Part shown: positions 1-64,000 of the stretch, piece after piece
How positions within the stretch are numbered: the first letter of the stretch is position 1
Layout: each line of letters opens with the position of its first letter
Origin: Candidatus Vogelbacteria bacterium
GTDB taxonomy: Bacteria; Patescibacteriota; Minisyncoccia; Phycocordibacterales; JACOZG01
Reading direction: 5' to 3'
Assembly (NCBI GenBank): GCA_043807405.1
Contig: JAZDGA010000001.1
Span: 25,130-89,129, forward strand
DNA length: 64,000 nt
The notes under the pieces: generated by a model
Databases searched by the model: none
Seen by the model: the letters and a program-made list of their open reading frames with translations, nothing else
Told to the model about the DNA's origin: nothing
Made by a program: the position numbers and the translations under genes

Positions 1-598
1 CTGGAGGGTCGATGTAGAGAATATAATCATTGGGACACCAAGGTTCTTTCAGGCGCATAAATTGCGTGAAGTTCCACTCTTGGTGTAGTTGCACCATACA
101 ACGCACCCCCAAATGACTCTCGCCATCTCGCAAGGTTGTGCCGGGAAAGCAAACACGCCAATTGCCAGCACCAGGCGAAACCCAACTGGTCGGAATACGT
201 TCACAATTTTTCCGAAACCAATCGAAAAGACAAGCGTTGCCCAAACATTGGTCCCTAATCCCCCGCTCCCCTAACAATTTGTCTCCCCGAATAGATTTCC
301 CTTCGACTTGTGAGGGCGATCGGTAGAGCTTAATTTGTCCCGGAACAAAACGCCATCTTTTGTACTTTTCATGTTTATAGACAGTTAATTTGCTGTCTGG
401 CAGTGGTTCCACGCCGAGATCAATGACTGATTCCAGAGGGCAAATCTCCATTCGACCCGCTAGCACTTCTTTTATCGCTAGCAAATTCCCCGGATCTATC
501 AAACTTTTCGTAAGCTCTGGCGTATAATTGGCCCCACGCAACGCTCGCTGAATTTCCACGGCCAATTCTAGCTCCGAACGAAACTCATCATTGTCCAT
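1..598 (-). CDS. hypothetical protein; C-terminal part runs off the left window edge (first ~199 aa visible)
   Basis: Own minus-strand translation from ATG at 596-598 (MDNDEFRSELELAVEIQRALRG...). GGGAGG lies 5 nt upstream and the frame stays open to position 1. Absent from the ORF track because no stop lies in the window. Confidence 0.55.
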   Translation of the reverse strand, partial: MDNDEFRSELELAVEIQRALRGANYTPELTKSLIDPGNLLAIKEVLAGRMEICPLESVIDLGVEPLPDSKLTVYKHEKYKRWRFVPGQIKLYRSPSQVEGKSIRGDKLLGERGIRDQCLGNACLFDWFRKNCERIPTSWVSPGAGNWRVCFPGTTLRDGESHLGVRCMVQLHQEWNFTQFMRLKEPWCPNDYILYIDPP

Positions 599-701
599 CC
601 GATCCTCCCTTCTCATTTTGTAAATGTCCTGTTTGTCCAAAAACTGAACCAACCCTAGCAAATTGTTTCCTAAATAGCAATTTTATGATTACAATAGAGG
701 G

Positions 702-1835
702 ATGATTGAATATACGGCCTCACTTGATGAGGAAAAGCGTCTTCTGGCAAAATTAGCCCAGCGCGAAGACGCGGAGGCGAAGCGTCTTCGGCATTATCTT
801 AGTTTGCCAGATTTATCGCGCGCGACCGACAGTCCCCTTCATGCCATTGTCGAGCAAGTGAAAAAAATGCCGTTGTTCCAAAACTTCGACCTTATCACCA
901 TTCCCGAAATCGTCTCGGCTAAAATTAGTTTCGATTTATTTAATTTCAGCTCCGACCATCCGGCGCGCAGTCACTCCGACACTTATTATGTTGATGAAGA
1001 AAATATTTTGCGGACTCACGACACGGTGATGTGGCATTACTATCTCAACGAACCGAAAGTTAAAGAGCAGATTGCGACTAACCAACCCATCGGCGTTTTA
1101 TGTTACGGCAAAGTTTATCGTAAAGACGAGATTGATCGGCGCCATTTGAATGTCTTCCATCAGATGGGCGGACTATATTTAGTGCCTGATTCTCACCCCA
1201 CTTTAACTATTGATGATTTGAAAAAAGTTTTGACCGATATCACTCACCACCTATTTGGTCGCGAGGTTAATTTCCGTTTTACTGCTGAAACTTTCCCCTA
1301 CACTGATCCGAGTTTGGAAATTGAGGTCGAGCAAAATGGACAATGGATTGAAATTCTCGGTGGCGGGATGCCGAAGCAAGAAGTGCTGGCTAATTTCGGT
1401 GTGAAGGGTTACCACGGCTGGGCCTTCGGCTTCGGTCTCGAACGACTGGCTATTTTGAGCATGGATCTGCCGGACATTCGACTCCTCTGGTCGGCTGATC
1501 CGCGAGTAAAAAAACAACTAAGATTGGGAAATCAATATCAAGCCGTTTCTAAATATCCGCCGATTACGCGCGATATTTCCTTCATCGTGCCAAACACTTT
1601 TATTCCGAATAATTATTTTGATCTGATCCGCGATCTGGGTGGCGATTTAGTGGAAGAAGTGACACTCTTAGATAAATACGAAAATCCCACCAAGTTCGGC
1701 GCCGGGAAAATGAGTTACACTTACCGGATTATTTATCGCCACCCTGATCGAACATTAACCAACGAAGAAATCAACAACCTAGACGAAAAAATTCGCGCCC
1801 GCACCGCGAGCGATTTCGGAGCCACACTTCGTTAA
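702..1835 (+). CDS. pheS: single-chain (mitochondrial-type) phenylalanyl-tRNA synthetase: PheS-like catalytic core fused to a C-terminal FDX-ACB anticodon-binding domain
   Basis: Class II core motifs (YRKDEIDRRHLNVFHQ, GWAFGFGLERLAIL). The C-terminal ~95 aa (YPPITRDISFIV...MSYTYRIIYRHPDRTLTNEE) resemble the ferredoxin-fold anticodon-binding domain. No pheT is adjacent. Confidence 0.8.
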   Translation: MIEYTASLDEEKRLLAKLAQREDAEAKRLRHYLSLPDLSRATDSPLHAIVEQVKKMPLFQNFDLITIPEIVSAKISFDLFNFSSDHPARSHSDTYYVDEENILRTHDTVMWHYYLNEPKVKEQIATNQPIGVLCYGKVYRKDEIDRRHLNVFHQMGGLYLVPDSHPTLTIDDLKKVLTDITHHLFGREVNFRFTAETFPYTDPSLEIEVEQNGQWIEILGGGMPKQEVLANFGVKGYHGWAFGFGLERLAILSMDLPDIRLLWSADPRVKKQLRLGNQYQAVSKYPPITRDISFIVPNTFIPNNYFDLIRDLGGDLVEEVTLLDKYENPTKFGAGKMSYTYRIIYRHPDRTLTNEEINNLDEKIRARTASDFGATLR

Positions 1836-1904
1836 AGCAAAAAGAAAACCGCCCTACGCACTTGCAGGACGGCTTGATGAATAGATTGAATTCACTTCTG
1901 AGGA

Positions 1905-2168
1905 TTAGAGATCCCAATCCCATCCAGATAAGTCGAACAACCATGCCGAAGGAAGGAGGCATACGAAACTCCCTACCCCAATGGCACAAACAGCAAGAAA
2001 CCTCGACGTTGTTTCAGGATAATGAGGAGTGAGTCCAGTAAAAACCATAAGACTAAAAAGGACCCCGAAGAGTGAAGCCACCACCATGACGAACGAAACT
2101 AGAAACAAGACAGTTTGCAAAACCCTCATTACGACTAAGTAGAGAACTCTGCTTATCCTCATATCCAT
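1905..2168 (-). CDS. small membrane protein (87 aa), hypothetical
   Basis: ORF track entry with 2-3 hydrophobic helices. AAGGAG sits just upstream of the ATG at 2168. Confidence 0.5.
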   Translation of the reverse strand: MDMRISRVLYLVVMRVLQTVLFLVSFVMVVASLFGVLFSLMVFTGLTPHYPETTSRFLAVCAIGVGSFVCLLPSAWLFDLSGWDWDL

Positions 2169-2284
2169 ACTCCTTTTGTTGTGAAGATCTAATTCTGGTT
2201 TGCTTGCTTAGGACACGCGCCAAGCAAGATATTTTCCTCTTTCAACCTAGCATAAAGGGTACTTATCGTCAATAGACACTCCAG

Positions 2285-2357
2285 AGCCAGCGGTCGGGCT
2301 TGAACCGACGACCTACGGTTTACAAAACCGTTGCTCTACCAACTGAGCTACGCTGGC
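2285..2357 (-). tRNA. tRNA-Thr (anticodon UGU)
   Basis: Manual 73-nt cloverleaf: GCCAGCG TA GCTC AGTTGGTA GAGC A ACGGT TTTGTAA ACCGT AGGTC GTCGG TTCAAGC CCGAC CGCTGGC T. No encoded CCA. Confidence 0.9.
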
Positions 2358-2380
2358 AAACTTTGTGGCAAAATCGAGAA

Positions 2381-2782
2381 CTAACGAATCTTCGCGCGGC
2401 GGGTCATCTCCTCTTTATAATCCTTGATCTGCTCGAGAAAGAAAGACACCGAGCCACGGTGGCGATCACTGGGTGTCTGTCCACGTCCGCGCACGGCATC
2501 AATGAGTAACGCAAACCGTTTTTCGATTCGAGTTAAAACCGCGCGTCCGAATGAAGCAAGCGTGTGCAAAGCCACTAAAAAACGAATGGATAAATGTCTG
2601 ACAATATAACGAACTGCCGTAATCAAACTGTGAGCGGTGGTCGCGATGACCGGTTCTAGAATTTCACTCGCCGATTGAGAAGTGAAGGGGAGATTAGTCG
2701 GACGTTGGTTCTCGAGAATAATCAAACCGAGCACCGCGAGCGAGCTAAAGATAATTAAACTAATAGAAATTATGAGTAACAT
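2381..2782 (-). CDS. hypothetical membrane protein (133 aa)
   Basis: ORF track entry with an N-terminal TM helix (MLLIISISLIIFSSLAVLGLIIL). Lies between tsf and the tRNA on the same strand. Confidence 0.5.
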   Translation of the reverse strand: MLLIISISLIIFSSLAVLGLIILENQRPTNLPFTSQSASEILEPVIATTAHSLITAVRYIVRHLSIRFLVALHTLASFGRAVLTRIEKRFALLIDAVRGRGQTPSDRHRGSVSFFLEQIKDYKEEMTRRAKIR

Positions 2783-2788
2783 AAAATT

Positions 2789-3250
2789 TTAACTATCAGC
2801 CCGCGCGTCGAGACGATGCCAAGCGCCAATCTCGATTCGTTCGCCAAACTTCTGAATCGCCCCCTTAATCAAATCGGCGACGGTTTGATTGGGATCTTTG
2901 ACAAAAGGTTGAGCCAGAAGTTCAGCGACATCCTGTGGTCCCATCGCGGCAATGTGCATCGCCAGATCATCGGCGAGTAAACGGAAATCTTTATTCTTGG
3001 CAACGAAATCTGTTTCAGATTGAAGTTCGAGCAAAGCGCCCAGCGTGCCCGTCGAGTGGACATAAGCGCTCACCGCGCCGGCCCCCAAGGTCCGCGACGC
3101 CTTCTTGCCGGCGATCTGCTCGCCCGCCGCCTTAAGCCATTCGATCGCCTTATCTTCATCGCCCGTCACTGCCTCGAGCGCCCGTTTGCATTCAGCAATC
3201 GAAATACCCGTTCGGTCGCGAAGGGTTTTAATTTGTTTGGCCGAAATCAT
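2789..3250 (-). CDS. tsf: translation elongation factor Ts, unusually short (153 aa)
   Basis: N-terminal UBA-like motif IKTLRDRTGISIAECKRALEA and core LLELQSETDFVAKN. The start overlaps the rpsB stop (ATGA), the classic rpsB-tsf arrangement. Confidence 0.85.
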   Translation of the reverse strand: MISAKQIKTLRDRTGISIAECKRALEAVTGDEDKAIEWLKAAGEQIAGKKASRTLGAGAVSAYVHSTGTLGALLELQSETDFVAKNKDFRLLADDLAMHIAAMGPQDVAELLAQPFVKDPNQTVADLIKGAIQKFGERIEIGAWHRLDARADS

Positions 3251-4005
3251 AAGGACAATGTCAGCACCGGTGATTCGGCGGTGACAACGGGGGCAACGAT
3301 CGGCGTCTCGGCGAGTACTTTGCCCGACTCATAAGCCGTGGCGAGAGCTTCAACGAAATATTCGATACTCAACACACTGCCATCATTACCGACAATCGGA
3401 TAATCAACTAAATTTAAGTTGCAATCCGTGCTTGAGATACTTACGACCGGCACCCCAACTCGTCGCGCTTCGGCCACCGCGATTCCTTCGGCGTCCGAGT
3501 CGATAACTAAAACAGCGCCGGGTAGTTTGGTGAGAGAAACGAGACTGGCAAAATATCGTTCCAAATCTTGGATCTCCTTATCCAGTTTCGCGCGTTCGCG
3601 TTTGGTATAAATTTTGAAACCGCCACTGGCGCTCTCACTCTTCAGCGCTTCCAGACGATCAATCCGCCGACGGATCTCGGTAAAGTTTGTGAGCGTTCCG
3701 CCGATCCACCGCGCGGTCACATAAGGCATGCCAATTCGGCGCGCGACACGCTCCACCGCCGATGACGCTTCGGGCTTCGTGCCGACCAGCAACAATTGCT
3801 TCCCGCTCTGGCCGACTTCTTTAAGAAAATCTTTCGCTTTCTCCAAAGCTAAAATCGTCTGGTCCAAATCAATAATCGTCGCCTTGTTTTTAAAACCGTA
3901 GATGTACGGCTTCACCGATGCGTGCCGACGCGACCGCGAATAACCATAATGCGCTCCGCGCGCAAAAAGTTCCTCAATCACCGGTGATTCAACCTTATTT
4001 ATCAT
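3247..4005 (-). CDS. rpsB: 30S ribosomal protein S2
   Basis: GAHYGYSRSRRHASVKPYIYG...IIDL and VGTKPEA motifs. Start moved to the MINKVE Met (ATG at 4003-4005). The 58 upstream codons in the track overlap a promoter and terminator. Confidence 0.9.
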   Translation of the reverse strand: MINKVESPVIEELFARGAHYGYSRSRRHASVKPYIYGFKNKATIIDLDQTILALEKAKDFLKEVGQSGKQLLLVGTKPEASSAVERVARRIGMPYVTARWIGGTLTNFTEIRRRIDRLEALKSESASGGFKIYTKRERAKLDKEIQDLERYFASLVSLTKLPGAVLVIDSDAEGIAVAEARRVGVPVVSISSTDCNLNLVDYPIVGNDGSVLSIEYFVEALATAYESGKVLAETPIVAPVVTAESPVLTLSL

Positions 4006-4012
4006 ACTCGAG

Positions 4013-4041
4013 AGTATAGCAAGCCAACCAAACTTTGGCAA
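4013..4041 (-). promoter_or_regulatory. sigma70-type promoter of rpsB-tsf (TTGCCA-17-TATACT), ATG 7 nt after the -10: leaderless mRNA predicted
   Basis: The minus strand reads TTGCCAaagtttggttggcttgcTATACTctcgagtATG. Confidence 0.55.
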
Positions 4042-4043
4042 AC

Positions 4044-4077
4044 AAAAAAAGAGGGGCGTAGCACGTGGCCACACCCC
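4044..4077 (-). terminator. rho-independent terminator after the 4181-4642 gene
   Basis: Minus strand GGGGTGTGGC-cacgt-GCTACGCCCC (10-bp stem with G-U pairs) followed by TCTTTTTTT. Confidence 0.55.
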
Positions 4078-4180
4078 CCCGTTGGACTTAAGTCCGAACC
4101 TTACTTCTTGTTGACGATCTTGCCGATCTTGTCTGCCGCCGTTCGCTTTCGCTATTAAGCGGCCATGTTGTGAAAACAAC

Positions 4181-4642
4181 CTACTCCCTGGTCATTCCCA
4201 CCATTTTCTTGAGTCTCTGCAAGAATCCTCGTCTCGGCTTCGGATTCAGGTCGTTGCTGGCGCTCCAACTTACACACGAATGGATGAGATGCATAATGCG
4301 ATCACGTAGCTCCATCACATCCTTCGCCGAAGTACCCTGCACAGTGATGGTTAAGCGCCGAGAATTATAGCGCATGGTACCATTTTGACTATCCCGTTCA
4401 AACTTCTTGAATTCGTCCCGATACACTTGCCCCTGTGCTTTACCGAGGTAGAAGAAAGCTTCCACTGGCTCTCGAGAACTGCTTATCGTGCTAAATGGAA
4501 CCGGAAGCGAGGATGAGACACTAAGTTCTGTCCTCCAGCTCACTATCATCCCCTCTGGGACAACATAACCGCTTGGCAGAGAAACTAGCTGGAGCTTGCG
4601 CGCGACAATTCCGTCGCTATTCAAAAGGACTAGACTAGACAT
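4181..4642 (-). CDS. hypothetical protein (153 aa)
   Basis: ORF track entry. AGAGGAGAAG Shine-Dalgarno lies upstream of the ATG at 4642 and a terminator follows downstream. Confidence 0.55.
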   Translation of the reverse strand: MSSLVLLNSDGIVARKLQLVSLPSGYVVPEGMIVSWRTELSVSSSLPVPFSTISSSREPVEAFFYLGKAQGQVYRDEFKKFERDSQNGTMRYNSRRLTITVQGTSAKDVMELRDRIMHLIHSCVSWSASNDLNPKPRRGFLQRLKKMVGMTRE

Positions 4643-4829
4643 TGTACTTCTCCTCTTTTTGCGTCGCCTAGATTCCGTTAGACTTTTTCAATCTATCCGT
4701 TCTATGGTCGACTAGTTGGGAATGAACACTATCGCTAGCCACGCTAACGATTTCTACCCATAAGGCTATCATACCTAGTTTCAAAAGTCAAGCTCACGGA
4801 GGGGTTTACTAAAAATACGGCTCAACTGG

Positions 4830-5813
4830 TTAGTTATTTGGCAAAGAGCCGGCCGTTTGCAAAGCCGTGATAATCGGTTCAATGTCGCCGGCGAAAATGC
4901 GATCGAGGTTGTGCCAAGATTGTTTGAGACGATGATCGGTGACACGATCTTGAATGATATTATAAGTTCGGATTTTCTCCGAGCGATCGGCAGTGCCAAT
5001 TTGATTGCGCCGTTCGAGCGCTGCCGATCCCGCCACCGCTGTGTCGTGAATCGTTGCTAATTTATTACGCAAAATAAGCATCGCCTTATCCCGATTGCGG
5101 CTCTGGCTTCGTTCACTCGTACACCGCACCACCATCCCCGACGGCTTATGCGCCACTCGCACCGCCGTCTCGACTTTATTGACGTTCTGCCCGCCTGCGC
5201 CGCCGGAACGACTGAAGGTCACTTCAATATCGCTGGGATTGATTTCAAAAGTGGCAGTTTGGCGAAGCGGAATAACTGCCACGGAAGCGGTAGAAGTGTG
5301 GACTCGTCCGAGTTTCTCGGTCGCTGGTACCCGTTGAATTCGATGGACGCCGCTTTCGTAAAACAAAGCTTTGTCGGCGCCGGAGCCGGAGATTTCGAAA
5401 GTGACTTCTTTATAACCACCGAGTTCCGTCTTCGATTCCGAAAGACAAGTGAAGGTCCATCCGCGAATTCCGGCGTAACGTTCATACATTTCGGCTAATT
5501 TCGCCGCAAACAAGGCCGATTCTTCACCGCCCGCGCCGGCGCGAATCTCTAGAATCAAATTGGCCTTATCAGATTGGTCAACACCGCCAATAGAGTTTCC
5601 CGAGTTTGCCTCGCTGGCGATAATTCGTTCGGCTTGTTGGTAAAGAATTTTCTCTTGCTCGGCCAACTCGCGCGTTTCTTCGGTCGCCAATTCTTTCATC
5701 GCTTGATCACTCGTCGCGAGCCGCTCAAGTTCGGTGATTCGCGCGCGAAGCCGTCCGGCCGCCGTCGCCAGATAAGCCGTCTTAGGATTGTTTCGAAAGA
5801 TCGCCCATTCCAT
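4830..5813 (-). CDS. prfA: peptide chain release factor 1
   Basis: GGQ motif ([17 protein letters not shown]) and the RF1-type PxT tripeptide (RVPATE). Start set at MEWAIF; the longer track ORF would overlap rpmE further. The exact start is uncertain. Confidence 0.85.
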
Positions 5814-6078
5814 GTGAAGTCTTGGTGTTCGATTTGACTCGCGGTTTTTTGAGTTTTTTGGTCGCGCCAATTTCGGTACTTTTCACGCGCCGTTTCTTGA
5901 ACTTCTCCACTCGGCCGGCGGTGTCGAGAATTTTATCTTGGCCCGAGAAAAAAGGATGGCAAGTGCTACAAATCTCGATGTGTAATTTCGGCAAAGTTGA
6001 ACCCACGGTAAACGACGCGCCGCAGGAGCAGGCGACCGCCGCTGTTTCGTGATAAATTGGGTGGATATCGGTTTTCAT
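5782..6078 (-). CDS. rpmE: 50S ribosomal protein L31
   Basis: [23 protein letters not shown]...[10 protein letters not shown]...GRVEKF, a typical Zn-ribbon L31. Confidence 0.9.
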
Positions 6079-6102
6079 AAGACTTATGACTGTAGCAAAA
6101 AA

Positions 6103-7458
6103 TTAATTATTTTGCAACGGATCAATCATATTCAGTTGAATATCCGACACTTTTGCCATCACCTGCTTACCATAAGAACAACTGGCCCCGCCAGTGCCAT
6201 AATATTTGCACGCAGCGCCAATTTCGGCAGTATAACGACGACTGCTTGCGCCCAAGTCCGAGAGATACAGCGCCGTCGCCATAATCGCTTGTTCCGGATT
6301 CCAGGGATCAACTTTATCGCCTGCCAAATTAGCTAGTTGACCAATCCGATCTTTAAATAATTCCCAGGTGGACGGAATAAACTGTGATGGCCCCATCGCT
6401 CCGCCATAACCGCGATTGGGAACATAGCGCGCGCCAGGTGGACAAGAAACTGGAGTCAATTTCCAATCGCGACTTAATCGGCTAGTAATGTTTCGGAAAG
6501 GGACGGTGTCGCGCGGCGCTTTCATCACTTTCTCAAATGGCGTACCCGTATTTTTCCCCACGCCGTCGCCCGTTTCAAGACTAGAGAGAATGCATGAACC
6601 TTGATTTTCGCCTAAATTAGACTCTTGGGTTAAGATCGCCAAAATTAGAGCCGGTCGAACTCCGGTTTTCTGCGATGCCTTAGTGGCGTAATCAAGAGCT
6701 TTGCCAAATGGAATCGCCGCCGTGTCACGAAGGGCGAAGAGCGCCACGCGAATCTGGGCGGCGCGTTTTTGCCGTTCTGACAGCACATTTTTATAATTAA
6801 CTTCCTTATTTTTAGTAATCGAGAGCAACTGTTTTTTCTCAGCTTCTTTCTTTTCAATCAATCTCTTTTCCGCTTCGATCCCTTGTCTGGCGTCAATCTC
6901 GGCTTGTTGTTTATCTTCCAACACCACCTTTGCCTCCTCGGTATCAGTCTTCGTCGTTCGCATTTCGGCAAAAGTTTGATGAATCGCATCCTCGAGATAT
7001 TGGTAAGAATCGACCTCATTAAACAAGTTGGCCAGAGTATCCTTCTCAAAAAGTAATTCCACGATCGTGTTCTCTTCGGCGTTGCGCCGTTTACGCAATA
7101 ATTCCGCCAACGAAACTTTGATCGTTTCAATTCGATCGGTTAATTCAATAATCGTTCCGGCTTTTTTCTTAATATCACCACCCAAACGCGCAATTTCCAG
7201 CTGGTGTTGTTTAATCACTAATTTGGCTCGGTTAATTTGACCGTTCAAAATATCGACATCGCGTTTAAGCGAGGCCCCTTGTTGTCGAGTGACTTGCAGA
7301 AGTTTCGTCTGAGCGTCAATTTGTTGTTCAACCAGTTTAAGTTCGCTTTCTAACGCCACCTTGCGTTCGGCCACTTGATCGGCGGTTTGGCCAAAAGTCA
7401 GTGTTGCGACGAGCAACACAGTGACAACCATAAAAAAACTAACCCGCCGTTTCATCAT
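6103..7458 (-). CDS. secreted coiled-coil protein with a C-terminal MltB/SLT_2-like lytic transglycosylase domain
   Basis: Signal/TM helix at the N-terminus and ~230 aa of heptad-rich sequence. Catalytic-type motifs LAILTQESNLG and YGGAMGPSQFIPSTW. Confidence 0.75.
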   Translation of the reverse strand: MMKRRVSFFMVVTVLLVATLTFGQTADQVAERKVALESELKLVEQQIDAQTKLLQVTRQQGASLKRDVDILNGQINRAKLVIKQHQLEIARLGGDIKKKAGTIIELTDRIETIKVSLAELLRKRRNAEENTIVELLFEKDTLANLFNEVDSYQYLEDAIHQTFAEMRTTKTDTEEAKVVLEDKQQAEIDARQGIEAEKRLIEKKEAEKKQLLSITKNKEVNYKNVLSERQKRAAQIRVALFALRDTAAIPFGKALDYATKASQKTGVRPALILAILTQESNLGENQGSCILSSLETGDGVGKNTGTPFEKVMKAPRDTVPFRNITSRLSRDWKLTPVSCPPGARYVPNRGYGGAMGPSQFIPSTWELFKDRIGQLANLAGDKVDPWNPEQAIMATALYLSDLGASSRRYTAEIGAACKYYGTGGASCSYGKQVMAKVSDIQLNMIDPLQNN

Positions 7459-7470
7459 TGCGACAGTATA

Positions 7471-8142
7471 TCACATGGGTTCTTCAACCACCTTTCCATC
7501 CTCGCCCACCACCGGTTCTTTCCCGCGCTTCTCCACTTCGATCGCCGAGAGATCCACCGGCGCTTCTTCTTCAACTTCCTCTTTCGCCACCGAGATCCCG
7601 GCGACCACTTCATCTGGTTTGTGAGTCGTCGTCACGCCCGCCGGTAAAACTAAATCTTTAACTAAAATCTGACTCTCGAGCGTCGCCAGTGGAGTGACAT
7701 CCACCGTAATCCCGCGCGGTAAATCTTTTGGCAAAGCTTCGATTTCCAATTCATGAAGCACCTTGAGTAATATTCCGCCGAGTTCCTTCACCGCCGGCGC
7801 GAGACCGGTATACTCGATTGGAATTTTAATTTTAAGCATCACATCCTGCTCAATCACATAAAGATCAGCGTGAACTAGTTCACTATTAACCGGATGATAA
7901 GCCACTTCGTGAATCAAAACGCTTTTCTTCCCCGCAGGAGTAGTGAGTGTAATAATTGACGATTCGCCGGCTAATTTGAGTACTTTTTTGAAATCCGCGA
8001 GCGAGACAAAAAGCGAAGTCGGCTTGTCTTTATGACCATAGACCACGACAGGTAAACGCCCGGCACGGCGCTCTTTTTTCAACTCCTTGCCAAAAATTGT
8101 CCGTTCTTTCGCTTCAAGCGTAAACATCCCTCTATTATGCAC
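7471..8142 (-). CDS. rplY: 50S ribosomal protein L25/Ctc
   Basis: FTLEAKERTIFGKELKKERRAGRLPVVVYG and PIEYTG motifs. The track start at 8142 is GTG; the ATG at 8125-8127 (MFTLEA) is the more likely start. Confidence 0.85.
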   Translation of the reverse strand: MHNRGMFTLEAKERTIFGKELKKERRAGRLPVVVYGHKDKPTSLFVSLADFKKVLKLAGESSIITLTTPAGKKSVLIHEVAYHPVNSELVHADLYVIEQDVMLKIKIPIEYTGLAPAVKELGGILLKVLHELEIEALPKDLPRGITVDVTPLATLESQILVKDLVLPAGVTTTHKPDEVVAGISVAKEEVEEEAPVDLSAIEVEKRGKEPVVGEDGKVVEEPM

Positions 8143-8162
8143 AGATTTAAAAAAAAGAAAAG
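8122..8162 (-). repeat. copy 1 of a 41-nt direct repeat: native rplY -10 region, SD and start codon
   Basis: aaacatccctctattatgcacagatttaaaaaaaagaaaag matches 8682-8722 at 39/41 positions. Confidence 0.85.
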
Positions 8163-8195
8163 GCGCACGATTAAACAGGGTTCAATGAAAGATAA

Positions 8196-8420
8196 TTACG
8201 CTGTTTGTCTTTGCCTTGCCAATAATTTTTGCGATTTTTGAAAAAATGAACTGGCTTCAAGAATCTCGACAAGAACAGGAATATGGTTCTTCGAGTAATG
8301 CACAACAAAATTCCCAGCCTCTTCAGCATAGTCAATCGGCTGAGACGATACTTCCCAACTCATCACATCAGCTTCCGACTCATAAGAAACCTTCAAATTT
8401 TTGGGCATTTTATTATTCAT
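8196..8420 (-). CDS. DUF2283-family protein (putative antitoxin partner of DUF4258)
   Basis: LKVSYESEADVMSWEVS...VVHYSKNHIPVLVEILEAS resembles the DUF2283 pattern. It overlaps the upstream DUF4258 gene by 4 nt. Confidence 0.7.
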   Translation of the reverse strand: MNNKMPKNLKVSYESEADVMSWEVSSQPIDYAEEAGNFVVHYSKNHIPVLVEILEASSFFQKSQKLLARQRQTA

Positions 8421-8671
8421 AATTTTTCGTATTGGCTACGACGACCCGGATAAAATGTTATGATGACCTGATCATCATCTTCTTCTCGATATACTACCCT
8501 CAATACATGTCGCTCGTCAATTTGTCTTTGAGCAATTAGGAGGGGCAATCGGCTATCATCAACTAGTTCCGGATCATCTACTATTGATATAACTAAGTCC
8601 CTAGTAACTCTAAAACCGTGCCTGGCCAAAACCATAAATTTTCGTTCGGCATGTTTAGTGAATCTGGTCAT
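8417..8671 (-). CDS. DUF4258-family protein (putative toxin)
   Basis: MTRFTKHAERKFMVLARHGF...VVYREEDDDQVIITFYP. Start trimmed to the ATG at 8669-8671; the longer track ORF runs into the duplicated rplY promoter. Confidence 0.7.
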   Translation of the reverse strand: MTRFTKHAERKFMVLARHGFRVTRDLVISIVDDPELVDDSRLPLLIAQRQIDERHVLRVVYREEDDDQVIITFYPGRRSQYEKL

Positions 8672-8681
8672 GACACTACAC

Positions 8682-8722
8682 AAACATCCCTCTATTATGC
8701 ACAGTTTTGAAAAAAAGAAAAG
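8682..8722 (-). repeat. copy 2 of the 41-nt rplY 5'-end repeat, now placed as promoter/leader of the DUF4258-DUF2283 cassette
   Basis: aaacatccctctattatgcacagttttgaaaaaaagaaaag. The relic ATG TTT GTG TAG reading frame stops after 3 codons. Confidence 0.85.
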
Positions 8723-8772
8723 CCCCTTGAAGTGATCGCGGGGCTTCATAGATCGAGAACTTGTGTTAGGTC

Positions 8773-9054
8773 TCAACTTTTTTCGCAATAACACAAACCA
8801 CTTTCATCGGGGATACACACATGCTTGTGTCCCGATTTTCTCCCCGGCAAATCTGAAGCCAAAATATCCTCCGAGCCAACAGTTATTGGTTCCGGGCAAC
8901 CGTTGAAGAAATGGCGTCTGATTTCAGCTCCAGTCACTGGCCCAGTGACGCCAGCATGATTGAACAGAGCGGTATCTCCCTTCGGGCAATCACACGGAAG
9001 ATCATTGTTTCCAGTCTCGATTATTCCAGTATCACTACATTTTTCACAGGTCAT
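8773..9054 (-). CDS. small Cys-rich protein (93 aa), hypothetical
   Basis: Strong AAGGAGG upstream of the ATG at 9054. CxxC...CDC and CxxxxxxxCxC clusters suggest metal binding. Confidence 0.55.
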   Translation of the reverse strand: MTCEKCSDTGIIETGNNDLPCDCPKGDTALFNHAGVTGPVTGAEIRRHFFNGCPEPITVGSEDILASDLPGRKSGHKHVCIPDESGLCYCEKS

Positions 9055-9100
9055 AAAGACCTCCTTTCTTATTTCAAACTATCATGCACAAATAAATTAA

Positions 9101-10075
9101 TCAAACTGTTGTACTAAATTCGGTGGGGTTTTTCCCTGCCAATCCGGCGAGAATGTTTTCGGCGACGAGCAGAGACATTGCTTGACGAGTTTCTTCCGTC
9201 GCCGAAGCTGTGTGCGGAGTCAAAATAACATTCGGCAAATCGGCGAGACCGGGCGCGAGTTGGGGTTCATGTTCAAACACATCCAGACCAGCGCCACGAA
9301 GCGCGCCAGTTCGCAACGCTTCAACTAAAGCCGTCTCATCCACCACCGGCCCGCGCGCGGTATTGATGAGAATCGCCGTCGGCTTCATTAACTTTAATCG
9401 CTCGGCGTTAATCAAATTCCGCGTCGAATCAAGCAATGGCACATGGACTGAAACAAAATCGGCTTGGTTCAAAACATCATCCACCTTGGCACAGTAAGTT
9501 GCACCATATTCTTTTTCAAACGACTCATTGCGGGTCACATCATAATAAATAATTTTCATCTCGAAACCGCGCGCACCGAAGTGCGCCATCCGCGCGCCGA
9601 TTCGTCCCAAGCCAACAATCCCTAAAGTTTTATCAACCAAATTCACCCCGAGGAAAAGCAACGGCGCCCAACCTTGGTATTCACCCGCGCGCACATAGTG
9701 ATCCGCTTCCGCTAACCGCTTGGCGACTGCGATCATCAAAGCGAAGGCGTGTTCGGCGACCGCGTCCGTGAGCACGCCGGGCGTATTGGTAATCATTATC
9801 CCCCGTTGTTTCGCTGTCGCCAAATCAATATTATCGGTTCCCACCGCGTAATTGGCAAAAATTTTCGTCTGCGGGGTAGCGGCAAAAACTTCATCATCAA
9901 TTTTATCCGTCAACAAACACAGCACAGCGTCATAGGGCGTCGCGCGAAGCGCAGTGATTAATTCTTCTTTCGTCAGCACGCCGTCCTTCTCACTCACGAC
10001 CACCTCATGCCCATTTTCTTTTAACAAATTCAGCCCGGCATCAGGAATCTTCCTGGTTACAAAAATTTTCGCCAT
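9101..10075 (-). CDS. D-isomer-specific 2-hydroxyacid dehydrogenase (glyoxylate/hydroxypyruvate reductase or D-glycerate dehydrogenase type)
   Basis: NAD-binding GIVGLGRIGARMA, plus HVPLLDSTRNLIN, ARGPVVDETAL and GAGLDVFEHEP. Confidence 0.85.
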   Translation of the reverse strand: MAKIFVTRKIPDAGLNLLKENGHEVVVSEKDGVLTKEELITALRATPYDAVLCLLTDKIDDEVFAATPQTKIFANYAVGTDNIDLATAKQRGIMITNTPGVLTDAVAEHAFALMIAVAKRLAEADHYVRAGEYQGWAPLLFLGVNLVDKTLGIVGLGRIGARMAHFGARGFEMKIIYYDVTRNESFEKEYGATYCAKVDDVLNQADFVSVHVPLLDSTRNLINAERLKLMKPTAILINTARGPVVDETALVEALRTGALRGAGLDVFEHEPQLAPGLADLPNVILTPHTASATEETRQAMSLLVAENILAGLAGKNPTEFSTTV

Positions 10076-10081
10076 AAAATT

Positions 10082-10936
10082 TTACAAACTATTGAATAAC
10101 TTTAATTTCTTTTCTACCACCGCTTGGACCGCTAGCACCACCGGTTTGAGAATCTTATACGGCGCGACTTCGTCGGGATTCTCTTGCAAAGCCAATCTCA
10201 ACGCGTCGCGATAAGCGACGCGAAGTTCGGTGTTGATATGGATAATCGCAATCCCGGCAGCGATTGCTCGACGAATGTCATCATCGGTATTGCCCGACGC
10301 GCCGTGGAGAACGAGCGGAACGCCAGTCACTTCGCGGAGCAGTTTGATTCGATCAATATCCAGCGCCGGATCCGGGCGTCCCTTCAGCATTCCGTGGATA
10401 TTTCCCACGGCGGGAGCGAAAAGGTCCACGCCAGTCTCCGAGACAAAGCGCTTGGCATCGGCCGGCTTAACGAGATCATCGGCGCCCAAACCAACTCCTT
10501 CCGGCACCGCGTCGAGAAGTTTAGAAGAAGTGCCAATATAGCCGAGCTCGCCTTCAATAGTTATTTCCGGTCTAGTCGAGCGCGCATATTCTACACACCG
10601 TTTCGTCTCGGCAATGTTTTCTTCAAGCGACAATTTACTCCCGTCGAAAATCACCGCATCGAAACCAGCATCAATCGCCTCTTTCACCCGCTCGAAAGAA
10701 TAAGTGTGATCGGCGTTGAGAAAAATTCTGTCTTCCAAACTCTTAACGAGTGCCGCGACTTGCCGAACCCCAATAAAATCGCGTTCACCCTCGGAGACGC
10801 CAATAATCACTGGGACCGCGAGCACCCGCGCGGCGCGGACGACACCCCAGAAACCTTCAATGTTAGAAATATTAAAATGCCCAATCGCCACCTTCCGCGC
10901 CTCGGCATCTTTAATACACTCTCGCAAAGTTTTCAT
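10082..10936 (-). CDS. fba: class II fructose-bisphosphate aldolase
   Basis: GHFNISNIEG, NADHTYSFE, LVLHGASG and INTELR motifs of class II ketose-bisphosphate aldolases. Confidence 0.85.
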   Translation of the reverse strand: MKTLRECIKDAEARKVAIGHFNISNIEGFWGVVRAARVLAVPVIIGVSEGERDFIGVRQVAALVKSLEDRIFLNADHTYSFERVKEAIDAGFDAVIFDGSKLSLEENIAETKRCVEYARSTRPEITIEGELGYIGTSSKLLDAVPEGVGLGADDLVKPADAKRFVSETGVDLFAPAVGNIHGMLKGRPDPALDIDRIKLLREVTGVPLVLHGASGNTDDDIRRAIAAGIAIIHINTELRVAYRDALRLALQENPDEVAPYKILKPVVLAVQAVVEKKLKLFNSL

Positions 10937-11044
10937 ACCTAACTATTGTAGCATTGCCTAATGATTATACAAAATCCCCCCGACCTGCCAAAATTAATTG
11001 ACAAGGGTCAGAGGGATTGAGGGTCAAAGGGTCTGGCCAGAGTT

Positions 11045-11557
11045 TTAGGGCTTGAGTATCTGCGGGAGAACCATCTGACGACGACCGCCGGCACCCCAGA
11101 CATCGTCGATCGAGCGACCGGTCGCGCTCACCCCTAGCCGGCTAGCATCGAGCCAGTGGGCGCGCACCACGAAGAAGAAACTGCCAGCCATCTTAGACAG
11201 AAAGAAAGTGGTAAAGCCCTGTGGGTGAAGATGCGCACGATAATTGATCACAAACTGGATGATCTGTTCTTGGGTCAGATACAAATGGTCTAAAACAACA
11301 CCTTCTCCTTCGATCATCTCGCAGAAAGTGACATAATTCCCCATTCCGTAAACATTAACCAGGGTTTCTGGTTTGGGATCGCCAGAAACTTCGCAACCGC
11401 AACTAGCCAACTCGGGACCGATATAACCCGAGAAAACATCCCTGGCCTCAGATAGAAGTCTCGTTCCATTGGTCACTGGGATAATGAGACCGGGTGTTAA
11501 AAGTTGAAGAACAGAAGTGGCCGGTTTGGCATCCTCTATGCCGATGATAGTACTCAT
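11045..11557 (-). CDS. hypothetical protein (170 aa)
   Basis: ORF track entry. Start set at MSTIIG (ATG at 11555-11557), with AAAGGA 8 nt upstream. Confidence 0.5.
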   Translation of the reverse strand: MSTIIGIEDAKPATSVLQLLTPGLIIPVTNGTRLLSEARDVFSGYIGPELASCGCEVSGDPKPETLVNVYGMGNYVTFCEMIEGEGVVLDHLYLTQEQIIQFVINYRAHLHPQGFTTFFLSKMAGSFFFVVRAHWLDASRLGVSATGRSIDDVWGAGGRRQMVLPQILKP

Positions 11558-11706
11558 CGTTTTATCCTTTCCTGACAATGTTCTCTGTTCTTTCCGGAAT
11601 CTGCCGGTTCAGTCAATTAGGAAATCTAATTGAACTGCTACATTATATGCATATCCAATGTTTTTTGTCAATACTGGGGATAAAAGTGGTTTGGTATAAT
11701 AACGAG

Positions 11707-12711
11707 ATGGAAAATAATCCAGACCAGCAATTTGATTTTGTCGGCATCGGCGATATTGTCACCGATGCTTTTATTCGGCTGAAAAATGCGGAGTTGCATT
11801 GCGATATTAATCACGAACACTGCGAGATTTGCATGGACTTCGGCGCGAAGATCCCCTATGAATCGGTAACGACGGTGCCGGCGGTTGGTAACTCGCCCAA
11901 CGCCACCGTCGCCGCGTCGCGCCTCGGTTTAAGAACCGCGCTCGTCACCGATCTCGGCGATGATTATCACGGTGACGAAGCGCTTGCCACTCTAACAAGA
12001 GAAAAAGTTGACACTCGTTTCGTTCACCGTCATCCCGGTCAAAAAACTAATTATCACTATGTTTTATGGTATCAAGATGACCGTACGATTTTAATTAAAC
12101 ATGAGGAATATCCGTACGCGTTACCCAATCTCGGTTCGCCTCGTTGGATTTATCTAAGCTCGCTTGGCGAACACTCGCTCGCTTATCACGGACTAATAGA
12201 AAAATATTTGCAGAAAAATCCGACCGTGAAGCTCGCCTTCCAACCCGGCACTTTTCAAATTAGTTTGGGGCCAGAAAAATTGAAAGGCATTTACGCTCGA
12301 ACCGAAGTTTTTTTCTGTAATCGCGAAGAAGCGCAAAAAATTCTCAACATCGAAACCGAAGAAATCAAAAAATTACTTAGCGGCCTTCGTGAGTTAGGAC
12401 CAAAAATTGCCGTCATTACTGACGGCGTAATTGGCGCTTACGCTTCGGATGGTGAAAAAATATGGTTCATCCCCCCCTATCCCGATCCCGCCCCGCCTCT
12501 TGAACGCACTGGCGCCGGCGATGCTTTCTCCGCTACCGTCACTGCCGCTCTGGCTTTAGGCGAGCCGTTTCAAACGGCTTTAGCCTGGGGACCAATTAAT
12601 TCGATGTCCGTTGTGCAGAAAGTTGGCGCGCAAGCCGGTCTCCTGACACGCAAAACGCTTGAGCAATATCTCGCTCAAGCGCCTGCTGACTACCAACCGA
12701 AAACCATTTAA
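11707..12711 (+). CDS. PfkB-family carbohydrate kinase (ribokinase/fructokinase-like)
   Basis: FVGIGDIVTD N-terminal motif and C-terminal ERTGAGDAFSATV signature. Start set at the ATG at 11707 (MENNPDQQ). Confidence 0.8.
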   Translation: MENNPDQQFDFVGIGDIVTDAFIRLKNAELHCDINHEHCEICMDFGAKIPYESVTTVPAVGNSPNATVAASRLGLRTALVTDLGDDYHGDEALATLTREKVDTRFVHRHPGQKTNYHYVLWYQDDRTILIKHEEYPYALPNLGSPRWIYLSSLGEHSLAYHGLIEKYLQKNPTVKLAFQPGTFQISLGPEKLKGIYARTEVFFCNREEAQKILNIETEEIKKLLSGLRELGPKIAVITDGVIGAYASDGEKIWFIPPYPDPAPPLERTGAGDAFSATVTAALALGEPFQTALAWGPINSMSVVQKVGAQAGLLTRKTLEQYLAQAPADYQPKTI

Positions 12712-12936
12712 CTAATTACCAGACATCGCCATTCCGCCCTTGTCGCACTTCTTGCAGAGTGATTTGTGGTTAAGAATTTCCACAATCGCCGAGAGCCCAA
12801 CTAGAATGTAAACAACCTTGGCCACACCGGCGGTAATGTAAGTAGCCAAGTCCCAATCGGTAATGAGACCAACCAAAAGCCAGTTCAAACCACCGATAAT
12901 CAACAAGAAAAACGCGATCGCATGTAATCCTTTCAT
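12712..12936 (-). CDS. DUF378-family small membrane protein
   Basis: IAFFLLIIGGLNWLLVGL...VYILVGLSAI, typical of DUF378. Confidence 0.7.
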   Translation of the reverse strand: MKGLHAIAFFLLIIGGLNWLLVGLITDWDLATYITAGVAKVVYILVGLSAIVEILNHKSLCKKCDKGGMAMSGN

Positions 12937-13015
12937 ATTGATAAAATTTAACTAATAATGTCGGTAATTCCGACTCTTATAGTTTATCATATCGCAACCA
13001 ATCTTAAACAAATAC

Positions 13016-14014
13016 TTATCCCCTTTTTACCATTACTCGCTTGACCGCCGAGATAACCCCTTCGACGCCTAAACCATAGTGTTCGATAAGCTCGGCGGGT
13101 GTCCCCGATTGACCAAATTGATCACGGACACCAACAAACTCGATTGGCACCGGGTGATTGGCCACCAGAAACTCGGCCACCGCACCGCCCAAACCGCCCG
13201 CCTGCTGGTGTTCTTCCACGATCACTACGGTCCCCGCCCGCTTCGCTTCGGCGAGAATCGTTTTCTGATCAAGTGGTTTAATCGTGTGACAATTAATCAC
13301 CGTGACCATAATCTTTTCTCGCGCGAGGAGCCGAGCGACGACGAGCGCTTGATAAACCAGTGGTCCACAAGCAATAATCGCGACCGCCGGCTTCTCGGGC
13401 GCCACCAACACATTAGCTTGACCAATCACAAACGGTGAATCTTCGGTCGTGATAATTGGTGTTTTTTCGCGCGCGAGACGGAGATAAACAGGACTTTCGT
13501 GTTTGGCAATCGCCATCGTCGCCCGTTTGGCTTCAAGCGCATCGGCCGGCGCAATCACCGTCATCCGCGGAATCACGCGCATAATCGCAATGTCCTCAAT
13601 CGCCTGATGCGTCCCGCCGTCAGAACCGACCGACACGCCAGCATGCGAGCCGACAATTTTCACATTCCGATTGTTGTAACAAATTGTTGTCCGAATCTGC
13701 TCCCAATTCCGCCCCGGGCTAAACATCGCGTAAGAAGAAAGAAACGGAATCTTCCCCATCGCCGCCAAGCCGGAGGCGACGGCGGCGAGATTTTGTTCGG
13801 CGACACCAATTTCCACAAACCGTTTCGGAAATTTATTTTTAAACAAATGCATTTGAGTAGACTCGGTGAGATCGGCGCACAAACCCACCACGCGCTCGTC
13901 CTGCTCGCCGGCCAACACCAGCCCCTCGCCGAAACCCTTCCGAATCGGCACCTGTTCGACATTCAGATCAAAGACTTTGGGATTAAGTTTTTGGGCAGGA
14001 TTGAGCATAAACAT
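13016..14014 (-). CDS. transketolase, C-terminal (pyrimidine-binding plus C-terminal domain) subunit
   Basis: FPKRFVEIGVAEQN, GPTHQ-like GGTHQAIEDIA and EEHQQAGGLGGAV motifs. Confidence 0.9.
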   Translation of the reverse strand: MFMLNPAQKLNPKVFDLNVEQVPIRKGFGEGLVLAGEQDERVVGLCADLTESTQMHLFKNKFPKRFVEIGVAEQNLAAVASGLAAMGKIPFLSSYAMFSPGRNWEQIRTTICYNNRNVKIVGSHAGVSVGSDGGTHQAIEDIAIMRVIPRMTVIAPADALEAKRATMAIAKHESPVYLRLAREKTPIITTEDSPFVIGQANVLVAPEKPAVAIIACGPLVYQALVVARLLAREKIMVTVINCHTIKPLDQKTILAEAKRAGTVVIVEEHQQAGGLGGAVAEFLVANHPVPIEFVGVRDQFGQSGTPAELIEHYGLGVEGVISAVKRVMVKRG

Positions 14015-14155
14015 TTAATTCCCTATAATTATTATTGCCCGTATTGTTTTAGGAATACGAATCAAGGATTTCATTTTATTAATTATTTTTTTCACTCATG
14101 TTCGCTTTTTATTTTACCACACAATCCTCTAAAACAAACTTATCCACACCCATAG

Positions 14156-14181
14156 CAAGTAGATGCGATAGCAGTTACTTG
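14156..14181 (+). promoter_or_regulatory. 26-nt motif with CAAGTA/TACTTG arms, 15 nt upstream of the PaaX-like gene; candidate operator
   Basis: caagtagatgcgatagcagttacttg matches 42117-42142 at 24/26 positions. Confidence 0.4.
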
Positions 14182-14195
14182 CTACTATTTCCCAA

Positions 14196-14762
14196 ATGAA
14201 GAAGCGACAAAAGCGAATTTATAGTCCGACTAAACAAAAAATTCTCCTGCTCTTAGCTACTGGTCTAGTTTTGGGTTTACGCAAATCCACCATCGGTCAG
14301 CAAGTAAAAATTATTCAACGGGCCACCAAAGAATGGGCTGGAATTAATCGACGGTATCTTTATCAGTGCCTACGCGAATTCCATCATAATCACCTCGTTG
14401 AGTATAAAGAAGATGACGATGGTAATATTAAAATTATTTTAAGCGAGCAAGGAAAAGAACGCGTCCTGCGATTCAAAATTGATCAACTCACTTTACCAAA
14501 ACTAACACACTGGGACAATCAATGGCGAATAGTTTTATATGATATTCCCGAGAAAAAGAAACCAGCGAGAGAAGCTCTGCGAGAAAAACTTAAAGAGCTT
14601 GATTTTTATGAGTGGCAAAAATCAGTTTTTATTTATCCATTTCCTTGTCGAGATGAGATTGATTTTTTGATTGAATTTTTCGAGATCAGATCTTATGTCA
14701 GGTATGCGGAATTAAGCCAACCAACTAATGAAGCAGAACTTAAACTTCATTTCGAACTCTAA
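14196..14762 (+). CDS. PaaX-like transcriptional regulator (wHTH plus Cas2-like C-terminal domain)
   Basis: The C-terminal WRIVLYDIPEKKKPAREALREKLKELDFYEWQKSVFIYP pattern resembles PaaX-family proteins. This is pattern recognition only. Confidence 0.55.
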   Translation: MKKRQKRIYSPTKQKILLLLATGLVLGLRKSTIGQQVKIIQRATKEWAGINRRYLYQCLREFHHNHLVEYKEDDDGNIKIILSEQGKERVLRFKIDQLTLPKLTHWDNQWRIVLYDIPEKKKPAREALREKLKELDFYEWQKSVFIYPFPCRDEIDFLIEFFEIRSYVRYAELSQPTNEAELKLHFEL

Positions 14763-14862
14763 TTTCCAACCTTAGTCTCTGATGCCAAAAATCATTAAGC
14801 CAAATTCTGGCGATAGCAGGGATTCGGTATATAACCTCATTTTGCGCGGGGTTTAACATAAC

Positions 14863-15171
14863 TTAATGTATAAAGAAAATAGAAAACCCGCGTATTAAAT
14901 AAATTATAAATATTAAATGAACTATAGCTAAGATCGTGGCTAAAAGTATTTTTGTTGATTTCGCGCGCCTCAAAATTGAGACAAAACCGTAGACAGCAAT
15001 AAAAATTGAAAAGAAAAACCAAATAAGCATTGACGGGATAAAAATCCATGGAAACGCAATGTAACCACCGGGTGATGTACAAAGGAAAAAAATAAAAACA
15101 AATATTGGGATACAAATTAAGTAGATCGGGGATAAAATTTTTAACCACCGGTAGGATTTATTCATGTTCAT
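14863..15171 (-). CDS. hypothetical multi-pass membrane protein (~102 aa)
   Basis: Chosen over the overlapping 14837-15148 frame because of coherent TM helices and an ATG 7 nt after the upstream stop. The region is AT-rich. Confidence 0.45.
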   Translation of the reverse strand: MNMNKSYRWLKILSPIYLICIPIFVFIFFLCTSPGGYIAFPWIFIPSMLIWFFFSIFIAVYGFVSILRRAKSTKILLATILAIVHLIFIIYLIRGFSIFFIH

Positions 15172-15178
15172 TTTTGGT

Positions 15179-16225
15179 TTATTGTTTCCTATTAACATAC
15201 ATCATATCTGCCTTAAAATTGCCTTTTCCGTCTGTGAAAATCTGTTCAAAGTATAACCTGCTTCCGTCATTTGGAATGCTTGGTTCTCCAACTCCAAGTT
15301 TGCTTGATACGACTAATTCCGGTTCTCCAAATTTATTATTGCCTAATCTTTTTGACTTGTAGATACCCATTGGCATTCCTGTGGGTTGCCTGTTTGAAAC
15401 AAAATACAAATAATTTTCATAAACAAACGTCTGCATGTCATCCCCTTCGCTGTTTATTGGTTCAGGCAACAATTCGGGAGACTGCCATTTCCCATTCACT
15501 TTTTCAGACCTAAAAATATTATGGCCCTTAAATTTTGCGGGCCTTTTGCTCCAGAAAAACATCTCATTCTCTTCTTGGTTTACAAATGGGTCGTCATCCC
15601 AAAAAGTAGAACTAACCTCATCAATCTTTATGGCTGACCCCCATTGACCGTTTTTCTTTTCAGAATAGGCAATCACTTTTTCACTACATTGATCATCAAA
15701 AGAGGCTATAAAATAAGCTTTATGATCATTTACTAAAGTTATACTTTGAACTGGACAATTTAGAGTTAACGGATGTGGCTGTGGCGCGCTCCACCCATTT
15801 GCAGTCTTTTCTACATAAAAAAGATCATATCTTGGAGAATCACCACAGTTCATAGATCCTGTTGGACCTAAGAGACATGTTTTTTTGTTATCTATTGACG
15901 GACCAATCTTTACTAATTTACCATCGCCAAATTGAATCCTAAAAGCGTCAACGTTGATATATCCAAAATAAAAAGTATTTCCATCAGGAGAAATGTAATC
16001 TCCTTCTTGCCACCCGTCTGTGTTAAACGGCATAAGTTGCGGTTCACCCCATTCAGGAGATACTCTGGCTACATCATCTGCTCTGATGGTCTCCCAATTA
16101 ATTCTAACTTCCGGTAAAGATATCGTATCAATTATGGTCGGTTGGCGAAAGGCTAAAACCAAAAAAATAACAACAACCAGAATGACTATCCCCCACAAAA
16201 AATATTTTCGTCTGATTTCACTCAT
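15179..16225 (-). CDS. membrane-anchored protein with TolB-like PD40/WD40 beta-propeller repeats
   Basis: Recurrent ISPDGNTFYF, EMFFWS, YLYFVSNR and DGSRLYFE repeats with an N-terminal TM helix. Start set at MSEIRRK (16223-16225). AT-rich compared with its neighbours. Confidence 0.6.
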   Translation of the reverse strand: MSEIRRKYFLWGIVILVVVIFLVLAFRQPTIIDTISLPEVRINWETIRADDVARVSPEWGEPQLMPFNTDGWQEGDYISPDGNTFYFGYINVDAFRIQFGDGKLVKIGPSIDNKKTCLLGPTGSMNCGDSPRYDLFYVEKTANGWSAPQPHPLTLNCPVQSITLVNDHKAYFIASFDDQCSEKVIAYSEKKNGQWGSAIKIDEVSSTFWDDDPFVNQEENEMFFWSKRPAKFKGHNIFRSEKVNGKWQSPELLPEPINSEGDDMQTFVYENYLYFVSNRQPTGMPMGIYKSKRLGNNKFGEPELVVSSKLGVGEPSIPNDGSRLYFEQIFTDGKGNFKADMMYVNRKQ

Positions 16226-17084
16226 GTTCGCTGTGGATGCGACCCCAGAGGGTGCGGAGTTCTTTAATTGCCATGTCGCCTTCTTGCTTGGTCGGTGGTT
16301 TACCATGCCATTCGTAGCGGTGTTCGAACATCCCGACGCCTTTGCCCGGAATGGTGTGAGCGATAATCACGGTCGGTTTGCCGAAGACGGCCTTGGCGCG
16401 ACCGACAGCGTCGTTGATCTCTTCGAAATTGTGCCCGTCAATCTCAATCACCTGCCAGTTGAAAGCCCGCCACTTATCGGCCAGTGGCTCAAGCGGCATA
16501 ATGTCTTCAGTGAAGCCATCGATCTGGATGTTGTTGCGGTCAACGATGGCGATCAGATTACGAAGACCTTCCCGACCAGCGAGCATAATCGCTTCCCATG
16601 AATTACCAGAATCAAGCTCGCCATCGGACATCAGACAATAAATAAATTTTGTGGAAGCCTCGCCGTGTTCCATCTTCTCGGCGAGGGCCATCCCCACGGC
16701 TTGCGATAAACCCTCGCCGAGCGGGCCGGAACTGGTCTCGAGCATCGGCAACCAATCGCGATGGGGATGACCTTGCAAACGCGAACCGAATTTGCGCAAG
16801 GTTTTTAATTCCTCAACTGGGAAATAACCAGCGTGGGCCATCGTGGCATAGAGCACCGGGCAGATGTGTCCATTAGAGAGCACTAGTCGATCACGATCCA
16901 GCCACCTCGGATCGCGCGGGTCGTGTTTGAGAAGATGGAAGTAGAGCGCGGTGAAGATATCGGCCATCCCCATCGGTCCGGCGGTATGACCAGAGCCGGC
17001 AATAACCAACATCTCGATAATTGATTGACGAATGTCGTTTGCCTTCTTTTCTAAAAATTTAATTTTGTCGTCGTGTAAGTGCAT
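16218..17084 (-). CDS. transketolase, N-terminal (TPP-binding) subunit
   Basis: GSGHTAGPMGMADI, LSNGH and GPLGEGLSQAVGMA motifs. Confidence 0.9.
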   Translation of the reverse strand: MHLHDDKIKFLEKKANDIRQSIIEMLVIAGSGHTAGPMGMADIFTALYFHLLKHDPRDPRWLDRDRLVLSNGHICPVLYATMAHAGYFPVEELKTLRKFGSRLQGHPHRDWLPMLETSSGPLGEGLSQAVGMALAEKMEHGEASTKFIYCLMSDGELDSGNSWEAIMLAGREGLRNLIAIVDRNNIQIDGFTEDIMPLEPLADKWRAFNWQVIEIDGHNFEEINDAVGRAKAVFGKPTVIIAHTIPGKGVGMFEHRYEWHGKPPTKQEGDMAIKELRTLWGRIHSEHE

Positions 17085-17102
17085 AAGATAGCTTGTAGCT
17101 TA

Positions 17103-17771
17103 TTAGCTTGTGGCTTGTAGGAGAAGAGCTTGGAAAGATTGGAGGGAAATAATTGGATCGGGGGTTTGCCAGATAGCCGAACCGATAATTAAGTTATCCA
17201 CGCCAACCCCGAGCGCCAATTTCGCTGTTTCCAAATTCACTCCCCCATCAAGCTGAATTATACACTTGGGCGCGAGCGAGCGTAAGTGTTTAACTTTCTC
17301 CAGCATGCGCGCATCGAAGGGGTGTCCTTGTTCGCCAATCTCGGCAATGGACACTAGGTGAACCAAATTAATTTTTGAAAGATGAGGCGCGAACGCTTCG
17401 ATCGGCGTAGGCAGAAGAAGCGCAATTCCAATCTTCACAACCGACAACGAGAAAGCATCGATGATTTCATCGAGATGCTCCGTCGCTTCTTGGTGAATAA
17501 TTATTCGATCAACGACTAGAGCCCAATCACGAACGATTTCCTCCGGTTTTTCCACCATTAGGTGCGCCTCGATCTTTGTCTGGCCATCAAGAAATCGGAG
17601 ATCTTCGGTCGCATTCTTGCCCGACACATCGGCGGGCCAACTTTTAGCGGGCGTAAAGTGACCATCAGTGATGTCAAGATGCGCCCAGTCCGTGTGACCG
17701 TCGAGAATTTTGAGCTGTCGTTCGACTTCACTATAAGTCTGGCCAATTACCGCCGGGATTATTTGCGCCAT
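17103..17771 (-). CDS. rpe: ribulose-phosphate 3-epimerase
   Basis: HLDITDGHF, HLMVEKPE and IQLDGGVN motifs. Sits in a pentose-phosphate gene context. Confidence 0.75.
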   Translation of the reverse strand: MAQIIPAVIGQTYSEVERQLKILDGHTDWAHLDITDGHFTPAKSWPADVSGKNATEDLRFLDGQTKIEAHLMVEKPEEIVRDWALVVDRIIIHQEATEHLDEIIDAFSLSVVKIGIALLLPTPIEAFAPHLSKINLVHLVSIAEIGEQGHPFDARMLEKVKHLRSLAPKCIIQLDGGVNLETAKLALGVGVDNLIIGSAIWQTPDPIISLQSFQALLLQATS

Positions 17772-17773
17772 AA

Positions 17774-18241
17774 TTAAAATTCCGGATTAGACTTTAATTT
17801 GTAATCGAGTTTAGTGATTCGTCGAATATGCCGATCGGCGCCAGAAAACGGCGTCTCCAGCCAAAGTTTGATAATTTCCTTAGCGCGGTCAAGCTCAACC
17901 AACCGAGCACCGAGAGACAAAATATTGGAATTATTGTGTTCGCGCGACAATTTAATCACCTCACTCGGACCGCCATAAAAAACCGCCGCTCGAACATGTT
18001 TGAACCGATTGGCGCACATCGCTTCACCCTGACCCGAACCGCCAAAAATAATTCCGCGATGATTCTCCGGATCAGACGCCACCATCTTGGCCACAATATC
18101 AATAAAATCTGGATAATCATCCGCCGGCTCGAGCTTGAACGCGCCTTCATCATTTGTCTCATACCCCAAAGAATGCAAATAAACCTTAATCTTCTCCTTC
18201 ATTTCAAACCCCGCATGATCAGATCCGAGAAAGATTTTCAT
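17774..18241 (-). CDS. rpiB: ribose-5-phosphate isomerase B
   Basis: MKIFLGSDHAGFEMK and GGSGQGEAMCANR motifs. Confidence 0.9.
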   Translation of the reverse strand: MKIFLGSDHAGFEMKEKIKVYLHSLGYETNDEGAFKLEPADDYPDFIDIVAKMVASDPENHRGIIFGGSGQGEAMCANRFKHVRAAVFYGGPSEVIKLSREHNNSNILSLGARLVELDRAKEIIKLWLETPFSGADRHIRRITKLDYKLKSNPEF

Positions 18242-18456
18242 TATATAAAATCCTGTTTTGATAATCCGGCAGACTTGATAATTGACAACAGGGTACCTTT
18301 TGGTAAATCGCCAGAATGAAACGGCAGGGTTACTCTTTTTTGATTATCTTTATTATACAAAATATAGTGGCTTCCTGTTGTGTGATCCACTTCAAAACTA
18401 TGACTTTCGAGAATTGCCAACACTTTCTTGAAGGTAATACCGGGTAATTTAGGCAT
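18241..18456 (-). CDS. hicA: HicA-family mRNA interferase toxin
   Basis: A 71-aa YcfA/HicA pattern (KKVLAILESHSFEVDHTTGSHYIL...LPFHSGDLPKGTLLSIIKSAG). Its stop overlaps the rpiB ATG by 1 nt. Confidence 0.85.
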   Translation of the reverse strand: MPKLPGITFKKVLAILESHSFEVDHTTGSHYILYNKDNQKRVTLPFHSGDLPKGTLLSIIKSAGLSKQDFI

Positions 18457-18703
18457 GGCGAACTTTTACATTCGCGGGGAAAGAGATTAAACTCACAAAA
18501 TTTTCTTGGTCCGAAGGCACTGGTTCTTCATGTTTTCTCATTGATTCTACGTAACCGTGAATAGCGTCTACTGCCATCTCTCTAGCTTCGCTAAGGTCTT
18601 TCCCATAACTTATACACCCTGGTAAAGAAGGAACGATGGTAGTAAAACCACCTTCCGGCTCGGCTCTAAAAATAACATTATATTGAAGTATTTTATCTTG
18701 CAT
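18449..18703 (-). CDS. hicB: HicB-family antitoxin
   Basis: YNVIFRAEPEGGFTTIVPSLPGCISYGKDLSEAREMAVDAI (UPF0150/HicB fold). Start trimmed to MQDK (18701-18703). Overlaps hicA by 8 nt. Confidence 0.8.
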   Translation of the reverse strand: MQDKILQYNVIFRAEPEGGFTTIVPSLPGCISYGKDLSEAREMAVDAIHGYVESMRKHEEPVPSDQENFVSLISFPANVKVRHA

Positions 18704-18758
18704 ATAATCAGAATACCTTAAACTACATTTAAGTTCAACTAATATCCATTTTCCTCCC

Positions 18759-18792
18759 ACCCCGCATGATCCGCGCCGAGGAAAATTTACAT
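18759..18792 (-). pseudogene. relic duplicate of the rpiB 5' end (ATG TAA ATT TTC CTC GGC GCG GAT CAT GCG GGG)
   Basis: Matches the real rpiB start region (18208-18241) at 28/34 positions. It would encode M*IFLGADHAG versus MKIFLGSDHAG. Confidence 0.7.
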
Positions 18793-18855
18793 TTATTAAA
18801 ATTCAAATTGCTCCAATCTTAATCATGTGCTGGACCAAGGTGTAAGTGTGCCCTA

Positions 18856-19071
18856 TTACATACAACTGCTTAGTGGCTCAGTCTTGAATGTCCAATAATT
18901 ATCCGGGTTGGGAATTTGCAGATAACCTTGCTTAAAGGCTTGATATGCTGTCAAAATTTCAGTTTTCTCAGGAACTCCAAACATTTCACATCCCGTTACT
19001 ACTTTCCTAACAGGAATAAAAAAGAAAAGAATGATTAAAACCACAACGATCAGTAAAATAATTTTTTTCAT
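18856..19071 (-). CDS. small membrane-anchored protein (71 aa), hypothetical
   Basis: ORF track entry with an N-terminal TM helix (KKIILLIVVVLIILFFFIP). AT-rich. Confidence 0.45.
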   Translation of the reverse strand: MKKIILLIVVVLIILFFFIPVRKVVTGCEMFGVPEKTEILTAYQAFKQGYLQIPNPDNYWTFKTEPLSSCM

Positions 19072-19073
19072 AG

Positions 19074-20099
19074 TTAATTAATTGCCTTTCCAGTTTTGAT
19101 CACATGCTGAACGAGAGTGTGAGTGTACCCCATTTCGTTATCGTACCAGGCAAGAATTTTGATAAGATTTCCTCCCGCTACGCGAGTCATTTCTAAATCA
19201 GCGATAGATGCGTAAGGATCACCAATAATGTCTGACGACACCAAGGGCTCATCGGATGTTTTAAAGATTCCTTTCCACCGCGGATCTTGAGCTGCTCTCC
19301 GTAAAATATTATTGACTTCTTCTTTCGAAGTATTCTTTTTAGTGACAAATGTCAAATCAACGTAAGAACCAACAAGGGTAGGAACACGCACGGAAATTCC
19401 ATCAAAGAAGGGCACCCCTTTAACCGCCTGCGTTACTGATGTCGCGGCGCCGGTAGAAGATGGGACCAGATTATGAGCCGCCGCCCGACCTTCGCGCCAA
19501 TCTTTTTTATTCGGTCCATCCACCAGAGACTGACTAGCGGTATAACTATGAACAGTATCAAGAAGAGCTTTTTCGATATCAAGTGTCTCTTCAATAATGG
19601 CGACAATCGGACTCGCTGCATTCGTGGTGCAAGAGCCATTTGAAGTAATCTGGCAACGCCCAAGTTCTGATTCATTAATCCCCATCAGCACCGTCGCGCC
19701 GACAATCCCCGGCACGGGCTCGCCCTTGACCGGCGCCGAGACGACCACCTTGCGCGCACCAGCGTCGAGATGCGCTTTGGCTTTATCATAACTGGTGAAA
19801 AAACCGGTCGCCTCGACCACCACATCAATTTGCCAATCATGCCACGGCAAATGCGCCGGCTCCTTCTCCTGACACACGCGAATCTCATGACCGTTCACCA
19901 CCAACATTTTTTCCTTGACCGTCACTGGAGGCGCATAACGACCGTAAGCACTATCGTAGCGAAGCAGATAAGCAAGATTCTCTAAGTCGCCGAGATCATT
20001 GACCGCTACCACTTCCAACTCCGGTCGTTCAATCGCAATTTTCAAAAACGCCCGGCCAATTCTTCCTAACCCATTAATTCCAACGCGTATTTTTTTCAT
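19074..20099 (-). CDS. gap: type I glyceraldehyde-3-phosphate dehydrogenase
   Basis: INGLGRIGR, SNGSCTTN and WYDNEMGY motifs. Start set at MKKIRVG (20097-20099), with TTGTGT-17-TATAAT just upstream. Confidence 0.9.
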   Translation of the reverse strand: MKKIRVGINGLGRIGRAFLKIAIERPELEVVAVNDLGDLENLAYLLRYDSAYGRYAPPVTVKEKMLVVNGHEIRVCQEKEPAHLPWHDWQIDVVVEATGFFTSYDKAKAHLDAGARKVVVSAPVKGEPVPGIVGATVLMGINESELGRCQITSNGSCTTNAASPIVAIIEETLDIEKALLDTVHSYTASQSLVDGPNKKDWREGRAAAHNLVPSSTGAATSVTQAVKGVPFFDGISVRVPTLVGSYVDLTFVTKKNTSKEEVNNILRRAAQDPRWKGIFKTSDEPLVSSDIIGDPYASIADLEMTRVAGGNLIKILAWYDNEMGYTHTLVQHVIKTGKAIN

Positions 20100-20133
20100 A
20101 GTGTCTATATTATACCGCGAATCAAGTTCAAAC

Positions 20134-20172
20134 ACAAAAAAAGCAGCCCCGCTCGAGTGAACGAGGGGGCTG
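20134..20172 (-). terminator. rho-independent terminator of the small-ORF transcription unit
   Basis: Minus strand CAGCCCCCTCG-ttcact-CGAGCGGGGCTG followed by CTTTTTTTG. Confidence 0.55.
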
Positions 20173-20263
20173 TACAAACAATCTTAACATTACCTCGGAA
20201 CGTACCGTCTTCTTTTGGCGGCCAGATCGTCTACTGTTCTGCCCGCCAAGTGCCGCTGGTTGA

Positions 20264-20359
20264 TCACGAGATCGCGCCGACGTCGTTGGTCAAATCATTA
20301 CAACCCAAAACACCTTGACTGTTCATCGGACGTCCTCTGGCCCTGATCGTACTTTTCAT
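20264..20359 (-). CDS. candidate 31-aa peptide (MKSTIRARGRPMNSQGVLGCNDLTNDVGAIS)
   Basis: Own translation; below the ORF-track cutoff. AAGGAG lies 8 nt upstream of the ATG, and the unit has its own promoter and terminator. No family recognised. Confidence 0.35.
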   Translation of the reverse strand: MKSTIRARGRPMNSQGVLGCNDLTNDVGAIS

Positions 20360-20437
20360 GGCGCACTCTCCTTGAATAAGACTCGAGACTCAAGTAGTCT
20401 GTCACACATTGACCTCGATGCTACTTGATCTGCGTCT

Positions 20438-20465
20438 AGTATACACGAACGGCAAATCTTGTCAA
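20438..20465 (-). promoter_or_regulatory. near-consensus sigma70 promoter TTGACA-16-TATACT
   Basis: The minus strand reads cgcTTGACAagatttgccgttcgtgTATACTagacg, ~75 nt upstream of the 31-aa ORF. Confidence 0.6.
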
Positions 20466-20533
20466 GCGTTTTTCCAGATTGTCGTGGGGATAAGTTAAAA
20501 TATGGCTTATTTTATGGCTTTTTAGGCAGGCAC

Positions 20534-20568
20534 AAAAAACCCGAGCGTGCATAACAGCGACGCCCGGG
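20534..20568 (-). terminator. hairpin plus T-tract ~270 nt downstream of gatB
   Basis: Minus strand CCCGGGCG-N13-CGCTCGGG (one mismatch) followed by TTTTTTG. Confidence 0.5.
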
Positions 20569-20786
20569 TCCCTTCAAACACAACGACTTCGGGTAGATCG
20601 TATCTACTCAGATCTCCTTTTATTATGCATTTTTCCAACAAAAGAAAACGCACAGAAACGAACTACACCTTGAAAAAGACCAACAACCACACTAAGGGGG
20701 ACAACCACTCGTTTCCCTCATCTTTTTATCTCCCTATAATGATGAGAAAAAACCCGTGTTTCCGTTCCGCGACTAAACCGAACTCC

Positions 20787-20814
20787 AGTTTATCATTTTC
20801 AAATTAGTCGTCAA
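20787..20814 (-). promoter_or_regulatory. candidate promoter TTGACG-16-TAAACT with TGn extended -10
   Basis: The minus strand reads TTGACGactaatttgaaaaTGaTAAACT, immediately downstream of the gatB stop. Confidence 0.4.
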
Positions 20815-20840
20815 TATGGAAAAGTAAATCTGTGGATATC

Positions 20841-22340
20841 TCAAGTTAAAATCTTGGTGAAAAGATTCTTGAGAATTTCTGGATTGGCACTGCCTTTCGA
20901 CGCCTTCATCCCCTGCCCGATTAGGAATTGTAGTGACGCCTGTTTGCCGGCACGATAGTCGATCACCACTTTCGGATTATCGGCAATTATTTTTTCCGCA
21001 ATCGTCTGCAATTCACCAGTGTCACTTTTTTGGAACAGACCTTTAGCTTCAGCAATCTCTCTCGGACTTTCTCCAGTTACTATCATTCCAGTTAAAATAT
21101 CTTTCGCTCCACGCGACGACACTTCACTATCGCCGATCATCACGATAAGCACAGCAAAGTTTTTATCTTGCTTGTTTAATTTAGTGTAATCGCCGTTAAT
21201 TAATTTGATCAGATCATTGGTAATATAATTGGTTGCGAGTTGAATTAATTTTTTATCTTCCTTCAAATCTTCGGTTACCGCTTCGAAGAAGTGCGCCAAT
21301 TCCGGCGTAGTCACAAACATCTCGACGTCTTCAGTCTTGATTCCAAAATCTCGCGCGTAGCGCTCGCGCTTCTGCCACGGCAATTCTGGAATCGTCGCCG
21401 ACAAATTCTTGAAAACTTCAATTTCACTGATTCGAAGTTTCGGCAAATCAGGATCGGGAAAGTAGCGATAATCGTGTGACGACTCTTTGAGTCGTTGGGA
21501 AAAAGTTATTCCCTTCGTCTCGTCCCAACCCCGCGTCTCTTGAACCACTTTTCCACCGGCTTCAAGCAATTCCGTTTGCCGTTTGAATTCATATTGGATT
21601 GCCTGCTCGACGCTTCGAAAAGAATTCAGATTCTTAACTTCAACTTTCGTTCCTAATTTAAGGTTCGACCTTTTTGGATTCTCAAGGTCGAACCTTGGAA
21701 TTACACTAATATTGGCCTCCACTCTCATCTCGCCCTTCTCCATATTCGCTTCCGAGACATTAAGATAGCGTAGGAGTAATTGTAATTCGCGGGCGAAATC
21801 GCCCGCTTGTTTGGCACTGGTGATTACAGGTTCTGTCACAAGTTCCATCAGTGGCACACCGGCACGATTGAAATCAATTAAACTATCCTTACCACTTTCC
21901 GAGTGAATTGACCGCGCCGTATCTTCTTCAAGGTGAACGCGCGTAATCTTAACTCCGTTAATTGCCCCGCTGGTAATCAACGGATATTGATGCTGACTGA
22001 TTTGATAGCCCTTCGGGATGTCGGGATAAAAATAATTTTTGCGATCAAACTCGGTAAAGTCAGCCAGCGTCCCGCCAACCGCCAGCCCGACTCGCAAAAC
22101 ATGTTCCACCGCTTTTTGATTAATCGTCGGCAAGATCCCGGGATGGCCGAGGCAAATCGGACAGATATTCACATTGGGCCGTTTCTCACTTGCCTCGCCG
22201 GCAGGCGGGTCCGGATCATTCGCCGAATCGCAAAACATCTTTGTTTTGGTCTTCAGCTCGGCATGAATCTCAAGCCCGATAGTGAGTTGATATTTATCCC
22301 CTTTTAAATTACTTGACATAGTTTTTGTATTTGCTATCAT
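20841..22340 (-). CDS. gatB: Asp-tRNA(Asn)/Glu-tRNA(Gln) amidotransferase subunit B
   Basis: IGLEIHAEL, NICPICLGHPG, DFNRAGVPLMELVTEP and the C-terminal GatB/YqeY region. The start may be Met8 (22319). Confidence 0.9.
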   Translation of the reverse strand: MIANTKTMSSNLKGDKYQLTIGLEIHAELKTKTKMFCDSANDPDPPAGEASEKRPNVNICPICLGHPGILPTINQKAVEHVLRVGLAVGGTLADFTEFDRKNYFYPDIPKGYQISQHQYPLITSGAINGVKITRVHLEEDTARSIHSESGKDSLIDFNRAGVPLMELVTEPVITSAKQAGDFARELQLLLRYLNVSEANMEKGEMRVEANISVIPRFDLENPKRSNLKLGTKVEVKNLNSFRSVEQAIQYEFKRQTELLEAGGKVVQETRGWDETKGITFSQRLKESSHDYRYFPDPDLPKLRISEIEVFKNLSATIPELPWQKRERYARDFGIKTEDVEMFVTTPELAHFFEAVTEDLKEDKKLIQLATNYITNDLIKLINGDYTKLNKQDKNFAVLIVMIGDSEVSSRGAKDILTGMIVTGESPREIAEAKGLFQKSDTGELQTIAEKIIADNPKVVIDYRAGKQASLQFLIGQGMKASKGSANPEILKNLFTKILT

Positions 22341-22350
22341 AAAAATGTAG

Positions 22351-22479
22351 TCACGATGAAAAGTCCCCCTTGAGGTTCCGTCCTCCGGGGGTCCTTTTCT
22401 TTTTGTACTCGACTTTCCAGCCTAGTTCCTTAATGGCTAGATATAAATTCTGTCCATCAATAAAAGCATAATTTTTCAT
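22351..22479 (-). pseudogene. N-terminal remnant (~29 aa) of an NYN/LabA-like ribonuclease-domain gene
   Basis: MKNYAFIDGQNLYLAIKELGWKVEYKK matches the start of NYN-domain proteins and then degenerates, stopping after 42 codons. Confidence 0.45.
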
Positions 22480-22553
22480 TGCTCTTAATTTTATCACGAT
22501 TTTGAACACAAAAAAAGCGAGGTCGGATGACCCCGCGTGGAAAGGTGAACGGA

Positions 22554-22838
22554 TCACAAATTGTCTTTAGGCCAAGACGGGCAATACTTTTGGTAAAATT
22601 TGAGACCTTCGACACTTACATGAATCCAGAAAAGTTCTTGGCACTTTGGACATTGAAACACAATGGCCCCAGCCCCAGCATAATAACTACCCCTTTTAAC
22701 GACCTCATGATTAAAACCAACAACATGCGGAGCGATCACACGAGTTAGTTTGTTACCAATCTCCCAACCATATTCACACTCCCATTCCATAGCATGATAA
22801 AGACCGTTTAAGACCGTAATGCCCCACGAATGTGTCAT
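22554..22838 (-). CDS. hypothetical protein (94 aa) with a CPKC...C motif
   Basis: ORF track entry, preceded by promoter-like repeat copy 1 and GAGGTG. Confidence 0.5.
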   Translation of the reverse strand: MTHSWGITVLNGLYHAMEWECEYGWEIGNKLTRVIAPHVVGFNHEVVKRGSYYAGAGAIVFQCPKCQELFWIHVSVEGLKFYQKYCPSWPKDNL

Positions 22839-22843
22839 GCGAC

Positions 22844-22890
22844 ACCTCGATTCTACCCGCTAGGTTAGCATATCTAGGTTTAGATGTCAA
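22844..22890 (-). repeat. copy 1 of a ~47-nt promoter/5'-UTR direct repeat
   Basis: The minus strand reads TTGACAtctaaacctagatatgcTAACCTagcgggtagaatcgaggt. Its partner lies at 24514-24562. Confidence 0.75.
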
Positions 22891-22921
22891 TGGCAAAGTT
22901 CGTATCTCCTCACAATCCCGA

Positions 22922-24351
22922 GTAAGTTATCCACAAAAAGACCATACAAAATATGGGGTTTTTGCTAAAATAGAGGTCTAAATGCTAGGTCAATTAAGTC
23001 GAGAAATCAGACTCCAAATCAGTGTCACCAGGCTGAAGAAGGGCACGCAGAAACTGCGAGAGAAAGTGGTCGAACTCCTCCATTCAAACAAAGAAAAGGA
23101 TCGGCGGATCGCTGACTTGGAAGCTAAACTGATCGACAAAGAGTCTCAACGAAAAGAATTGCTCTCCTACCTCTACAAACCGGGCAAGAAAACTGGGGAA
23201 GCCAAACCGCGAGGCAAGCAACCGGGCGCGCCGGCTTACCATCGGCCAATTCCGCCGCCATCAGCCGTGACCCAAGAACACAGTTATGTCTTGAAAATTT
23301 GCCCCATCTGTGAAAAAGAAGTCGGGGGCGTAGTTGATACCGTGGTCAAGTACACCGAAGACATCGCCCTGAAGCCACGACCAATCGTCACCAAACATAC
23401 GATTACCCGTCACTGGTGCGCGCGCTGCGAGACTTATGTCAAATCAAAAAACATTCCACCGATCACTCGGATTGGTATCAAGACCATGGGTTATGTTCTC
23501 TACGCTCGATACCGTCTCCGTTTGCCGTTGGGCAAGATCAAAGAGAGTCTGCTGGACCTCTATGACTTCAAACTCTCGGAAGGTGAAATCGTGGCGACCT
23601 TGAAGGACGCCGAGACCCTTTTCGGCAAAGATTATGAAGCGATTATCGCACTCATCCAAGCCGCCACCACTGTCTACGCCGATGAAACTGGTTGGCGAAT
23701 GGATGGAAACAACTGGTGGCTGTGGGTGTTCGTCACCACGACCGGCACCCAATATTTGATTGAAGACAGTCGAGGCAAGGGCGGGCCTGAACGAGCGTTG
23801 GGAAACAAAGCTGATCGCGTGATCATTTCCGACGGCTATGCCGCTTACCAAAATCTAGCGGGCGACAAACAACAATGCTGGGTGCATCTATTGCGAGTAG
23901 CCAAACTTCAGTCGCTCTCGTTGTATCAGGATTTGGTTGTTCTCTACAAGAAACTGTTACTCGAATTAGAGAAACCACTCGGGCAACGAGACAAAGAAAA
24001 GTTAAAAAAAGAATTGGCTGATTTGATTGTTAAATCATACTTGGAACCGACGGTGGGAAAAGTCCGGGAGAGAATGAAGCGTCACCAAGCGGTACTTTTT
24101 ACCTGTCTTGATTATGAAAGTGTTCGGCCCGAGAACAATACCGCCGAACGAGCGATCCGACCACAAGTCGTGATGCGTAAAATCTTCGGCGGATCGCGAT
24201 CGTTGGCGGGGGCTCAAGCTCATCAAGTCAACTCGTCAGTGTTGGAAACGATGCGTCAACGGAACCCCGAAGCTAATTTCTTCGATGTCATTTTACCCTT
24301 GCTGGAGAAACGTCGCTCGGAGGTGTGAGCTGATACTTTTTTGTGATCCAC
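22922..24351 (+). mobile_element. IS66-family insertion sequence, single-ORF type; ends approximate
   Basis: Imperfect terminal inverted repeats GTAAGTTATCCACAAAAAG (22922-22940) and CTTTTTTGTGATCCAC (24336-24351) flank an IS66-type transposase. No clear target duplication could be identified. Confidence 0.7.
22982..24328 (+). CDS. IS66-family DDE transposase
   Basis: N-terminal coiled coil, zinc-finger CPICEKEV...CARCETYV, YADETGWRMDGNNWWLWVF, SDGYAAYQNL, QQCWVHLLR and NNTAERAIRPQVVMRKIFGGSRS. Confidence 0.9.
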   Translation: MLGQLSREIRLQISVTRLKKGTQKLREKVVELLHSNKEKDRRIADLEAKLIDKESQRKELLSYLYKPGKKTGEAKPRGKQPGAPAYHRPIPPPSAVTQEHSYVLKICPICEKEVGGVVDTVVKYTEDIALKPRPIVTKHTITRHWCARCETYVKSKNIPPITRIGIKTMGYVLYARYRLRLPLGKIKESLLDLYDFKLSEGEIVATLKDAETLFGKDYEAIIALIQAATTVYADETGWRMDGNNWWLWVFVTTTGTQYLIEDSRGKGGPERALGNKADRVIISDGYAAYQNLAGDKQQCWVHLLRVAKLQSLSLYQDLVVLYKKLLLELEKPLGQRDKEKLKKELADLIVKSYLEPTVGKVRERMKRHQAVLFTCLDYESVRPENNTAERAIRPQVVMRKIFGGSRSLAGAQAHQVNSSVLETMRQRNPEANFFDVILPLLEKRRSEV

Positions 24352-24450
24352 TCCTTTCTGTACCTCGACCATTCCAACCCAACTTCTAACCCCACCGAGC
24401 ACTGACAAAAGGAAACCCAAAATCATCAGAATCATCAGAAAAGAACGCAT
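24256..24450 (-). pseudogene. small membrane-protein gene apparently interrupted by the IS66 element
   Basis: The first ~33 codons (MRSFLMILMILGFLLSVLGG...) are native, and the frame then reads into the IS end. About 10 possible remaining codons lie left of the IS (22891-22921). Confidence 0.4.
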
Positions 24451-24513
24451 AATTCACCTCTCTCGTTTTATCTTGCCTGCAAGGTTCAGCCAAGAATCAC
24501 GCGATTTCGGCTT

Positions 24514-24562
24514 ACCTCACGATTCTGCCCACTAGGTTAGCATATCTAGGTTTAGAAGTCAA
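24514..24562 (-). repeat. copy 2 of the ~47-nt promoter/5'-UTR direct repeat
   Basis: The minus strand reads TTGACTtctaaacctagatatgcTAACCTagtgggcagaatcgtgaggt. Confidence 0.75.
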
Positions 24563-24678
24563 ATTTTTCGGGCGGTTTTTATAAAATATGCTTTAACCGA
24601 GCCAAATGTTAAACACCGAGTGTTCAACAAATTGTCTGGATCTTTGGATAAAATTACTGTCTGTGTTAGTATCTAACT

Positions 24679-24852
24679 ATGTCAAAAAACTCAAAATTTA
24701 CAGTGGAACTTGAGCAAGAAACGGATGGTCGCTGGATTGCCGAGGTCCAAGAATTGCCGGGGGTGCTTTGTTATGGCACCAACCGTGAGGAGGCTCTCGC
24801 CAAAGCCGAGGTGTTGGCTGGTAAGTTAAGCATCAACGCGGGTCTCATTTAA
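24679..24852 (+). CDS. orphan HicB/UPF0150-like antitoxin (57 aa)
   Basis: Own translation (below the track cutoff): MSKNSKFTVELEQETDGRWIAEVQELPGVLCYGTNREEALAKAEVLAGKLSINAGLI. No hicA partner is adjacent. Confidence 0.6.
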   Translation: MSKNSKFTVELEQETDGRWIAEVQELPGVLCYGTNREEALAKAEVLAGKLSINAGLI

Positions 24853-24887
24853 TTATTTCTCTGTCTGGTTGGTTAAATTTTAATAAA

Positions 24888-24914
24888 AATGTTCGACGTC
24901 AGACGTCGAACATT
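24888..24914. terminator. perfect 11-bp hairpin between convergent genes (bidirectional terminator candidate)
   Basis: AATGTTCGACG-tcaga-CGTCGAACATT, flanked by A/T-rich runs. Confidence 0.55.
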
Positions 24915-25109
24915 CTATCTAAAAGTCCAAAATAAATCATTGGGCCAAAAAGGTGAAAAAACGAGGGCTCTTAGATAAGCATGCGGATTAAAAAGAGCTT
25001 CATACCAAACACCTCCATATTTTACTTCTAAACTAAACTCACCGAGCATGCCGTAAATTAAACCCACTAAAAGATAAAAAATAATGATCAATAGAAAAAT
25101 CTTTTTCAT
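24915..25109 (-). CDS. small membrane protein (64 aa), hypothetical
   Basis: ORF track entry with a hydrophobic N-terminus (KKIFLLIIIFYLLVGLIYG). Lies downstream of rpsI. Confidence 0.4.
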   Translation of the reverse strand: MKKIFLLIIIFYLLVGLIYGMLGEFSLEVKYGGVWYEALFNPHAYLRALVFSPFWPNDLFWTFR

Positions 25110-25116
25110 GTTAAAT

Positions 25117-25569
25117 CTACCGCTTACTCCACTGTGGAGCTTTGCGGGCTTTTTTCAAGCCGAACTTGCGGCGTTCTTTCATTCGCGAATCGCGCGTGAG
25201 GAATTTTTTTTGCTTCAACGGCACGCGAAGTTCCGGTGTTATCTTAATCAACGCCCGCGCGATGCCGAGAGAAATAGCTTCGGCTTGGGAATGAATCCCG
25301 CCACCGCGGACATGAATGCTAATCGCCCATTTGCCGCCGGCCGGCGCGAGCGCAAACGGCGCCAGCACAATTCGGTGCAAACTAAGAATGCGGAAATAAT
25401 TATCGAGTGATTGATCATTGATTAGGATCGTTTGTTTAGTACTCGGTGTTAAGCGCACGCGAGCCACGGAAGTTTTGCGCCGGCCCACCGCTTCGATATA
25501 CCGAACAGCAACCTTGGCGGCTCTCACTGTTTTCTTTTTGGCGGCGATCGTTGGAGTAATTGGGGTCAT
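25117..25569 (-). CDS. rpsI: 30S ribosomal protein S9
   Basis: GRRKTSVARVRL, GGGIHSQAEAISLGIARAL and the C-terminal RKFGLKKARKAPQWSKR. Confidence 0.9.
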   Translation of the reverse strand: MTPITPTIAAKKKTVRAAKVAVRYIEAVGRRKTSVARVRLTPSTKQTILINDQSLDNYFRILSLHRIVLAPFALAPAGGKWAISIHVRGGGIHSQAEAISLGIARALIKITPELRVPLKQKKFLTRDSRMKERRKFGLKKARKAPQWSKR

Positions 25570-25578
25570 GAAAATAAT

Positions 25579-25935
25579 TTAAGCGGTGACCATTAAATGT
25601 TTAAGAATCAGTCGGCGCAATTTATTGTTGGGCAACATGCCTTTCACCGCCTGGCGAAAAAGTTCCGGATAACCTCGGCGCAGAGCCAGATTGGCCATCG
25701 TCTCCGACTTCAGCCCGCCCGGATAACCAGTGTACCGGCGATATTCCGTCCGGGCAAATTTAGCCGGTTGAATTTTTAATTTCGCCACATTTGTCACCGT
25801 CACCGAGACAGACGGCAGAATATACGGTCGGAAATTCGCTTCGCCCTTACCGCGAAGAAGCGACGCGGTACGCGAGGCTATTCGTCCCAACGATTCTCCG
25901 GTGGCATCAATTGTGTAATTTTTCATATTAAACAA
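25579..25935 (-). CDS. rplM: 50S ribosomal protein L13 (short, 118 aa)
   Basis: IDATGESLGRIASRTASLLRGK and YRRYTGYPGGLK motifs. Canonical rplM-rpsI pair. Confidence 0.85.
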   Translation of the reverse strand: MFNMKNYTIDATGESLGRIASRTASLLRGKGEANFRPYILPSVSVTVTNVAKLKIQPAKFARTEYRRYTGYPGGLKSETMANLALRRGYPELFRQAVKGMLPNNKLRRLILKHLMVTA

Positions 25936-26278
25936 ATTCTATTAACGCTTGCGGACTCCCGTCCGCGAGCCGCGGTGGTAATTTAGTAATTCGCGTATAG
26001 CCGCCGGCGCGGGTTTGATAACGCGGAGCAATTTCGGTCATTAATTTTCGCATCGCTTCCGGTCGGCCGAGACGAGACAAGAGCAAGCGACGATCCGCCA
26101 GCAGTCCGCCCCGCGCGCGCGTTACCAACTTTTCGATCAACGGACGGAGTTCCTTCGCGCGCGCGGTCGTCGTCTTGATTTTGCCACGAGCAATCAAGTT
26201 GACGGCTAAAGACCGCAAGAACGCGCGTCGTTGATTGCGCTCCCGACCAAATTTTCGATTGTGATTGTGGTGGCGCAT
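25928..26278 (-). CDS. rplQ: 50S ribosomal protein L17
   Basis: MRHHNHNRKFGRERNQRRAFLRSLA...TTTARAKELRP. Follows rpoA. Confidence 0.9.
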   Translation of the reverse strand: MRHHNHNRKFGRERNQRRAFLRSLAVNLIARGKIKTTTARAKELRPLIEKLVTRARGGLLADRRLLLSRLGRPEAMRKLMTEIAPRYQTRAGGYTRITKLPPRLADGSPQALIEFV

Positions 26279-26280
26279 AA

Positions 26281-27276
26281 TTAATCTTTGAGAGTCACAC
26301 CATTTCGGTTAAGCACTTCTTTAATTTCTTTGATCCCCTTCTCGCCCAAACCGTCAATGGCCGAGAGATCGGACTCATGTTTTCGCGACAAACCGCCGGC
26401 GGTTCGAATACTAGCGCCCGCTAACGCCTTCGCCACGCGCGACGAGAAATCAAGATCCTCCACTCGCGTTTTGAGAAAATCGTTATCCAGCGCCTCGGCC
26501 GACTCGTCGGTCTCGGCGCTTTTAGCCGTCTTGGCAGTTTTTTTAGTTGGTATTTCAACCTCCGCCATTGGCGATTCCAGCTCCTTGAAACCAATGATTG
26601 CCTTGAGTTGATTAATCATAATTTCAATCGATTTTTCCAACGCCGAATGTGGGCTAACACTTCCATCCGTTTCAATTGTCAAACGAAGGCGGTTATAATC
26701 GGTCCGATCACCGACTCGCATATTCTCCACTTCATAACTCACCCGCCGAATCGGCGTAAATGAAGCGTCAAGAATTATCGTCCCGATTGATGGCGGACGA
26801 GTGTTTTGAAGCGCTTCTTTCGGCACATAACCAATCCCCCGTTCGAGGGTTAACTCCACTTTGAATTCCGCTCCCTTCTCGGTTAAGGTGGCGATCACTT
26901 GATCCGGATTGACCACTTCTACTTGCCCGCCGGTCTCGATATCGCCCGCCGTCACGGTGCGCGCTCCCTTAATCGAAATCGTCGCTACTTGTGGTCCATC
27001 GCTTATTAATTTAAAATGAATTTTTTTCAAATTGAGAATAATCATGATGATATCCTCCTTCACCCCCTTCAAGGTTGTAAACTCATGCGGTGCGCCTTCA
27101 ATCTTGAGCATCGTAATCGCCGTGCCAATCATTGAGGAGAGAATAATTCGGCGCAAGGAATTGCCCAGCGTCTGACCATAACCGGGATAGAGTCCCTCAA
27201 TTTCGTAAATCCCTTTATTTCCTTCCTCGCTGATAATGCGGGGCTTCGAAGGCATAATAATATTTGGATCAATCAT
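26281..27276 (-). CDS. rpoA: DNA-directed RNA polymerase subunit alpha
   Basis: GYGQTLGNSLRRILLSS-like N-terminal domain and a C-terminal HhH domain (DLDFSSRVAKALAGASIRTAGGL). Confidence 0.9.
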   Translation of the reverse strand: MIDPNIIMPSKPRIISEEGNKGIYEIEGLYPGYGQTLGNSLRRIILSSMIGTAITMLKIEGAPHEFTTLKGVKEDIIMIILNLKKIHFKLISDGPQVATISIKGARTVTAGDIETGGQVEVVNPDQVIATLTEKGAEFKVELTLERGIGYVPKEALQNTRPPSIGTIILDASFTPIRRVSYEVENMRVGDRTDYNRLRLTIETDGSVSPHSALEKSIEIMINQLKAIIGFKELESPMAEVEIPTKKTAKTAKSAETDESAEALDNDFLKTRVEDLDFSSRVAKALAGASIRTAGGLSRKHESDLSAIDGLGEKGIKEIKEVLNRNGVTLKD

Positions 27277-27291
27277 AAAATTATTTATTAT

Positions 27292-27912
27292 TTAGACTCG
27301 ACTATAAAAATCAATAATGGCGCTAAGGTTGAGATTCGACTCTGTCTCCTCCAGCGCTGGCTTGGCAATAATTTTGGCCTCTCGATCCGCCGTGTAAAGA
27401 AGCCACGCCGGCGGTTCGTATTCTTTAAGACGCGCCGCCACCGCGCGAAAGACGCCGTTGTCACGACTTTGAATTCGAATACTGATAATGTCTCCGACGG
27501 AGACCACATATGACGGAATTGTCACTCGGCGACCATTCACCAAAATGTGACCGTGGCTAACCACTTGTCGGGCAAAAGCGCGCGACGGCACAAAACCCAA
27601 ACGATAAACTACATTATCTAAACGGGATTCGACCATTTGACCGAGATTGACCAGCGGATTGCCGGTCTTAATCATCTGACTGCGCTTCACATAACTTCGG
27701 AATTGCCGTTCATTAACGCCGTAGGTATAACGGGCTTTTTGTTTCTCGCGAAGCTGACTACCATAATCTGACGCCGACCGCGAACGATGCCCAGTCGTCT
27801 TGCCTGCTTTAGCCGCGCCAGTGCCAGAAATCGCGAATTTAGTCGTCTGACATTTAGGAAAAATCCGTTCTCCCAATCGGCGGCAAATTTTAAATTTTGG
27901 TCCAGTTTTCAT
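27292..27912 (-). CDS. rpsD: 30S ribosomal protein S4
   Basis: KFKICRRLGERIF, LESRLDNVVYRLGF and SHGHILVNGRRV (S4 domain). Confidence 0.9.
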   Translation of the reverse strand: MKTGPKFKICRRLGERIFPKCQTTKFAISGTGAAKAGKTTGHRSRSASDYGSQLREKQKARYTYGVNERQFRSYVKRSQMIKTGNPLVNLGQMVESRLDNVVYRLGFVPSRAFARQVVSHGHILVNGRRVTIPSYVVSVGDIISIRIQSRDNGVFRAVAARLKEYEPPAWLLYTADREAKIIAKPALEETESNLNLSAIIDFYSRV

Positions 27913-27925
27913 ATTAAATATTTAA

Positions 27926-28354
27926 TTAGACCCGTCGAGGTTTTTTGGGTTTCGGCCCATTGAAAGGCACCGGAGTCGCGTCCTTAATCGCCGTTAAGGC
28001 AATCCCTTTCCCGGCAAAAGCGCGCATTGAGGATTCTCGACCGGAACCGACACCCTTGATGACCACTTCCACTTCTTTAATTCCCATTCCGCTAGCTTTG
28101 TCGGCCATCAACTCTCCCACCTTGCCAGCCGCGAAAGTAGTCCCCTTCTTGGCGCCCCGGAAACCGAGAGCGCCGCTCGATGACCAAGCCAAAGTTTGTC
28201 CACTGCCGTCAGTTAAAGTTAATTTGGTATTGTTGTAAGTTGATTGAATATACAAAATGCCGTGAGTAAACTTCTTTTTCGAACCAGAAGGAGACACCGC
28301 CTTGGGGGCGTCGGTCGTAGTTCCAGCTTGAGCGACAATGCGTTTCTTGCCCAT
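27926..28354 (-). CDS. rpsK: 30S ribosomal protein S11
   Basis: GILYIQSTYNNTKLTLTD, GFRGAKKGTTFAA and KGVGSGRESSMRA. Start trimmed to MGKKRI (28352-28354); the longer track ORF overlaps rpsM. Confidence 0.9.
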   Translation of the reverse strand: MGKKRIVAQAGTTTDAPKAVSPSGSKKKFTHGILYIQSTYNNTKLTLTDGSGQTLAWSSSGALGFRGAKKGTTFAAGKVGELMADKASGMGIKEVEVVIKGVGSGRESSMRAFAGKGIALTAIKDATPVPFNGPKPKKPRRV

Positions 28355-28361
28355 AAAATGA

Positions 28362-28742
28362 TTATTTCTTCTCGACCTTCTTCCGACCAGAGCCCATCGT
28401 CTTTCGAACATTACCTCGGCGAGTGCGGGAATTGGTTCGCGTCCGCTGACCGCGCGACGGTAGACGACGAGCGTGGCGCGAACCACGATAAGATTTGATG
28501 TCAATCAACCGTTTGACATTAGCGCCCACTTCGCGTTTGAGCGCGCCTTCAAGCTTGCAAGTTTCCAACGCGCGGCGAATCCGATTTTCCTCTTCCGCCG
28601 TGACCGCCGGTGGCTTGATCTCTCTCGCGACTTTCGCCTCGGCTAAAATTGTTTGCGCCCGACTCCGACCCACCCCGTAAATATAGGTTAGGGCAACATC
28701 GAGTCGTTTCGTGTCCGGAATAGTGATACCAGCAATACGCAT
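28362..28742 (-). CDS. rpsM: 30S ribosomal protein S13
   Basis: MRIAGITIPDTKRLDVALTYIYGVGRSRA and YRGSRHARRLPSRGQRTRTN. Confidence 0.9.
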   Translation of the reverse strand: MRIAGITIPDTKRLDVALTYIYGVGRSRAQTILAEAKVAREIKPPAVTAEEENRIRRALETCKLEGALKREVGANVKRLIDIKSYRGSRHARRLPSRGQRTRTNSRTRRGNVRKTMGSGRKKVEKK

Positions 28743-28751
28743 AATAATAAT

Positions 28752-28868
28752 TCAGGCCTGCTTTTGTTTGTGCTTAGGCTTGTTAGGACAAATAATATAC
28801 AGGTGACCACGCCGACGAACCATCCGACATTGGACACACCGTTTCTTAATTGTTGAGCGAACCTGCAC
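28752..28868 (-). CDS. rpmJ: 50S ribosomal protein L36 (38 aa, GTG start)
   Basis: Own translation (below the track cutoff): (M)QVRSTIKKRCVQCRMVRRRGHLYIICPNKPKHKQKQA. Lies between infA and rpsM as expected. Confidence 0.85.
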   Translation of the reverse strand: MQVRSTIKKRCVQCRMVRRRGHLYIICPNKPKHKQKQA

Positions 28869-28887
28869 TGGACAAAAAGTTAAAAAT

Positions 28888-29100
28888 TTATAAACGTTTC
28901 GTAATTCTACCTTTGCCTCCATAGGGATCTAGGAGGACTTCGACCCGATCACCGACCAAAACCTTGATACGATGATAACGCATCTTACCAGCTAAATAAG
29001 CGAGAATTTCCTCGCCCGAATCAAGAGCGACCCGAAAAAGAATGTTGGGCAAGGCTTCCAGCACGACGCCGGGTATCGGTTCGCTTAACTTAATTGCCAT
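28888..29100 (-). CDS. infA: translation initiation factor IF-1
   Basis: S1-like fold: [45 protein letters not shown]. Confidence 0.9.
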
Positions 29101-30448
29101 TGGGTATATCGCTCTGATTGGTCGTGGTAGACATCTTAGCAGGGGGTCTTTCTGCCGTCAAGCCTGCCTTGTCGGCAGACAGGCTTATCCGTTCGGGATT
29201 AGTTGGAAACCGCGTGAGCCACGGTGGTTTGAAAGTGACGGTTGAACTGATAATATTCGGATATTTTACAAACACCGCTTGATAATCACGCGTACTCCGA
29301 TCAAGCAGATCGTTAACTAACGCTGTTTGATCAAACGACCAAACCAAATCGCCTTCGCCCGCTAAAGTAAAACTGAATTCGGTTAATTGCTGCGGATCGG
29401 ACGAGGGTCCAAGGGCATGAAAATCTAACTGCTCAAGATTTTCAAACAAAACTGGCGCGCCGTCATAAGACGGAAGAAGCCGGCGGGCTAAAATTTGGCT
29501 CAACTCGGCGCGTGAAAAAATCGGCACCACTAACTCCGCCCGACGGGAAAGCGCGATTTGTTGTCCGGTCGAAACATTCGTCGTACTCGCCTCTTCAAGT
29601 CGCCAAAAAATGTTACTTGGATACCAAATATAATCATCAAGACTCTGGCCGGTCGCTTCAGCGAGCAGTCGCTCCTTCAATCGCCGAAGGAGTTCTGCCT
29701 CCGCCGTTGAGCGGACAGTGTCACTAACCACCCGCCGTTCGCCAATAAAACCACCAGTGAAAGCCCCTTCCGCCTGCGCGGTAATCGTTTTGAAACGAGA
29801 ATCATTCTTGAAACCGGGAATAGTGAAAGTTGTCTTCGCCCCGTTATAACTGGGCCCGGGCTGATCAGCCACAACTTTCACCGTGAGCTCCCCGGACTTA
29901 ATTACTCCCCCGACTAAAGTATAACCCGGGATAAGAACCGGGGCTTGAATTCGATAAATTTTTCCGTCTGAAGATTCGAAGCGGGTGTTGGTCACTAATT
30001 TCTCCACTTTCTGGCTGTGGCGGTTTGTGATAATAATTTTTCCGCTGGCTCGTTCTGCAACCGCCACCGCTTCGCCGGCCGGAACAGTAATTGATTCACT
30101 GCCTTGAATCACCATTGTCTGAAAACCGAGAACCGTTGATGGGGCGGCCTCGTTAGGCAAATTAACTGTTCGGTAAGTACCCGAAACCGCGAGGGGCAGA
30201 CGACGCACAGTGATCGTCACTACCGCTCGACCGAAGGCAATTGAAAGAAAATAAGTCCCAGCGATTACCGCCGCCAAAATAATCGGAAGGATAATCGGCC
30301 ACCGGCGACGGCGGGTTCGGCTGGGGCGATCGTACTGCGTCGGCAAAATAACCGGAGCGTCAGATTTAGAAGTAGCCGACGAAGCGGGCAAAACATCCTG
30401 CAGACTGCGTTTCGGACGTTTAATATCTTCGATTAAATCTTTAGCCAT
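29090..30448 (-). CDS. hypothetical single-pass membrane protein (452 aa) with a large extracytoplasmic domain
   Basis: TM helix at about aa 50-72 ([23 protein letters not shown]). Overlaps both the upstream gene (8 nt) and infA (11 nt). Confidence 0.55.
29151..29186. repeat. GC-rich interleaved palindrome inside the 3' end of the 452-aa ORF
   Basis: TCTGCCG...CGGCAGA interleaved with AAGCCTG...CAGGCTT. Translated as [11 protein letters not shown]. Confidence 0.45.
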
Positions 30449-31628
30449 GGTGATTAACTTTTAATAGTTTATCATAAAACACTGATCCCACCAATAAATG
30501 CTCGCTCTGATTGACCGCCGTCCCAATCTGATAACCGCATTGACCAGCCAGACTGATCGCCGTAAGAACCGTGGTGCTGAAAGATTGATTCCCGCCGAGA
30601 ATTTCATTGTACTGACCCTGCTTCAGCCAATCAAGGAAAAGGGCGGTAACGAGCGGATCGCCGATCGCCATAATTTCCCGCGGAACAAGATGCTGTTCCG
30701 ATAAGGCTTCGAGTGTTTGATAAAAATAAGCGGTCCAAACTTTTTGAAAATTAGCCAGACCGGAAATCATTTGCTTGTTCATTGATTGACTCTGGCCGCC
30801 TCGGCGATAAAGGCGAAGGGCCGAAAGCGCTTCCTCCGGTACGGTGTTAAGAGTCTTGGCGAGCTCCCGAATCAGACCATTGTGGCCGGCGGGAAAAGAA
30901 ATGCTTTCCCAAAGAATATCTTCCGCCAGAAGTAAAACCTCGGTTACTTCCGCGCCAATGTCAATGAGGAAACGGTAGCGTCGATCGCCGAAGTGATCTC
31001 GACAAATCGAAAAAAGGGCAAAAGGAAAGGAGTGAAACTCAATCGGCGCGTGGTGAACGAAACCTTGAACCACTTCGCGAAAACGGGCAATAATCCGCTC
31101 CGATCCGATACTCACATAATGGTACAGCTCGACTTCATTGGCGGTCTGGCCCTCGGGCAAGTGAGTCACATAACGATTTAATTTAATCTGCATCGTCTTG
31201 CTCTCAATCACTCGATGAGCATCACTCAAAACTTCGTTATAAAGTTGCGGGTGTTGTTGAATAAATTGTTTAAGATCCGTGGCGATTAAATTATTAAGTA
31301 AAGTCGCCGTCACGCGAAAAGGTTTCTCTGCCGTGTGACGTACCACTCGAGTTTGCGAAGCGTAGAAAGGCGCGGATAGAAAACAAATAACCCGCGCCGG
31401 TCGGCTGTCTGGTTCGCGAACAATTGCGTCGAGCACCGTCTTGAGCGCTATGACCACTTGATTGAGAAAACGCTCCAGATTGAGCTCGGCTTGGAAAGGC
31501 AAAGGTACGCGCGTCACCGCGCGCGTCGGCGAACAGAATATCTCGCGGACCTTGTCATAAGTCGGATCGAGCAATAGTCCGCTGACGCTGTCATTCGAGA
31601 GATCAATGATCATCACCGGTTTCGCCAT
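30441..31628 (-). CDS. actin-like ATPase-fold protein (PilM/FtsA-like), hypothetical
   Basis: Phosphate-1-like MIIDLSNDSVSG and phosphate-2-like FLIDIGAEVTEVLL...FPAGHNGL. Assignment rests on motif resemblance only. Confidence 0.45.
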   Translation of the reverse strand: MAKPVMIIDLSNDSVSGLLLDPTYDKVREIFCSPTRAVTRVPLPFQAELNLERFLNQVVIALKTVLDAIVREPDSRPARVICFLSAPFYASQTRVVRHTAEKPFRVTATLLNNLIATDLKQFIQQHPQLYNEVLSDAHRVIESKTMQIKLNRYVTHLPEGQTANEVELYHYVSIGSERIIARFREVVQGFVHHAPIEFHSFPFALFSICRDHFGDRRYRFLIDIGAEVTEVLLLAEDILWESISFPAGHNGLIRELAKTLNTVPEEALSALRLYRRGGQSQSMNKQMISGLANFQKVWTAYFYQTLEALSEQHLVPREIMAIGDPLVTALFLDWLKQGQYNEILGGNQSFSTTVLTAISLAGQCGYQIGTAVNQSEHLLVGSVFYDKLLKVNHHG

Positions 31629-31727
31629 TGCTTAATTGTACCACAAGCGCCAAGATCTCGGCTCGCAAAATCAGTGGACAGAAAAAAAGCGACCCCCCAT
31701 CGAGAGGATCGCTTATGCTTATGGATG

Positions 31728-32885
31728 TTAGACCGTCACTTCTCGCTTGATTATCGCCACCAATTGCCGGCGAACCTCTTTTAGCAGACGACGAGATAGA
31801 TTCGAGCTATCCGCGACTTTTTTCCAGTCGTCGAAAGTGTGAGCTAAACGCGGAATCCGGCTTTCCAGTTTCCGAATCAGCTTCACCCGTTCGTTTTTGG
31901 CTATTCTTATTCTTTCATAAGCCAAGAGGGTGCGTAACAACAAGTGATGATCCAGCGAATGAGCGACTTGCAACATTTTTTTGAATAACGGCCCGGCGTC
32001 TTCATTTTCCCAAACATGGGGAAGTGTCCAATGAGACCCACAACCTGCTGGAATACCAGCCGAGACAAAACCGTCTAGTTCTTCGAAACTGTGACAGAAC
32101 TTAACGATTTTCCGACAGACTTGAGACCGCAGGAGAGGTCCTAGGACTGGATACATCGACCCCCTTCCACCACAATTATTACGTTCTGAAAGTGCCGTCA
32201 CCAGAAGTCGCATCAGTCCTTCTTTGGTCTGGACATTGCGAACCAATTTCGAAGCAAGAACATTGAGCCGATGCTCGATCTCCTGCTGTAACCGAGGTTG
32301 AGATGAAATTATCCAATGCAATTCCTCCCATTTTCGAACTCCATTCCAATCATTTGGCTCGAGAGAACAACACTGTTTCTTTGTTAACTCAAACAGTTTA
32401 GCCGAAGCTACCCCCGCGAGAATTTTATCCTGTTTGTCCCTTGCGATTCGGAGAAGTTTGCTCCAATCATCGTACTGCTCGGCATATTGACGCATTTGCT
32501 CAAAACATTTTCTGGCCTCGATTTCTAGTCGATGACGAAGACAGAAACTATACATACTTTCCCAAACTGCGAACCGGTTTGTCTTCGATTCCTCGGCAGC
32601 AACAAACATTTTTCCAAGAAGTATTCCTCTCCCAAGCTTATCCTTCTTCGACAAACTAGTATAGACTTCTTGCCACTGCCAAATTACCAAAGCCGTAGCT
32701 TCAATAACTTGAAAAATTTTTTTTCGAAGGGGGGACGGCCCAGAACGTGCAACATTTTGGTAGATCTCCATCGCTTCACGGTAAGTAAGCTTCTGCCAAA
32801 AATCTTTCGGCAACCGCTTAGCTTGCCAAAATAAAACCACGGCCCACCTAAACCCAATTTTTGTCACCACATTGTCAAAGGTCAC
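31728..32885 (-). CDS. hypothetical all-helical protein (385 aa)
   Basis: ORF track entry. No recognisable motif. Confidence 0.45.
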   Translation of the reverse strand: MTFDNVVTKIGFRWAVVLFWQAKRLPKDFWQKLTYREAMEIYQNVARSGPSPLRKKIFQVIEATALVIWQWQEVYTSLSKKDKLGRGILLGKMFVAAEESKTNRFAVWESMYSFCLRHRLEIEARKCFEQMRQYAEQYDDWSKLLRIARDKQDKILAGVASAKLFELTKKQCCSLEPNDWNGVRKWEELHWIISSQPRLQQEIEHRLNVLASKLVRNVQTKEGLMRLLVTALSERNNCGGRGSMYPVLGPLLRSQVCRKIVKFCHSFEELDGFVSAGIPAGCGSHWTLPHVWENEDAGPLFKKMLQVAHSLDHHLLLRTLLAYERIRIAKNERVKLIRKLESRIPRLAHTFDDWKKVADSSNLSRRLLKEVRRQLVAIIKREVTV

Positions 32886-33078
32886 TGGTCATCTCCTTTT
32901 GTTACCATTTCGTTCAAACCAAAGAGCTACTCCATTTCGCCCTTGGTTTTCCAATCCAAAATAGAGTAAAGCATAGATAGGTGCGGGTGTCAATCAAAAT
33001 CAAAATTAAAAAATGCCATTGTACCAACTCCTCACGATCGTGAGAGGATGGAATAATCGATTTTTAAATTACGAAAAA

Positions 33079-34749
33079 TCAATTCTCCAACACCGCCTTG
33101 ATACGCCGAATGCCTTGGGCGACGGGTTCATCTTTAAGAATTTTGAATCGGCCGAGTTCGCCGGTGTGAGCGACATGCGGACCACCGCAAAACTCCAAGC
33201 TGAAAGCTTGCCCCGAGCTTGTCGAGGGGTTACCAATAAAATAAACTGATACAGATTCGCCATATTTCTGCCCGAATTCCATCTCGGCGCCGAGTTTTTC
33301 GGCTTCGGCTTTGCTCATCTCTTTTTTTGTCACTGGCAAATCTTCGGCAATTTTCTGGTTTACTAAATTTTCTACTCTCTTTTTCTCTTCATCCGTCAGT
33401 TTGCGGTCGAAAGAGAAATCTAGTCGGAGCCGTTCTTGATTGATATTCGAACCGCGTTGTTTAACTTGTTTGCCGAGAATCTGCTGAAGCGATGCTAAAA
33501 GTAGATGATGCGCAGTATGCAATTTAATCGTTTTCGGTTCGTGATCAGCGAGTCCGCCGGTGAATTTGCCGGTGATTCCGGCCCGCGAAACTTCTTGATG
33601 CCGCTCAAACTCTTTTTCAAATTCCGCGCGCGACAAATTGGGATAACGGTCTTTAATTACCTCAAACGGCAAACCATAACTCTCATATAGTTTGAAAGCT
33701 GTCGTGGTCTCTACCACCGATAATTTCTCTAATTCTCGCAAACCGTTCCGTAATGCCTCGCTATATTTAGTTTTTTCTTCATTAAAGACTTCAATAATTT
33801 CTGGCGCGCCTAGTTCCGGATAAAAAGTTTGATCATCATAAGCAATCACTCGACGGATTAAGCGACGTAGAACATAACCGGCGCCTTTGTTTGACGGCCT
33901 GACCCCATCGACGATGAGGAACGAGATGGCTCGCGTATGATCGGCGATGATTCGCTGGGCTCGTTCATCAACGATCGTGGTTGAAATACGGGAGATGAGT
34001 GAAGCAAACAAATCAGTGTCAAAAATATTCGCTTTCTTTTGCGCTATCATCACCAACCGCTCAAACCCCACACCGGTATCTATACCCTTAATATCCAACT
34101 CTTTCAATTTAATAGTTTCAGGCGCGTTGAGGAGTTGTTCGCGAGTACCAAAACAAAAATACTCATTGAAAACTATATTCCAAATCTCAACATCTTTACC
34201 TTGCGAATTTTTACAATAAATTTCAGTCGTCGGACCACAAGGTCCAGAGCTACCAGTGGGACCCCAAAAAACATCTGCCATCCCCTCTTCTCTTACATCT
34301 TTAATTCCGAGCACTTCCCAAATTTTTCGAGATTCTTCATCTTTAGGAACCACACTGGAAATCTCCAGACCGCCGAAAACCGTCACATAGGAGATAGTCA
34401 GTTCTAATTCTTGAGTAATAAACTCGTATGCTAGTTTAATCGCCTCTTCCTTGCCGTAACCGCCAAAAGAAAAATTGCCGAGCATTTCGAAAAAAGTCAG
34501 GTGTGAATCGTCTCCAACTTCGTCAATATCGGAAGTGCGAAAAGATTTTTGGATTGAGACGACATTTTTGGAACCAAAATCTCTAATTGGGTCAGCCACG
34601 CCGGTATAATACAGCTTAAACTGTTGCATTCCCGCCGTCGTCAGAAGCACCGACGGATCAGTCGGAATCAGCGACGACGACGGCACAATCTTGTGTCCGC
34701 GCTTAACAAAAAAATCCAAAAACCTCTGCCGAATTTCCTTTGATTCCAT
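33079..34749 (-). CDS. alaS: alanyl-tRNA synthetase, compact form (556 aa) lacking the C-Ala domain
   Basis: N-terminal RQRFLDFFVKRGHKIVPSSSLIP...LLTTAGMQQF and FEMLGNFSFG. Editing-site HTAHHLL and CGGPHV motifs lie close to the C-terminus. Confidence 0.85.
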   Translation of the reverse strand: MESKEIRQRFLDFFVKRGHKIVPSSSLIPTDPSVLLTTAGMQQFKLYYTGVADPIRDFGSKNVVSIQKSFRTSDIDEVGDDSHLTFFEMLGNFSFGGYGKEEAIKLAYEFITQELELTISYVTVFGGLEISSVVPKDEESRKIWEVLGIKDVREEGMADVFWGPTGSSGPCGPTTEIYCKNSQGKDVEIWNIVFNEYFCFGTREQLLNAPETIKLKELDIKGIDTGVGFERLVMIAQKKANIFDTDLFASLISRISTTIVDERAQRIIADHTRAISFLIVDGVRPSNKGAGYVLRRLIRRVIAYDDQTFYPELGAPEIIEVFNEEKTKYSEALRNGLRELEKLSVVETTTAFKLYESYGLPFEVIKDRYPNLSRAEFEKEFERHQEVSRAGITGKFTGGLADHEPKTIKLHTAHHLLLASLQQILGKQVKQRGSNINQERLRLDFSFDRKLTDEEKKRVENLVNQKIAEDLPVTKKEMSKAEAEKLGAEMEFGQKYGESVSVYFIGNPSTSSGQAFSLEFCGGPHVAHTGELGRFKILKDEPVAQGIRRIKAVLEN

Positions 34750-34849
34750 TTCATCTAGCGTATCACAATTTTCGAGTTAAAAAAACCCCGGCGGTTAGCG
34801 ATGCTAACCAACCGGGGAGTGAATCAAGATCAGTGTGCCATTGCGTCAT

Positions 34850-35728
34850 TTAAGCAGGGGTTATTTCTTTCTTCAACCAACGCGTAGCAAGATGTTCGGC
34901 CCAGCGTTTGCCCCAGCGACACTCCAGACGACCAAGAATTCCGCCCACCGCGCTACCAATCACCGCACCGAAGAAAGCGTTGCCATGTTGGTAGCAGGTG
35001 ATCAAGCCAATCGCCGTCCCTAATCCAGTTGCCGTGAAGCAAATCCGTCGCTCTTCGCTGTGAATGAGAACGAACGAGATAACCACGAGCCGACAGACAT
35101 CACTTACAAACGCCACGGCTGTCCCCGGAATTTTCGCCACCACCCAGATCAACCCTTTGGCGAGAAAGTAAATGATCACAAAGGGCAAAGAAATTAAATT
35201 GCAATAGAGAGCAAAACCCCGACCAAATTCCATGACGGCTGGAGAAACTGGTTTTTCTGGGGGACCTATCTCTTTCGACATGCCGAACGCAACAATCAAC
35301 GAGAGTCCGGCACTTATCGATGTTAACACCAACGCGAGAACCACAAGATTCGCTGGATTCAATGGGTCACTTTTTTCTTGTGCGGAAGTTGACATAAGAA
35401 AAATCAAAAACAAAGTAAACCAAAAAATCCCCCCAACAAAAGACATACTCCAATAGAACCAGAGCTTGAAAAACCGGACTACTCTTGCCCGATCCGGTTT
35501 CCAACCTGCCACCTCCTGCCATGCTTTCTTCACTCCCGCGAGGACGCCGGCGAAGTCGCACATCACCCAAGCCAAACTCCCCGCGAGGAGAGCAAACACC
35601 GGCACAATCCACCAACCGAGGCTGAATTGCATTTTGGCACCCCAACCCAGAAGTACCCCAATCGCGACACACATCACGATGGTATAGTCCATTTTCCGAG
35701 CTGTTTGTCTCTCATTCTTCTCGTCCAT
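34850..35728 (-). CDS. hypothetical multi-pass membrane protein (292 aa)
   Basis: ORF track entry with at least 7 hydrophobic segments. Confidence 0.5.
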   Translation of the reverse strand: MDEKNERQTARKMDYTIVMCVAIGVLLGWGAKMQFSLGWWIVPVFALLAGSLAWVMCDFAGVLAGVKKAWQEVAGWKPDRARVVRFFKLWFYWSMSFVGGIFWFTLFLIFLMSTSAQEKSDPLNPANLVVLALVLTSISAGLSLIVAFGMSKEIGPPEKPVSPAVMEFGRGFALYCNLISLPFVIIYFLAKGLIWVVAKIPGTAVAFVSDVCRLVVISFVLIHSEERRICFTATGLGTAIGLITCYQHGNAFFGAVIGSAVGGILGRLECRWGKRWAEHLATRWLKKEITPA

Positions 35729-35851
35729 TGTTTTCCTGCCTTTCTGTTAAGGGTTACCTGATTATTAGCCAAGAAACACACTGTTTCTCGATTTTCGAAG
35801 ACCAACTACTTACATAATACACGAAGCTGTAAAAAAGTCAACCCCGAGCAG

Positions 35852-35880
35852 TCATGTCAAGGCACCGCCTTGACATTAGG
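35852..35880. repeat. palindromic repeat type B (TCATGTCAAGGC-N3-GCCTTGACATTAGG) overlapping the mnmA stop codon
   Basis: tcatgtcaaggcaccgccttgacattagg. Near-identical copy at 60600-60628 and a half-degenerate copy at 41851-41871. Confidence 0.8.
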
Positions 35881-36958
35881 TAATCACGCCACCGCCGAGG
35901 CAGGTGAGGCCAAGAGAATCGAAGAAGACACAGGATTGACCGGGAGTGGCGCCGAATAATGGTTTGGTGAAAGTGACGCGCGCGCGATGACCAGTTAAAT
36001 TTTCCACTCGGCAAGCAACCAGCGGCGCGCGGTAACGAATCCGCGCTTTGATTATTTTATTCGAGGCCGGTGACGCGCCACTAATCCAATTCACTGAATT
36101 GAGCATAATCTCACGCCGCGCGGATTGACTGGCTACCGGTTGCGCCGAAACAACAAGAATGTTTTTCTTAATATCCTTGGCGATAATATAGAGCGGAGCG
36201 GCATTCGGTGTTTGAGCCGTCACCCGAAAGCCGTGCCGTTCACCGATAGTGTAAAAATACGCGCCATTATGCTCGCCGATTTCCTTTCCCATTTCATCCA
36301 GAACTTTCCCCTTTTTCTTTGGCAAATATTGCTCGAGGAAATCTTTGAAATTAATTTTACCGAGGAAACATAAACCTTGACTATCTGGTTTTTCGGCGTT
36401 TACCAAACCGAATTTAGTTGCCAATTTTCTCACTTTTGGTTTTTTATATTTACCAATGGGAAATAAAGTTTTAGTTAAAATTTCTGAAGTTAAAGTCCAG
36501 AGAAAATAAGTTTGATCTTTTGCTTTATCTGCCGAAGCTAGAAGCTGAAAGCTAGAACCTAAAAGCTGATTTTGAGCGTAATGGCCGGTCGCAATATAAT
36601 CAGCCCCGCGCTTCAGCGCTTCGCGATAGAAAATGCCAAATTTAATTTCCTTGTTGCACATCACATCCGGATTCGGCGTTCGCCCCGCGCGATATTCTTT
36701 CAACAAATAATCAATCACCAATTTTTTATAATCGGCTGATAAGTCAAAAGTAAGGAGAGGCACGCCAATTCTCGCCGCGACGCGCATTGCGTCACGGCGT
36801 TCCTCACGCCAATCACAAGCCGAGAGTTCGGGTGCCCAAATCTTGATGAAAACACCTGTCACATCATACCCCGCTTTCTTCAGCAAAGCCGCCGCCACCG
36901 ACGAATCCACACCCCCCGACATCGCGACAAAGACTTTTAGCTTTTTACTTTTTACCAT
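35876..36958 (-). CDS. mnmA: tRNA 2-thiouridine(34) synthase MnmA
   Basis: PP-loop VAMSGGVDSSVAA, plus DQTYFLW and GLCFLG motifs. Confidence 0.9.
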   Translation of the reverse strand: MVKSKKLKVFVAMSGGVDSSVAAALLKKAGYDVTGVFIKIWAPELSACDWREERRDAMRVAARIGVPLLTFDLSADYKKLVIDYLLKEYRAGRTPNPDVMCNKEIKFGIFYREALKRGADYIATGHYAQNQLLGSSFQLLASADKAKDQTYFLWTLTSEILTKTLFPIGKYKKPKVRKLATKFGLVNAEKPDSQGLCFLGKINFKDFLEQYLPKKKGKVLDEMGKEIGEHNGAYFYTIGERHGFRVTAQTPNAAPLYIIAKDIKKNILVVSAQPVASQSARREIMLNSVNWISGASPASNKIIKARIRYRAPLVACRVENLTGHRARVTFTKPLFGATPGQSCVFFDSLGLTCLGGGVIT

Positions 36959-37035
36959 GGTACTTTCACTCTAGCAGAAAAATAAAAAAAGTGCCGTTTT
37001 TGCGTAACTTCATGAAATTTGTTAATATAATTCGC

Positions 37036-37764
37036 ATGGACAAGAAACAAGCCCTCCAGCAAAAATCGGGAGAGTACAAGAGTGTGGTGAGTGAGATTTT
37101 AGACAATCCGGATATTCGCGACCAATTTATTTTGAAGCTCACTTACCACAGCAGTGGTATTGAAGGCAGTACGCTCACCGAACCGGACACAGCGGCCATT
37201 CTTTTTGACAATGTCGCCTTGCCCAATAAAAGTTTGACCGAGCAACTGGAGGCGAAAAATCATCAGACTGCTTTAAATTATCTCTTTGAACATCTTGCCA
37301 AAAAAGAAAAAGTTGATGAGCATCTGGTTCTAAAACTCCACAGCATTCTCATGAACGGCGTTCGCTCGGACGCCGGCGTTTATCGCCAACACGCGGTCAG
37401 AATTGTCGGCGTTAATTTGCCGACCGCAAATTATATGAGCGTGCCGAAATTAATGTCAGAAATGATGACTCAAATTACCGAAAAATCTCAAGATGTTATC
37501 GCCCTGTCAGCCAGTGTCCATAGCCAGTTTGAACAAATTCATCCCTTTTCTGATGGTAATGGTCGAGTCGGACGATTATTTATGAACGCCATGTTATTAA
37601 ATGAAAACTTTGCCCCAGCGATCATTCGTCAAGAGGAGAAACGACTTTATTACGCTTATCTTTACGAGGCTCAAACCACAGAAGATCAGAGCCAGTTAGA
37701 AAATTTCCTTTGCGATGCCGTGATGGACGGATTCAAAATTTTGGACCGGACAGATGTGAGATAA
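37036..37764 (+). CDS. Fic-family protein (class II, N-terminal inhibitory helix)
   Basis: Fic motif HPFSDGNGRVGR and an inhibitory-type motif SSGIEG ([ST]xxxE[GN]) upstream. Start set at the ATG at 37036; the track start at 36991 is GTG. Confidence 0.8.
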   Translation: MDKKQALQQKSGEYKSVVSEILDNPDIRDQFILKLTYHSSGIEGSTLTEPDTAAILFDNVALPNKSLTEQLEAKNHQTALNYLFEHLAKKEKVDEHLVLKLHSILMNGVRSDAGVYRQHAVRIVGVNLPTANYMSVPKLMSEMMTQITEKSQDVIALSASVHSQFEQIHPFSDGNGRVGRLFMNAMLLNENFAPAIIRQEEKRLYYAYLYEAQTTEDQSQLENFLCDAVMDGFKILDRTDVR

Positions 37765-37772
37765 TCATTATT

Positions 37773-38540
37773 ATGATTTGGCTTTACGCTCTAGCTAGTG
37801 TGGTGATCGTTAGTTTAATTTCCCTCATCGGACTAATCACTTTCCCCGTGAGCGATGAACGGTTGCGGAAAATGCTTTTTATTCTAGTGGCACTCGCGGT
37901 CGGGGCGCTTTTTGGCGACACCATCATCCATCTTCTGCCCGAAATCTTCAGCGCGACGGGTGGTCAGACGAGTGCCGTGATCGGCATGCTGGCGGGAATT
38001 TTAATTTTTTTCATTTTAGAAAAATTCCTCCACTGGCGACACAGCCACACTCTTGATGATTGCGGTAAAACCGAAAATGGTCAACATCAAACGATTAAAC
38101 CTGTCGGTCATTTAAGTTTAATCGCCGATGGTTTGCATAATTTAATTGATGGAATAATTATCGGCGTCAGTTATCTGGTTTCACCAGCCGTGGGGTTAGC
38201 CACTACTCTGGCGGTGATTCTCCATGAGATTCCGGATGAGATTGGTAATTTCGGTGTGCTGATTCACGCCGGCTTCAGCCGGCGACAAGCGATCGGTTTC
38301 AACGCTTTATCCGCGTCGCTGGCAATTGTGGGCACGGTCGTCGCGCTGGCTTTCGGCACAATAATTATTCAATTCACTTCCGTATTTTTGGCGCTCGCCG
38401 CTGGTGGTTTCCTCTATATCGCCGGCTCGGATCTTGTCCCCGAACTTCATAAAACCACCGACTTAAAAAAATCCGCCCTCCAACTCCTCGCCATCATCAT
38501 CGGCATTTCACTGATGCTTCTGCTTAAATTGATTGACTAA
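37773..38540 (+). CDS. ZIP-family divalent metal (zinc) transporter
   Basis: HNLIDGIIIG and LHEIPDEIGNFGVLI motifs with ~8 TM helices. Start set at MIWLYA (37773). Confidence 0.8.
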   Translation: MIWLYALASVVIVSLISLIGLITFPVSDERLRKMLFILVALAVGALFGDTIIHLLPEIFSATGGQTSAVIGMLAGILIFFILEKFLHWRHSHTLDDCGKTENGQHQTIKPVGHLSLIADGLHNLIDGIIIGVSYLVSPAVGLATTLAVILHEIPDEIGNFGVLIHAGFSRRQAIGFNALSASLAIVGTVVALAFGTIIIQFTSVFLALAAGGFLYIAGSDLVPELHKTTDLKKSALQLLAIIIGISLMLLLKLID

Positions 38541-38545
38541 GGCAA

Positions 38546-38581
38546 GGTGCGAAATGTTTACGACCGTTTCAATTTCGCACC
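38546..38581 (+). terminator. 10-bp hairpin after the ZIP gene
   Basis: GGTGCGAAAT-N16-ATTTCGCACC. The T-tract is weak. Confidence 0.45.
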
Positions 38582-38658
38582 CTGTTCTTAATAAAAATAC
38601 GACCGTGGATTTTGTAAGACATCAAACGGAAATTATTTAACATATCGTTTTTCGGTAA

Positions 38659-38692
38659 TAAAAAACCCGCACAATCTTGCGACGATGCGGGT
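38659..38692 (-). terminator. rho-independent terminator after the 38718-39365 gene
   Basis: Minus strand ACCCGCA-N14-TGCGGGT followed by TTTTTTAT. Confidence 0.6.
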
Positions 38693-38717
38693 TTCAGTTG
38701 GATACTGATTGGGGGGG

Positions 38718-39365
38718 TTAATCTTCTTCCCCTTCTTTTTTACGAAAGACACGACCACCCATAGCTTCCCAAGCCATCTCGGGATCGTCAGTTATAACAC
38801 CCTCTGACTTAGCTACCATCAACACCATTTCCCCAATGTCTTCAGAGAATGGATTGATGACACCAGCAATCCAGGTAGCGAGGTTTTGTTGCAACCTTCT
38901 GATGATTGCCCACGGTATCTTGCCGTCCATGATGTAAAGGAGATCATCGTAGTTCTCCTCAAACCACTTTTGGATTTTCTTGACATACTTCTTGCGTTCC
39001 TCGTCTATGATCTCCCTGAATTCATCATCCGACTCAATATATTCTGGACGCCCCAGTTTCTCAACCGTCATGATTTCTGCTAACTTGGTATCAACGTGCT
39101 CAATCGCATCGACAAGATTGTGGGAAGTCAGACAATTCCATTTGTTTCCACTTTCTTGCCTATAAACAGCGTTGGCTGCTATCAACGACCGGTTAAGAAT
39201 GCTCACGAATGGAACAGCCAAACGGATCGGTCGTTTACGAAGCAGATTGGCAATGCGATGGAGAGAATACAGGGGGATATCACCACTTGTCTCTCCAATC
39301 ATTTGTCTCAAACATATTTTTTGTTCCAGACGTTGAGACATGACACACGACTGAGAGAGTTGCAT
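38718..39365 (-). CDS. hypothetical protein (215 aa)
   Basis: ORF track entry. No recognisable motif; acidic C-terminus. Confidence 0.45.
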   Translation of the reverse strand: MQLSQSCVMSQRLEQKICLRQMIGETSGDIPLYSLHRIANLLRKRPIRLAVPFVSILNRSLIAANAVYRQESGNKWNCLTSHNLVDAIEHVDTKLAEIMTVEKLGRPEYIESDDEFREIIDEERKKYVKKIQKWFEENYDDLLYIMDGKIPWAIIRRLQQNLATWIAGVINPFSEDIGEMVLMVAKSEGVITDDPEMAWEAMGGRVFRKKEGEED

Positions 39366-39524
39366 GGTTATACCTTTCTCAAAAATAGTTTATTTAGTTG
39401 TCAAAGCGATGAACACCACCGCTACAATTGACTGCCACTAGCTTAGCATAAAAGACTACCGCTTGTCAAGCGTTTTGGTAGAATATGCCTGCCCGCCTCT
39501 GGCGGGATTTAAAATAAGGTTAAA

Positions 39525-40496
39525 CTAGGGTAAATACTTAGCTTTGTTGCGTTTGTGTTCGGCGAAATCAACAGCGTAGTGGAAAGTGCCAAAGCGATCG
39601 GAGAGGTAGAACCAATAATCCGATTCGATGGGCGTGAGCGCCGCCGTTAGCGACGCGAGACCGGGATTGGCAATCGGTCCGATCGGCAAACCACGATAAC
39701 GATAAGTGTTATACGGTGACGAAGTGGCGAGATCTTTCCGACTAAGTTCGAAAGTATTTCGGCCGACAATGTACGGGAACACGGCATCAACTTGCAGGGG
39801 CATTCCCGCGTCAAGTCGTTTCCAGAGAATGCCGGCAATCAGCCGACGCGATTCGGTGGTGCGCGCTTCGCGCTCAACTAAAGACGCCATAATCACCACT
39901 TGCTCGAGCGTGCGTCCGGAATGATCGAGGAGTGGCGTGAGTGGTTTGGTCGCCGTTCGAAATTGCTTCGTTAAGGTTTCAATTATTCGATCAATACTCC
40001 AGGTTGGCTGAAAATAATAGGTGTCGGGGAAAAGATAACCCTCCTGCGGTTGGGCCTGCGCAATAAAAGTTTCGGCATCAAAATCCGGTATTTGGCGCGC
40101 GATTAAATTGCCGATATCATCAGCGGTCGCGCCTTCGGGAATTGTCACCTTAATTGGCGCGATACCATAATCACCGTCAACCAGTCGACGGGCAATTGCC
40201 GGCATCGCCTCCGGCTCGCGAAAAACATAATCCCCCGCCATCGCTATCCCTGATTTATAACGAATAAAATATTCCAATCCCGTGGCTGAACGAACCAAAT
40301 GTTTCTCGGCAAATAACGAAGAAATCTCGGCCACTGATAATCCTTCCGGCACTGTCACCATAATCCCGCGCGGAAAATTACTTGGTGGAGAAAAGAAGAA
40401 AATAAAAAACAGAGACGCCGCAAGAGCTAGCGTCAAGATAAGAAAAAGGGTGCGGTTAGAAATACCCGGCGGAAAAAGTCGTGATCGTTGCAACAT
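39525..40496 (-). CDS. mltG: endolytic murein transglycosylase MltG (YceG-like)
   Basis: N-terminal TM helix, plus EGYLFPDTYYF and ASLVEREA motifs. Confidence 0.85.
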   Translation of the reverse strand: MLQRSRLFPPGISNRTLFLILTLALAASLFFIFFFSPPSNFPRGIMVTVPEGLSVAEISSLFAEKHLVRSATGLEYFIRYKSGIAMAGDYVFREPEAMPAIARRLVDGDYGIAPIKVTIPEGATADDIGNLIARQIPDFDAETFIAQAQPQEGYLFPDTYYFQPTWSIDRIIETLTKQFRTATKPLTPLLDHSGRTLEQVVIMASLVEREARTTESRRLIAGILWKRLDAGMPLQVDAVFPYIVGRNTFELSRKDLATSSPYNTYRYRGLPIGPIANPGLASLTAALTPIESDYWFYLSDRFGTFHYAVDFAEHKRNKAKYLP

Positions 40497-40499
40497 AAA

Positions 40500-41738
40500 T
40501 CAAATCGGCAGATCAATCGGCGGTTCGCCACGTTTGGATTCAATCTTCGCCAAGGTGGGCGTCGCCGCGACTTGACCGGGGAAGTGATAAATCGTCGCTA
40601 ATTCTTCGGTGTTTAAAACCATCGGCTTACCGACATACGGCGGATAGAAATAAGATCGGCGACGATAAGCGTCAAAAATTTTCCGCTTCATTCGTTCGAC
40701 GCGAATCCCCTTAAAATCTTTCCACTGTTCATCAACACCAGTCGTAAGACCATACTTGAAACCATTTAAGTTGGCCGAATTGAACTGTTTGATTGAACCG
40801 CCCATCCCGGGAATATTCGCGTCCTTAAATTGATCTTTGGGGGCGATATAAATCGCTCGAAAACCACAATCGAAAGCAAGTTTATCCATACTCCGCTCAA
40901 TCGCCTCCACCACTGTCCGCTCGCCCGGGCTTAAGGCCAAAGCGCCGAAAGGAATCGCGTTGGGGTCGGATCCGGGCTTGAACTGCTCTCGCTTCATCAA
41001 TTTATCAATCAGGACTGCGGCATCGCCCTTCCAATCTTGTTTGCCAAACCAAGTTCCCGGCTTATGAAAACGCGTTCGCGTCGCAACGATTAAAATCTGC
41101 ATCCAAACTTGTTCAGCCGGCGTAATTGAACCCAAAAATTCGAGCACCGGCGTGATGGGGTCAACCTTGAATTCTTCCTTCGGATCTTTATCCAAGCCGT
41201 AATCCACATAGGTTTTAATCGGGTAAGCGTCCTCTTTGCTAAAAGCGAATTCCACGCCCCAAATTTTATGATTCGACTGTGGGGTGCCATAAGCGGGAAT
41301 ATTTTGTGTATAATCTTCAGCTTCCGAAATTTCAATCCCGGGATATTGCGAGTAAATTTGCGACTCGACTAAATTCTTGAAAAATTTAGGAGTGTAGATG
41401 TAAAAGTGAACGGTTCCACCGAGGGACACCAGTTCGAGTGAGAAATAGGTTCGGACAATACCTTGAGTGAAGCGAGTCCATTTATTACCTTCAAAGGTTT
41501 GGTAGAAAACCCCGAGCACCACTTCCATCGCCTTCGGCGATTTGCTCATTTCACGTGGCAGTTTGATATCCAACAACACCCATTTCGTGTCACGAATATT
41601 AATCGCTTGGATGTAATAATACCAAAGCTTCCAGGCCATGTAGACGAGAAAAACCGGCAACCAAATAATCGCCGTCCGACCGATAGTCGTCCACAGCAAC
41701 CAAAGACTTTCATTCACAACACTCGCCGTCGTGAGCAT
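40500..41738 (-). CDS. hypothetical membrane protein (412 aa)
   Basis: ORF track entry with two N-terminal TM helices and then a large soluble domain. No family recognised. Confidence 0.5.
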   Translation of the reverse strand: MLTTASVVNESLWLLWTTIGRTAIIWLPVFLVYMAWKLWYYYIQAINIRDTKWVLLDIKLPREMSKSPKAMEVVLGVFYQTFEGNKWTRFTQGIVRTYFSLELVSLGGTVHFYIYTPKFFKNLVESQIYSQYPGIEISEAEDYTQNIPAYGTPQSNHKIWGVEFAFSKEDAYPIKTYVDYGLDKDPKEEFKVDPITPVLEFLGSITPAEQVWMQILIVATRTRFHKPGTWFGKQDWKGDAAVLIDKLMKREQFKPGSDPNAIPFGALALSPGERTVVEAIERSMDKLAFDCGFRAIYIAPKDQFKDANIPGMGGSIKQFNSANLNGFKYGLTTGVDEQWKDFKGIRVERMKRKIFDAYRRRSYFYPPYVGKPMVLNTEELATIYHFPGQVAATPTLAKIESKRGEPPIDLPI

Positions 41739-41765
41739 TGGTTTATTATATCATAAATTGTTAAC

Positions 41766-41845
41766 CCCGCCCTAACCCTCCCCGAAGGAGAGGGCGATTT
41801 GATTCCCCCCTTCCCCTTCGGGGAAGGGGTTTGGGGATGAGGTGA
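41766..41845. repeat. ORF-less (MITE-like) pair of type A GC-rich hairpins, the same repeats that bound the DUF559 cassette in leuS
   Basis: aaccctccccgaaggagagggc (hairpin at 41776-41794), a 9-nt spacer, then CCCCTTCCCC-ttc-GGGGAAGGGG (41807-41829) followed by gtttggggatgagg. Confidence 0.7.
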
Positions 41846-41850
41846 AAGTT

Positions 41851-41904
41851 GATGTCAAGGCACCGCCTTGCCAGGGGGCTAGAAGCCTTGCCAGGGGGCT
41901 AGCC
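41851..41904. repeat. degenerate type B palindrome followed by a 2-copy 20-nt tandem repeat
   Basis: gatgtcaaggcaccgccttg, then gccttgccagggggctagaa repeated twice. Confidence 0.6.
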
Positions 41905-42116
41905 TGGGCTTCTTCTAGAAAATACTTAAAACTTCCACCTCTGATATTTCTTCCACTTTAACCATTGTCTGTCTCCTTAAAAAAGAGAAACGGGAAGGAT
42001 CGAAAACCTACAACTAATCATACTCTAAATTAATTAATTGTCACATTTTGCCAGCACGACAAATTTGAAAAAACTAACCAAATAATTCAGCGCTCATCTC
42101 GCCTTCACACCAATAT

Positions 42117-42142
42117 CAAGTAGTAGCGATAGCAGTTACTTG
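42117..42142 (+). promoter_or_regulatory. second copy of the 26-nt CAAGTA...TACTTG motif
   Basis: caagtagtagcgatagcagttacttg matches 14156-14181 at 24/26 positions. Confidence 0.4.
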
Positions 42143-42255
42143 GTACAAGTATGATATAGAGTAGATGAAGTAATTGGCGAGGACTCCCCTCGCCAGTGGT
42201 TAAAAAAGATTCGCCCCTTTAAACAGAGCGAATCGTAAGAGGCAATGTTGGTTAC

Positions 42256-42474
42256 TCAAGCATAACGCCATTCATACACTTTCCCCTTGAAGTACAACTC
42301 TACACCAGGCTGGTACCACTTCCCTTCCGTATAGATGAAAAAGAGTGGCTCCCGATCACAGTCATATCGTCCATAAACTCGAGCTCCTTCTGGTGGTTTT
42401 TCGTCTTTTGTTTCTACCCAAGGTCCTTTTGCTTGTACCATAACTTCAACCATCCTTTCTAACAGAGATCCCAT
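42256..42474 (-). CDS. hypothetical small protein (72 aa), weakly DUF551-like
   Basis: GPWVETKDEKPPEGARVYG...EGKWYQPG is reminiscent of phage-associated DUF551. No SD is present. Confidence 0.35.
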   Translation of the reverse strand: MGSLLERMVEVMVQAKGPWVETKDEKPPEGARVYGRYDCDREPLFFIYTEGKWYQPGVELYFKGKVYEWRYA

Positions 42475-42556
42475 TGAACAACACTAACCAAACTTAACCC
42501 TACGATATTTTGGTCCTTCTTGCAATTAGTACAGCATCACGATTCTTGCACAACAA

Positions 42557-43588
42557 TCAGCTCACCGCGTATTTGCCTTCTTTGTTTTTCTTGAAGAATT
42601 TCGGATTCTTGAGATTGACGAGGACGGTGTTCGGTTTGACATAGCGCTCTTTGAGCACGCGGGTCATCACTTCCGGCTCGGTCAAAGGGCCGTGCTTCTT
42701 GATGATATTCTCAATTACTTCGCGAACAATGCCCGGCGTGTAACCCCATTCGGTAAGCGCATAGATGCCCCGACCGACAAGGACGAAGCGTTTATCTTTA
42801 ATCAGTTCGTTGTGGCAAGTCGCCGGATTGGCATGGCGATTGAATCGTGTATTAATCTCTTTCGCCACCTCGGTGAAATGCATCGGCGAACCTTGCTGAC
42901 GAAGCACGAGGAAGGCGTAATCGCGAACTCCGCGCACGCGCACCGACGGCGATTTGGCAAGACCCCATTCGCCAACCGGCGAGACACCTAAGTGTTTAGA
43001 GATCGAGAGCCAACGGCGGGCTTTTTCTTCTGAATCGGCTTCCGTTCCCGCTTCTTTAAGCGCCGTTAATAGGCGAAGGATCATTTCCCGTTCCGAAAGC
43101 AGATCGGTGTCCGATAAACTTTCCACCACCTGCTGAAGTGAAGCGTGGACGCGGTCGGCAAGAGTTTTATCCACCAACCAACGATGATGGAAGTGATCGT
43201 CTTCTTTGAGCCGAGTAAATTCATCGCCCAAAACGAGGAGGAAGTGAAGATTATTCTGCACCGCCAAATTTTTATCTAAATAATTCAAAAACTCGCGCTC
43301 GTGCGCAATTCCGCCGTATTCATTAAGCGCCGTTTCAAGCTCGGCGAAAATTGTTTCCGTCGCGTTGAAAGCCGGCGACTTGCGAATCGCCCGCAAAGAA
43401 AACTCTTCAATCTGCCGAACTCGTTCACGGGTAATACCATACCGTTTGCCAATCGCCTCGAGGGTTTCGCCCTCCCCTTCTTCAAGGCCATAGCGCCGAG
43501 ACATAATATCTTGGGCGCGGGTCGGCAAAATGGCGAGTAGGGCTTTGCCAACCTGTTTGGGCTTGAAACTAATGGTTTCTTTAATCAT
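42557..43588 (-). CDS. DNA-binding protein with an N-terminal sigma-70 region-4-like HTH and a C-terminal HARE-HTH-like domain
   Basis: ETLEAIGKRYGITRERVRQIEEFSLRAIRK (region 4.2 pattern). C-terminal YAFLVLRQQGSPMHFTEVAKEI...FVLVGRGIYALTEWGY. Confidence 0.6.
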   Translation of the reverse strand: MIKETISFKPKQVGKALLAILPTRAQDIMSRRYGLEEGEGETLEAIGKRYGITRERVRQIEEFSLRAIRKSPAFNATETIFAELETALNEYGGIAHEREFLNYLDKNLAVQNNLHFLLVLGDEFTRLKEDDHFHHRWLVDKTLADRVHASLQQVVESLSDTDLLSEREMILRLLTALKEAGTEADSEEKARRWLSISKHLGVSPVGEWGLAKSPSVRVRGVRDYAFLVLRQQGSPMHFTEVAKEINTRFNRHANPATCHNELIKDKRFVLVGRGIYALTEWGYTPGIVREVIENIIKKHGPLTEPEVMTRVLKERYVKPNTVLVNLKNPKFFKKNKEGKYAVS

Positions 43589-43704
43589 ATCTTATATCTA
43601 TCATCTTAGTCGAATGCCGTCAAGCCGTCAAGGGGATGACAAAAAGTTGGGATAAAAAATCCCCACCCAATTGTGTTGGTGAGGATCCAAAATCCGAAAT
43701 TAGT

Positions 43705-43986
43705 TTATCGAGTCGAACATTCCAAATTGGCAAGAAAGTTGAGATTATCGACAACCCTATTGAGGGCCAATCTTTCTGCGCAGGGACCGAGAGGAATTAC
43801 CGATTTCACAATTTGATCCGGAATACTTAAATATCGCAACAATCGAGGTGTTGGGGTCTGACTCGGAGGAGAATCGGCATCACTGACGAGCGCCTGTTTG
43901 ATCGCAAAAACCTTTCCCTTTCCCCCGCGACGCTCTCGCCTGCGCCTCTGCTTCGAGGTTTCTAACTTCTTACCGTTTTCGTTCAT
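43705..43986 (-). CDS. possible small basic protein (93 aa), hypothetical
   Basis: ATG at 43984-43986 after GGGAG...GAGG. Arg/Lys-rich N-terminus. Weak call. Confidence 0.3.
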   Translation of the reverse strand: MNENGKKLETSKQRRRRERRGGKGKVFAIKQALVSDADSPPSQTPTPRLLRYLSIPDQIVKSVIPLGPCAERLALNRVVDNLNFLANLECSTR

Positions 43987-44052
43987 CCTCAATCTCCCAC
44001 TAAAAAAAAAATAAAGACCTGTAACGAACGCCAGTTAGACTATAGCGGATTC

Positions 44053-47000
44053 TTAGTTGTTGTCAATGACAAAATTTATTAGGCGGTTGGGGATAAAAAT
44101 TGTTTTCCGAACGGGCTTGTCCTTAAGCCACATTTTCACCTTCGGCCGACTGATTGCTAATTGCGTTAATTCCTTCTCGCCCAGACCATTCTCGGCTTCA
44201 AAAACATCTCGTGTCTTACCATTAATCTGAACCACGATTTTAACTTTTATCCGCCGGCTGGCGGATTGCACTTTAAGCTCTCTCGGCCACGGCGCAAGAT
44301 GAATTGATTTTTTCTCACCGAGATTTTGCCAGAGTTCATCAGTAATATGAGGAGCAAAAGGCGACAACAGTTTCAAAAATATTTTTATCGTAGCAACGGA
44401 AATGGTTGATTCTTTTTCCAAACTGTTTAGCAAAATCATCAAGCTAGAAATTGCCGTATTAAATTTCATCACTTCGATGTCATCACTGACTTTTTTAATT
44501 GTTTGATTGATTAGAGATTGGAGATTCTCTTCTTGAATTTTATTTTTAGTTTTTAGTTTTACCTGCCCGACGGCAAGGCGGGCACTTTGCACTATCTTCC
44601 AGACTCGTTCCAAGAAGCGACGCGAGCCAACCAGTCCGTCTTCATTCCATGCAATCGCCTGATCGAAAGGTCCCATAAACATCTCGTAAACCCGCAAAGT
44701 GTCGGCGCCGAAACGCCTGACAATGTCATCGGGATTCACCACATTACCCCGCGATTTCGACATTTTCTCGCCATCGTGAGCTAAAATAAAACCGTGGGAG
44801 GTCCGTTTCTGATAGGGTTCTTGGCCGGGGACCAACTTGAGATCGTTCAAAACTTTATGCCAGAAGCGGGAGTAGAGCAAGTGAAGCGTGGTGTGCTCCG
44901 TCCCGCCGTTGTACCAATCAACCGGTAACCACCGGTTTAACTTTTTTTGAATTTTAGAACTTGAAAATTGTTTGGAAATTGATAATTGGGAATTGAGATT
45001 TTCGCTTACGCAGTAAGCGACATAGTACCAGCTTGAGCCCGCCCAATTGGGCATCACATCCGTCTCGCGTCGCGCTGTACCACTGCATTTAGGACACTTA
45101 ACCTTGACCCATTTCTCCACCAAGGCTAATGGCGACTCGCCGTTATCCGTCGGCTGATATTTTTTAACGACCGGCAATTTAACCGGTAAATCTTTTTCCG
45201 GCACCGGCACCCACTCCTGACACTTCTGACAAAAAACTAACGGGATTGGCTCGCCCCAATATCGCTGGCGTGAAAAAACCCAATCGCGGAGTTTGTAAAT
45301 CGTTTGTTTTTCCCCATCAACCAATTTAATTATTTCATCTCGCACTTCTTCACTATTTTTTCCATCAAATTGATCGGAATTAGTAAGAACACCTATCCCT
45401 GTGTAAATCTGCCGATCAATTTTCATGCCATCCAAAATAAGGGGCATCTCACTGTGAGTCATTTTTTCAGAAGTTAATTCAGCAAGAGGTAACCAGACCA
45501 TTTCGTGAATATTTTTTTCTTCTTCAGAAATTTCTTCTTTTTTATCATCTTCGAGATCAAAGAGAATACTGTAGGTGTGAGCGATTCGATTAACATCCTT
45601 ATGCGCGGCAAAAAATTCTGACTGGGCCTCTCCTAAAATTTTTACCAACTTAACTTTTTGATAACCAGTCTCTTCCTTAATTTCTCTTATCGCCGCCAAG
45701 ACGGGATCTTCGCCTTCTTCTACCCCCCCCATCACGAAGGTTGTCCAAGGTTGTTTTTTCCATTTCAAACATAGAAATTTCCCCGTCTTGGGATTTCTCA
45801 CTACGGCAATTATCGCATTACGAAAAACGATTTTTTTACCAGGAACATGAGGATTCCTAGTATCAATCAATCGTGGTATTACGACATTCCGAATCGCCAA
45901 ATTGTGTTTCTGGGCGAAAGCGAGATCGCGTTCATCATGCGCGGGGACTCCCATAATCGCGCCGGTGCCGACATCCCCCATCACATATTCAGCTTCCCAA
46001 ATCGGAATTTTTTCCTGACTAACCGGATTGATCGCATACTCGCCCGTAAAATGATCGGCCGCACCATGCCGAGCGATGAAGGTTGCGCCGAAAATCGTCT
46101 CGGGACGGGTGGTGAAAACTTTAATTGAATCAACCCCTCCCAAACCCTCCCCGAAGGAGAGGGCTTTCAATGTCTCGTTAATTTCTGCCACAACTAACAT
46201 CCCATTCTCAATTACTTTTTCATTTTTGAACCTGATGATCTTAAAACCTTTCTGCTCAAGAAAGCTGGACCTCTCTTGGTCAGATTCTTTTTGGCAATCA
46301 TGAACATCGCCATCAACTTCAACTACCAACTTTTTTTCTAAACAAACAAAATCAACAATAAATTTTCCAATTATATGTTGCCGTCTAAAATGATAATTGG
46401 TTGCATCCCTTCTCAATAATTGCCACAAGAGATCTTCGGCCTTAGTCGAATTCTGCCGCATCTCTTTGGCTTTTTCCTGCAAGGCCTGCCAAGTTTGCGG
46501 ATCAGTGGTTTGGTATCCAAATTCCCCCTCTCCTTCGGGGAGGGGGCTGGGGGAGGGGTTGAAAATCTTGAATTCGATCTCCGCCCCCTCACTTCGCCCA
46601 ATCCAATTCCGCTGTTGCGACTTCACCGACTCGGGATAATTAACCAGATCAAGTTCGCGGTCGAGTCGGTCGGCATATTTGGTGATTGCGAGCATCCATT
46701 GCTCTTTATCTCGCATTTCCACCGCCGTCCCACACCGTTCGCATTTGCCATCGTTTACTTCCTCATTTGCCAAACCAATCTTACAACTCGGACACCAATT
46801 GATCGGCACTTTCGCTTTGTAAGCCAAACCTTTTTTGAAAAATTGCAAGAACATCCACTGCGTCCACTGATAATAATTCGGATCGGTGGTGTTTATTTCG
46901 CGCGACCAGTCGAAGGAGAAGCCGAGCGACTGGAGTTGCTTCCGGTAGCGAGTGGCATTTCTTTTAGTAATTAATTGGGGAGGCAAACCGGTTTTAATTG

Positions 47001-47268
47001 CGTAATTCTCGGTCGGCAAACCGAACGCGTCCCAACCCATCGGATAAAGCACCTCATAACCTTCCGCTCGCCGTTTCCGCGCCACCGCGTCCATCGCCGT
47101 ATAACCCCGGACATGCCCGACATGCACACCTTCGCCCGACGGATACGGAAATTCAACGAGAGCGTAATATTTTTTCTTCCGACTTCTTTCATTCATCCGA
47201 TGAAATTTCTTGGCTTCCCACACCTTCTGCCACTTCGCTTCAATCGCCTTAGGATTATATTTTCTCAT
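44053..47268 (-). CDS. leuS: leucyl-tRNA synthetase carrying two in-frame domain insertions (DUF559 endonuclease-like and Nudix)
   Basis: HIGH (HVGHVRGY), NWIGRSEGAEIEF, editing motifs TTRPET and GTGAIMGVPAHDERD, LRDWVFSRQRYWGEPIP and KMSKS. At 1071 aa it is larger than the ~800-880 aa I recall for bacterial LeuRS. Confidence 0.9.
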   Translation of the reverse strand: MRKYNPKAIEAKWQKVWEAKKFHRMNERSRKKKYYALVEFPYPSGEGVHVGHVRGYTAMDAVARKRRAEGYEVLYPMGWDAFGLPTENYAIKTGLPPQLITKRNATRYRKQLQSLGFSFDWSREINTTDPNYYQWTQWMFLQFFKKGLAYKAKVPINWCPSCKIGLANEEVNDGKCERCGTAVEMRDKEQWMLAITKYADRLDRELDLVNYPESVKSQQRNWIGRSEGAEIEFKIFNPSPSPLPEGEGEFGYQTTDPQTWQALQEKAKEMRQNSTKAEDLLWQLLRRDATNYHFRRQHIIGKFIVDFVCLEKKLVVEVDGDVHDCQKESDQERSSFLEQKGFKIIRFKNEKVIENGMLVVAEINETLKALSFGEGLGGVDSIKVFTTRPETIFGATFIARHGAADHFTGEYAINPVSQEKIPIWEAEYVMGDVGTGAIMGVPAHDERDLAFAQKHNLAIRNVVIPRLIDTRNPHVPGKKIVFRNAIIAVVRNPKTGKFLCLKWKKQPWTTFVMGGVEEGEDPVLAAIREIKEETGYQKVKLVKILGEAQSEFFAAHKDVNRIAHTYSILFDLEDDKKEEISEEEKNIHEMVWLPLAELTSEKMTHSEMPLILDGMKIDRQIYTGIGVLTNSDQFDGKNSEEVRDEIIKLVDGEKQTIYKLRDWVFSRQRYWGEPIPLVFCQKCQEWVPVPEKDLPVKLPVVKKYQPTDNGESPLALVEKWVKVKCPKCSGTARRETDVMPNWAGSSWYYVAYCVSENLNSQLSISKQFSSSKIQKKLNRWLPVDWYNGGTEHTTLHLLYSRFWHKVLNDLKLVPGQEPYQKRTSHGFILAHDGEKMSKSRGNVVNPDDIVRRFGADTLRVYEMFMGPFDQAIAWNEDGLVGSRRFLERVWKIVQSARLAVGQVKLKTKNKIQEENLQSLINQTIKKVSDDIEVMKFNTAISSLMILLNSLEKESTISVATIKIFLKLLSPFAPHITDELWQNLGEKKSIHLAPWPRELKVQSASRRIKVKIVVQINGKTRDVFEAENGLGEKELTQLAISRPKVKMWLKDKPVRKTIFIPNRLINFVIDNN
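45394..45873 (-). other. Nudix hydrolase domain inserted in the CP1 editing domain of LeuRS (aa ~466-625)
   Basis: Perfect Nudix box GGVEEGEDPVLAAIREIKEETGY (aa 514-536, nt 45661-45729), between IRNVVIP and VLTNSDQFDG. Confidence 0.8.
46135..46560 (-). mobile_element. DUF559 (Vsr-like endonuclease) cassette with hairpin terminal inverted repeats, inserted in frame in leuS (aa ~237-378)
   Basis: LLWQLLRRDATNYHFRRQHIIGKFIVDFVCLEKKLVVEVDGDVH...GFKIIRFKNEKV. Bounded by inverted GC-rich repeats at 46134-46164 and 46524-46558. Confidence 0.75.
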
Positions 47269-47308
47269 GAATGAATTTCAGTATAACAGCCAAATCCAAG
47301 GTGTAACA

Positions 47309-47336
47309 TTGACAACATATCTTAAATATGTATAAT
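47309..47336 (+). promoter_or_regulatory. near-consensus sigma70 promoter TTGACA-16-TATAAT
   Basis: cattGACAacatatcttaaatatgTATAATggg, ~135 nt upstream of the ATG at 47472. Confidence 0.6.
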
Positions 47337-47471
47337 GGGCGACAGAATCTGCGGGGCGGTCTGGACCCGACAGAAATGGACTGAAGTGTTCGGCTTGGCC
47401 TGAAACCAAGCGTCAGAACGGGCTACTGGGGCCCCAGCCATTCCTTTTCCAAACCAACGAAGGAGTTTCCT

Positions 47472-48029
47472 ATGGACCTTGTCAAAATGAACAAAGACAG
47501 CACCCTGCCCAATGCCTTACGCCGCGCGTGGATGGACCACACTGGCGACGATCCTCTCCGTTCAAGCCAAATTTCGAGAAGGCTTCTTTGGCTCTTTCTT
47601 GGATCCTTGGTAATGCTTGCAGTGGCATTCTTTTGGTTTGTGTTTGTGCCAACATCATTTCCAAATTCAAGCAACAGTGATTATGGTTATTTAGCAATTC
47701 TGGGAGTGATTGGGGTGATAGTATCTATCGCTCTTGACACAAGAAATGACAAGAATGTCATGAAATTCGCCAGGGCAGTTGCGAGTTTATGCCAGGATAC
47801 CCCCTACGAATACGAAATCAGCGCGCTAGTTCAGTTAAGTTTCTTTGGTGACCTGCGTCCAATCGCCGACCAGAAACTACGCGCCCTCGCCCAAAGGATT
47901 AAAGACCTGCAAGCGCAAGCTCAAGAAACCGAGGCCAATAAAATCCGCCTTGAGGAATTCAAGCCACTTCACCAAAGTTTCTACCAGCTCGGCCTAGCTG
48001 ATGAGACCTGGGATTCTTATTTCCGCTAG
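47472..48029 (+). CDS. hypothetical membrane protein (185 aa)
   Basis: AAGGAG lies 8 nt upstream of the ATG. Two TM helices are followed by a helical C-terminal domain. Confidence 0.55.
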   Translation: MDLVKMNKDSTLPNALRRAWMDHTGDDPLRSSQISRRLLWLFLGSLVMLAVAFFWFVFVPTSFPNSSNSDYGYLAILGVIGVIVSIALDTRNDKNVMKFARAVASLCQDTPYEYEISALVQLSFFGDLRPIADQKLRALAQRIKDLQAQAQETEANKIRLEEFKPLHQSFYQLGLADETWDSYFR

Positions 48030-48053
48030 GAGATGGGAAAGGGTAAGTCTACT

Positions 48054-48089
48054 GACCTGCGATCGCCTCACGGCTTCGCAGGTCTTTTT
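48054..48089 (+). terminator. rho-independent terminator
   Basis: GACCTGCGA-N13-TCGCAGGTC followed by TTTTTAT. Confidence 0.65.
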
Positions 48090-48108
48090 ATATCTTGAAC
48101 TCAATCAC
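48088..48108 (-). repeat. relic duplicate of the last 6 codons plus stop of ychF
   Basis: The minus strand reads GTG ATT GAG TTC AAG ATA TAA (VIEFKI*). The live ychF end is GTT ATC GAG TTT AAG ATA TAA, and all 3 differences are synonymous. Confidence 0.7.
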
Positions 48109-48154
48109 CCGCCTTCGTCCGCCTCTGGCGGACTACGGACGGGCAGGCATCCCC
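48109..48154. repeat. 46-nt GC-rich palindromic element lodged between the two ychF 3'-end copies
   Basis: ccgccttcgtccgcctctggcggactacggacgggcaggcatcccc, with core hairpin TCCGCC-tctg-GGCGGA. A related CCCGCCtctgGCGGG sits at ~39494-39508. Confidence 0.6.
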
Positions 48155-49141
48155 TTATATCTTAAACTCGATAACGTCACCGTCGCAAACCACATAATCC
48201 CGACCTTCGATCCGGAGCAATCCCCGCTCGCGGGCGCTCGCGTATGAACCAACGTCGAGAAGCGTTTGCCAATTGATGACTTCCGCCTTAATGAAGCGTT
48301 CGCGGAAGTCGCCGTGAATCGCCGCGCCGGCTTCGGGTGCCGTCGCTCCCCGCTTCACCGTCCACGCCCGTGTCTCATCCTCGCCGGTGGTGAAAAAAGT
48401 CATCAACCCGAGCAATTTGTAACTCGCCGTAATTAAATCATCTAACCCCGTGCCAAACACCGGATCAATTTCAACGATTTCATTTACTTCGCCCCCCAAT
48501 TTATTTTTAAAATCCGTAACTATATTCTCGGTCGCCGCCGAGATATTGAGCACATAGAGCATCGGTTTGGCGGTCAACAAATGCAAATCTTTCGGCGCTT
48601 CACTCCCCGCCCGCTTCCCCTCTTTTAACTTGGTTTCAATTTCTGCCAATAATTTCTCTTCGGCCACCGCCTCTTTTTTCCCCTGCTTCACTTCTCGCCC
48701 GAGCGACACGCGCCGTTTCGTCACGGTCTCGAGATCCGCCAAACATAATTCTAAATTTATTGTCTCAATATCCGAAAGCGGATCAATTTTATTCGCCACA
48801 TGAACAATGTCCTTATCTGTGAAAACTCGGACCACATGCGCGATCGCGTCAACTTCTCGAATGTGAGATAAAAATTGGTTTCCTAACCCCTCACCTTTCG
48901 AAGCACCGGCGATTAAGCCGGCGATATCCACGAACTCTACCGCCGCCGGCACCGTCTTGATCGATTTCGAAAAAGCCGTGAGCTTGTCCAGACGCGGATC
49001 CGGTACCGCCACCACTCCGACTGACGGATCAATTGTGCAGAACGGATAATTCTCCGCCGGCACGCCCTTCTTCGTCAGCGCATTAAACAGCGTTGACTTC
49101 CCCACATTTGGTAATCCGACGATGCCGATGCTTAAACTCAT
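48155..49141 (-). CDS. ychF: ribosome-binding ATPase YchF
   Basis: GIVGLPNVGKSTLFNALT P-loop, DIAGLIAGASKGEGLGN and a TGS-like C-terminus. Start set at the ATG at 49139-49141 (MSLSIG). Confidence 0.85.
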   Translation of the reverse strand: MSLSIGIVGLPNVGKSTLFNALTKKGVPAENYPFCTIDPSVGVVAVPDPRLDKLTAFSKSIKTVPAAVEFVDIAGLIAGASKGEGLGNQFLSHIREVDAIAHVVRVFTDKDIVHVANKIDPLSDIETINLELCLADLETVTKRRVSLGREVKQGKKEAVAEEKLLAEIETKLKEGKRAGSEAPKDLHLLTAKPMLYVLNISAATENIVTDFKNKLGGEVNEIVEIDPVFGTGLDDLITASYKLLGLMTFFTTGEDETRAWTVKRGATAPEAGAAIHGDFRERFIKAEVINWQTLLDVGSYASARERGLLRIEGRDYVVCDGDVIEFKI

Positions 49142-49193
49142 GTCAAACAATGTAGCAAAAAAACTAATTATGTGATAGTAATGGGGTTGGAGT

Positions 49194-49421
49194 TTGGGAA
49201 AAATAAAGATCTTTTATAAGGAGCAAAAAGTGGATCGCTTTTCAAGAATAACATTGTTTACAATTGGTTTTCTCGTGGTTGTTGGTTGGACCGCAATAAT
49301 TTGTATCGATGGACTACCGATCACTTTGGAGGCTCTTAGCGCGACGGCTTTCCCTGTTATTATGGGACTATTCGTGATCTATGTGAGTATTTTTTATGCT
49401 CGGTCGCCCCAGAAAAAGTGA
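49194..49421 (+). CDS. small membrane protein (75 aa, TTG start), hypothetical
   Basis: ORF track entry with two hydrophobic helices. Confidence 0.4.
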   Translation: MGKIKIFYKEQKVDRFSRITLFTIGFLVVVGWTAIICIDGLPITLEALSATAFPVIMGLFVIYVSIFYARSPQKK

Positions 49422-49433
49422 AGCCATTATCAG

Positions 49434-49452
49434 TCAACACCGAGTGTTGACA
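49434..49452. repeat. palindromic repeat type C (GTCAACAC-cga-GTGTTGAC)
   Basis: Related copies at 24612-24624 and, as a 13-bp inverted repeat, inside uvrA (63453-63490). Confidence 0.55.
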
Positions 49453-49456
49453 CACG

Positions 49457-49494
49457 CGCCACAACCCTCGGGTTTGGCGCCTTTTTATTTTTTA
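49457..49494 (+). terminator. rho-independent terminator between convergent genes
   Basis: GCGCCACAACCC-tc-GGGTTTGGCGC followed by CTTTTTATTTTTT. Confidence 0.65.
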
Positions 49495-49722
49495 CAAAAG
49501 CAACCCCTGCAATTCCGTCGCGTGAGCTTGCATTATTTCCATCGCGGCGGTTTGTTTATCCATTCCCCCTTTTACTTTCGCTTCAATTTCGACAGCAATT
49601 TGTTTGAACAGTTCGGGATTCTTTTTCATCGCGCTAAGCACCATTTCAATCTGCGCCTCGGGCACGCCCTGCGACTTGAGCATCTTCTTGAGCAAGAAAT
49701 CTTGAAACATCGTAGTTTCCAC
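49492..49722 (-). CDS. hypothetical helical protein (76 aa)
   Basis: ORF track entry. No family recognised. Confidence 0.4.
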   Translation of the reverse strand: METTMFQDFLLKKMLKSQGVPEAQIEMVLSAMKKNPELFKQIAVEIEAKVKGGMDKQTAAMEIMQAHATELQGLLL

Positions 49723-49753
49723 GATACCAAATCTGTGCTAATTTAACAACACT

Positions 49754-49827
49754 GGGCCTATAGTATAGCGGTAGAACGGTTCCATGGCATGGAACAGGTC
49801 CGGGTTCGACTCCCGGTAGGTCCACCA
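49754..49827 (+). tRNA. tRNA-Ala (anticodon GGC) with genomically encoded CCA
   Basis: GGGCCTA TA GTAT AGCGGTA GAAC G GTTCC ATGGCAT GGAAC AGGT CCGGG TTCGACT CCCGG TAGGTCC A CCA. The G3:U70 identity pair is present. Confidence 0.85.
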
Positions 49828-49984
49828 CTTCGCCCCGCCAATATGGCGGGGCTTCGCGGTGCGAGCACTTAATAGCTTCAGCGACGAGGTGCGAGCATTC
49901 ATCTTCACCGCGAAGGAAGTGGTGTGACCCCGCAGAGTCCCGCGTAACGCAGTGAAGCGGGACAAAGTGGGGTATAATTATTAA

Positions 49985-50224
49985 ATGTATTATGTTTACA
50001 TTTTAAAAAGTCTTAAAGATAATAGTTACTACACTGGCGTTACAATCAATCTTGAAAAAAGATTAACCGAACACAACTCTGGTTATTCAGCCTATTCTTC
50101 ATCAAAAATACCTTTCGAAATAGTTTGGCATTGCACTTTCCTAGACAGGAGTAAGGCCTACAATTTTGAAAAATATTTAAAATCCAGTTCCGGATTCGCT
50201 TTCCGAAATAAACATCTTATTTAA
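49985..50224 (+). CDS. small GIY-YIG nuclease-family protein (79 aa)
   Basis: MYYVYILKS...YYTGVT...LEKRLTEHNSG, the GIY-YIG/UPF0213-type pattern. Confidence 0.8.
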   Translation: MYYVYILKSLKDNSYYTGVTINLEKRLTEHNSGYSAYSSSKIPFEIVWHCTFLDRSKAYNFEKYLKSSSGFAFRNKHLI

Positions 50225-50316
50225 GAAACGCGGGTAATTCTCTCCACAACATGCTAAAGTAGGGGTCGGTTATTGTTCTTCACAATGGTCTTTTTAATAG
50301 GAAAGTGGGGCGCGGG

Positions 50317-50961
50317 ATGAGCATGATTGTAATGGGGCAGACCATATCTAGATTCCAAAAACAAATCAACAGATTGGAACGACTCGGGATTCCTAGATTG
50401 TTTGGAATCGAGAACGACAATTGGAAATCATGGTTAGCCAAATTTGGAGTGACTGAATCAAGCCTAACCGGCAAGAAATCTTTTATCGGCTTGCCGGTAG
50501 GATTAATTCCAGTCGCTGATCGGTGGATTTTTTGGCAGGGACTTTGCCCTAATCTGGAATTAAATAGCGAGATGATCGAAACAGCGACTAAGCGTCTACA
50601 CCGAGGTAATCTGCCAACTGAAGCTTATGTCGTCAGAGAAGTGTCATTCGACATCTGGAGCGAGACCGCCATGAAAGCTGTCAAAGATTGGCCCCGTCTG
50701 CAAGTAGAATTGTCCGACGCCAAACGCGTTGGTTTGACTAGTGAAGAATTGGCCACTTCTCTGGCTTACGATCCGAATCATCATGATACGATGCTTGCCT
50801 TGGGTTCAGTAGAAGATGACGTGGTTCCTTGCCTCGAGCCCGTCACTAGCCATTGGAAATTGTCGCTCTATCGTTTCAGAGATTTCATCGACGAAAAGGG
50901 CCAATGGGTGTCACCCTTCGGTGGCGCGGGTCGTGTCGTCGCGCCAACCGCGAAACAGTAA
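50317..50961 (+). CDS. hypothetical protein (~214 aa)
   Basis: ORF track entry (the track start at 50305 is GTG; the first ATG is at 50317). A strong terminator follows. Confidence 0.5.
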   Translation: MSMIVMGQTISRFQKQINRLERLGIPRLFGIENDNWKSWLAKFGVTESSLTGKKSFIGLPVGLIPVADRWIFWQGLCPNLELNSEMIETATKRLHRGNLPTEAYVVREVSFDIWSETAMKAVKDWPRLQVELSDAKRVGLTSEELATSLAYDPNHHDTMLALGSVEDDVVPCLEPVTSHWKLSLYRFRDFIDEKGQWVSPFGGAGRVVAPTAKQ

Positions 50962-50967
50962 GTATCA

Positions 50968-51004
50968 GACCTCGCTCCGCCAACCGGCGGACGAGGTCTT
51001 TTTT
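50968..51004 (+). terminator. rho-independent terminator
   Basis: GACCTCGcTCCGCC-aacc-GGCGGACGAGGTC followed by TTTTTT. Confidence 0.7.
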
Positions 51005-51022
51005 ATGTTATGATAAATTCTT

Positions 51023-51613
51023 ATGTTTGATTTGGTCTCATTAGTTGAAGGCGCCGGTTATTTGGGTCTCTTCGCTATCATCTTCGCCGAGTCGGGTATT
51101 TTGCTCGGCTTCTTCTTGCCCGGCGATAGTCTCCTCTTCACCGCTGGCTTTCTCGCTTCACAAGGTTATCTCGCCATCGTCCCACTAATTATTCTCCTCT
51201 TCATTGCGGCGGTCTTGGGTGATGCCGTCGGTTACACTTTTGGGAAAAAGATCGGACCGAAAATATTTTCCCGACCAAAATCATTTTGGTTTAATCCCGC
51301 GCATATCGAAAGAACTAAAACTTTCTTCGAGCGCTACGGCGCGAAAACTATTTTGCTCTCCCGCTTCCTGCCCGCCGTGCGTACCGTCGCGCCGATTATG
51401 GCGGGCATCGGCGGGATGCGCTACCGCGTCTTCGCGATCTACAACGGCATCGGCGCTTTGGCTTGGGCTTGTGGTCTTACTTTACTCGGTTATTTTTTTG
51501 GTCGGACAATTCCGAACGCGGACAAATATCTTGTCCCGATCGTTCTCGCCATTATTATTCTCTCCATCCTCCCCACCATCTGGCAAATTATTAAAGAAAA
51601 GCGTAAAGTGTAG
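51023..51613 (+). CDS. DedA-family (VTT domain) membrane protein
   Basis: GLFAIIFAESGILLGFFLPGDSLLF and SRFLPAVRTVAPIMAG motifs. Confidence 0.8.
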   Translation: MFDLVSLVEGAGYLGLFAIIFAESGILLGFFLPGDSLLFTAGFLASQGYLAIVPLIILLFIAAVLGDAVGYTFGKKIGPKIFSRPKSFWFNPAHIERTKTFFERYGAKTILLSRFLPAVRTVAPIMAGIGGMRYRVFAIYNGIGALAWACGLTLLGYFFGRTIPNADKYLVPIVLAIIILSILPTIWQIIKEKRKV

Positions 51614-51622
51614 GGTGGATTA

Positions 51623-51946
51623 GGGCGGTTAGCCCCTCACTCAGAAATTCCTTGGACGATCGATATGTATTACGTTTATTTACTAAAGAGCCGTAAAAAT
51701 GGTAATCTTTATATCGGGTACTCCAGCGATCTTAAGCGCCGTTTAAGTGAACACAACAACGGGCAGAATCGGTCAACTAAACCGTACGCTCCGTATTCAC
51801 TAGTTTATTACGAAGCATATCGATCGTCCGCTGATGCTAAAGAGCGCGAGTCCCAGTTGAAACGTTTTTCTCAAGCATATACTCAGTTAAAACGCCGAGT
51901 TGATAATAGCATCAGCGAGGAATTTCCTGAGTGAGGGGCGGTTAGC
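51623..51946 (+). mobile_element. GIY-YIG nuclease cassette with ~20-nt terminal inverted repeats, flanked by an 11-nt direct repeat of the tRNA 5' end
   Basis: Direct repeat GGGCGGTTAGC at 51623-51633 and 51936-51946. Inverted repeats cccctcactcagaaattcc (51633-51651) and ggaatttcctgagtgagggg (51919-51938). Confidence 0.65.
51665..51934 (+). CDS. small GIY-YIG nuclease-family protein (89 aa)
   Basis: MYYVYLLKS...LYIGYSSDLKRRLSEHNNG. The last 5 codons (EEFPE*) are encoded by the right inverted repeat. Confidence 0.8.
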   Translation: MYYVYLLKSRKNGNLYIGYSSDLKRRLSEHNNGQNRSTKPYAPYSLVYYEAYRSSADAKERESQLKRFSQAYTQLKRRVDNSISEEFPE

Positions 51947-51956
51947 TCAGTTGGTA

Positions 51957-51995
51957 CCCGCCCGAACAAGCCGAACCTCGTTCGGATCGGGCGGG
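51957..51995 (+). repeat. D-loop hairpin element, copy 1 (CCCGCCCGA...TCGGGCGGG)
   Basis: A 9-bp outer stem plus the inner CCGAAC-ctc-GTTCGG hairpin, inserted directly after D-loop GGTA. Confidence 0.75.
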
Positions 51996-52027
51996 GAGCG
52001 TTCGTACACCCCGTCACAAATCAATAC

Positions 52028-52099
52028 GCACCCTTAGCTCAGTGGTAGAGCGTTCCGTTCACATCGGAAAGGGCGTAGGTTCAATCCCTACAGGGTGCA
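52028..52099 (+). tRNA. tRNA-Val (anticodon CAC), intact, nested inside the interrupted tRNA-Val
   Basis: GCACCCT TA GCTC AGTGGTA GAGC G TTCCG TTCACAT CGGAA AGGGC GTAGG TTCAATC CCTAC AGGGTGC A. Confidence 0.9.
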
Positions 52100-52287
52100 T
52101 GGTAAAATTTATGATGGGGCTTCACACGCGAGAGGTCATAGGTTCGAATCCTATACCGCCCAATGTCAACAGGGAACATGTGGATAAGTGCTTTGGGACA
52201 ATCAAGATAATTTATTGTATAATAAATTTGATATCAACCCGTGTTGGGTGTTTCTAAAAAGGTCAAAATAAGTTCATTAATAAAATT

Positions 52288-52926
52288 ATGGAAAACAACA
52301 AAGTCAATCAAAGTAAGTTAGAAAAATCCAAAGAACTTGCCTTGCATTACATGAAAACACTGGTCGAGGTGGCCAGAGAGTCATTCTTAATTCTTGACCC
52401 TAATTTTCGGGTAATTTCGGCGAACGAGGTTTTTTACAGCAATTTTCGGGTTAAACCCGAGCAAACGGAAAATAGGTTGCTTTATGAATTGGGAAATGGT
52501 CAATGGAATATTTCCGAACTGAAAAAATTATTGGAAAAAATCCTGCCAGAGAAAAAAGTGGTAAAAGATTATAGGGTTACACATATTTTCGAAACAATTG
52601 GGAAAAAAACAATGATGCTCAGCGCAAGACAAATAGACTCGGTGCAATTGATTATCTTGGCCATAGAAGATATCAGTGACAGAAAAAAGCTGGAGGAAAA
52701 ATTAGCCAAGCACATCAGAAAGCAAGAAACCTTAATCGCCGAACGGACAGCAAACCTTGCCGATAAAATTAAGGAGTTGGAATCGGTGAATAAAAGCATG
52801 GTGGGGCGAGAACTAAAAATGGTAGAACTCAAAAAAGAAATCATGACTTTAAAACAACGAATTAAAAATGGGAACAGTGAAAACGGCAATAATAATGGCA
52901 ATCATAAAAATGGTCGATCAAAATGA
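52288..52926 (+). CDS. PAS-domain plus coiled-coil protein
   Basis: PAS-like ESFLILDPNFRVISANEVFYSNF...LYELGNGQW, followed by a heptad-rich C-terminus. Overlaps the kinase gene by 4 nt. Confidence 0.6.
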   Translation: MENNKVNQSKLEKSKELALHYMKTLVEVARESFLILDPNFRVISANEVFYSNFRVKPEQTENRLLYELGNGQWNISELKKLLEKILPEKKVVKDYRVTHIFETIGKKTMMLSARQIDSVQLIILAIEDISDRKKLEEKLAKHIRKQETLIAERTANLADKIKELESVNKSMVGRELKMVELKKEIMTLKQRIKNGNSENGNNNGNHKNGRSK

Positions 52927-54188
52927 AATCCAAAACTTCCTTAGATCTTTATAAATCAATACGAAAACAAGTAGAAAAAGAGCTGGCAGATGAAAAGATC
53001 GCCACTCGAAATGTCCTCGAAGATTTAAGTATTGAAAAATCAAAAGTAGAAATAGCCAAAGCTAAAGAAGAAGCAATTTTACTATCAATTGGTGATGGAC
53101 TTTTGGCCACTGACGAAAAAGGGAATCTCACATTTATAAATAAAGTTGCCGAAAAACTACTCGACCAAAAGAGTGAAAAGGTTATAGGAAAAAATTTTTC
53201 TGAAGTCCTTTCAATGGAAGATGAGAGGGGGGTATCTGTTCTACCAGAAAAACGCCCCATAAATATGGCCCTAGCCGGTGGCACTACTACTACTGCTTCT
53301 ACTACTAGTCTAGTCTACTATTATGTACGGAAAGATAAAACAAAATTTCCGGTAGCCACAACGGTAACCCCCGTTCTTCTCGATGGAAAAATGATCGGGG
53401 CAATTGAAATTTTCCGAGACATCACGCGAGAAAAAGAAATTGACCAAGCTAAAACCGGGTTCATTTCCTTAGCTTCTCATCAATTAAAAACACCAGTGAC
53501 AGCAATTAATTGGCTAACAGAGAGACTTTTGGGCAAGGGGGCTGGGGCTCTGACTCCATTACAAAAGGAATATTTTAATGATATCCGTGCAGCTAGTTTG
53601 CGGATGATTGAACTGGTTAACGCGCTTCTTAACATCTCGCGTATTGAACTCGGCGCGTTTGCTATCCAACCAGTGAAAATGAACATTCACAAAGTGATAA
53701 AAAATGCACTTTACGAGTTGCAGCCATTACTAAATCGGAAACATCTGGTACTTAAGGAAAATTATTCTCCAGAAAATCTAGTTGTTCCGATAGACAAACA
53801 ATTATTTCTTATAATAATCAGCAACCTCGTCTTAAATGCTATTCACTACACACCGGAAAACGGGCAAATACAAGTTACCTGCCAACGGCGGGCAACCGAT
53901 GTTATGATCTCAGTTCAAGACACTGGCTGTGGAATTCCGAAACAACAACAAGACAAATTGTTTACCAAATTCTTTCGAGCCGACAACGCTAGGGAAAAAT
54001 CTCCTGATGGAACGGGACTTGGACTTTATTTGGTTAAATTAATCCTTGATCATTCCGGTGGCTTAATCTGGTTTTCGTCACAAGAAAATCAGGGCTCTGT
54101 TTTCTATATAACCATTCCCCTAGAAGGAATGAGAAAACAAACCGGGACCTTGCCCCTCGTTATACCCCAAATTAAAACTGTGATATGA
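52923..54188 (+). CDS. sensor histidine kinase (PAS-HisKA-HATPase_c), no TM segment evident
   Basis: H-box SHQLKTPVTAINW, an N-box region and the G-box GTGLGLYLVKLILDHSGG. Confidence 0.85.
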   Translation: MKSKTSLDLYKSIRKQVEKELADEKIATRNVLEDLSIEKSKVEIAKAKEEAILLSIGDGLLATDEKGNLTFINKVAEKLLDQKSEKVIGKNFSEVLSMEDERGVSVLPEKRPINMALAGGTTTTASTTSLVYYYVRKDKTKFPVATTVTPVLLDGKMIGAIEIFRDITREKEIDQAKTGFISLASHQLKTPVTAINWLTERLLGKGAGALTPLQKEYFNDIRAASLRMIELVNALLNISRIELGAFAIQPVKMNIHKVIKNALYELQPLLNRKHLVLKENYSPENLVVPIDKQLFLIIISNLVLNAIHYTPENGQIQVTCQRRATDVMISVQDTGCGIPKQQQDKLFTKFFRADNAREKSPDGTGLGLYLVKLILDHSGGLIWFSSQENQGSVFYITIPLEGMRKQTGTLPLVIPQIKTVI

Positions 54189-54196
54189 TATAATAT

Positions 54197-54604
54197 GTGC
54201 ATATGACAAAAAGTAAGGAAACGACAATTCTGATTGTCGAAGATGAAGCAGCCCAACGCAAGCCACTTGCCGACGAATTGCGAGACGAGGGATTCCGTGT
54301 TCTCACGGCCCAAAATGGGCAAGAGGGATTGGAGTTAGCGCTGCGTGAACATCCAGATTTAATTTTGCTCGATATTCTTATGCCAGTTATGGATGGTTTA
54401 ACGATGATGAAAAAAATGCGTGAGACAAATTTGTGGGGCAAACAAGTACCAATAATTCTTTTAACAAATTTGAGCGCTAATGAAGAAAAAATGATGCAAG
54501 CAATTACGAGAGATGAACCGGCGTTTTTTCTTGTAAAATCAGACTGGACATTGCAGGATGTCGTAAGTAAGATAAAAGAGCGACTTGCGCAAAACATAGA
54601 TTAA
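54197..54604 (+). CDS. stand-alone response-regulator receiver protein (CheY-like)
   Basis: ILIVEDE, LILLDILMPVMDG and a conserved K region. No output domain. Confidence 0.85.
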   Translation: MHMTKSKETTILIVEDEAAQRKPLADELRDEGFRVLTAQNGQEGLELALREHPDLILLDILMPVMDGLTMMKKMRETNLWGKQVPIILLTNLSANEEKMMQAITRDEPAFFLVKSDWTLQDVVSKIKERLAQNID

Positions 54605-54609
54605 GATAC

Positions 54610-54684
54610 GCGGGGCATGGTGCCTGCCCGACCATTCGGTCGTTCGGGCGGGTAACGGTAACATTCACGACCCGCCCCGCACCA
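54610..54684 (+). other. 75-nt tRNA-like remnant containing D-loop hairpin copy 2 (54623-54652) and ending in ACCA
   Basis: GCGGGGC...GCCCCGC form a 7-bp acceptor-like stem with an ACCA tail. The interior holds CCTGCCCGA...TCGGGCGGG, and no T-arm or cloverleaf can be drawn. Confidence 0.5.
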
Positions 54685-54691
54685 AGTTCAA

Positions 54692-54762
54692 CGGGATGTA
54701 GTATAGTGGTAGTATGCACGATTCGGGTTCGTGCGGCCCGAGTTCGAATCTCGGCATCCCGA
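54692..54762 (+). tRNA. tRNA-Pro (anticodon CGG)
   Basis: CGGGATG TA GTAT AGTGGTA GTAT G CACGA TTCGGGT TCGTG CGGC CCGAG TTCGAAT CTCGG CATCCCG A. Has the C1:G72 pair typical of bacterial tRNA-Pro. Confidence 0.85.
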
Positions 54763-54911
54763 CAGTAAAACTTTGGTGTGGGGTTCGCAGGTTCGTGAGA
54801 CTCTGGGTTCTCCGCCAGTTGGCGGACCAGTGCCCTGATTGGTAAAATCTGATATAATGAAGATTGTTGTTTGTTATAAATTTGAACCTTGAAAATTGAA
54901 AACGGAGGAAG

Positions 54912-56198
54912 ATGCATATGGGTCAAAATGTTTTAATCGTCGGCGGGGGCGGAAGAGAACATGCCCTAGCGTGGAAACTCGCGCAATCGCCTCGTATCAG
55001 CAATCTCTATATCGCACCGGGAAATGGCGGTACGCGTCAAATTGGTGAAAATATTCCAATTAGTACTACTGACATTCCGAGTCTTGTTAACTTCGCCAAG
55101 GAGAAGCAGGTGGATATGACTGTAGTTGGACCAGACGATCCGCTAGCGCTTGGTATTGTGGATGCTTTTCAAGCTCGAGGACTACGGATATTCGGACCAA
55201 CGCAAGTGGCGACGGAAATTGAATCATCCAAAGCTTTCGCAAAAGATTTGATGACCGAAGAAAATATTCCAACCGCCACCTTCCGTATTTTTTGCAAGCA
55301 CCGCGAAGCACTAGCGTATGTTCGCCAACACGGGACACCGATTGTGGTGAAAGCCGATGGACTTACTCTCGGCAAGGGCGCGTATGTTTGTAAAACATTG
55401 GCGGAAGCAGAAACTGCCCTAGCGGAAATCATGCTTGACCGTATCTACAAAGAGGCAGGAAGGCAAGTAGTTATCGAGGAATTTCTTGATGGCCAAGAAA
55501 TCTCTATCCATACTTTCTGCGACGGAGAAACTTCTATTTTGCTACCGTCTTCTCAAGACCACAAGCCAATACGTGACGGCGACGAAGGTCGGAACACCGG
55601 TGGCATGGGAACGATCGCGCCGGTTCCATGGTTAAGCGTAGAAGCGATGCGAACAATTGACAAACAAATTGTCCGGCCAACTCTTGAAGCCCTCGCGAAC
55701 CGTGGCAGGAAATTCACTGGTTTGCTCTATCCGGGACTCAAGCTGACAAGTAGCGGACCGAGGGTAATTGAGTTCAATGCGCGGTTCGGCGATCCGGAAA
55801 CACAAAGTTATATGCGTCTTCTCAAAACCGACCTGCTCGATATCTTGGAAGCGTGCGTGAACGGGACACTCGCAAAACTAACGATTGAGTGGCACACCGG
55901 CTTCGCCGCATGTGTCGTCATTGCCTCCACCGGTTATCCTGATGTATACAAAAAAGGATTTCCAATCCATGGTGTCACCGAAGCTGAAAATGTTCCGGGG
56001 GTTATCGTTTTCCATGCAGGAACAAGTTTTGATCAGGAGCTCAAAACTGCCGGCGGGCGTGTCCTTGGCGTAACAGCAATCGGTAACACGCTCCGCGATA
56101 CGCTTAACCGAGCCTACGAAGCAGCCCGTTTTATTAAGTTTGAGGGTATGCAGTATCGACACGATATCGGAGCGAAAGCTCTCACCACTGGGTTCTAG
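54912..56198 (+). CDS. purD: phosphoribosylamine-glycine ligase
   Basis: VLIVGGGGREHALAWKL, an ATP-grasp core and EFNARFGDPETQ. Confidence 0.9.
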   Translation: MHMGQNVLIVGGGGREHALAWKLAQSPRISNLYIAPGNGGTRQIGENIPISTTDIPSLVNFAKEKQVDMTVVGPDDPLALGIVDAFQARGLRIFGPTQVATEIESSKAFAKDLMTEENIPTATFRIFCKHREALAYVRQHGTPIVVKADGLTLGKGAYVCKTLAEAETALAEIMLDRIYKEAGRQVVIEEFLDGQEISIHTFCDGETSILLPSSQDHKPIRDGDEGRNTGGMGTIAPVPWLSVEAMRTIDKQIVRPTLEALANRGRKFTGLLYPGLKLTSSGPRVIEFNARFGDPETQSYMRLLKTDLLDILEACVNGTLAKLTIEWHTGFAACVVIASTGYPDVYKKGFPIHGVTEAENVPGVIVFHAGTSFDQELKTAGGRVLGVTAIGNTLRDTLNRAYEAARFIKFEGMQYRHDIGAKALTTGF

Positions 56199-56229
56199 TT
56201 CCTTCGGGGGCTAGAACCCTTTTTCTTTT
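56190..56229 (+). terminator. rho-independent terminator of purD (hairpin includes the stop codon)
   Basis: GGGTTCTAG-ttccttcgggg-CTAGAACCC followed by TTTTTCTTTT. Confidence 0.7.
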
Positions 56230-56272
56230 CGGTTTGCTTTTCTCCGCCAATTTCGTTATCATTTTTTAGATT

Positions 56273-56367
56273 GGGCTCATCGTATAGTGGTACCCGCCCG
56301 ACCGAATGACTTCGGTCGTTCGGGCGGGGTACGCGGCATTCGCACCGCGCCCGCCAGACGATCACAA
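56273..56367 (+). pseudogene. 5' half of a tRNA-Ala(CGC)-like gene carrying D-loop hairpin copy 3 (56293-56328); no 3' half found
   Basis: GGGCTCA TC GTAT AGTGGTA [CCCGCCCGA..TCGGGCGGG] GTAC G CGGCA TTCGCAC, after which it diverges. Lies immediately upstream of the intact tRNA-Ala(CGC). Confidence 0.55.
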
Positions 56368-56438
56368 GGGCCTATAGTCTAGTAGTACGACGCGTCATTC
56401 GCATTGACGAGGCGGGGGTGCGATTCCCCCTAGGTCCA
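56368..56438 (+). tRNA. tRNA-Ala (anticodon CGC)
   Basis: GGGCCTA TA GTCT AGTAGTA CGAC G CGTCA TTCGCAT TGACG AGGC GGGGG TGCGATT CCCCC TAGGTCC A. G3:U70 is present. Confidence 0.85.
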
Positions 56439-56439
56439 C

Positions 56440-56486
56440 AAAAAAGCTCCCACTTGTTTACCAACAGGCAAACGTAGAGGGAGCTT
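56440..56486 (-). terminator. rho-independent terminator of the 56508-57482 gene
   Basis: Minus strand AAGCTCCC-N27-GGGAGCTT followed by TTTTTG. Confidence 0.55.
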
Positions 56487-56507
56487 TGGAAAACTTGGCT
56501 GATCGAT

Positions 56508-57482
56508 CTAGAGTTGTTTCTTCAACCAACTCTCGATTGTCAGAAAAATCTCTGACCATGAACGCCGGGACGGTCGTGTGTTCTTGGCGGCACGTCCCCC
56601 GCCAGTGGTAATCAAACCGATCTGGGGATGATAGAACCAATTGTCTAGACGACCCTCTTCATCCGGACAAGTATCTATCGGCAATTTTCCGTAGTTTTCG
56701 AAACGTCGAAGTTCTGACACTAAATCACCCAATGGCAACCCAGCCTTGTGGTCGGCCATAATCGTTACATGACCGGTGCTCGAATCCCGACGAATAGAGA
56801 GACGCGCGCCACGAGAGCGAGTGGCTTTCAGGATATGTTCCGAAGTCGAGGTGATGCTTGCTAACATATGGTTACCACAACGACGATAGGAAACACTTCC
56901 ACCAACACAAGCCAGATCGTAAGCCCTTTGGAATTTGGTCTGGTCATCGAGAAAATTCTCCATCATAATGATCCCCTGCTCGAGCATTTCGTTCGACGAT
57001 CGGCCGTTGCGATACATTGCCGTCATCACCGATTCAATACTCAAAACTCCGCTGCCACCATTGAGATCGCAGTCCGTGACTTGCTTCGTAAGCCAAGCGA
57101 CGGCTCGTCCCTCCGGCGACTTCGAATCGAGGTCAAGATATTCGGCGACAAGAGAAGTCGTTGAGTGTCCCTGTTTGCGGGGAATTCCATATTTGGGATC
57201 AGGGTGTTCATCGAACATCCCAGATCCTTGACCAAGAAGCAGAACGCCTCGTTCCAGCCAGTTTTCAGCCGACGCGCCATCGGGAGTCTGCCCGCCGTAC
57301 GGCCAGAAAACTACCCGAGCGGTCTCAATACCGGGGAATAATGCCCGACCAAAACGATGAAGTAACACGAGAGCTACCACTTCATCGAGATGTGGCCCTT
57401 CGTGCATTGCCACAACCTGAACAGGATACGGAATCTTTTCAGTTACCGTTACCATTCGTCCAACCTGCCTTTCAGTTTTCAA
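56508..57482 (-). CDS. hypothetical protein, weak resemblance to MYG1/UPF0160 metal-dependent hydrolases
   Basis: MHEGPHLDEVVALVLL and LGQGSGMFDEHP are reminiscent of MYG1 His/Asp motifs. This is pattern resemblance only. Confidence 0.35.
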   Translation of the reverse strand: MKTERQVGRMVTVTEKIPYPVQVVAMHEGPHLDEVVALVLLHRFGRALFPGIETARVVFWPYGGQTPDGASAENWLERGVLLLGQGSGMFDEHPDPKYGIPRKQGHSTTSLVAEYLDLDSKSPEGRAVAWLTKQVTDCDLNGGSGVLSIESVMTAMYRNGRSSNEMLEQGIIMMENFLDDQTKFQRAYDLACVGGSVSYRRCGNHMLASITSTSEHILKATRSRGARLSIRRDSSTGHVTIMADHKAGLPLGDLVSELRRFENYGKLPIDTCPDEEGRLDNWFYHPQIGLITTGGGRAAKNTRPSRRSWSEIFLTIESWLKKQL

Positions 57483-57559
57483 CGACCAACCAAATAACCT
57501 TACAGCGAGCCATTCCCGCTATTCGCGTCTATCTTAGCATATCACACAAAAGAAGTCAA

Positions 57560-57630
57560 TGGACCCGGGGAGAATCGAACTCCCGTCTACCGGATGCAAA
57601 CCGGTCATTTTACCACTGAACTACGGGCCC
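57560..57630 (-). tRNA. tRNA-Ala (anticodon UGC)
   Basis: GGGCCCG TA GTTC AGTGGTA AAAT G ACCGG TTTGCAT CCGGT AGAC GGGAG TTCGATT CTCCC CGGGTCC A. G3:U70 is present. Abuts the ddl stop. Confidence 0.85.
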
Positions 57631-58602
57631 TTAATTTTTATTTAACGCTAAAGTAAGGATGTGATCAAGAAAATTTGGATACGGACAACCAACTGCTTTT
57701 AACGCTTTCGGCAAAAGCGATTCTTTGGTCAAGCCGGGCAAACTGTTGGTCTCGAGCAGATAAATCCCATGGGGAGTGAGAATGAAATCCGAGCGCGAAT
57801 AATGTCGGAGGCCGAGCGCTCGGTGAGCCGTGATCGCTAACTTTTCGAGCTCGCGCTTTTCATTGTCGGTGAAATTTCCCGGACAAATTTCGGCGGTTTG
57901 GCCGCTATATTTATCCTGATAATCCCAAAGAAGTTTCCCTTTCGGTCGGCGAATTTCAATTGGTGGCAGAGCGTAACACTCCGCTCCGCGGAAATCATCA
58001 ATCACGCCAGCCGTCGCTTCGCGACCGCGAAGATAATGTTCGACGAGAAGCGTCGGCGAGACCACCCAACCATCAACAATCGCCTGCGCTAAATCCTGAA
58101 TGTTCCGAGCAAAAAAAAGACCAACTGATGAACCGCGATCATTCGGTTTAATCACCCACGGGGGCGAAACCTTTTGAAAAACTTCTCGCGCCGAGAGTGA
58201 GCTGCCATCATTCCCATCTCGCCGAACCACCAATCCGGGCGAGACCTTGAGTCCCGCCCGGCGAAACAAATCTTTCGACATCTCTTTATTCATTCCTAGC
58301 GCCGAAGGCGCCGTCCCCGAACCAGTGTATGGCAGACCCAACTGGTCAAGTTCGCTTTGAATCTTCCCATCTTCGCCATACTCACCGTGAAGCGCGTTGA
58401 AAAACACATCCACTTGACGAGCGATTCGCTGGGGCGCCGTCGGCAAACCGCCCAAATGCCACACACCGGCGCGGTCAATTAAAATATCCCGGCCGTGATA
58501 AGCGGCGGGCAAATGTTCCAAGACGCTCTGGCCCGTCGCCAACGAAACTTCATACTCGTGGCCAAGACCACCGCGCAAAACACCGACCCGAGCTTTAACC
58601 AT
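57631..58602 (-). CDS. ddl: D-alanine--D-alanine ligase
   Basis: GGLGHEYEVSL, FNALHGEYGEDGKIQ, WVIKPNDRGSSVG and LETNSLPGLT, the ATP-grasp Ddl pattern. Confidence 0.9.
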   Translation of the reverse strand: MVKARVGVLRGGLGHEYEVSLATGQSVLEHLPAAYHGRDILIDRAGVWHLGGLPTAPQRIARQVDVFFNALHGEYGEDGKIQSELDQLGLPYTGSGTAPSALGMNKEMSKDLFRRAGLKVSPGLVVRRDGNDGSSLSAREVFQKVSPPWVIKPNDRGSSVGLFFARNIQDLAQAIVDGWVVSPTLLVEHYLRGREATAGVIDDFRGAECYALPPIEIRRPKGKLLWDYQDKYSGQTAEICPGNFTDNEKRELEKLAITAHRALGLRHYSRSDFILTPHGIYLLETNSLPGLTKESLLPKALKAVGCPYPNFLDHILTLALNKN

Positions 58603-58605
58603 AGG

Positions 58606-58986
58606 TTAGATCAATTTCTTGATCTTGCCGACCACATCGTCAAGAGTGAAGTTGGCTTTAATGAGAAAATCATCTACTCCGAGCGCTTTCGCTTTCTCGA
58701 TATCTTCTTTTTGACCGAGGTTAGAAAAGATTATGACCGGAATCGCTTTGGTCGCGTCAGTTTCGCGAATTTTCTTCAGCACTTCAAAACCGTCCTTGCC
58801 GGGCAAAAGCAAATCAAGCAAAATGAGACTCGGATGAGCTGTTTCAATCATCGAAATCGCGTTCTCACCGTCCACGGCCACTTCAATATGATAATTTTCT
58901 TTTTCCAAACGTTTCGCCGTCAATGATCGAAGAAATTCATCGTCCTCAACAATTAAAATAGTTTTCTTGTTGCTATTATTTTCCAT
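58606..58986 (-). CDS. stand-alone response-regulator receiver protein
   Basis: ILIVEDDEFL, LILLDLLLPGKDG and IIFSNLG motifs. Confidence 0.85.
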   Translation of the reverse strand: MENNSNKKTILIVEDDEFLRSLTAKRLEKENYHIEVAVDGENAISMIETAHPSLILLDLLLPGKDGFEVLKKIRETDATKAIPVIIFSNLGQKEDIEKAKALGVDDFLIKANFTLDDVVGKIKKLI

Positions 58987-59000
58987 AATATCGATGTTAA

Positions 59001-60098
59001 TTAATTTGATAAATTATTCCGGTAAACTGGAATAGTGAAATGAAATTGGGTCCCCTGTCCCGGTTCGCTTTCAAACCAAATTGCTCCGCCGTGCTTCTCG
59101 ACAATATCCCGTGAAATGAAGAGACCAAGCCCGGTTCCGTCAGTTTGAACCTTGGTCGCATTCGAACCACGGAAGAAGCGGTGGAAAATCTTATCTCGTT
59201 CAACGGGCGGAATGCCGATACCGGTATCAGAGACAATTACTTCTAAACTACTTTCCGCACTGTTCATTCTAGCATCCCCCACCGAGACTGTCACCTCTCC
59301 ACCTTGAGGTGTATATTTCATCGCGTTGTCAATCAGATTTTCAATTACCATGCTCAACTTAATCGGATCGGCCAACACTTTCGGCGGAGCCACTGGTGGT
59401 TTAATGCACTTCAACTTAATCAGCTTGCTTTCGGCTTGGTTAGTAAATTCGAATAAAACACTTTCAATAAGCGCTGGTAAATCTACCGGCAAAAAATTGT
59501 AATCCGAACGATCCGCTTCCATATAATCGACATTCAGCAAATCATTAATAATTGCGATCATTCGCTGGGTGCTTTCGTAGCCCTTCTCGATAAAATTGTG
59601 TTGATCTTTAGTTGTCGGCCCCAAATCGCCCTTGAGCAACATGTGGAAAGTCCACTTGATAGCCGAGAGGGGCGTTCGTAATTGGTGAGTGGTAACCGAG
59701 ACAAATTTGGATTTGGCTTGCTCGAGATTCTGAAGACGTTTATTGGCCAGCGTTAATTCAAAATCTTTATCAAAAAGTTGTTTGGCGTAAGTTTCGAGTT
59801 CTTGGTTCAATTTCTTAAACTCCGCGCTTTTCGTCGCTTCCTCCCGAATTTGATCCGCCAGCAAACGATTTCGTTCTCGATTAAGTTTGGCGACATAGCC
59901 AATGAAAAAACCCATGATCGCGAGATAGGCAATCACGGGAACTAAGAAGAGCAGATAGACTTCACTCTGAATGCCCGAGGCATTGATAATCAAGAGAAGC
60001 ACCGTTGAGAGAACAACGGTAATCACTCCCCAAAAAATCATCGGGTTCACTGTTCGTCGCCCCAAATTCGTCAGATGAATATGCCGCGGTATTTCCAT
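59001..60098 (-). CDS. membrane-bound sensor histidine kinase
   Basis: Two N-terminal TM helices, H-box THQLRTPLSAIKW and G-box GTGLGLFISRDIVEKHGG. Confidence 0.85.
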   Translation of the reverse strand: MEIPRHIHLTNLGRRTVNPMIFWGVITVVLSTVLLLIINASGIQSEVYLLFLVPVIAYLAIMGFFIGYVAKLNRERNRLLADQIREEATKSAEFKKLNQELETYAKQLFDKDFELTLANKRLQNLEQAKSKFVSVTTHQLRTPLSAIKWTFHMLLKGDLGPTTKDQHNFIEKGYESTQRMIAIINDLLNVDYMEADRSDYNFLPVDLPALIESVLFEFTNQAESKLIKLKCIKPPVAPPKVLADPIKLSMVIENLIDNAMKYTPQGGEVTVSVGDARMNSAESSLEVIVSDTGIGIPPVERDKIFHRFFRGSNATKVQTDGTGLGLFISRDIVEKHGGAIWFESEPGQGTQFHFTIPVYRNNLSN

Positions 60099-60140
60099 AC
60101 CTTATTATTATACCGCGTTAATGGTCAAGGGGATAGTGAT

Positions 60141-61400
60141 TTACACTATTTTCCGGCGGTGGCGATGGAAGGTGATGGCGAAGCGGTGCGCTTCGTGATT
60201 GATGAGGAAAATTAAACGGTGTTGGTCTGGCGATAATTTTTGATTGCTTAGAATTTCTTTGGGCTTATGTTTCTTGTCTTTCACCCCTGCCACGATTGGT
60301 ATGGTAATTTTATTTTCGGTCAAAACTTTTTGGGCGAGATCAAACTGATTTACTCCCCCATCAACTACAATCAAGTCTGGCCTTGGCCACTCGGTGTGAA
60401 CCAATCGCCGTTCTAACACTTCACGCAAATTCGCCAAATCATCACCGCCGTGATTAACTTTAAATTTCCGATAATCGCTCTTCTTCAATTCCCCGTCTTC
60501 CGCCACCACCATCACGCCGACCGCGTGGCTACCACCCAAGTGCGCAATATCGTAAGCTTCAATTCTATGATAATCTGCGCCTTTCATGTCAAGGCTATTC
60601 ATGTCAAGGCTAAGCCTTGACATTAGGATTGGGTTTTTAATTAACCCCACATCCTGAATATGTTGAAGCGCGCAAATTTGATCCCGAAGTGGCGCACTTT
60701 TTTCGAAATCTTGTCGTTTAGCCGTGGCGCGCATTTCCCGAGTAAGTTTTGCAATTAACGGCCGTACTCGGCCGGCCAAAAGCAATTTCAAATGGTTAAT
60801 TCGTCGGCGATAATTCGTTGTTGTAATTTCTCCGCTGCAAACTCCCGGGCAAAGACCGATTTGCGCGTTGAAACATTTTTTCCCGACCAATGGTTGGCAT
60901 TTGTCTCGATAAGGAAAAATTTTACGGATCAATCGTAACGCTTCGCGAAGTTCACTCGTGTTGGGGAAAGGTCCGAAAGTCGCCCCGACGTAAAGTCGGG
61001 GTCCCGACCGAAGCGTCGGGACTTCTTTAGCTTTTAGGTTTTGACCTCTAACCATTAAAACTCTTGGAAATTCTTCGTCAGTAATAATTACATACCAAAA
61101 ACTTTTATCATCCTTCTCCCGCGCATTATATTTCGGCTGATGTTTTTTAATCAACGCTGATTCGAGAAGCAACGCTTCAAGCACCGAATCAGTTTTTTGA
61201 TAACGAATTCCAGTCGCAAGCGCCAACATTTGCACAATCCGTCCACCTCGACTGGTTTCAACTCCCGCCGAAGAGAAATAACTCCGCACGCGATCGCGCA
61301 GTGAAGTCGCCTTGCCAATATACAGAATTTCCCGCCCGCGGGTAAAAAAATACACCCCGGGCGCATCAGGCAGTTTTTTAATCTTTTTTATGACTAACAT
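60141..61400 (-). CDS. uvrC: excinuclease ABC subunit C, short form (419 aa) without the C-terminal (HhH)2 domain
   Basis: GIY-YIG (PGVYFFTRGREILYIGKATSLRDR), a UVR-like helix (FEKSAPLRDQICALQ) and the RNase H-like endonuclease region (RIEAYDIAHLGG...VVDGG). Confidence 0.8.
   Translation of the reverse strand: MLVIKKIKKLPDAPGVYFFTRGREILYIGKATSLRDRVRSYFSSAGVETSRGGRIVQMLALATGIRYQKTDSVLEALLLESALIKKHQPKYNAREKDDKSFWYVIITDEEFPRVLMVRGQNLKAKEVPTLRSGPRLYVGATFGPFPNTSELREALRLIRKIFPYRDKCQPLVGKKCFNAQIGLCPGVCSGEITTTNYRRRINHLKLLLAGRVRPLIAKLTREMRATAKRQDFEKSAPLRDQICALQHIQDVGLIKNPILMSRLSLDMNSLDMKGADYHRIEAYDIAHLGGSHAVGVMVVAEDGELKKSDYRKFKVNHGGDDLANLREVLERRLVHTEWPRPDLIVVDGGVNQFDLAQKVLTENKITIPIVAGVKDKKHKPKEILSNQKLSPDQHRLIFLINHEAHRFAITFHRHRRKIV
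60586..60628. repeat. type B palindromic repeat (1.5 copies) inserted in frame in uvrC
   Basis: tcatgtcaaggct, then tcatgtcaaggctaagccttgacattagg. Translated as PILMSRLSLDMNSLDMKG. Confidence 0.75.
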
Positions 61401-63947
61401 TTATTTCTTCTTCAACGCCCGTTTGAGATACTTCGCGGTGTGGGAAGTGATGACATTGGCAACATGTTCCGGCGTGCCTTGGGCTACGATTTGCCCGCCC
61501 TTCTGGCCGCCTTCTGGTCCGAGATCAATCACCCAATCGGCGTTTTTAATTACTTCCATATTATGCTCAATCACTACGACAGTGTTTCCACGATCAACTA
61601 ATTTCTGGAGAATGATAATCAAATGACGTACATCTTCATAATGTAAACCGACCGTTGGTTCGTCGAGCAGATAAATTGTCCGCTCGGTGATCGGCCGATA
61701 AAGTTCAGAAGAAATTTTGACTCGCTGGGCGTCCCCGCCCGAAAGCGTTGTCGCCGATTGACCAAGCTCGAGATAACCGAGTCCAACTTCATTCAGAGTT
61801 TTCAGCCGATCGGCAATCGCCGGAATGTCGCGGAAAAAAGCCAGCGCCTCCTCGACCGTCATTTGCAAAATCTGGTAAATATTTTTTTTCTTATACATCA
61901 CCTCGAGCGTTTCTTTGTCGAATCGTTTGCCGCGACAGACATCGCACTCGACATAGACCGTCGGCAAAAAATGCATCTCCACCGCGATCGTGCCATTGCC
62001 TTGGCAGGCTTCACACCGCCCGCCGCGCACATTGAAGGAAAAACGATTAGCCTTCCAGCCCCGAACGCGCGCCTCCTCGGTCGAGGCGAAAAGATTGCGA
62101 ATCCAAGTGAACGCGCCGGTGTAAGTGGCCGGATTTGAGCGCGGTGTCCGGCCGATCGGCGATTGATCAATTAAAATTGTCCGACTGACATATTCTGTGC
62201 CGGTAAATTCTCGGCAATTATAAATTTCGTTGGTTCGATAACGGCGTTCGAACCGTCCCTGCAAATTCTTGTGAAGAATTTCATAAACTAAAGAAGATTT
62301 TCCCGATCCCGAAACACCAGTAATCGCCACCAGCCGACCTAAGGGAATTGTTGCGTCAAGATCGGTGATGTTGAAAATTTTCCCCCCGCGAATTTTAATC
62401 GCGCCCTGTTCCGCCGTTCGACGAATAGCCGGCACGGGAATTGCTTCGTCACCTCGTAAATAATCAATCGTTAAAGAACCAAAATCATTCGTCTTGGCTG
62501 TAATAAATTTCTCGGTCTCGCCCACCGCCACAATGTGACCACCGTGCACGCCCGCGCCCGGACCGATATCCACCAAATAATCCGAACTAAGAATCGTATC
62601 TTCATCATGTTCGACCACGATAATCGTGTTACCGAGATCGCGAAGCTCCTTCAAAGTTTTAATCAACCGTTCGTTATCGCGCGGATGAAGACCGATCGTC
62701 GGTTCGTCGAGAACATAGAGCGTCCCCACGAGACGGGAGCCGAGTTGCGAAGCAAGACGAATCCGTTGGGATTCTCCGCCCGAGAGCGTGTGGGCGCGCC
62801 GATCCAGTGTCAAGTAATCAAGACCGACATCAAGCAAAAATTGCAGTCGGTGTTCGATCTCCTTGAGAATCACTTTGGCAATGGCGCGTTCTTGGTCCGT
62901 TAATTTCGCTTGCGTCAAAAATTCTTGCGCCACGGCAATCGAGAGCGCGGTAAATTGAGCAAGATTGATACCGCCGATCGTCACCGCCAACGCTTCCGGA
63001 CGAAGCCGGGTACCGGCACAAACTAGACACGGATCGTCACCGAAGAGATGTTTGGTCCCAAGTCCGCGACATTCCGGGCACGCGCCGTAAGGCGAATTGA
63101 AAGAGAAGAGCCGTGGTTCAATTTCCGGATAAGAGAAACCGTCGTGCGGACAAGCGAAACGCACCGACATAATGAAAGAATCTTCACCAATTTTCACCCC
63201 GACCAAACCATCGGCAAGCTCAACCGCCTTCTCAATCGCTTCGGCCAGCCGACTTTTGATGTCACCAATCAACGGTAACTCATCCACCACCGCGCTAATC
63301 TCGTGCTTCTTATTTTTCTCCAGAATAATTCGTTCACGAAGCAATTTCCGCGCGCCGTTAACCATCACCTCGCGATAACCTTTGTCGAGCAGATCGTAAA
63401 GCAATTGATAATGTTCCCCTTTCCGACCGCGAATCACCGGCGCGAGGATCAGAACACTCGGTGTCTTATTGGCTCCAGACACCGAGTGTTTCTTTACCGT
63501 GGCAATTTTTTTACTAACTAACGAGATGATCTCCGACGGCGAAAGTTTCTCAATCAAGCGACCACAAATCAAGCAGTGAGGCGCGCCGACGCGCGCGTAG
63601 AGCACACGCAGATAATCATCAATCTCGGTGATCGTGGCAACCGTGGATCGCGGATTGCCAGAGCGCGTTTTCTGATCAATTGAAATCGCCGGCGATAAAC
63701 CGCTAATCTCATCCACATCGGGCTTCTGCATCTGCAGTAAAAATTGTCGCGCGTAAGCCGAGAGTGATTCCACATAGCGCCTCTGACCTTCGGCAAAAAT
63801 GGTGTCAAACGCCAAAGAAGATTTTCCCGAGCCGGAAAGTCCGGTAAAGACCACGAGTTTCCCGCGTGGGATCTCGAGATTAATATTTTTCAGATTATGC
63901 GTCCGCGCCCCCTTGATAATAATTTTCCCAGTATCTTCTTTCGTCAT
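61401..63947 (-). CDS. uvrA: excinuclease ABC subunit A
   Basis: Two ABC ATPase modules ([41 protein letters not shown]) and zinc-finger CxxC pairs. Confidence 0.9.
63453..63490. repeat. 13-bp inverted repeat (type C family) in frame within uvrA
   Basis: AACACTCGGTGTC-N12-GACACCGAGTGTT. Translated as [13 protein letters not shown]. Confidence 0.6.
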
Positions 63948-64000
63948 AAGCCAAGCAGTTTAGCACGCCAACCAAAATTTGACAAAAATAACTGGTTATG

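Follow-up and report, generated by a model that had tools for sequence, protein, structure and literature searches.

The rplY locus and its duplicated block

The window analysed here was a 64,000-nt stretch of a Candidatus Vogelbacteria genome (contig JAZDGA010000001.1, positions 25,130 to 89,129 of the forward strand). At the locus studied, rplY was preceded on the minus strand by a putative toxin-antitoxin pair, ORF93 and a 2-hydroxyacid dehydrogenase (2-HADH) gene (Table 1).

Table 1. Features of the rplY locus in window coordinates
Feature	Position	Strand	Basis or remark
rplY (ribosomal protein L25/CTC), intact, 218 aa, ATG at 8127	7471..8127	-	Pfam Ribosomal_L25p 4.7e-18, Ribosomal_TL5_C 3.4e-21
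Proximal 41-nt block (T-run, TGTGCATAAT, AGAGGG, ATG TTT)	8122..8162	-	Serves rplY; 41/41 identical to the single block of G005
U, 15 nt (TGTTTAATCGTGCGC), ancestral sequence upstream of the block	8163..8177	-	Contiguous with the proximal copy; 12/15 identical to TGTTTAGTCTCGCGC of G005
DUF2283-like putative antitoxin, 74 aa	8196..8420	-	Pfam (sub-threshold); pairing of homologues
DUF4258-family (BECR/RelE-fold) putative RNase toxin, 84 aa	8417..8671	-	Pfam, homologues, fold
Junction mini-ORF ATG TTT GTG TAG (8687-8676) and 4-nt spacer TGTC before the toxin ATG	8672..8687	-	Sequence
Distal 41-nt block	8682..8722	-	Presumably gives the toxin-antitoxin pair its promoter and translation entry; variant bases TTTCAAAACTG
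Intrinsic-terminator hairpin of ORF93 (AAGCCCC...GGGGCTT)	8720..8746	-	Folding -19.5 kcal/mol, z -2.46; the distal block's T-run forms its U-tail
ORF93, Cys-rich small accessory protein	8773..9054	-	Conserved Patescibacteria family
Partial third copy of the block core (TGTGCATGATAG, 11/12)	9079..9090	-	Just upstream of ORF93
2-hydroxyacid dehydrogenase gene	9101..10075	-	Pfam 2-Hacid_dh_C 8e-61

A repeat search recovered the 41-nt direct repeat that a sequence-only reading of this DNA had reported at 8122-8162 and 8682-8722, with 39/41 identical positions (95%) and 560 nt from start to start. Read on the minus strand, each copy was CTTTTCTTTTTTT(C/T)AAA(A/T)CTGTGCATAATAGAGGGATGTTT, and its content was that of the rplY 5' block, namely a T-run, CATAAT, AGAGGG and ATG TTT. 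The proximal copy read on directly into the intact rplY frame and thus still served this gene, as had been proposed; the rplY sequence that followed the block was ACGCTTGAAG. The 23-nt core of the repeat matched twice in the window, against 0.00 matches expected from 100 shuffles, and the repeat region was single-copy across the 848-kb genome. Genome-wide, TGTGCATAATAG with at most one mismatch was present at only four sites, which were the two copies, the 12-nt relic upstream of ORF93 and one unrelated site. The earlier reading had allowed that the repeat could be an element dispersed over many loci, and its uniqueness in this genome spoke against that.

The interval between the two copies comprised 519 nt with two small ORFs only. 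Its GC content was 0.39 versus 0.46 in the genome, in keeping with the earlier description of an AT-rich cassette. This cassette was also said to sit exactly between the copies. Both ORFs were indeed inside, but they were not flush with the repeat, since a leader of 10 nt and a trailer of 33 nt separated them from it.

The toxin-antitoxin pair and its expression

The toxin stop and the antitoxin ATG overlapped (ATGA). The names DUF4258 and DUF2283, assigned from the letters of the sequence, were only partly borne out by Pfam because both matches fell below its cut-offs: the toxin aligned with DUF4258 (PF14076) over the full length (1-70/71) at E=0.01 and 16.6 bits (cut-off 25), and the antitoxin matched DUF2283 at E=2e-4 and 21.9 bits (cut-off 23). 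The homologues supported both names, and the fold supported that of the toxin. Namely, 35 of 43 toxin homologues matched PF14076 at E<=0.01 and four matched PBECR3, several were named DUF4258 by their sources, and genes beside toxin homologues were flagged, weakly, as DUF2283. The AF2 model of the toxin had a pLDDT of 94.4, and PDB ranks 1-22 in Foldseek were occupied by HP0894, BrnT, YoeB, YafQ, HigB, ParE and RelE (probability 0.54-1.0, TM ~0.4-0.55); searching PDB sequences with the profile of the toxin produced chance matches only. Among the 46 antitoxin-related loci that we found across Patescibacteria, the toxin was directly upstream in about 40. Judged by its homologues and its predicted fold, the window toxin is a putative member of a divergent DUF4258 subfamily, and the pair is a predicted type II-like module in which a BECR/RelE-fold putative RNase toxin of this family is followed by a DUF2283 partner. 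The DUF4258 family has been described as experimentally uncharacterised (PMC11980606).

The pair had been described as apparently promoter-less, and we found that it had neither a promoter-like site nor a Shine-Dalgarno sequence of its own. The distal copy continued into GTG TAG, so that the relic rplY frame stopped after three codons (MFV-stop), as the earlier reading had noticed, and this stop was located 4 nt before the toxin ATG. The joint itself was between 8682 and 8681 (ATGTTT/GTGTAG). The toxin leader GTGTAGTGTC was homologous to the leader GAAATAGTGGG at L086, where the pair abutted the end of a 2-HADH gene, and the same layout of a stop, 4 nt and an ATG was present at both L086 and L092. 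Since the toxin had no Shine-Dalgarno sequence of its own and its ATG was 4 nt past the stop of the mini-ORF, its translation probably depends on termination-reinitiation, as would be the case in relatives with whatever ORF precedes it. The distal block, which contained TGTGCATAAT, appears to be the only plausible promoter for the pair because it was placed directly after an intrinsic terminator. In a sigma-70 scan the block did not register as a promoter, and AGAGGG was only 0-1 nt from the ATG in the block. A terminator scan did not call the ORF93 hairpin because its loop was 12 nt long, and folding gave no comparable hairpin before the proximal copy (z -0.15). Because no terminator was found between the antitoxin and rplY, transcripts of the latter gene probably arise by read-through as well as from its own proximal block.

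Two versions of the locus in related bacteria

Orthologues of rplY were found in all 41 relatives (41/41), and ORF93 was absent from 40 relatives. The earlier reading took the repeat for the expression region of rplY. Consistent with this, the conserved block occurred once before rplY in the further species examined from this genus: it was single in five genomes (G001-G005), whatever gene came before it, and also at L093, L098 and L106. The exception among the extra contigs was L080, in which a GNAT gene was bracketed by a second, degraded copy of the block. In metagenome contigs, the exact 22-nt block pattern had no match and a degenerate pattern gave 14 loci, three of them relevant: L098 and L106 were empty FAD-oxidase-block-rplY sites, and L107 was of the L072 type. 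An exact-sequence look-up of the window's L25 and toxin returned no record, and an Rfam search with the structured-looking spacer of about 300 nt between the antitoxin and rplY at L072 returned no family.

These relatives contained two versions of the locus. In the first version (L093-L096), ORF93 was followed by its terminator, the block and rplY; at L093 and L095, the homologue, 83% identical to the window's ORF93, was directly upstream of the terminator, block and rplY. L095 also had a longer block relic (TTTATTTTTTCAAAACTGTCCATAAAG) upstream of ORF93, at the same position as the 12-nt relic of the window. In the second version (L072/L073, L080 and L081-L084), the order was aldolase, FAD-oxidase, toxin, antitoxin, further sequence, block, rplY and SLT, and the toxins were 77-83% identical to that of the window. 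Both versions were observed in other species of the genus. The last codons of the window's 2-HADH gene (ACA GTT TGA) seem similar to the tail of the FAD-oxidase gene that relatives have at this point.

Origin of the duplication

The sequence-only reading described a cassette inserted at the start of rplY that duplicated the expression signals of this gene. This would be a genuine insertion with long target duplication, in which the cassette entered an ORF93-terminator-block/rplY site de novo and copied 41 nt of the target; widely staggered nicks or a template switch during replication could do so. The repeat-cassette-repeat architecture and the single-copy block of the relatives agree with such an event, as does the same cassette family elsewhere, bracketed by different target-derived repeats of 11-126 nt. 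At the start of rpiB, a HicAB pair of the window had its promoter side adjoining the distal copy, as target duplication predicts, empty sites exist for other cassettes, and there is a precedent in RM systems (PMC2853133). However, target duplication predicts U outside the bracket and beside the distal copy, whereas U was found inside, between the cassette and the proximal copy. A blastn alignment of G005 with the window accordingly ran from 8177 to 7493 at 86% identity; the evidence from U itself comprises 15 nt, of which 12 match. Since this upstream flank adjoined the proximal copy, a simple staggered-cut insertion was disfavoured. Moreover, the pair was already a neighbour of rplY in several relatives, the order ORF93-terminator-block-rplY existed elsewhere without it, and the differences between the two copies matched pre-existing alleles. 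We dropped the plain form of this explanation once the synteny of the pair with rplY in relatives and the position of U were considered together, and we now regard de novo insertion as unlikely.

We favour instead a single illegitimate crossover that joined two pre-existing versions of the locus, stacking their cassettes and duplicating the block (probability of about 0.6). In this Patescibacteria genus, the interval before rplY would then act as a hypervariable site for cassettes. Version 1 would consist of an FAD-oxidase or 2-HADH tail, the block relic, ORF93, the terminator, the 41-nt block and rplY, and version 2 of an upstream gene end, the toxin, the antitoxin, further sequence, U, the block and rplY. 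The window would hold both in tandem. The crossover may have cut version 1 immediately behind the second rplY codon (..GGGATGTTT) and joined it, perhaps through a short microhomology, to the point in version 2 that is ten bases before the toxin start (GTGTAGTGTC ATG). Since the block was 3' of the cassette in both versions, stacking them necessarily duplicates it. Homology-facilitated illegitimate recombination (HFIR) of taken-up DNA, anchored in rplY, could yield this structure.

The two-version origin agreed with the collinearity of the locus, in which toxin, antitoxin, U, block and rplY corresponded to version 2 and ORF93, terminator and block corresponded to version 1, leaving ATGTTT/GTGTAG as the single novel joint. 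The proximal copy was identical to that of G005 and in alignment matched L093 and L072 apart from the length of the T-run, while the two variant bases of the distal copy (TTTCAAAACTG) matched the L095 relic and resembled L080. Both differences between the copies were therefore variants that already existed in relatives, which fits the joining of two pre-existing alleles, although two variant bases are thin evidence for a separate allelic origin. Related contexts ended in ..TTTG or GTTTGA and would give a conjectural microhomology of 3-4 nt (TTT/GTTT). The genome encoded the DNA-uptake and processing proteins ComEC (PF03772, 165 bits) and DprA (PF02481, 220 bits), which were also present in non-competent control bacteria. 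Competence requires these proteins, but they do not suffice for it. How many events took place, and in which order, is inferred.

If an ancestor carrying the pair next to rplY had merely duplicated its rplY promoter region locally and in tandem, no incoming DNA would be required, and the widespread occurrence of the pair upstream of rplY in the genus is compatible with this. Such a duplication would copy a contiguous segment, but the distal copy was joined to the ORF93 terminator as in the separate ORF93-block-rplY haplotype. The earlier reading had named a repeat lacking the cassette as the mark of a simple duplication, and no relative had the repeat without intervening cargo. We therefore consider this origin very improbable.

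It can also be supposed that a metagenome assembler chimerically joined two strain haplotypes sharing the 41-nt block. The genome was a MAG of 33 contigs with 5.6% contamination, both haplotypes occurred in related metagenomes, and the repeat length was within the k-mer range of assemblers. However, the copies were not identical (39/41), and a chimera mediated by the block would give a block-to-rplY transition rather than the novel ATGTTT/GTGTAG joint. No parent shared more than 3-4 nt with this joint, which must have existed in the reads. Analogous imperfect repeats were also present in independent assemblies from different projects, and an artefact is thus extremely unlikely.

Repeat-bracketed cassettes elsewhere

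The earlier reading had suggested a search for the same cassette with different flanking duplications, and such cases were found. Close homologues of the pair were located at other gene boundaries, with an 11-nt repeat at the start of rpmG, 56 nt at the end of an FAD-oxidase gene and a flanking duplication of about 48 nt at the end of a 2-hydroxyacid-dehydrogenase gene. Across the loci of this toxin-antitoxin family, the flanking repeats were target-derived and measured 11, 25, 47, 48, 56, 73, 109 and 126 nt; repeats of at least 40 bits were present at 5/38 loci versus 1/134 shifted control windows. In the genome as a whole, repeat pairs spaced by 150-1000 nt were direct in 29 cases and inverted in three. 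The pairs that we inspected bracketed small cassettes with MazF, ParE, Panacea, NYN, Y1_Tnp or PaaX-like genes, and for two of these cassettes there were clean empty sites in relatives. Thus, the rplY locus is most likely one of dozens of repeat-bracketed gene insertions in this genome.

A more speculative generalisation, to which we give a chance well below even, is that ultra-small CPR/Patescibacteria genomes gain genes mainly when short selfish cassettes, many of them promoterless, are stacked at gene boundaries without an integrase, through illegitimate recombination of taken-up DNA. If so, the cassettes would be toxin-antitoxin modules, nucleases and small ORFs, each event would copy 10-200 nt of a host gene terminus, and the cassette would inherit private host expression signals. 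Strong housekeeping promoters (rplY, rpmG, rpiB) would serve as recurrent cassette docks, and the rplY locus, with its three stacked block copies, would be an example caught in the act.

The locus itself suggests that a reduced genome can still shuffle accessory genes with no evident mobility gene on site. It also placed an addiction module directly behind the promoter of an essential ribosomal-protein gene, and this gene would have remained whole because the stacking recombination duplicates both promoter and start codon. Transcription and translation of the toxin both appear to be borrowed from the ribosomal-protein gene, which would tie toxin-antitoxin dosage to growth-rate control. The proposed mechanism, in which one-sided homologous anchoring is combined with an illegitimate joint landing inside the anchor, is testable. 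Insertion with long target duplication, which is poorly understood and was described for RM systems of a few competent pathogens, would by this finding be extended to Patescibacteria, with toxin-antitoxin pairs and other small cassettes as cargo.

Comparison with known systems

Integron cassettes are expressed from Pc, and a short leader ORF within attI assists their translation. Similarly, promoterless cassettes were stacked here at one site behind a host-side promoter, and a short upstream ORF possibly aids translation. Unlike integrons, the locus had neither an attC nor a shared recombination site and no integrase in or beside the cassette, and every cassette was followed by a separate copy of the promoter block instead of all sharing one. 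This bears on a further explanation, namely site-specific, integron-like or transposase-mediated capture with the block as attachment site. ORF93, the toxin-antitoxin pair and the GNAT gene of L080 had all landed at or in the same block, and the genome contained three Y1_Tnp genes. Against such capture, the cassette ends differed among four contexts of close homologues, with no attC and no 3' hairpin at the cassette end, and there were no terminal inverted repeats. Neither a transposase nor another recombinase was found in or beside the cassette, and in place of a fixed short duplication, as for a transposon or IS, homologous cassettes had target-specific repeats of 11 to 126 nt. Y1 transposases, moreover, are not known to duplicate their targets. 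Capture of this kind is therefore highly unlikely. Because of this property of Y1 transposases, and because the cassette ends shared no common motif, the three Y1_Tnp genes, themselves bracketed by direct repeats, were rejected as mobilisers. Retrotransposition, suggested by the tight cassette boundaries, was also set aside, since the cassette ended in neither poly-T nor a terminator and a reverse transcriptase was absent.

The pair resembled BrnTA and HigBA, type II modules with a RelE/ParE BECR-fold toxin encoded first, in its RelE/BrnT-like fold, its overlapping downstream partner and the conserved pairing. It differed from them in that the DUF2283 partner had no recognised DNA-binding domain and the module, in this subfamily, had no promoter of its own, being coupled to the preceding ORF.

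HFIR has reportedly been described by de Vries and Wackernagel (2002), Prudhomme et al. (2002) and Meier and Wackernagel (2003). Cassette arrays attributed to this process include T6SS orphan-immunity arrays and Rhs C-terminal displacement (Kirchberger et al. 2017, PMC5361080). As in these arrays, the incoming allele would be anchored by homology on one side and attached by an illegitimate joint on the other, the resident cassette would be kept and shifted, and a conserved boundary would end up repeated between stacked cassettes. The boundary here was a 41-nt ribosomal-protein promoter and start rather than the constant region of a toxin gene. In this lineage HFIR is a process proposed from sequence comparison, and both the anchor and the microhomology are inferred.

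Insertion with long target duplication in RM gene complexes was reportedly described by Nobusato et al. in 2000 (Gene 259:99). In these complexes, small addiction-type units that carry no mobility gene have long (>30 bp), imperfect and variable direct repeats on either side, which derive from the target; such insertions are found frequently in species with DNA-uptake machinery (Furuta, Abe and Kobayashi 2010, PMC2853133). By the criteria of Furuta et al., the insert should be shorter than 20 kb with a direct repeat of more than 30 bp, and we found 41 nt (39/41) around a 519-nt interval. The repeat aligned once to the uninterrupted related site (G005, G001-G004, L093, L098 and L106), the insert contained no mobile element or mobility gene, and the repeat was not dispersed. 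The original flanks, however, were not both outside the repeat copies, as U was between the cassette and the proximal copy, so that the ancestral upstream flank was not where a simple duplication of the target would have left it. The cargo here was a toxin-antitoxin pair rather than an RM system, the host genome, of CPR/Patescibacteria, was one in which such structures are very dense, and the duplicated piece was a promoter and start codon that the cargo then uses. What the two have in common is an addiction-type unit free of mobility genes and a long, imperfect, target-derived repeat that is single in the related genome.

Layout of the duplicated rplY start

The 5' region of rplY (the block, comprising a T-run, CATAAT, AGAGGG and ATG TTT) was returned by a repeat search of the window as a 41-nt direct repeat with 39/41 identity, and the 23-nt core of the repeat had 2 matches in the window vs. 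0.00 expected from shuffles. This confirmed the duplication around a two-gene cassette that had been proposed from the sequence alone. As also claimed there, the relic rplY frame at the distal copy stopped after three codons. Every gene at this locus was on the minus strand (see the table). The 661-nt region was present in one copy in the genome (848 kb, 33 contigs), and the GC content between the copies was 0.39 vs. 0.46 for the genome. Allowing at most one mismatch, the 12-mer TGTGCATAATAG had 4 sites genome-wide, namely the two block copies, a relic upstream of ORF93 and one unrelated site.

Folding predicted a stable hairpin directly ahead of the distal copy (-19.5 kcal/mol, z -2.5) and none comparable ahead of the proximal copy. 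The T-run of the block was also the terminator tail of the upstream gene. Thus, transcription from upstream would end ahead of the distal block, and no such insulation would separate the gene pair from rplY.

Features of the rplY locus and of related loci
Feature	Location	Strand	Remarks
2-hydroxyacid dehydrogenase gene	window 9101-10075	minus	first in coding-strand order
Block relic	window 9079-9090		upstream of ORF93
ORF93	window 8773-9054	minus	after dehydrogenase gene
Hairpin, then T-run	between ORF93 and distal block	minus
Distal block	window 8682-8722	minus	ends AGAGGG ATG TTT, then GTG TAG TGTC ahead of toxin ATG
Putative toxin gene	window 8417-8671	minus	ATG at 8671; ATGA overlap with antitoxin gene
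Putative antitoxin gene	window 8196-8420	minus	ends at 8196, then 33-nt trailer
Proximal block	window 8122-8162	minus	ends ATG TTT, continuing ACG CTT ... as rplY
rplY	window, end 7471	minus
HicB-HicA pair	window 18208-18792	minus	at rpiB start
43-nt direct repeat	window 22848-22890 and 24520-24562		around 448-aa ORF
Antitoxin-only copy	L004 (G004) 2660-2960	minus	starts at ATGA
GNAT gene between block copies	L080:3590-4260
L25 gene cut short at palindrome	L093:780-900
Spacer	L072:2990-3270		between antitoxin gene and rplY
Example cassette	C11:30138-31334
Example cassette	C18:89310-89917
Example cassette	C18:6706-9321
Example cassette	C26:55910-56889
Example cassette	C27:6965-7867
Example cassette	C31:8489-9234
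Example cassette	C8:6557-7276

Identity of the genes

The rplY product was a full L25/CTC protein. The 84-aa putative toxin alone matched DUF4258 weakly (E=0.01). It had 287 homologues, some called DUF4258 by their sources; among 43 aligned homologues, 35 matched PF14076 and 4 matched PBECR3, a BECR-nuclease family. Its AF2 model was confident (pLDDT 94), and the top 22 PDB neighbours of the model were RelE, YoeB, BrnT, HigB, YafQ and ParE toxins only. Thus, the DUF4258 assignment was supported by homologue names, family matches of homologues and fold neighbours. DUF4258 is an uncharacterised toxin family with the BECR fold, from the RelE/ParE superfamily (PMC11980606). The 74-aa partner was DUF2283-like, slightly under the Pfam threshold. 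Both genes occurred together at ~40 of 46 Patescibacteria loci; relatives of the organism were labelled as Saccharibacteria or Patescibacteria MAGs.

The rplY locus in relatives argues against plain insertion

Each of the five genomes from other species of the genus had one copy of CTTTTCTTTTTT..A.A..GTGCATAAT.GAG..ATGTT ahead of rplY, independent of the upstream gene (for instance, aldolase for G005, a tRNA for G004 and FAD-oxidase for G001). Additional contigs also had one block before rplY, with the exception of L080, where a GNAT acetyltransferase gene was located between degraded and intact copies. This bracket was an independent second use of the block as a dock.

The cassette had initially been read as inserted into the rplY start. 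A plain insertion was not supported, and four observations were against it: the position of the 15 nt upstream of the block, the synteny in relatives, the context of ORF93 and the allelic bases. The G005 block was identical to the proximal copy (41/41), and when G005 was aligned with the window by blastn, the match passed the repeat edge, reaching 8177. Next to the proximal copy on its upstream side, 15 nt (TGTTTAATCGTGCGC) matched TGTTTAGTCTCGCGC of G005 at 12/15 positions, suggesting that the ancestral order through block and rplY was intact there, with the pair upstream of these 15 nt. A staggered-cut target duplication would put them outside, beside the distal copy, so their position argues against such an event. 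The closest toxin homologues (77-83% identity) were found in the order aldolase, FAD-oxidase, toxin, antitoxin, a spacer, NUDIX, tRNA or GNAT element, block, rplY and SLT. This suggested that the pair upstream of rplY was common in the genus.

ORF93, a member of a conserved Cys-rich family, was not found in 40 relatives. A homologue (83% identical) occurred in the order ORF93, terminator, block and rplY on contigs L093-L096. Upstream of ORF93, L095 had a decayed block relic with the FAD-oxidase gene ahead of it; the window had the same relic in a 12-nt form, and the end of its dehydrogenase gene, ACAGTTTGA, resembled the FAD-oxidase tail. The distal-copy variant TTTCAAAACTG was that of the L095 relic and was similar to L080. 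The proximal-copy variant TTTTAAATCTG was identical in G005 and matched L093 and L072 except for T-run length. Judging from these matches, the two bases telling the copies apart appeared not to be random.

On the ORF93-block-rplY contigs, the L25 gene was shortened to ~85-113 codons at a GTCAAGG...CCTTGAC palindrome, with a NUDIX gene next. This palindrome family (CAAGGTTCGACCTTG) was recurrent beside several repeat-bracketed cassettes of the genome under study.

Proposed joining of two alleles

The window could be read as one form of the locus (ORF93-terminator-block-rplY) through rplY codon 2, followed by the other (toxin-antitoxin upstream of the block and rplY) from 10 nt ahead of the toxin ATG. 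There was one novel joint, ATGTTT/GTGTAG. The toxin leader GTGTAGTGTC was homologous to GAAATAGTGGG of L086, a contig where the pair abuts a dehydrogenase gene end, suggesting that the leader arrived with the pair.

One illegitimate crossover between the two alleles would account for this structure. Since both alleles had the block on the right-hand side of the cassette, the recombinant would have two blocks. Homology-facilitated illegitimate recombination would give this product if a taken-up fragment was anchored in rplY/SLT and joined by its free end to a point within the anchor region of the recipient. ComEC and DprA were encoded in the genome. An equivalent mechanism has been put forward to explain T6SS orphan-immunity arrays and Rhs displacement (PMC5361080). 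The order of events was inferred by parsimony, with species other than that of the window as comparators.

Expression signals of the pair

The module probably borrows the expression signals of rplY; a sigma-70 scan did not call the block as a promoter. In every context examined, the toxin gene lacked a Shine-Dalgarno sequence. Its start was at or just past the stop of the ORF ahead of it for L072 (TGATG), L086 and the window (TAG+4 nt for both) and L092 (TGA+4 nt), and for G002 it overlapped a relic ORF. The ORF ahead of the window toxin appeared to be a 3-codon chimera made by the joint. Of the sequence-only reading, the repeat-bracketed pair with predicted use of rplY signals was supported, and simple insertion was not.

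In L072, L081 and L107, a structured-looking spacer of ~300 nt separated the antitoxin gene from rplY. The L072 type had a predicted TTGACA-17-TATAGT promoter of its own and long complementary ends (GGGGAGGTGGTGG...CCACCACCCCCC). An Rfam search of the L072 spacer gave no family at E<=0.01, and this type is possibly a reduced RNA gene or one not yet recognised.

Repeat-bracketed cassettes elsewhere

A search for close homologues of the cassette with different, target-derived flanking duplications was successful. In G002 the pair was at the rpmG start, right after codon 2 as in the window, between copies of an 11-nt repeat (AAATTATGTCC). A 56-nt repeat at the FAD-oxidase 3' end of G004 surrounded the antitoxin alone, and a ~48-nt repeat at the dehydrogenase 3' end of L086 surrounded a close homologue of the pair. 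Distant homologues had flanking repeats of 25, 47, 73, 109 and 126 nt. Repeats scoring at least 40 bits flanked 5/38 loci of the family vs. 1/134 control windows, taken at shifted positions in the same loci. In G004, the FAD-oxidase kept its exact C-terminus (..PTV-stop) via a new stop codon from the antitoxin insert, and the 56-nt duplicate of its gene end followed the insert.

Self-blastn of the genome under study gave 29 direct vs. 3 inverted repeat pairs at a spacing of 150-1000 nt. About 25-30 further small cassettes were located inside imperfect direct repeats of 28-198 nt. The cargo between repeats included MazF, ParE, a Panacea antitoxin, NYN, an aspartyl protease, three Y1_Tnp and three PaaX-like proteins (Cas2-like domain). 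Two cassettes had clean empty sites in relatives (contiguous match to the reconstructed site), and several others were common to G005, repeats included.

Within the window, a HicB-HicA pair had the live rpiB start on one side and, on the other, a decayed duplicate of the rpiB 5' end in which the second codon was now TAA; the hicA stop overlapped the live rpiB ATG. This design matched that of the rplY locus. Elsewhere in the window, a 43-nt repeat (93% identity) bracketed an ORF with a coiled-coil N-terminus.

The rplY locus was of moderate interest by itself and of greater interest as one case of a possible mode by which CPR bacteria gain genes genome-wide. The closest published concept was insertion with long target duplication, described for RM systems; no mobility genes take part in it, and most of the species are competent (PMC2853133). 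The rplY locus, with its DUF4258/DUF2283 module, is probably a variant of it made by recombinational stacking.

Follow-up and report, generated by a model that had tools for sequence, protein, structure and literature searches.

Stranded copies of gene ends in a Candidatus Vogelbacteria genome look like the products of a known recombination process rather than of a new kind of mobile element

Short leftover copies of the starts and ends of conserved protein genes, lying beside small inserts, look like the products of a process known from other bacteria rather than of a new kind of mobile element. The window analysed, a stretch of 64,000 nucleotides from an ultra-small groundwater Paceibacterota (CPR) bacterium, holds four such cases (rplY, rpiB, tktN and ychF; Table 1) and related genomes hold about 15 more. 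We give about even chances to the reading that these protein-gene cases are recombination scars between two versions of the same neighbourhood. One version would have carried an accessory cassette beside a conserved gene and the other would have lacked it; the exchange would have closed at one end by normal homologous crossing-over, within the conserved gene or past it, and at the other by an illegitimate join falling a few codons into the gene as carried by the other version. Such homology-facilitated illegitimate recombination, also termed displacement, would leave an intact gene beside the cassette, with a short piece of the other allele's start or end stranded on the cassette's opposite flank. 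A tightly packed genome could tolerate such an event, since neither the essential gene nor its signals are damaged, and toxin–antitoxin cassettes may afterwards resist loss.

Table 1. Features of the window at the six repeat-bearing loci
Feature	Positions	Strand	Support
rplY (ribosomal protein L25/TL5), intact working gene	7471..8127	-	Pfam Ribosomal_L25p + TL5_C
rplY upstream element + ATGTTT, working copy, 41 nt	8122..8162	-	
rplY upstream element + ATGTTT, second copy, then GTGTAG (stop)	8682..8722	-	
Two-gene cassette: DUF4258-like toxin (8417..8671) and DUF2283-like partner (8196..8420)	8196..8671	-	
Relic of a different tktN 3' end allele + stop + tktC start (ATG to ATA)	14078..14121	-	
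2.1-kb insert splitting the two transketolase genes	14122..16215	.	Pfam
PaaX_M/Cas2-like ORF in tkt insert	14196..14762	+	Pfam
111-aa ORF in tkt insert	14863..15198	-	
PD40-repeat ORF in tkt insert, start = old tktC ATG	15179..16225	-	reading frame checked
Working tktN 3' end (…WGRIHSEHE*)	16216..16247	-	
rpiB, intact	17774..18241	-	Pfam LacAB_rpiB
Working rpiB repeat copy: first 34 nt + 10 nt upstream	18208-18251	-	
hicB (18449..18703) + hicA (18241..18456) toxin–antitoxin cassette	18241..18703	-	Pfam HicA_toxin 1.4e-16, HicB_lk_antitox 1.5e-9
Relic rpiB 5' end with +1 frameshift	18759..18802	-	
Copy 1 of 43-47-nt upstream/RBS segment, before 94-aa gene 22554..22838	22844..22890	-	
IS66-family transposase ORF between the two copies	22982..24328	+	Pfam DDE_Tnp_IS66 8.5e-35
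Copy 2 of 43-47-nt segment	24514..24562	-	
Relic of ychF 3' end (VIEFKI*)	48088..48108	-	
G+C-rich hairpin-forming spacer, 46 nt, working ychF stop to relic	48109..48154	.	
ychF, intact	48155..49141	-	Pfam YchF-GTPase_C
GIY-YIG unit (ORF 51665..51934)	51623..51946	+	Pfam GIY-YIG 6e-17
Inverted repeats of GIY-YIG unit	51632-51660 and 51911-51939		
11-nt direct repeat around GIY-YIG unit	51623-51633 and 51936-51946		
Fragmented older tRNA-Val(CAC), three pieces: 51936-51956, 51996-52004, 52120-52162	51936..52162	+	
Hairpin, 39 nt, interrupting older tRNA-Val(CAC)	51957-51995		
115-nt insert in older tRNA-Val(CAC), carrying intact tRNA-Val(CAC) 52028-52099	52005-52119		

All five repeats reported in the first-pass annotation, at rplY, rpiB, ychF, a tRNA-Val gene and an IS66-family transposase gene, were recovered at the same coordinates, and the tktN relic adds a sixth. 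The best local direct repeat in 20 block shuffles scored 17, as against 36 for the rplY pair and 35.5 for the IS66 pair; a separate calculation with the same scoring gave about 21.5 for rpiB. As bare repeats those of ychF and the tRNA gene lie at the chance level of the shuffles, and they convince only by register and context, the ychF copies sharing the same stop codon and the same six residues; given its fixed place, we estimate the chance of the ychF repeat at about 1e-5.

The signature is genuine and is found again far outside the window, in related genomes. We surveyed 157 non-redundant related loci with 310 junctions at which the inserted DNA amounts to 150 nt or more, the source of most of these loci, as of the window, being metagenome assemblies. 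Alignments of gene termini against gaps reached scores of at least 60 ten times on the direct strand, once on the reverse complement and never in shuffles. For coding-only termini at a score of at least 40, the yield was 14/610 for the adjacent gap versus 1/1484 for non-adjacent gaps of the same loci (Fisher p = 3e-7). Annotated inserts measure 0.05-2 kb and mostly carry toxin–antitoxin pairs, their cargo including PemK, Gp49+HTH, NTase+HepT, HicAB and small membrane proteins. Neither an integrase nor any other recombinase was found in the annotated relic-bearing inserts, and the GIY-YIG and DUF559 genes, earlier suspected as linked drivers, proved to be unlinked to the protein-gene relics. 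The same relics occur in independent assemblies (hicBA in L170 and L171; tkt in L002 and L005) and are therefore old, real features; several events are old and inherited, not recent insertions into the window genome.

At rplY the 41-nt repeat (39/41 identical) comprises a T-run, the conserved TGTGCATAAT/AGAGGG element and ATGTTT. Between its copies lies the DUF4258-like/DUF2283-like pair, the second copy now standing in front of the toxin gene. The Pfam matches of this cassette are weak (DUF2283, E=2e-4; DUF4258, E=0.01); homologues carry the DUF4258 name in their sources. L001 has a single rplY element (9199-9239), to which each window copy is 95% identical. Homology of the working copy to L001 runs 15 nt further upstream, to 8177, an extension missing from the second copy, which is preceded by the hairpin of an upstream 93-aa gene. 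In L176-L186 the same toxin pair lies upstream of rplY without the duplication.

The rpiB copies are 80% identical over 44 nt and enclose hicB and hicA, the stop of hicA overlapping the rpiB ATG. Removal of an additional T after the ATG of the relic yields MKIFLGADHAG, compared with MKIFLGSDHAG in the working gene. Longer homologous relics occupy the same place in L170 (51 nt, 47/51) and L171, and the relic-hicBA-rpiB layout recurs in these independent assemblies. In support of recombination scars, the hicBA cassette is found at one and the same junction, gap|rpiB, across divergent lineages (the window, L009, L170, L171, L166 and L172-L175); in L166 only 12 codons of rpiB follow it, and after them comes an unrelated DKNYY gene.

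The tktN relic lies 2.1 kb from the working tktN end. It matches the tktN/tktC junction of a distant genome, L128, over 42 nt at 93% (core 26/26), versus only 23/30 for the window's own tktN end, and is common to L005 (67 nt, 89.6%) and L002. The two genes overlap or abut in L015, L020, L025 and L027. L001 carries a higBA cassette between 20-nt repeats of the tktN end (19/20 identical), and in L003 a higBA unit lies behind an 85-nt tktC fragment with the tktN-end relic still retained. In the window the foreign-looking end is the relic and the native-looking one the working end, the opposite of what the simplest recombination-scar model predicts.

At ychF the repeat (48155-48175 and the relic) is identical at 18/21 positions, both copies reading VIEFKI*, and 3/3 differences are synonymous third positions. 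The 46 nt between the copies could not accommodate a mobile element; past the relic comes the accessory gene (47472..48029). The relic is immediately followed by the terminator common to it and a convergent 185-aa gene. Empty sites exist in relatives: the single rplY element of L001 and, here, leuS directly after ychF.

Mismatches between relic and working copies are distributed over the three codon positions as 25/14/74, with 65% at position 3, whereas a simulated model of in-place duplication expects 43% (p = 1.4e-6). This excess marks the copies as alleles with separate coding histories and upholds the earlier suggestion that the extra copy resembles a related allele; the extra copies behave like sequence shaped by coding constraint and unlike decaying in-place duplicates. 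For rpe in L044 and gap in L109, the relic is closer to other lineages than to its own gene. The neighbourhood itself looks mosaic: the identity ranks of rpiB and rpe flip between L002 and L005, and identity to L001 falls from about 92% to about 78% in the 3' third of gap. Near-identical pairs occur too (rplY 39/41, L003 84/85, L004 67/71, L118 29/30, L142 35/36, L119 22/22). Those of rplY, L003, L004 and L118 are equally compatible with duplication at the moment of insertion, and allelic differences could be later, through ordinary allele replacement of the working gene.

In the proposed recombination scars, the pairing of one homologous with one illegitimate end, the arrival of the DNA by uptake and any assignment of the resident copy are inferred. 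Patescibacteria retain recombination genes and are reported to be naturally competent (PMC12455944); it counts against the proposal that homology-facilitated illegitimate recombination falls, in experiments, orders of magnitude below homologous recombination in frequency (PMC5361080). Among the compared genomes no donor/recipient pair above 95% identity was found, and consequently no recombination breakpoint or junction microhomology is demonstrable.

A lesser yet appreciable probability attaches to insertion in place with a long target duplication, whereby, as known for restriction-modification genes, 20-120 nt of target is copied on both sides as the cassette enters a staggered or resected break, and the copies diverge later, or another allele replaces the working gene through ordinary recombination. 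The near-identical pairs (rplY, L003, L142, L118, L119), the repeats around higBA in L001 and the alignment of the single L001 copy with both rplY copies all favour it, and events of this class are on record, chiefly from naturally competent species (PMC2853133). It sits uneasily with the third-position excess above its expectation, with some relic alleles being closer to other lineages than to their own gene, with rplY copies of which only the working one matches the upstream context of L001, and with the toxin pair of L176-L186, which shows no duplication at all.

It is unlikely that the cassettes move as units with a fragment of the target gene, for example as circles excised between the repeats, which one RecA-mediated crossover (Campbell type) would insert into the corresponding gene of a new host, regenerating the repeat. 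Divergent lineages do share the same cassette at the same core-gene junction (hicBA at rpiB; the toxin pair at rplY), and the rpiB fragment of L166 and the tktC fragment and tktN-end relic of L003 would suit such a unit; descent with flanking homologous exchange explains the shared positions equally, however. The short homologies (20-90 nt, frequently at 73-90% identity) make poor RecA substrates, and circular or free forms were not seen. Still less probable are decayed integrative elements, in which a tyrosine or serine recombinase would have used an att site with a replacement gene end, the recombinase and most of the element being lost later. The layout of intact gene, insert and displaced end fits, as do a 31-nt identical block followed by divergence in L041 and the splitting of the old tRNA-Val in the anticodon stem, but all annotated inserts lack an integrase, relics differ in length and identical blocks differ among themselves, with no core in common, and many different genes are hit at 5' and 3' ends alike. 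Similarity by chance, or mis-assembly of strain variants in the metagenomes, is disfavoured as highly improbable: the metagenomic source and the short ychF and tRNA repeats would allow it, but the shuffles, the non-adjacent controls and the same relics in independent assemblies from different samples (hicBA in the window, L170 and L171; tkt in the window, L002 and L005) speak against it.

The single mechanism first envisaged for five loci gives way at two of them, since the GIY-YIG/tRNA unit is transposon-like and the IS66 locus has a transposase; both probably arose by another, element-encoded route than the protein-gene relics. The GIY-YIG unit is transposon-like in being bounded by inverted repeats and the 11-nt flanking repeat GGGCGGTTAGC. 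The supposed duplication of a tRNA-Val 5' end is a real repeat but belongs to the fragmented second tRNA-Val(CAC) and not to the intact gene. The older gene is split within its anticodon stem, its three joined pieces give a perfect tRNA-Val(CAC) in ARAGORN, and the 3' halves of the two genes are paralogous. The IS66 repeat spans 43 nt at 93% identity (22848-22890 vs 24520-24562), or about 47 nt with a 2-nt indel, and copy 2 abuts a GGCTTAC motif that, read by eye, resembles an IS66-type end.

Amongst known systems, IS1634 and IS1549 are insertion sequences with long, variable target duplications, and the direct repeat around the IS66-family transposase gene is reminiscent of these. The IS66 family normally makes an 8-bp target duplication as opposed to the 43-47 nt seen here and, unlike in IS elements, no clear terminal inverted repeats are present at this locus. 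Integrative elements at tRNA genes and protein-gene ends restore their target (e.g. Williams 2002; streptococcal ICEs). They resemble our cases in that the DNA coming in provides a new gene end to replace the old, which is left displaced at the far border. The analogy drawn earlier with tRNA-integrating islands nevertheless lacks its defining feature, since no integrase or other recombinase was seen in the annotated relic-bearing inserts; our cases also differ in having no conserved core sequence, tiny inserts and many different targets.

In the 'C-terminal displacement' arrays of Rhs, CDI and T6SS genes (PMC5361080) a conserved gene likewise anchors incoming DNA, which carries in its own form of the gene end; the previous end is displaced outward and persists as an orphan, and arrays are built by repeated events. 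Those genes encode polymorphic toxins, whereas here housekeeping genes are affected, displacement affects 5' and 3' ends equally often and the relics measure only 20-120 nt. Also close to the proposed explanation is insertion with long target duplication (Nobusato et al. 2000; Furuta et al. 2010, PMC2853133). Its cargo consists of restriction-modification systems and its repeats are near-identical, in contrast to the toxin–antitoxin pairs and small genes found here in a CPR bacterium, between repeats made of housekeeping gene starts and ends including upstream signals, many of them allele-like in their differences. Both, however, place small selfish gene units between direct repeats (30-400 bp there) that align to one copy in the empty-site genome, with inserts devoid of transposase or integrase and repeats of variable length, some overlapping gene 3' ends, and both share an association with mostly naturally competent species.

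The extra copies of gene ends that stand beside accessory DNA in the window are a recurrent and real phenomenon, and they do not constitute a new class of element. We refer to the gene end belonging to the intact gene as the working copy and to the extra one, stranded beside inserted DNA, as the relic; an empty site is a relative's junction without the insert, and a cassette is a small inserted accessory gene set, often a toxin-antitoxin pair. Related loci or genomes compared with the window are numbered L001, L002 and so forth. The window genome belongs to the Paceibacterota (Parcubacteria, CPR), a group whose metagenome-assembled genomes supply its closest public relatives. Its housekeeping block has the order gatB-gap-rpiB-rpe-tktN-tktC-(pfkB)-fba-[2-hydroxyacid dehydrogenase]-rplY. 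All five repeats listed by the first-pass annotation (rplY, rpiB, ychF, tRNA-Val and the IS66 locus) are present, and the transketolase genes tktN and tktC supply a sixth. The top-scoring local direct repeat from 20 block shuffles reached 17, compared with 36 for the rplY pair, 35.5 for the IS66 pair and about 21.5 for the rpiB pair, this last figure being our own calculation under identical scoring. As bare strings the ychF and tRNA repeats fall short of significance; it is their exact register and position that make them convincing. Every relic contains the terminus of its gene and lies displaced, beyond the incoming DNA.

Features of the window and of related loci (window positions unless a related locus is named)
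Feature	Position	Strand	Details
Housekeeping block	6-22 kb	minus, pfkB excepted	Pfam and synteny
rplY repeat	8122-8162; 8682-8722		39/41 identical; T-run, conserved TGTGCATAAT...AGAGGG element, ATGTTT
Single rplY copy of L001	L001 9199-9239		95% identical to both window copies (41 nt)
Spacer between DUF2283 gene and rplY	L176 2985-3290		~300 nt, G+C-rich, apparently non-coding; also in L184, L185, L178
PD40-repeat ORF between transketolase genes	15179-16225	minus	in frame with ATG overlapping tktN stop
rpiB repeat	18208-18251; 18759-18802		80% identical
Third match to rplY upstream element	20610-20650		weak (63%); between gatB and gap; similar TGCATAAT...AGGAG layout
IS66 repeat	22848-22890; 24520-24562		93% identical; IS66-family transposase ORF between
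Two hairpin repeats without DUF559	41763-41847		11 nt apart
LeuRS ORF	44053-47268	minus	1071 aa; embedded NUDIX domain, aa 482-604
In-frame insertion in LeuRS	46132-46564		142 aa, at ~aa 237-378
ychF relic	48088-48108		21 nt; three differences, all synonymous
ychF working copy	48155-48175		last six codons and stop
Inverted repeats of GIY-YIG unit	51632-51660; 51911-51939		
Older tRNA-Val(CAC)	51936-52162		pieces 51936-51956, 51996-52004, 52120-52162
CCCGCCCGA...TCGGGCGGG hairpin, two copies	51957-51995; 56293-56330		old tRNA-Val D-loop; just upstream of tRNA-Ala(CGC)
848-aa ORF	61401-63947	minus	three internal direct repeats, 31-53 nt, 74-76% identity, ~1.0-1.5 kb spacing; presumably duplicated domains
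GIY-YIG genes of relatives	L001 2234-2617; L002 6134-6511; L022 7432-7683, 12389-12637		

At rplY the upstream copy reads into a stop codon (ATGTTTGTGTAG) and now lies 5' of a DUF4258-like/DUF2283-like gene pair; L001, without this toxin pair, represents the empty site. The upstream contexts of the two copies differ, with the 15 nt of L001 common to the working copy only. The closest DUF4258 homologues also reside upstream of rplY, in L176-L186, where they are coupled to the preceding gene and show no duplication; these loci are cassette-only haplotypes at the same site. The element within the repeat is a putative promoter on the grounds of its conservation upstream of rplY in L001, L002, L004 and L176; a consensus promoter scan did not flag it. 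The weak match between gatB and gap may belong to the same type of upstream signal. The spacer preceding rplY in L176 has no match in Rfam.

Between the rpiB copies lie hicB and hicA; the stop codon of hicA and the ATG of rpiB overlap, a junction common to L009. The upstream copy has one additional T following its ATG; with this T removed it reads MKIFLGADHAG, and it matches the rpiB start of L005 at 31 of 35 positions. Empty sites, in which gap abuts rpiB, are found in L005, L014 and L015. The closest HicA homologues occupy the same gap/rpiB junction: L170 and L171 have the order gap, relic rpiB 5' end (51 nt, 47/51), hicB, hicA, rpiB. In L166 a 12-codon fragment of rpiB is all that separates hicBA from an unrelated gene.

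The transketolase genes are 2.1 kb apart in the window; many relatives (L015, L020, L025, L027) have them overlapping or abutting, and those with tktN overlapping tktC (L015, L020, L027) serve as empty sites. The relic adjoining tktC, 42 nt made up of tktN end and tktC start, shares 93% identity with the junction in the distant genome L128, and its core matches that genome at 26/26 compared with only 23/30 for the window's own tktN end. Since L005 and L002 share this relic, the event is old. Relatives carry higBA cassettes here, flanked in L001 by a 20-nt tktN-end repeat and in L003 by an 85-nt tktC-start relic and a tktN-end relic. The PD40-repeat ORF probably starts at the ATG overlapping the tktN stop, which is the tktC start position in genomes without the insert.

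The first-pass annotation had placed inserted DNA between each gene end and its duplicate; at ychF the repeat itself stands, but a mere 46 nt separate the copies, and the accessory gene is found past the relic. L162-L165 are relatives in which ychF abuts leuS directly, giving empty sites. Tandem duplication was ruled out, the 46 nt past the relic being unrelated by eye to the 46 nt past the working copy. The neighbouring LeuRS carries an in-frame insertion that holds a DUF559 (Vsr-like endonuclease) domain; the two hairpin-forming, G+C-rich repeats on either side of this domain recur elsewhere in the window without DUF559. The insertion resembles a mobile endonuclease unit that is translated within an essential enzyme. 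The LeuRS of L162 is without this insertion and appears to share the NUDIX domain, given that the alignment is unbroken across that region.

To extend the comparison, 160 related loci were fetched around tktC and tktN and 3 duplicates removed. In the remainder, 310 junctions between core genes were defined as holding 150 nt or more of additional DNA, and each flanking gene terminus was aligned to the junction gap with reverse-complement and shuffled controls. Only the direct strand gives a heavy-tailed score distribution: at 60 or more there are 10 direct-strand matches against 1 in the reverse complement and 0 in shuffled sequence, and at 80 or more 5 against 0 and 0. With coding-only termini and a score of at least 40, matches occur in 14/610 tests against the adjacent gap versus 1/1484 tests against other gaps in the same loci (p = 3e-7). 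The first-pass annotation had conceded that gene-end duplications might be no commoner around accessory DNA than chance; the adjacent-gap and direct-strand excess in the related loci shows that they are commoner. The relics, 20-123 nt long, comprise 3' ends of the gap gene in five genomes, the starts of fba, rpiB, rpe, tktN and tktC and the ends of rpe, tktN and fba. Between the copies lie HicAB, DUF4258/DUF2283, Gp49(HigB)+HTH, PemK and NTase+HepT toxin-antitoxin pairs, small membrane proteins and one DUF5674 protein. Among the inserts annotated with Pfam, mobility genes are confined to the IS66 locus, a Y1 (IS200-like) transposase ORF in L119 (Pfam Y1_Tnp) and a similar ORF, recognised by eye only, in L154.

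The tRNA-Val and IS66 loci depart from this pattern. The 11-nt direct repeat GGGCGGTTAGC lies either side of a GIY-YIG ORF and belongs not to the intact tRNA-Val, as had been proposed, but to a fragmented second tRNA-Val(CAC), whose three pieces join, by manual reconstruction only, into a perfect gene. This older gene is broken after nucleotide 11 by the GIY-YIG unit, in the D-loop by a 39-nt hairpin and in the anticodon stem by a 115-nt insert carrying the intact tRNA-Val(CAC) of different sequence; an Rfam search of the window returned six tRNAs and nothing more. The inverted repeats bounding the GIY-YIG unit and its 11-nt flanking repeat form a transposon-like, target-site-duplication layout, and such terminal inverted repeats with a short target repeat are not found at rplY, rpiB, tkt or ychF. 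In L001 and L002 a related GIY-YIG gene immediately precedes rpiB; the two proteins are 88% identical and the 40-nt hairpin ahead of the rpiB ATG is the same in both, yet the rpiB genes stand far apart in amino-acid identity to the window's (92% and 61%, respectively). This suggests that the unit may spread site-specifically. L022 has GIY-YIG genes too, and the set as a whole is immediately upstream of rpiB and fba starts. The IS66 unit has no clear terminal inverted repeats and no plasmid match. With transposon-like ends at one locus and a transposase at another, the idea of one shared mechanism for all loci does not hold; nor are GIY-YIG or DUF559 a common driver, neither being present in the protein-gene relic inserts.

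The copies of the protein-gene ends are allelic. Across 20 relic/working pairs the mismatches number 25, 14 and 74 at codon positions 1, 2 and 3; the third-position share of 65% compares with 43% expected from a simulation of in-place duplication in which the relic drifts freely and the working copy is permitted synonymous changes only (p = 1.4e-6). Pair identities vary, some being 95-100% and others 73-89% with a third-position bias. Several relics are closer to alleles of other lineages than to the adjoining gene. The third-position excess and these better matches imply separate coding histories for the two copies, in keeping with the proposal that the extra copy came from a related allele.

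The neighbourhood appears mosaic and recombining, judging from rank-inconsistent identities of core genes to the window: rpiB 61% in L002 and 75% in L005, rpe 70% and 47%, and in L081 tktN 91% and gap 64%. The nearest relatives across all collections are ~85% identical at the DNA level, and a search for sister strains by exact match to the RpiB protein found no record. The sliding identity profile is noisy because L001, the closest relative, is only about 85% identical, and the sole hint from the breakpoint scan is that identity falls across the 3' third of gap. Copies were aligned to the closest relatives' termini for nativeness; at just 68-80% identity these were mostly uninformative. G+C-rich islands were uninformative as junction markers (overall G+C 47%).

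We propose, with about even confidence, that the protein-gene relics stem from homology-facilitated illegitimate recombination (HFIR), or displacement, between haplotypes with and without the cassette. The two haplotypes would recombine by one crossover within the conserved gene and one illegitimate join that falls only a short way into the same gene of the other haplotype. Displacement is favoured because the copies are allelic, the rplY upstream contexts differ, relatives carry the rplY cassette alone at the same site, the ychF 'insert' is so short, the neighbourhood appears mosaic and the annotated inserts contain no recombinase; Patescibacteria are also reported to keep recombination and DNA-uptake genes (PMC12455944). 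The main rival, in-place insertion with long target duplication, is documented (PMC2853133) and fits the near-identical pairs; the diverged pairs would fit as well if another allele later replaced the working gene. Faced with the codon-position excess over the in-place simulation, we consider it unlikely. It is quite improbable that the toxin-antitoxin cassettes are recombinase-free mobile units carrying a conserved host-gene fragment as an address tag, which host recombination machinery inserts at the same gene after DNA uptake; if so, insertion would regenerate the gene-end duplicate and a cassette would home to one junction across divergent lineages. Integration of tagged cassettes through a single crossover has a slim chance of being correct. 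Decayed integrase elements have a very small one: Pfam found no integrase within or next to the annotated inserts, so the suggested analogy to tRNA-integrating islands fails its defining test, and no short identical core is common to both junctions across events, repeat lengths and identical blocks varying by case. An artefact is also remote, mis-assembly being ruled out by the recurrence of the same relic structures, which are old and real, in independent assemblies.

The CPR/Patescibacteria have tiny, tightly packed genomes in which gene gain is poorly understood. Relics record physically how accessory genes, mostly addiction modules, came to be wedged between essential genes that were left unbroken, and they point to exchange among diverged strains with conserved genes as anchors and no dedicated recombinase. 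As each keeps a sample of the other allele, relics could be markers for dating and tracing exchanges in uncultured lineages. For annotation, they account for short pseudo-starts and pseudo-ends, duplicated upstream elements and a fragmented tRNA gene.

Among known systems, insertion with long target duplication (PMC2853133) likewise has empty sites, found here at rplY, rpiB, tkt and ychF, and likewise no other mobility gene in the inserts, the IS66 and Y1_Tnp ORFs excepted. Flanking repeats of >30 bp that both align to the single empty-site copy, as in that system, occur at rplY, and the rpiB relic aligns to the L005 start; those of ychF (21 nt) and L001 tktN (20 nt) are shorter, and its original cargo was a restriction-modification system in place of toxin-antitoxin pairs and small ORFs. 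The relics would work like those of HFIR and of the Rhs/CDI/T6SS displacement arrays (PMC5361080). What sets the present cases apart from both systems is their cargo and host lineage, the involvement of housekeeping genes at either terminus, 5' as well as 3', upstream signals included, and the clear allelic divergence of the copies.

Follow-up and report, generated by a model that had tools for sequence, protein, structure and literature searches.

Prophage e14 and phage 21 bring a substitute gene end into the icd gene of E. coli, which differs from the resident end mostly at synonymous positions; a pseudo-end is left behind and the target gene stays intact. Each of the two codes for an integrase and integrates at a defined att core in the 3' end of icd. 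Insertion with long target duplication of restriction-modification (RM) genes was reportedly described by Nobusato et al. 2000 (as cited in Furuta, Abe and Kobayashi 2010). For RM gene complexes, the mechanism of such insertions is not established (Furuta, Abe and Kobayashi 2010, PMC2853133), and most of the published cases come from naturally competent species (PMC2853133). C-terminal displacement is known from the rhs, cdiA and T6SS effector loci (Jackson et al. 2009, PMC2935791; Kirchberger et al. 2017, PMC5361080), for which both homology-facilitated illegitimate recombination (HFIR) and circular intermediates have been proposed as mechanisms (PMC2935791, PMC5361080).

The locus described here is located in a window of 64,000 nucleotides, by which we mean the whole stretch of DNA that was analyzed, from the genome of an ultra-small bacterium of the CPR (G000; Paceibacteria-type, 848 kb, 33 contigs, 98%-complete). 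In this window, a hicB-hicA toxin-antitoxin (TA) pair is bracketed by the start of rpiB and a degraded copy of the same start. Comparisons with related genomes make it fairly probable that a laterally acquired hicBA unit with its own copy of the rpiB start entered the resident rpiB start, and that it has spread by homologous recombination; how the repeat arose is something that we infer.

The hicB-hicA unit at the start of rpiB

The genes at the locus are all on the minus strand, in the order gap, a 71-aa membrane ORF, hicB, hicA, rpiB, rpe and the gene for the N-terminal transketolase subunit (Table 1). No match to RpiA (PF06026) was obtained in the G000 genome, in which rpiB is the sole ribose-5-phosphate isomerase gene found. 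The GC content of the hicBA cassette is 36.9%, as compared to 45.3% for rpiB, 46% for the genome and 45-49% for the neighbors. The membrane ORF had no Pfam match and looks like a second inserted cargo.

Table 1. Features of the gap-rpiB region in G000, with positions in the window.
Feature	Positions	Strand	Evidence or remark
rpiB, live	17774-18241	minus	PF02502, E=1.8e-40
44-nt direct repeat, downstream (live) copy	18208-18251	minus	rpiB +1..+34 plus 10 nt of hicA 3' end; direct-repeat search
hicA, toxin gene, 71 aa	18241-18456	minus	PF07927, positions 1-58 of 58, E=1.4e-16
hicB, antitoxin gene, 84 aa	18449-18703	minus	PF15919, E=2.2e-9
Cassette left end, non-coding spacer	18704-18753	minus	Homologous to L069/L070 spacer (alignment)
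rpiB 5' end relic (+1..+39)	18754-18792	minus	Codon-2 stop, TT>GG, 14-nt deletion at 3' edge
Fossil gap-rpiB intergenic spacer ATTTTAATAA	18793-18802	minus	Intact junction in G004 reads TTTTAATAA
gap (GAPDH) 3' end relic, encoding ...GHTYTLVQHMIKIGAI and stop	18803-18861	minus	Smith-Waterman vs G004/G001 gap ends
71-aa membrane ORF, 33.8% GC	18856-19071	minus	ORF list; between live gap end and gap relic
gap (GAPDH), live	19074-20093	minus	PF00044 and PF02800

The pair is predicted to be a HicAB type II TA system, as judged from the HicA domain and the upstream, overlapping hicB gene. The overlap between the two genes is 8 nt (18449-18456). The conserved Gly-Ser-His of HicA is present as TGSHY, and HicB consists of a short N-terminal HicB-like domain only, with no recognizable DNA-binding domain. 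The start of hicB was placed at the ATG at 18703, in agreement with the starts of the aligned homologues (L069, L070 and L071); the GTG start at 18760 in the ORF list represents an in-frame upstream extension and was rejected. The dN/dS ratios between G000 and the homologous cassette L069, described below, were 0.05 for hicB and 0.07 for hicA, with dS of at least 1, and both genes appear to be under strong purifying selection.

The TAA of hicA and the ATG of rpiB have one base in common (TAATG), and an AGGA motif is located inside hicA, 11 nt before the rpiB ATG. Both the start codon of rpiB and the AGGA motif lie on the cassette side of the insertion. Transcription of rpiB is presumably from the gap operon, the cassette, or both. 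The cassette spacer holds a weak candidate promoter, TTGAAC-17 nt-TATTCT (8/12 in a consensus scan, below the threshold), for which a promoter role may be suggested. The only promoter-scan match upstream of rpiB, TTGTCA-16-GATTAT inside hicA, was within chance expectation.

The first-pass annotation had described a decayed rpiB start upstream of hicB, with 28/34 identity to the live one, and the sequence bears this out. The relic (18759-18792) reads ATG TAA ATT TTC CTC GGC GCG where the live start (18208-18241) reads ATG AAA ATC TTT CTC GGA TCT, and both continue with GAT CAT GCG GGG T. As had been claimed, three of the six differences are synonymous third-position changes, two account for Ser to Ala and one creates the stop. 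A direct-repeat search lengthened the repeat to 44 nt (18208-18251 and 18759-18802; 35/44 identical, at a spacing of 551), and it brackets a 551-bp unit with an intact hicB-hicA pair. The match also held against the genome background: when the live 34-mer was compared with both strands of the 848-kb genome (1.69 million positions), the relic was the single best-matching site, ahead of a runner-up at 23/34. The binomial chance of at least 28/34 is 4e-12 per position. Alignment to younger copies corrected the extent of the relic, which was judged to have reached originally to about +51. Relative to these copies, the G000 relic has decayed by the stop at codon 2, TT>GG at +35/36 and a deletion of 14 nt after +39.

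Directly upstream of the rpiB relic is a relic of the 3' end of gap, with a Smith-Waterman score of 59 against the gap ends of two relatives (G004/G001), as compared to a shuffle maximum of 28. Since the gap relic is followed by ATTTTAATAA (cf. TTTTAATAA in G004) and then by the rpiB relic, positions 18754-18861 are best read as a fossil of the original junction between the gap stop and the rpiB start. This fossil is flanked by the 71-aa ORF and the new gap end on one side, and by hicBA and the new rpiB start on the other. Two gap 3' relics were observed in another relative, G027, of which one is joined to part of a membrane-protein gene.

Empty sites, other cargos and younger copies in relatives

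RpiB was present in 61/61 relatives searched. The distance from the gap stop to the rpiB ATG is about 5-15 nt in many genera, including 7 nt in G030 and 9 nt in G004. No upstream copy of the rpiB start was found at the empty sites of G030, G004 and many other genera, where the best upstream matches were 15-20 of 36. The first-pass annotation had suggested looking for a presence/absence polymorphism of hicAB at rpiB, and this was observed: G030 and G004 are without the cassette, and G029, L069 and L070 carry the same cassette together with the relic. Relatives without hicAB carry a relic only where an NYN or IS200-like cargo occupies the same spot.

Two copies of the rpiB start on one contig and strand were found in 4/31 genomes of the family (G000 and G002 of genus g1, G027 and G022 of genus g6) and in none of about 390 other genomes of the order (pattern search, 401-genome census). 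The occurrence of rpiB relics is limited to two genera of the family, g1 and g6. In G002 and G027, an NYN-domain gene is located between the relic and the live rpiB start; in G022, this place is taken by an IS200-like Y1 transposase homologue on the opposite strand. In all three genomes, the ATG of the relic shares bases with the stop of the preceding gene (ATGA), which places the relic at the native position of the rpiB start. The ends of the relics vary with the cargo, at about +35 to +38 (NYN in G002/G027, IS200-like in G022). A GIY-YIG gene and a GC hairpin abut the rpiB ATG in G005 and G001, with no relic. As several cargo types are found at the same spot in relatives, the gap-rpiB junction is a hotspot that has been struck repeatedly.

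Two further comparisons were set aside. The NYN cassettes of G002 and G027 showed no sharp identity boundary (75% in the cassette and 55-87% in the flanks) and were uninformative. The idea that rpiB of G000, G002 and G005 is a xenologue derived from g6 was dropped; the RpiB and Rpe trees make G001 and G004 the outliers.

The only family member with a close HicA (79% identity) is G029, in which the gene likewise abuts rpiB. A scan of metagenomes identified two more copies of the cassette, L069 and L070, of which L069 is 99.8% identical to G029 over 1,408 aligned bases. The layout in L069 and L070 is the gap stop, 5-12 nt, the rpiB-start relic, a spacer of ~50 nt, hicB, hicA and the live rpiB, with a spacing of 566 nt, and the hicA stop overlaps the ATGA of the live rpiB in both. 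The relic of these young copies, located just after the gap stop, is about 51 nt long (to about +51) and nearly intact, with a relic/live identity of 35/36 in L069 and 33/36 in L070. The alignment showed that the G000 cassette is homologous to L069/L070 along its entire length, the non-coding spacer included. By this homology, the first ~51 nt of the live rpiB in G000 (18191-18241) would belong to the incoming cassette unit. The divergence of this segment from the sister alleles in G002 and G005, tested for an excess over the rest of rpiB, was not significant (P=0.24, at low power), and positions 1-21 gave P=0.05-0.09.

The L069 and L070 loci showed a distinct identity profile. The identity was 94.7% in the 3' part of gap, 79.3% in the spacer and relic positions 1-24, 98.2% (11 mismatches in 619 nt) from relic position +25 through the cassette to position +77 of the live rpiB, 83.5% from rpiB +78 to its end, and 94.4% in rpe. 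The 5' half of the L070 relic is thus outside the shared tract. Positions 1-51 of the live L070 copy are the same as those of L069 at 50/51 positions and differ from L070's own relic at 5/51, which suggests that the live start arrived in L070 with the cassette. The profile as a whole suggests that the cassette moved horizontally along with a replacement 5' end of rpiB. In the simplest reading, a cassette-bearing donor of the L069 type would have recombined with a resident holding a different rpiB allele, with crossovers within the relic and near rpiB position +77, and the first ~24 nt of the resident would have stayed as the 5' half of the L070 relic. It would be less parsimonious to assume that two genomes with the cassette already in place exchanged a tract and that both flanks were replaced separately.

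Six relic/live pairs were compared, in which 15/21 differences are at third codon positions (P=4e-4 against an expectation of one third; P=0.039, which is marginal, against one half, as expected under a model where the live copy also drifts synonymously). At the codon level, 13 differences are synonymous and 5 are non-synonymous. The excess of third-position and synonymous differences would fit copies that diverged as coding alleles.

The architecture is not limited to rpiB. The first-pass annotation had pointed to rplY as a second case of a TA cassette precisely at the start of a housekeeping gene, flanked by a copy of that start, and the relatives and the genome-wide repeats support the view that this arrangement is recurrent. 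The rplY repeat in the window is 41 nt long and 39/41 identical. In the locus L103, a related hicBA pair is located between the start of the live trmD (PF01746) and a 75-nt relic of the trmD start (72/75), in the orientation opposite to trmD. The cassettes at rpiB, trmD and other targets have no shared sequence outside of the hicB and hicA genes, and no transposon-like ends.

In G000, we identified 75 direct-repeat pairs (at least 30 nt and at least 78% identity) at spacings of 150-3000 nt, as compared to 0 at a control spacing of ~20 kb. With the internal repeats of large repetitive proteins set aside, 37 pairs are at a spacing of 400-1800 nt. The repeats are 30 to about 100 nt long, they flank dozens of further cassettes in the genome, and many of them surround TA-type cargos. 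The repeat-flanked cargos comprise ParE, two PemK/MazF, DUF433, DUF2283, an aspartyl protease paired with DUF5678 and seven PaaX/Cas2-like genes; further repeats bracket NYN (contig C8) and IS200-like (contig C27) cargos, both recognized from their sequences only. Some repeats coincide with gene ends, and the clearest of these, on contig C16, reads as a 37-nt copy of the last codons and the stop of a DNA polymerase I-like ORF. Some repeats around other hicBA pairs were not counted as evidence: the apparent one in L089 is just the common T-arm of two complete tRNA genes (Ile and Val), and those of 83-195 nt around distant hicBA pairs in L134-L136 and L144 look like dispersed intergenic repeats.

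Origin and spread of the unit

No recombinase was found in any insert, and the rpiB insert holds only hicB and hicA. The G000 genome encodes ComEC, DprA, RecA and three serine recombinases; a search for tyrosine recombinases (PF00589) gave no match in this 98%-complete genome. We propose that the ancestral locus consisted of gap, a spacer of ~9 nt and rpiB, as in G004 and G030, and that a laterally acquired unit was inserted within the first ~50 nt of rpiB. Apart from hicB and hicA, this unit would have carried a short spacer at its 5' side and a copy of the rpiB start, from the ribosome-binding region and start codon through the first ~17 codons. The present rpiB would then begin with the cassette-side 5' end and abut hicA translationally, and the earlier 5' end would have stayed upstream as a non-functional relic, which then decayed.

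The younger copies L069 and L070 suggest how the unit may be disseminated. DNA uptake, for which natural transformation is the presumed route in this lineage, would be followed by ordinary homologous recombination, in which the relic provides a short left homology arm and the body of rpiB the right one. By such a double crossover, the cassette could enter a related naive genome with no recombinase of its own, and the live gene start would then be donor DNA. The L069/L070 tract supports spread by homologous recombination of this kind. The first repeat most likely arose by HFIR: the conserved GAYCAYGCGGGGTTTGA block and downstream rpiB would have anchored one end, and an illegitimate joint within the start of the resident gene would have formed at the other. 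As the spacer measures no more than 5-12 nt and the gene upstream is presumably required, the only tolerated junctions near the anchor would lie in the resident copy of the gene start and leave a short relic; in a genome with spacers of 5-10 nt, hardly any other DNA close to the anchor could be dispensed with. The alternative for this first event is a single crossover with a circular intermediate, as put forward for Rhs tips. Long relics would be lost through recombination between the repeats, which would explain the range of 30-100 nt.

The near-identity of the repeat copies in L069 (35/36) also fits a duplication in situ at the first insertion. This alternative, which we regard as unlikely though worth serious attention, states that a break-and-repair event or a staggered cut inserted bare hicBA and copied ~40-50 nt of the resident start to both sides, with the differences in G000 as later decay. 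It agrees with the published pattern for RM genes (PMC2853133) and with the near-identity of the young copies in general (35/36 in L069, 72/75 in L103 and 39/41 in the rplY repeat), and it could account for the first copy. However, the live positions 1-51 in L070 resemble L069 rather than L070's own relic, and relic/live differences are enriched at synonymous sites. In addition, a fixed stagger would not be expected to give repeats of 30 to about 100 nt genome-wide, or of +35 to +51 at rpiB alone.

We consider it quite improbable that the unit entered by a Campbell-type single crossover, in which a circle with the cargo and one rpiB 5' segment would have been excised via the repeats in an earlier host and would then have recombined with the rpiB start of the resident. 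A circle would yield exactly the observed architecture and explain why the same cargo is at the same site in two genera; RecA is present in G000, and the model has been put forward for the displacement of Rhs tips (PMC2935791). However, 35-51 nt of homology come close to the minimum for RecA, and the L069/L070 tract extends past the repeat to rpiB +52..+77 and ends inside the relic, for which a linear double crossover is a better fit.

Site-specific integration in trans by a serine recombinase or a phage enzyme, with the rpiB start as attB and a cassette attP mimicking it, is very improbable. The three cargo types that reuse the site and the three serine recombinase genes in G000 would be in line with such a process, and phage 21 and e14 restore icd in a comparable manner. 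Against this, no insert contains a recombinase and G000 has no tyrosine recombinase, serine recombinases neither need nor leave long identical repeats, related hicBA cassettes are located at unrelated targets (trmD and others) with no common end sequences, and the ends of the relics differ among cargos. Finally, the view that the upstream copy is a chance match, or a functional leader or decoy element rather than a scar, can be practically dismissed: the retained ATG followed by TAA (start-stop) about 55 nt before hicB could affect translation, but chance is excluded by the genome-wide match statistics, and the relic is collinear with the fossil gap end and spacer, decaying (stop, deletion) relative to the younger copies and missing from empty sites.

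Entry of a laterally acquired unit followed by homologous recombination, the reading that we favor, has consequences for the host gene. The identical core of the G000 repeat is 13 nt, and recombination within it would probably give a dead rpiB. As the relic start carries a stop codon, the cassette looks locked in, or fixed, in G000. If this is true, a cassette with a decayed relic could no longer be lost via the repeats without killing the gene, which would represent an addiction by genetic entanglement that is separate from the toxin. The locus also shows that an essential gene can end up with a start codon and ribosome-binding region provided by such a cassette, which bears on the persistence of TA modules in minimal genomes.

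The spread of chromosomal TA modules without transposases or integrases is poorly understood, and this locus and its younger relatives give a concrete route. By carrying a short copy of a conserved gene terminus, the cassette would be enabled to recombine homologously into naive genomes, where a recognizable scar remains. It is possible, although we propose it only tentatively, that the CPR have a general integrase-free entry route of this type, in which small selfish cassettes (TA pairs, NYN, IS200-like and PaaX/Cas2-like genes) are coupled to 30-100 nt of a conserved gene terminus as a portable homology arm in natural transformation; after relic decay, the cassette would supply the ribosome-binding site, start and possibly promoter of an essential gene and become addictive by entanglement. 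For annotation, the route would explain why small AT-rich cassettes in CPR genomes are accompanied by short "pseudo-starts" and "pseudo-ends", and it carries the warning that the 5' or 3' end of a housekeeping gene may differ in history from the remaining gene.

Relation to described systems

DNA transposons and IS elements, with their conserved inverted-repeat ends, transposase and short target duplication of fixed length, differ from the rpiB unit in that no common ends were found at rpiB, trmD and the other targets and that the repeats range from 30 to about 100 nt. As for integron gene cassettes, which have an attC site and depend on an IntI integrase platform, no tyrosine recombinase was found, and the repeat is the start of a coding gene and not a palindromic attC. 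The inserts also differ from integrase elements of the e14/phage 21 type: there is no integrase or other recombinase in the insert and no PF00589 match in G000, only 551 bp are inserted, the 5' end rather than the 3' end is replaced, and the relic ends differ among cargos.

As in other HicAB type II systems, a hicB-like antitoxin gene is located upstream of hicA and overlaps it, and both genes show purifying selection. The differences are that HicB is short here (84 aa), with no recognizable DNA-binding domain, and that the toxin stop overlaps the start of an essential gene.

We group the rpiB phenomenon with two described processes, insertion with long target duplication and terminus displacement. 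It shares with the former (PMC2853133) a small selfish unit of the addiction type with no mobility gene, and direct repeats of more than 30 bp that often overlap a gene end, are unique in the genome and have a single counterpart at a relative's empty site. The repeats at rpiB are 44 nt in G000 and about 51 nt in L069/L070, the empty sites in G030 and G004 consist of gap, 7-9 nt and rpiB, and the insert contains hicB and hicA with no mobility gene, flanked by a non-dispersed repeat that is unique in the genome. With respect to a resident origin of both repeat copies, the live copy in L070 is donor-like and unlike the relic, whereas the L069 copies are near-identical. The cargo here is a type II TA pair (NYN or IS200-like at the same site) rather than RM genes, the repeated sequence comes from an essential metabolic gene and comprises its 5' coding end with the start codon, and there is direct evidence that the unit moved between lineages with one repeat copy, so that the copies can stem from different alleles.

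As in C-terminal displacement at rhs-type loci, a laterally acquired gene end with cargo displaces the incumbent end, and the orphan end remains adjacent with a conserved core of variable length that makes up direct repeats. The L069/L070 identity profile shows this pattern of terminus displacement, and the gap 3' relics in G000 and G027 give the same picture. The differences are that the N-terminal end is displaced at rpiB, which is a housekeeping gene and not a polymorphic toxin, and that the replaced end encodes the same protein sequence, with the diversity located in the cargo and not in the tip. The rpiB case differs from the known systems in the TA or other small selfish cargo, in the 5' coding end of an essential gene as the target, and in the direct evidence for recombinational transfer.

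Probable displacement at the gap 3' end

A low-GC membrane ORF of 71 aa separates the live gap (GAPDH) end from a decayed copy of that 3' end, a relic followed by a fossil spacer (see table below). This arrangement looks like a second displacement event in the source genome, in which an incoming gene end with its cargo replaced the resident end. Two gap 3' relics in succession were observed in the gap-rpiB interval of G027, a genome of genus g6 (locus L033), one of which is part of a chimeric 74-aa ORF that joins a membrane-protein gene's 5' part to the gap tail at W|YDNE. These two relics, one within a chimeric ORF, point to repeated displacement with microhomology-type joints in G027.

Exchange and other elements at rpiB

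In trees of the family genomes (L001-L030), RpiB of G001 and G004, which belong to genus g1 like the source genome G000, clusters with genus g13 and with genomes of other families in the order, whereas their Rpe clusters with the remaining g1. For G002, also of g1, RpiB is 93% identical to that of G000, as compared to 71-74% for gap and rpe. Thus, based on the disagreement between the groupings and the closer RpiB of G002, we conclude that whole-gene exchange of rpiB is frequent at the gap-rpiB locus.

Other elements occupy the site in two species of the genus. Immediately upstream of rpiB in G001 (L024) and in G005, a sister of G000 (L003), lies a gene for a GIY-YIG nuclease (86-90 aa), followed by a 50-nt GC-rich palindromic element, which touches the rpiB ATG and is identical in both. 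No rpiB relic was found at these two loci.

Repeat-bracketed cassettes and recombination genes

A hicBA pair related to that at rpiB was observed in a metagenome contig (L103), flanked by the live trmD 5' end and a 75-nt relic of the same end (72/75); trmD and the cassette have opposite orientations. The direct repeat at rplY, cited in the first-pass annotation, was recovered independently by a genome-wide repeat scan. Of the two ORFs between its copies, one matches DUF2283 weakly, just under the Pfam cut-off, and the second had no match in the Pfam search.

Features by position
Feature	Location	Strand
gap 3'-end relic, then fossil spacer	window 18803-18861	minus
71-aa ORF	window 18856-19071	
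rplY repeat, 41 nt (39/41), spacing 560	window 8122-8162 and 8682-8722	
43-nt direct repeat (40/43), spacing 1672 nt	window 22848-22890 and 24520-24562	
448-aa ORF inside 43-nt repeat pair	window 22982-24328	plus
hicBA at trmD (OBEQ010238389.1)	L103:2403-3240	
PaaX/Cas2-like paralogues (contigs of G000)	C1:89505-90187; C1:98895-99575; C18:79400-80090; C19:51369-52015; C20:7958-8635; C21:20540-21239; C26:61707-62389	

The G000 genome (98% complete) encodes three serine recombinases as well as ComEC, DprA and RecA. The whole genome contains zero matches to the tyrosine recombinase domain (PF00589), and therefore no XerC/D-type enzyme either.

Seven paralogous proteins of ~185-199 aa are encoded in G000, all outside the window, and a domain scan of one identified the PaaX central Cas2-like domain (PF20803). 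Each of the seven is bracketed by 30-50-nt direct repeats, spaced 612-666 nt apart, with a CGATCGT / CGGTCGT core in common. They appear to be small insertions that make up a family of their own, with a shared core motif.
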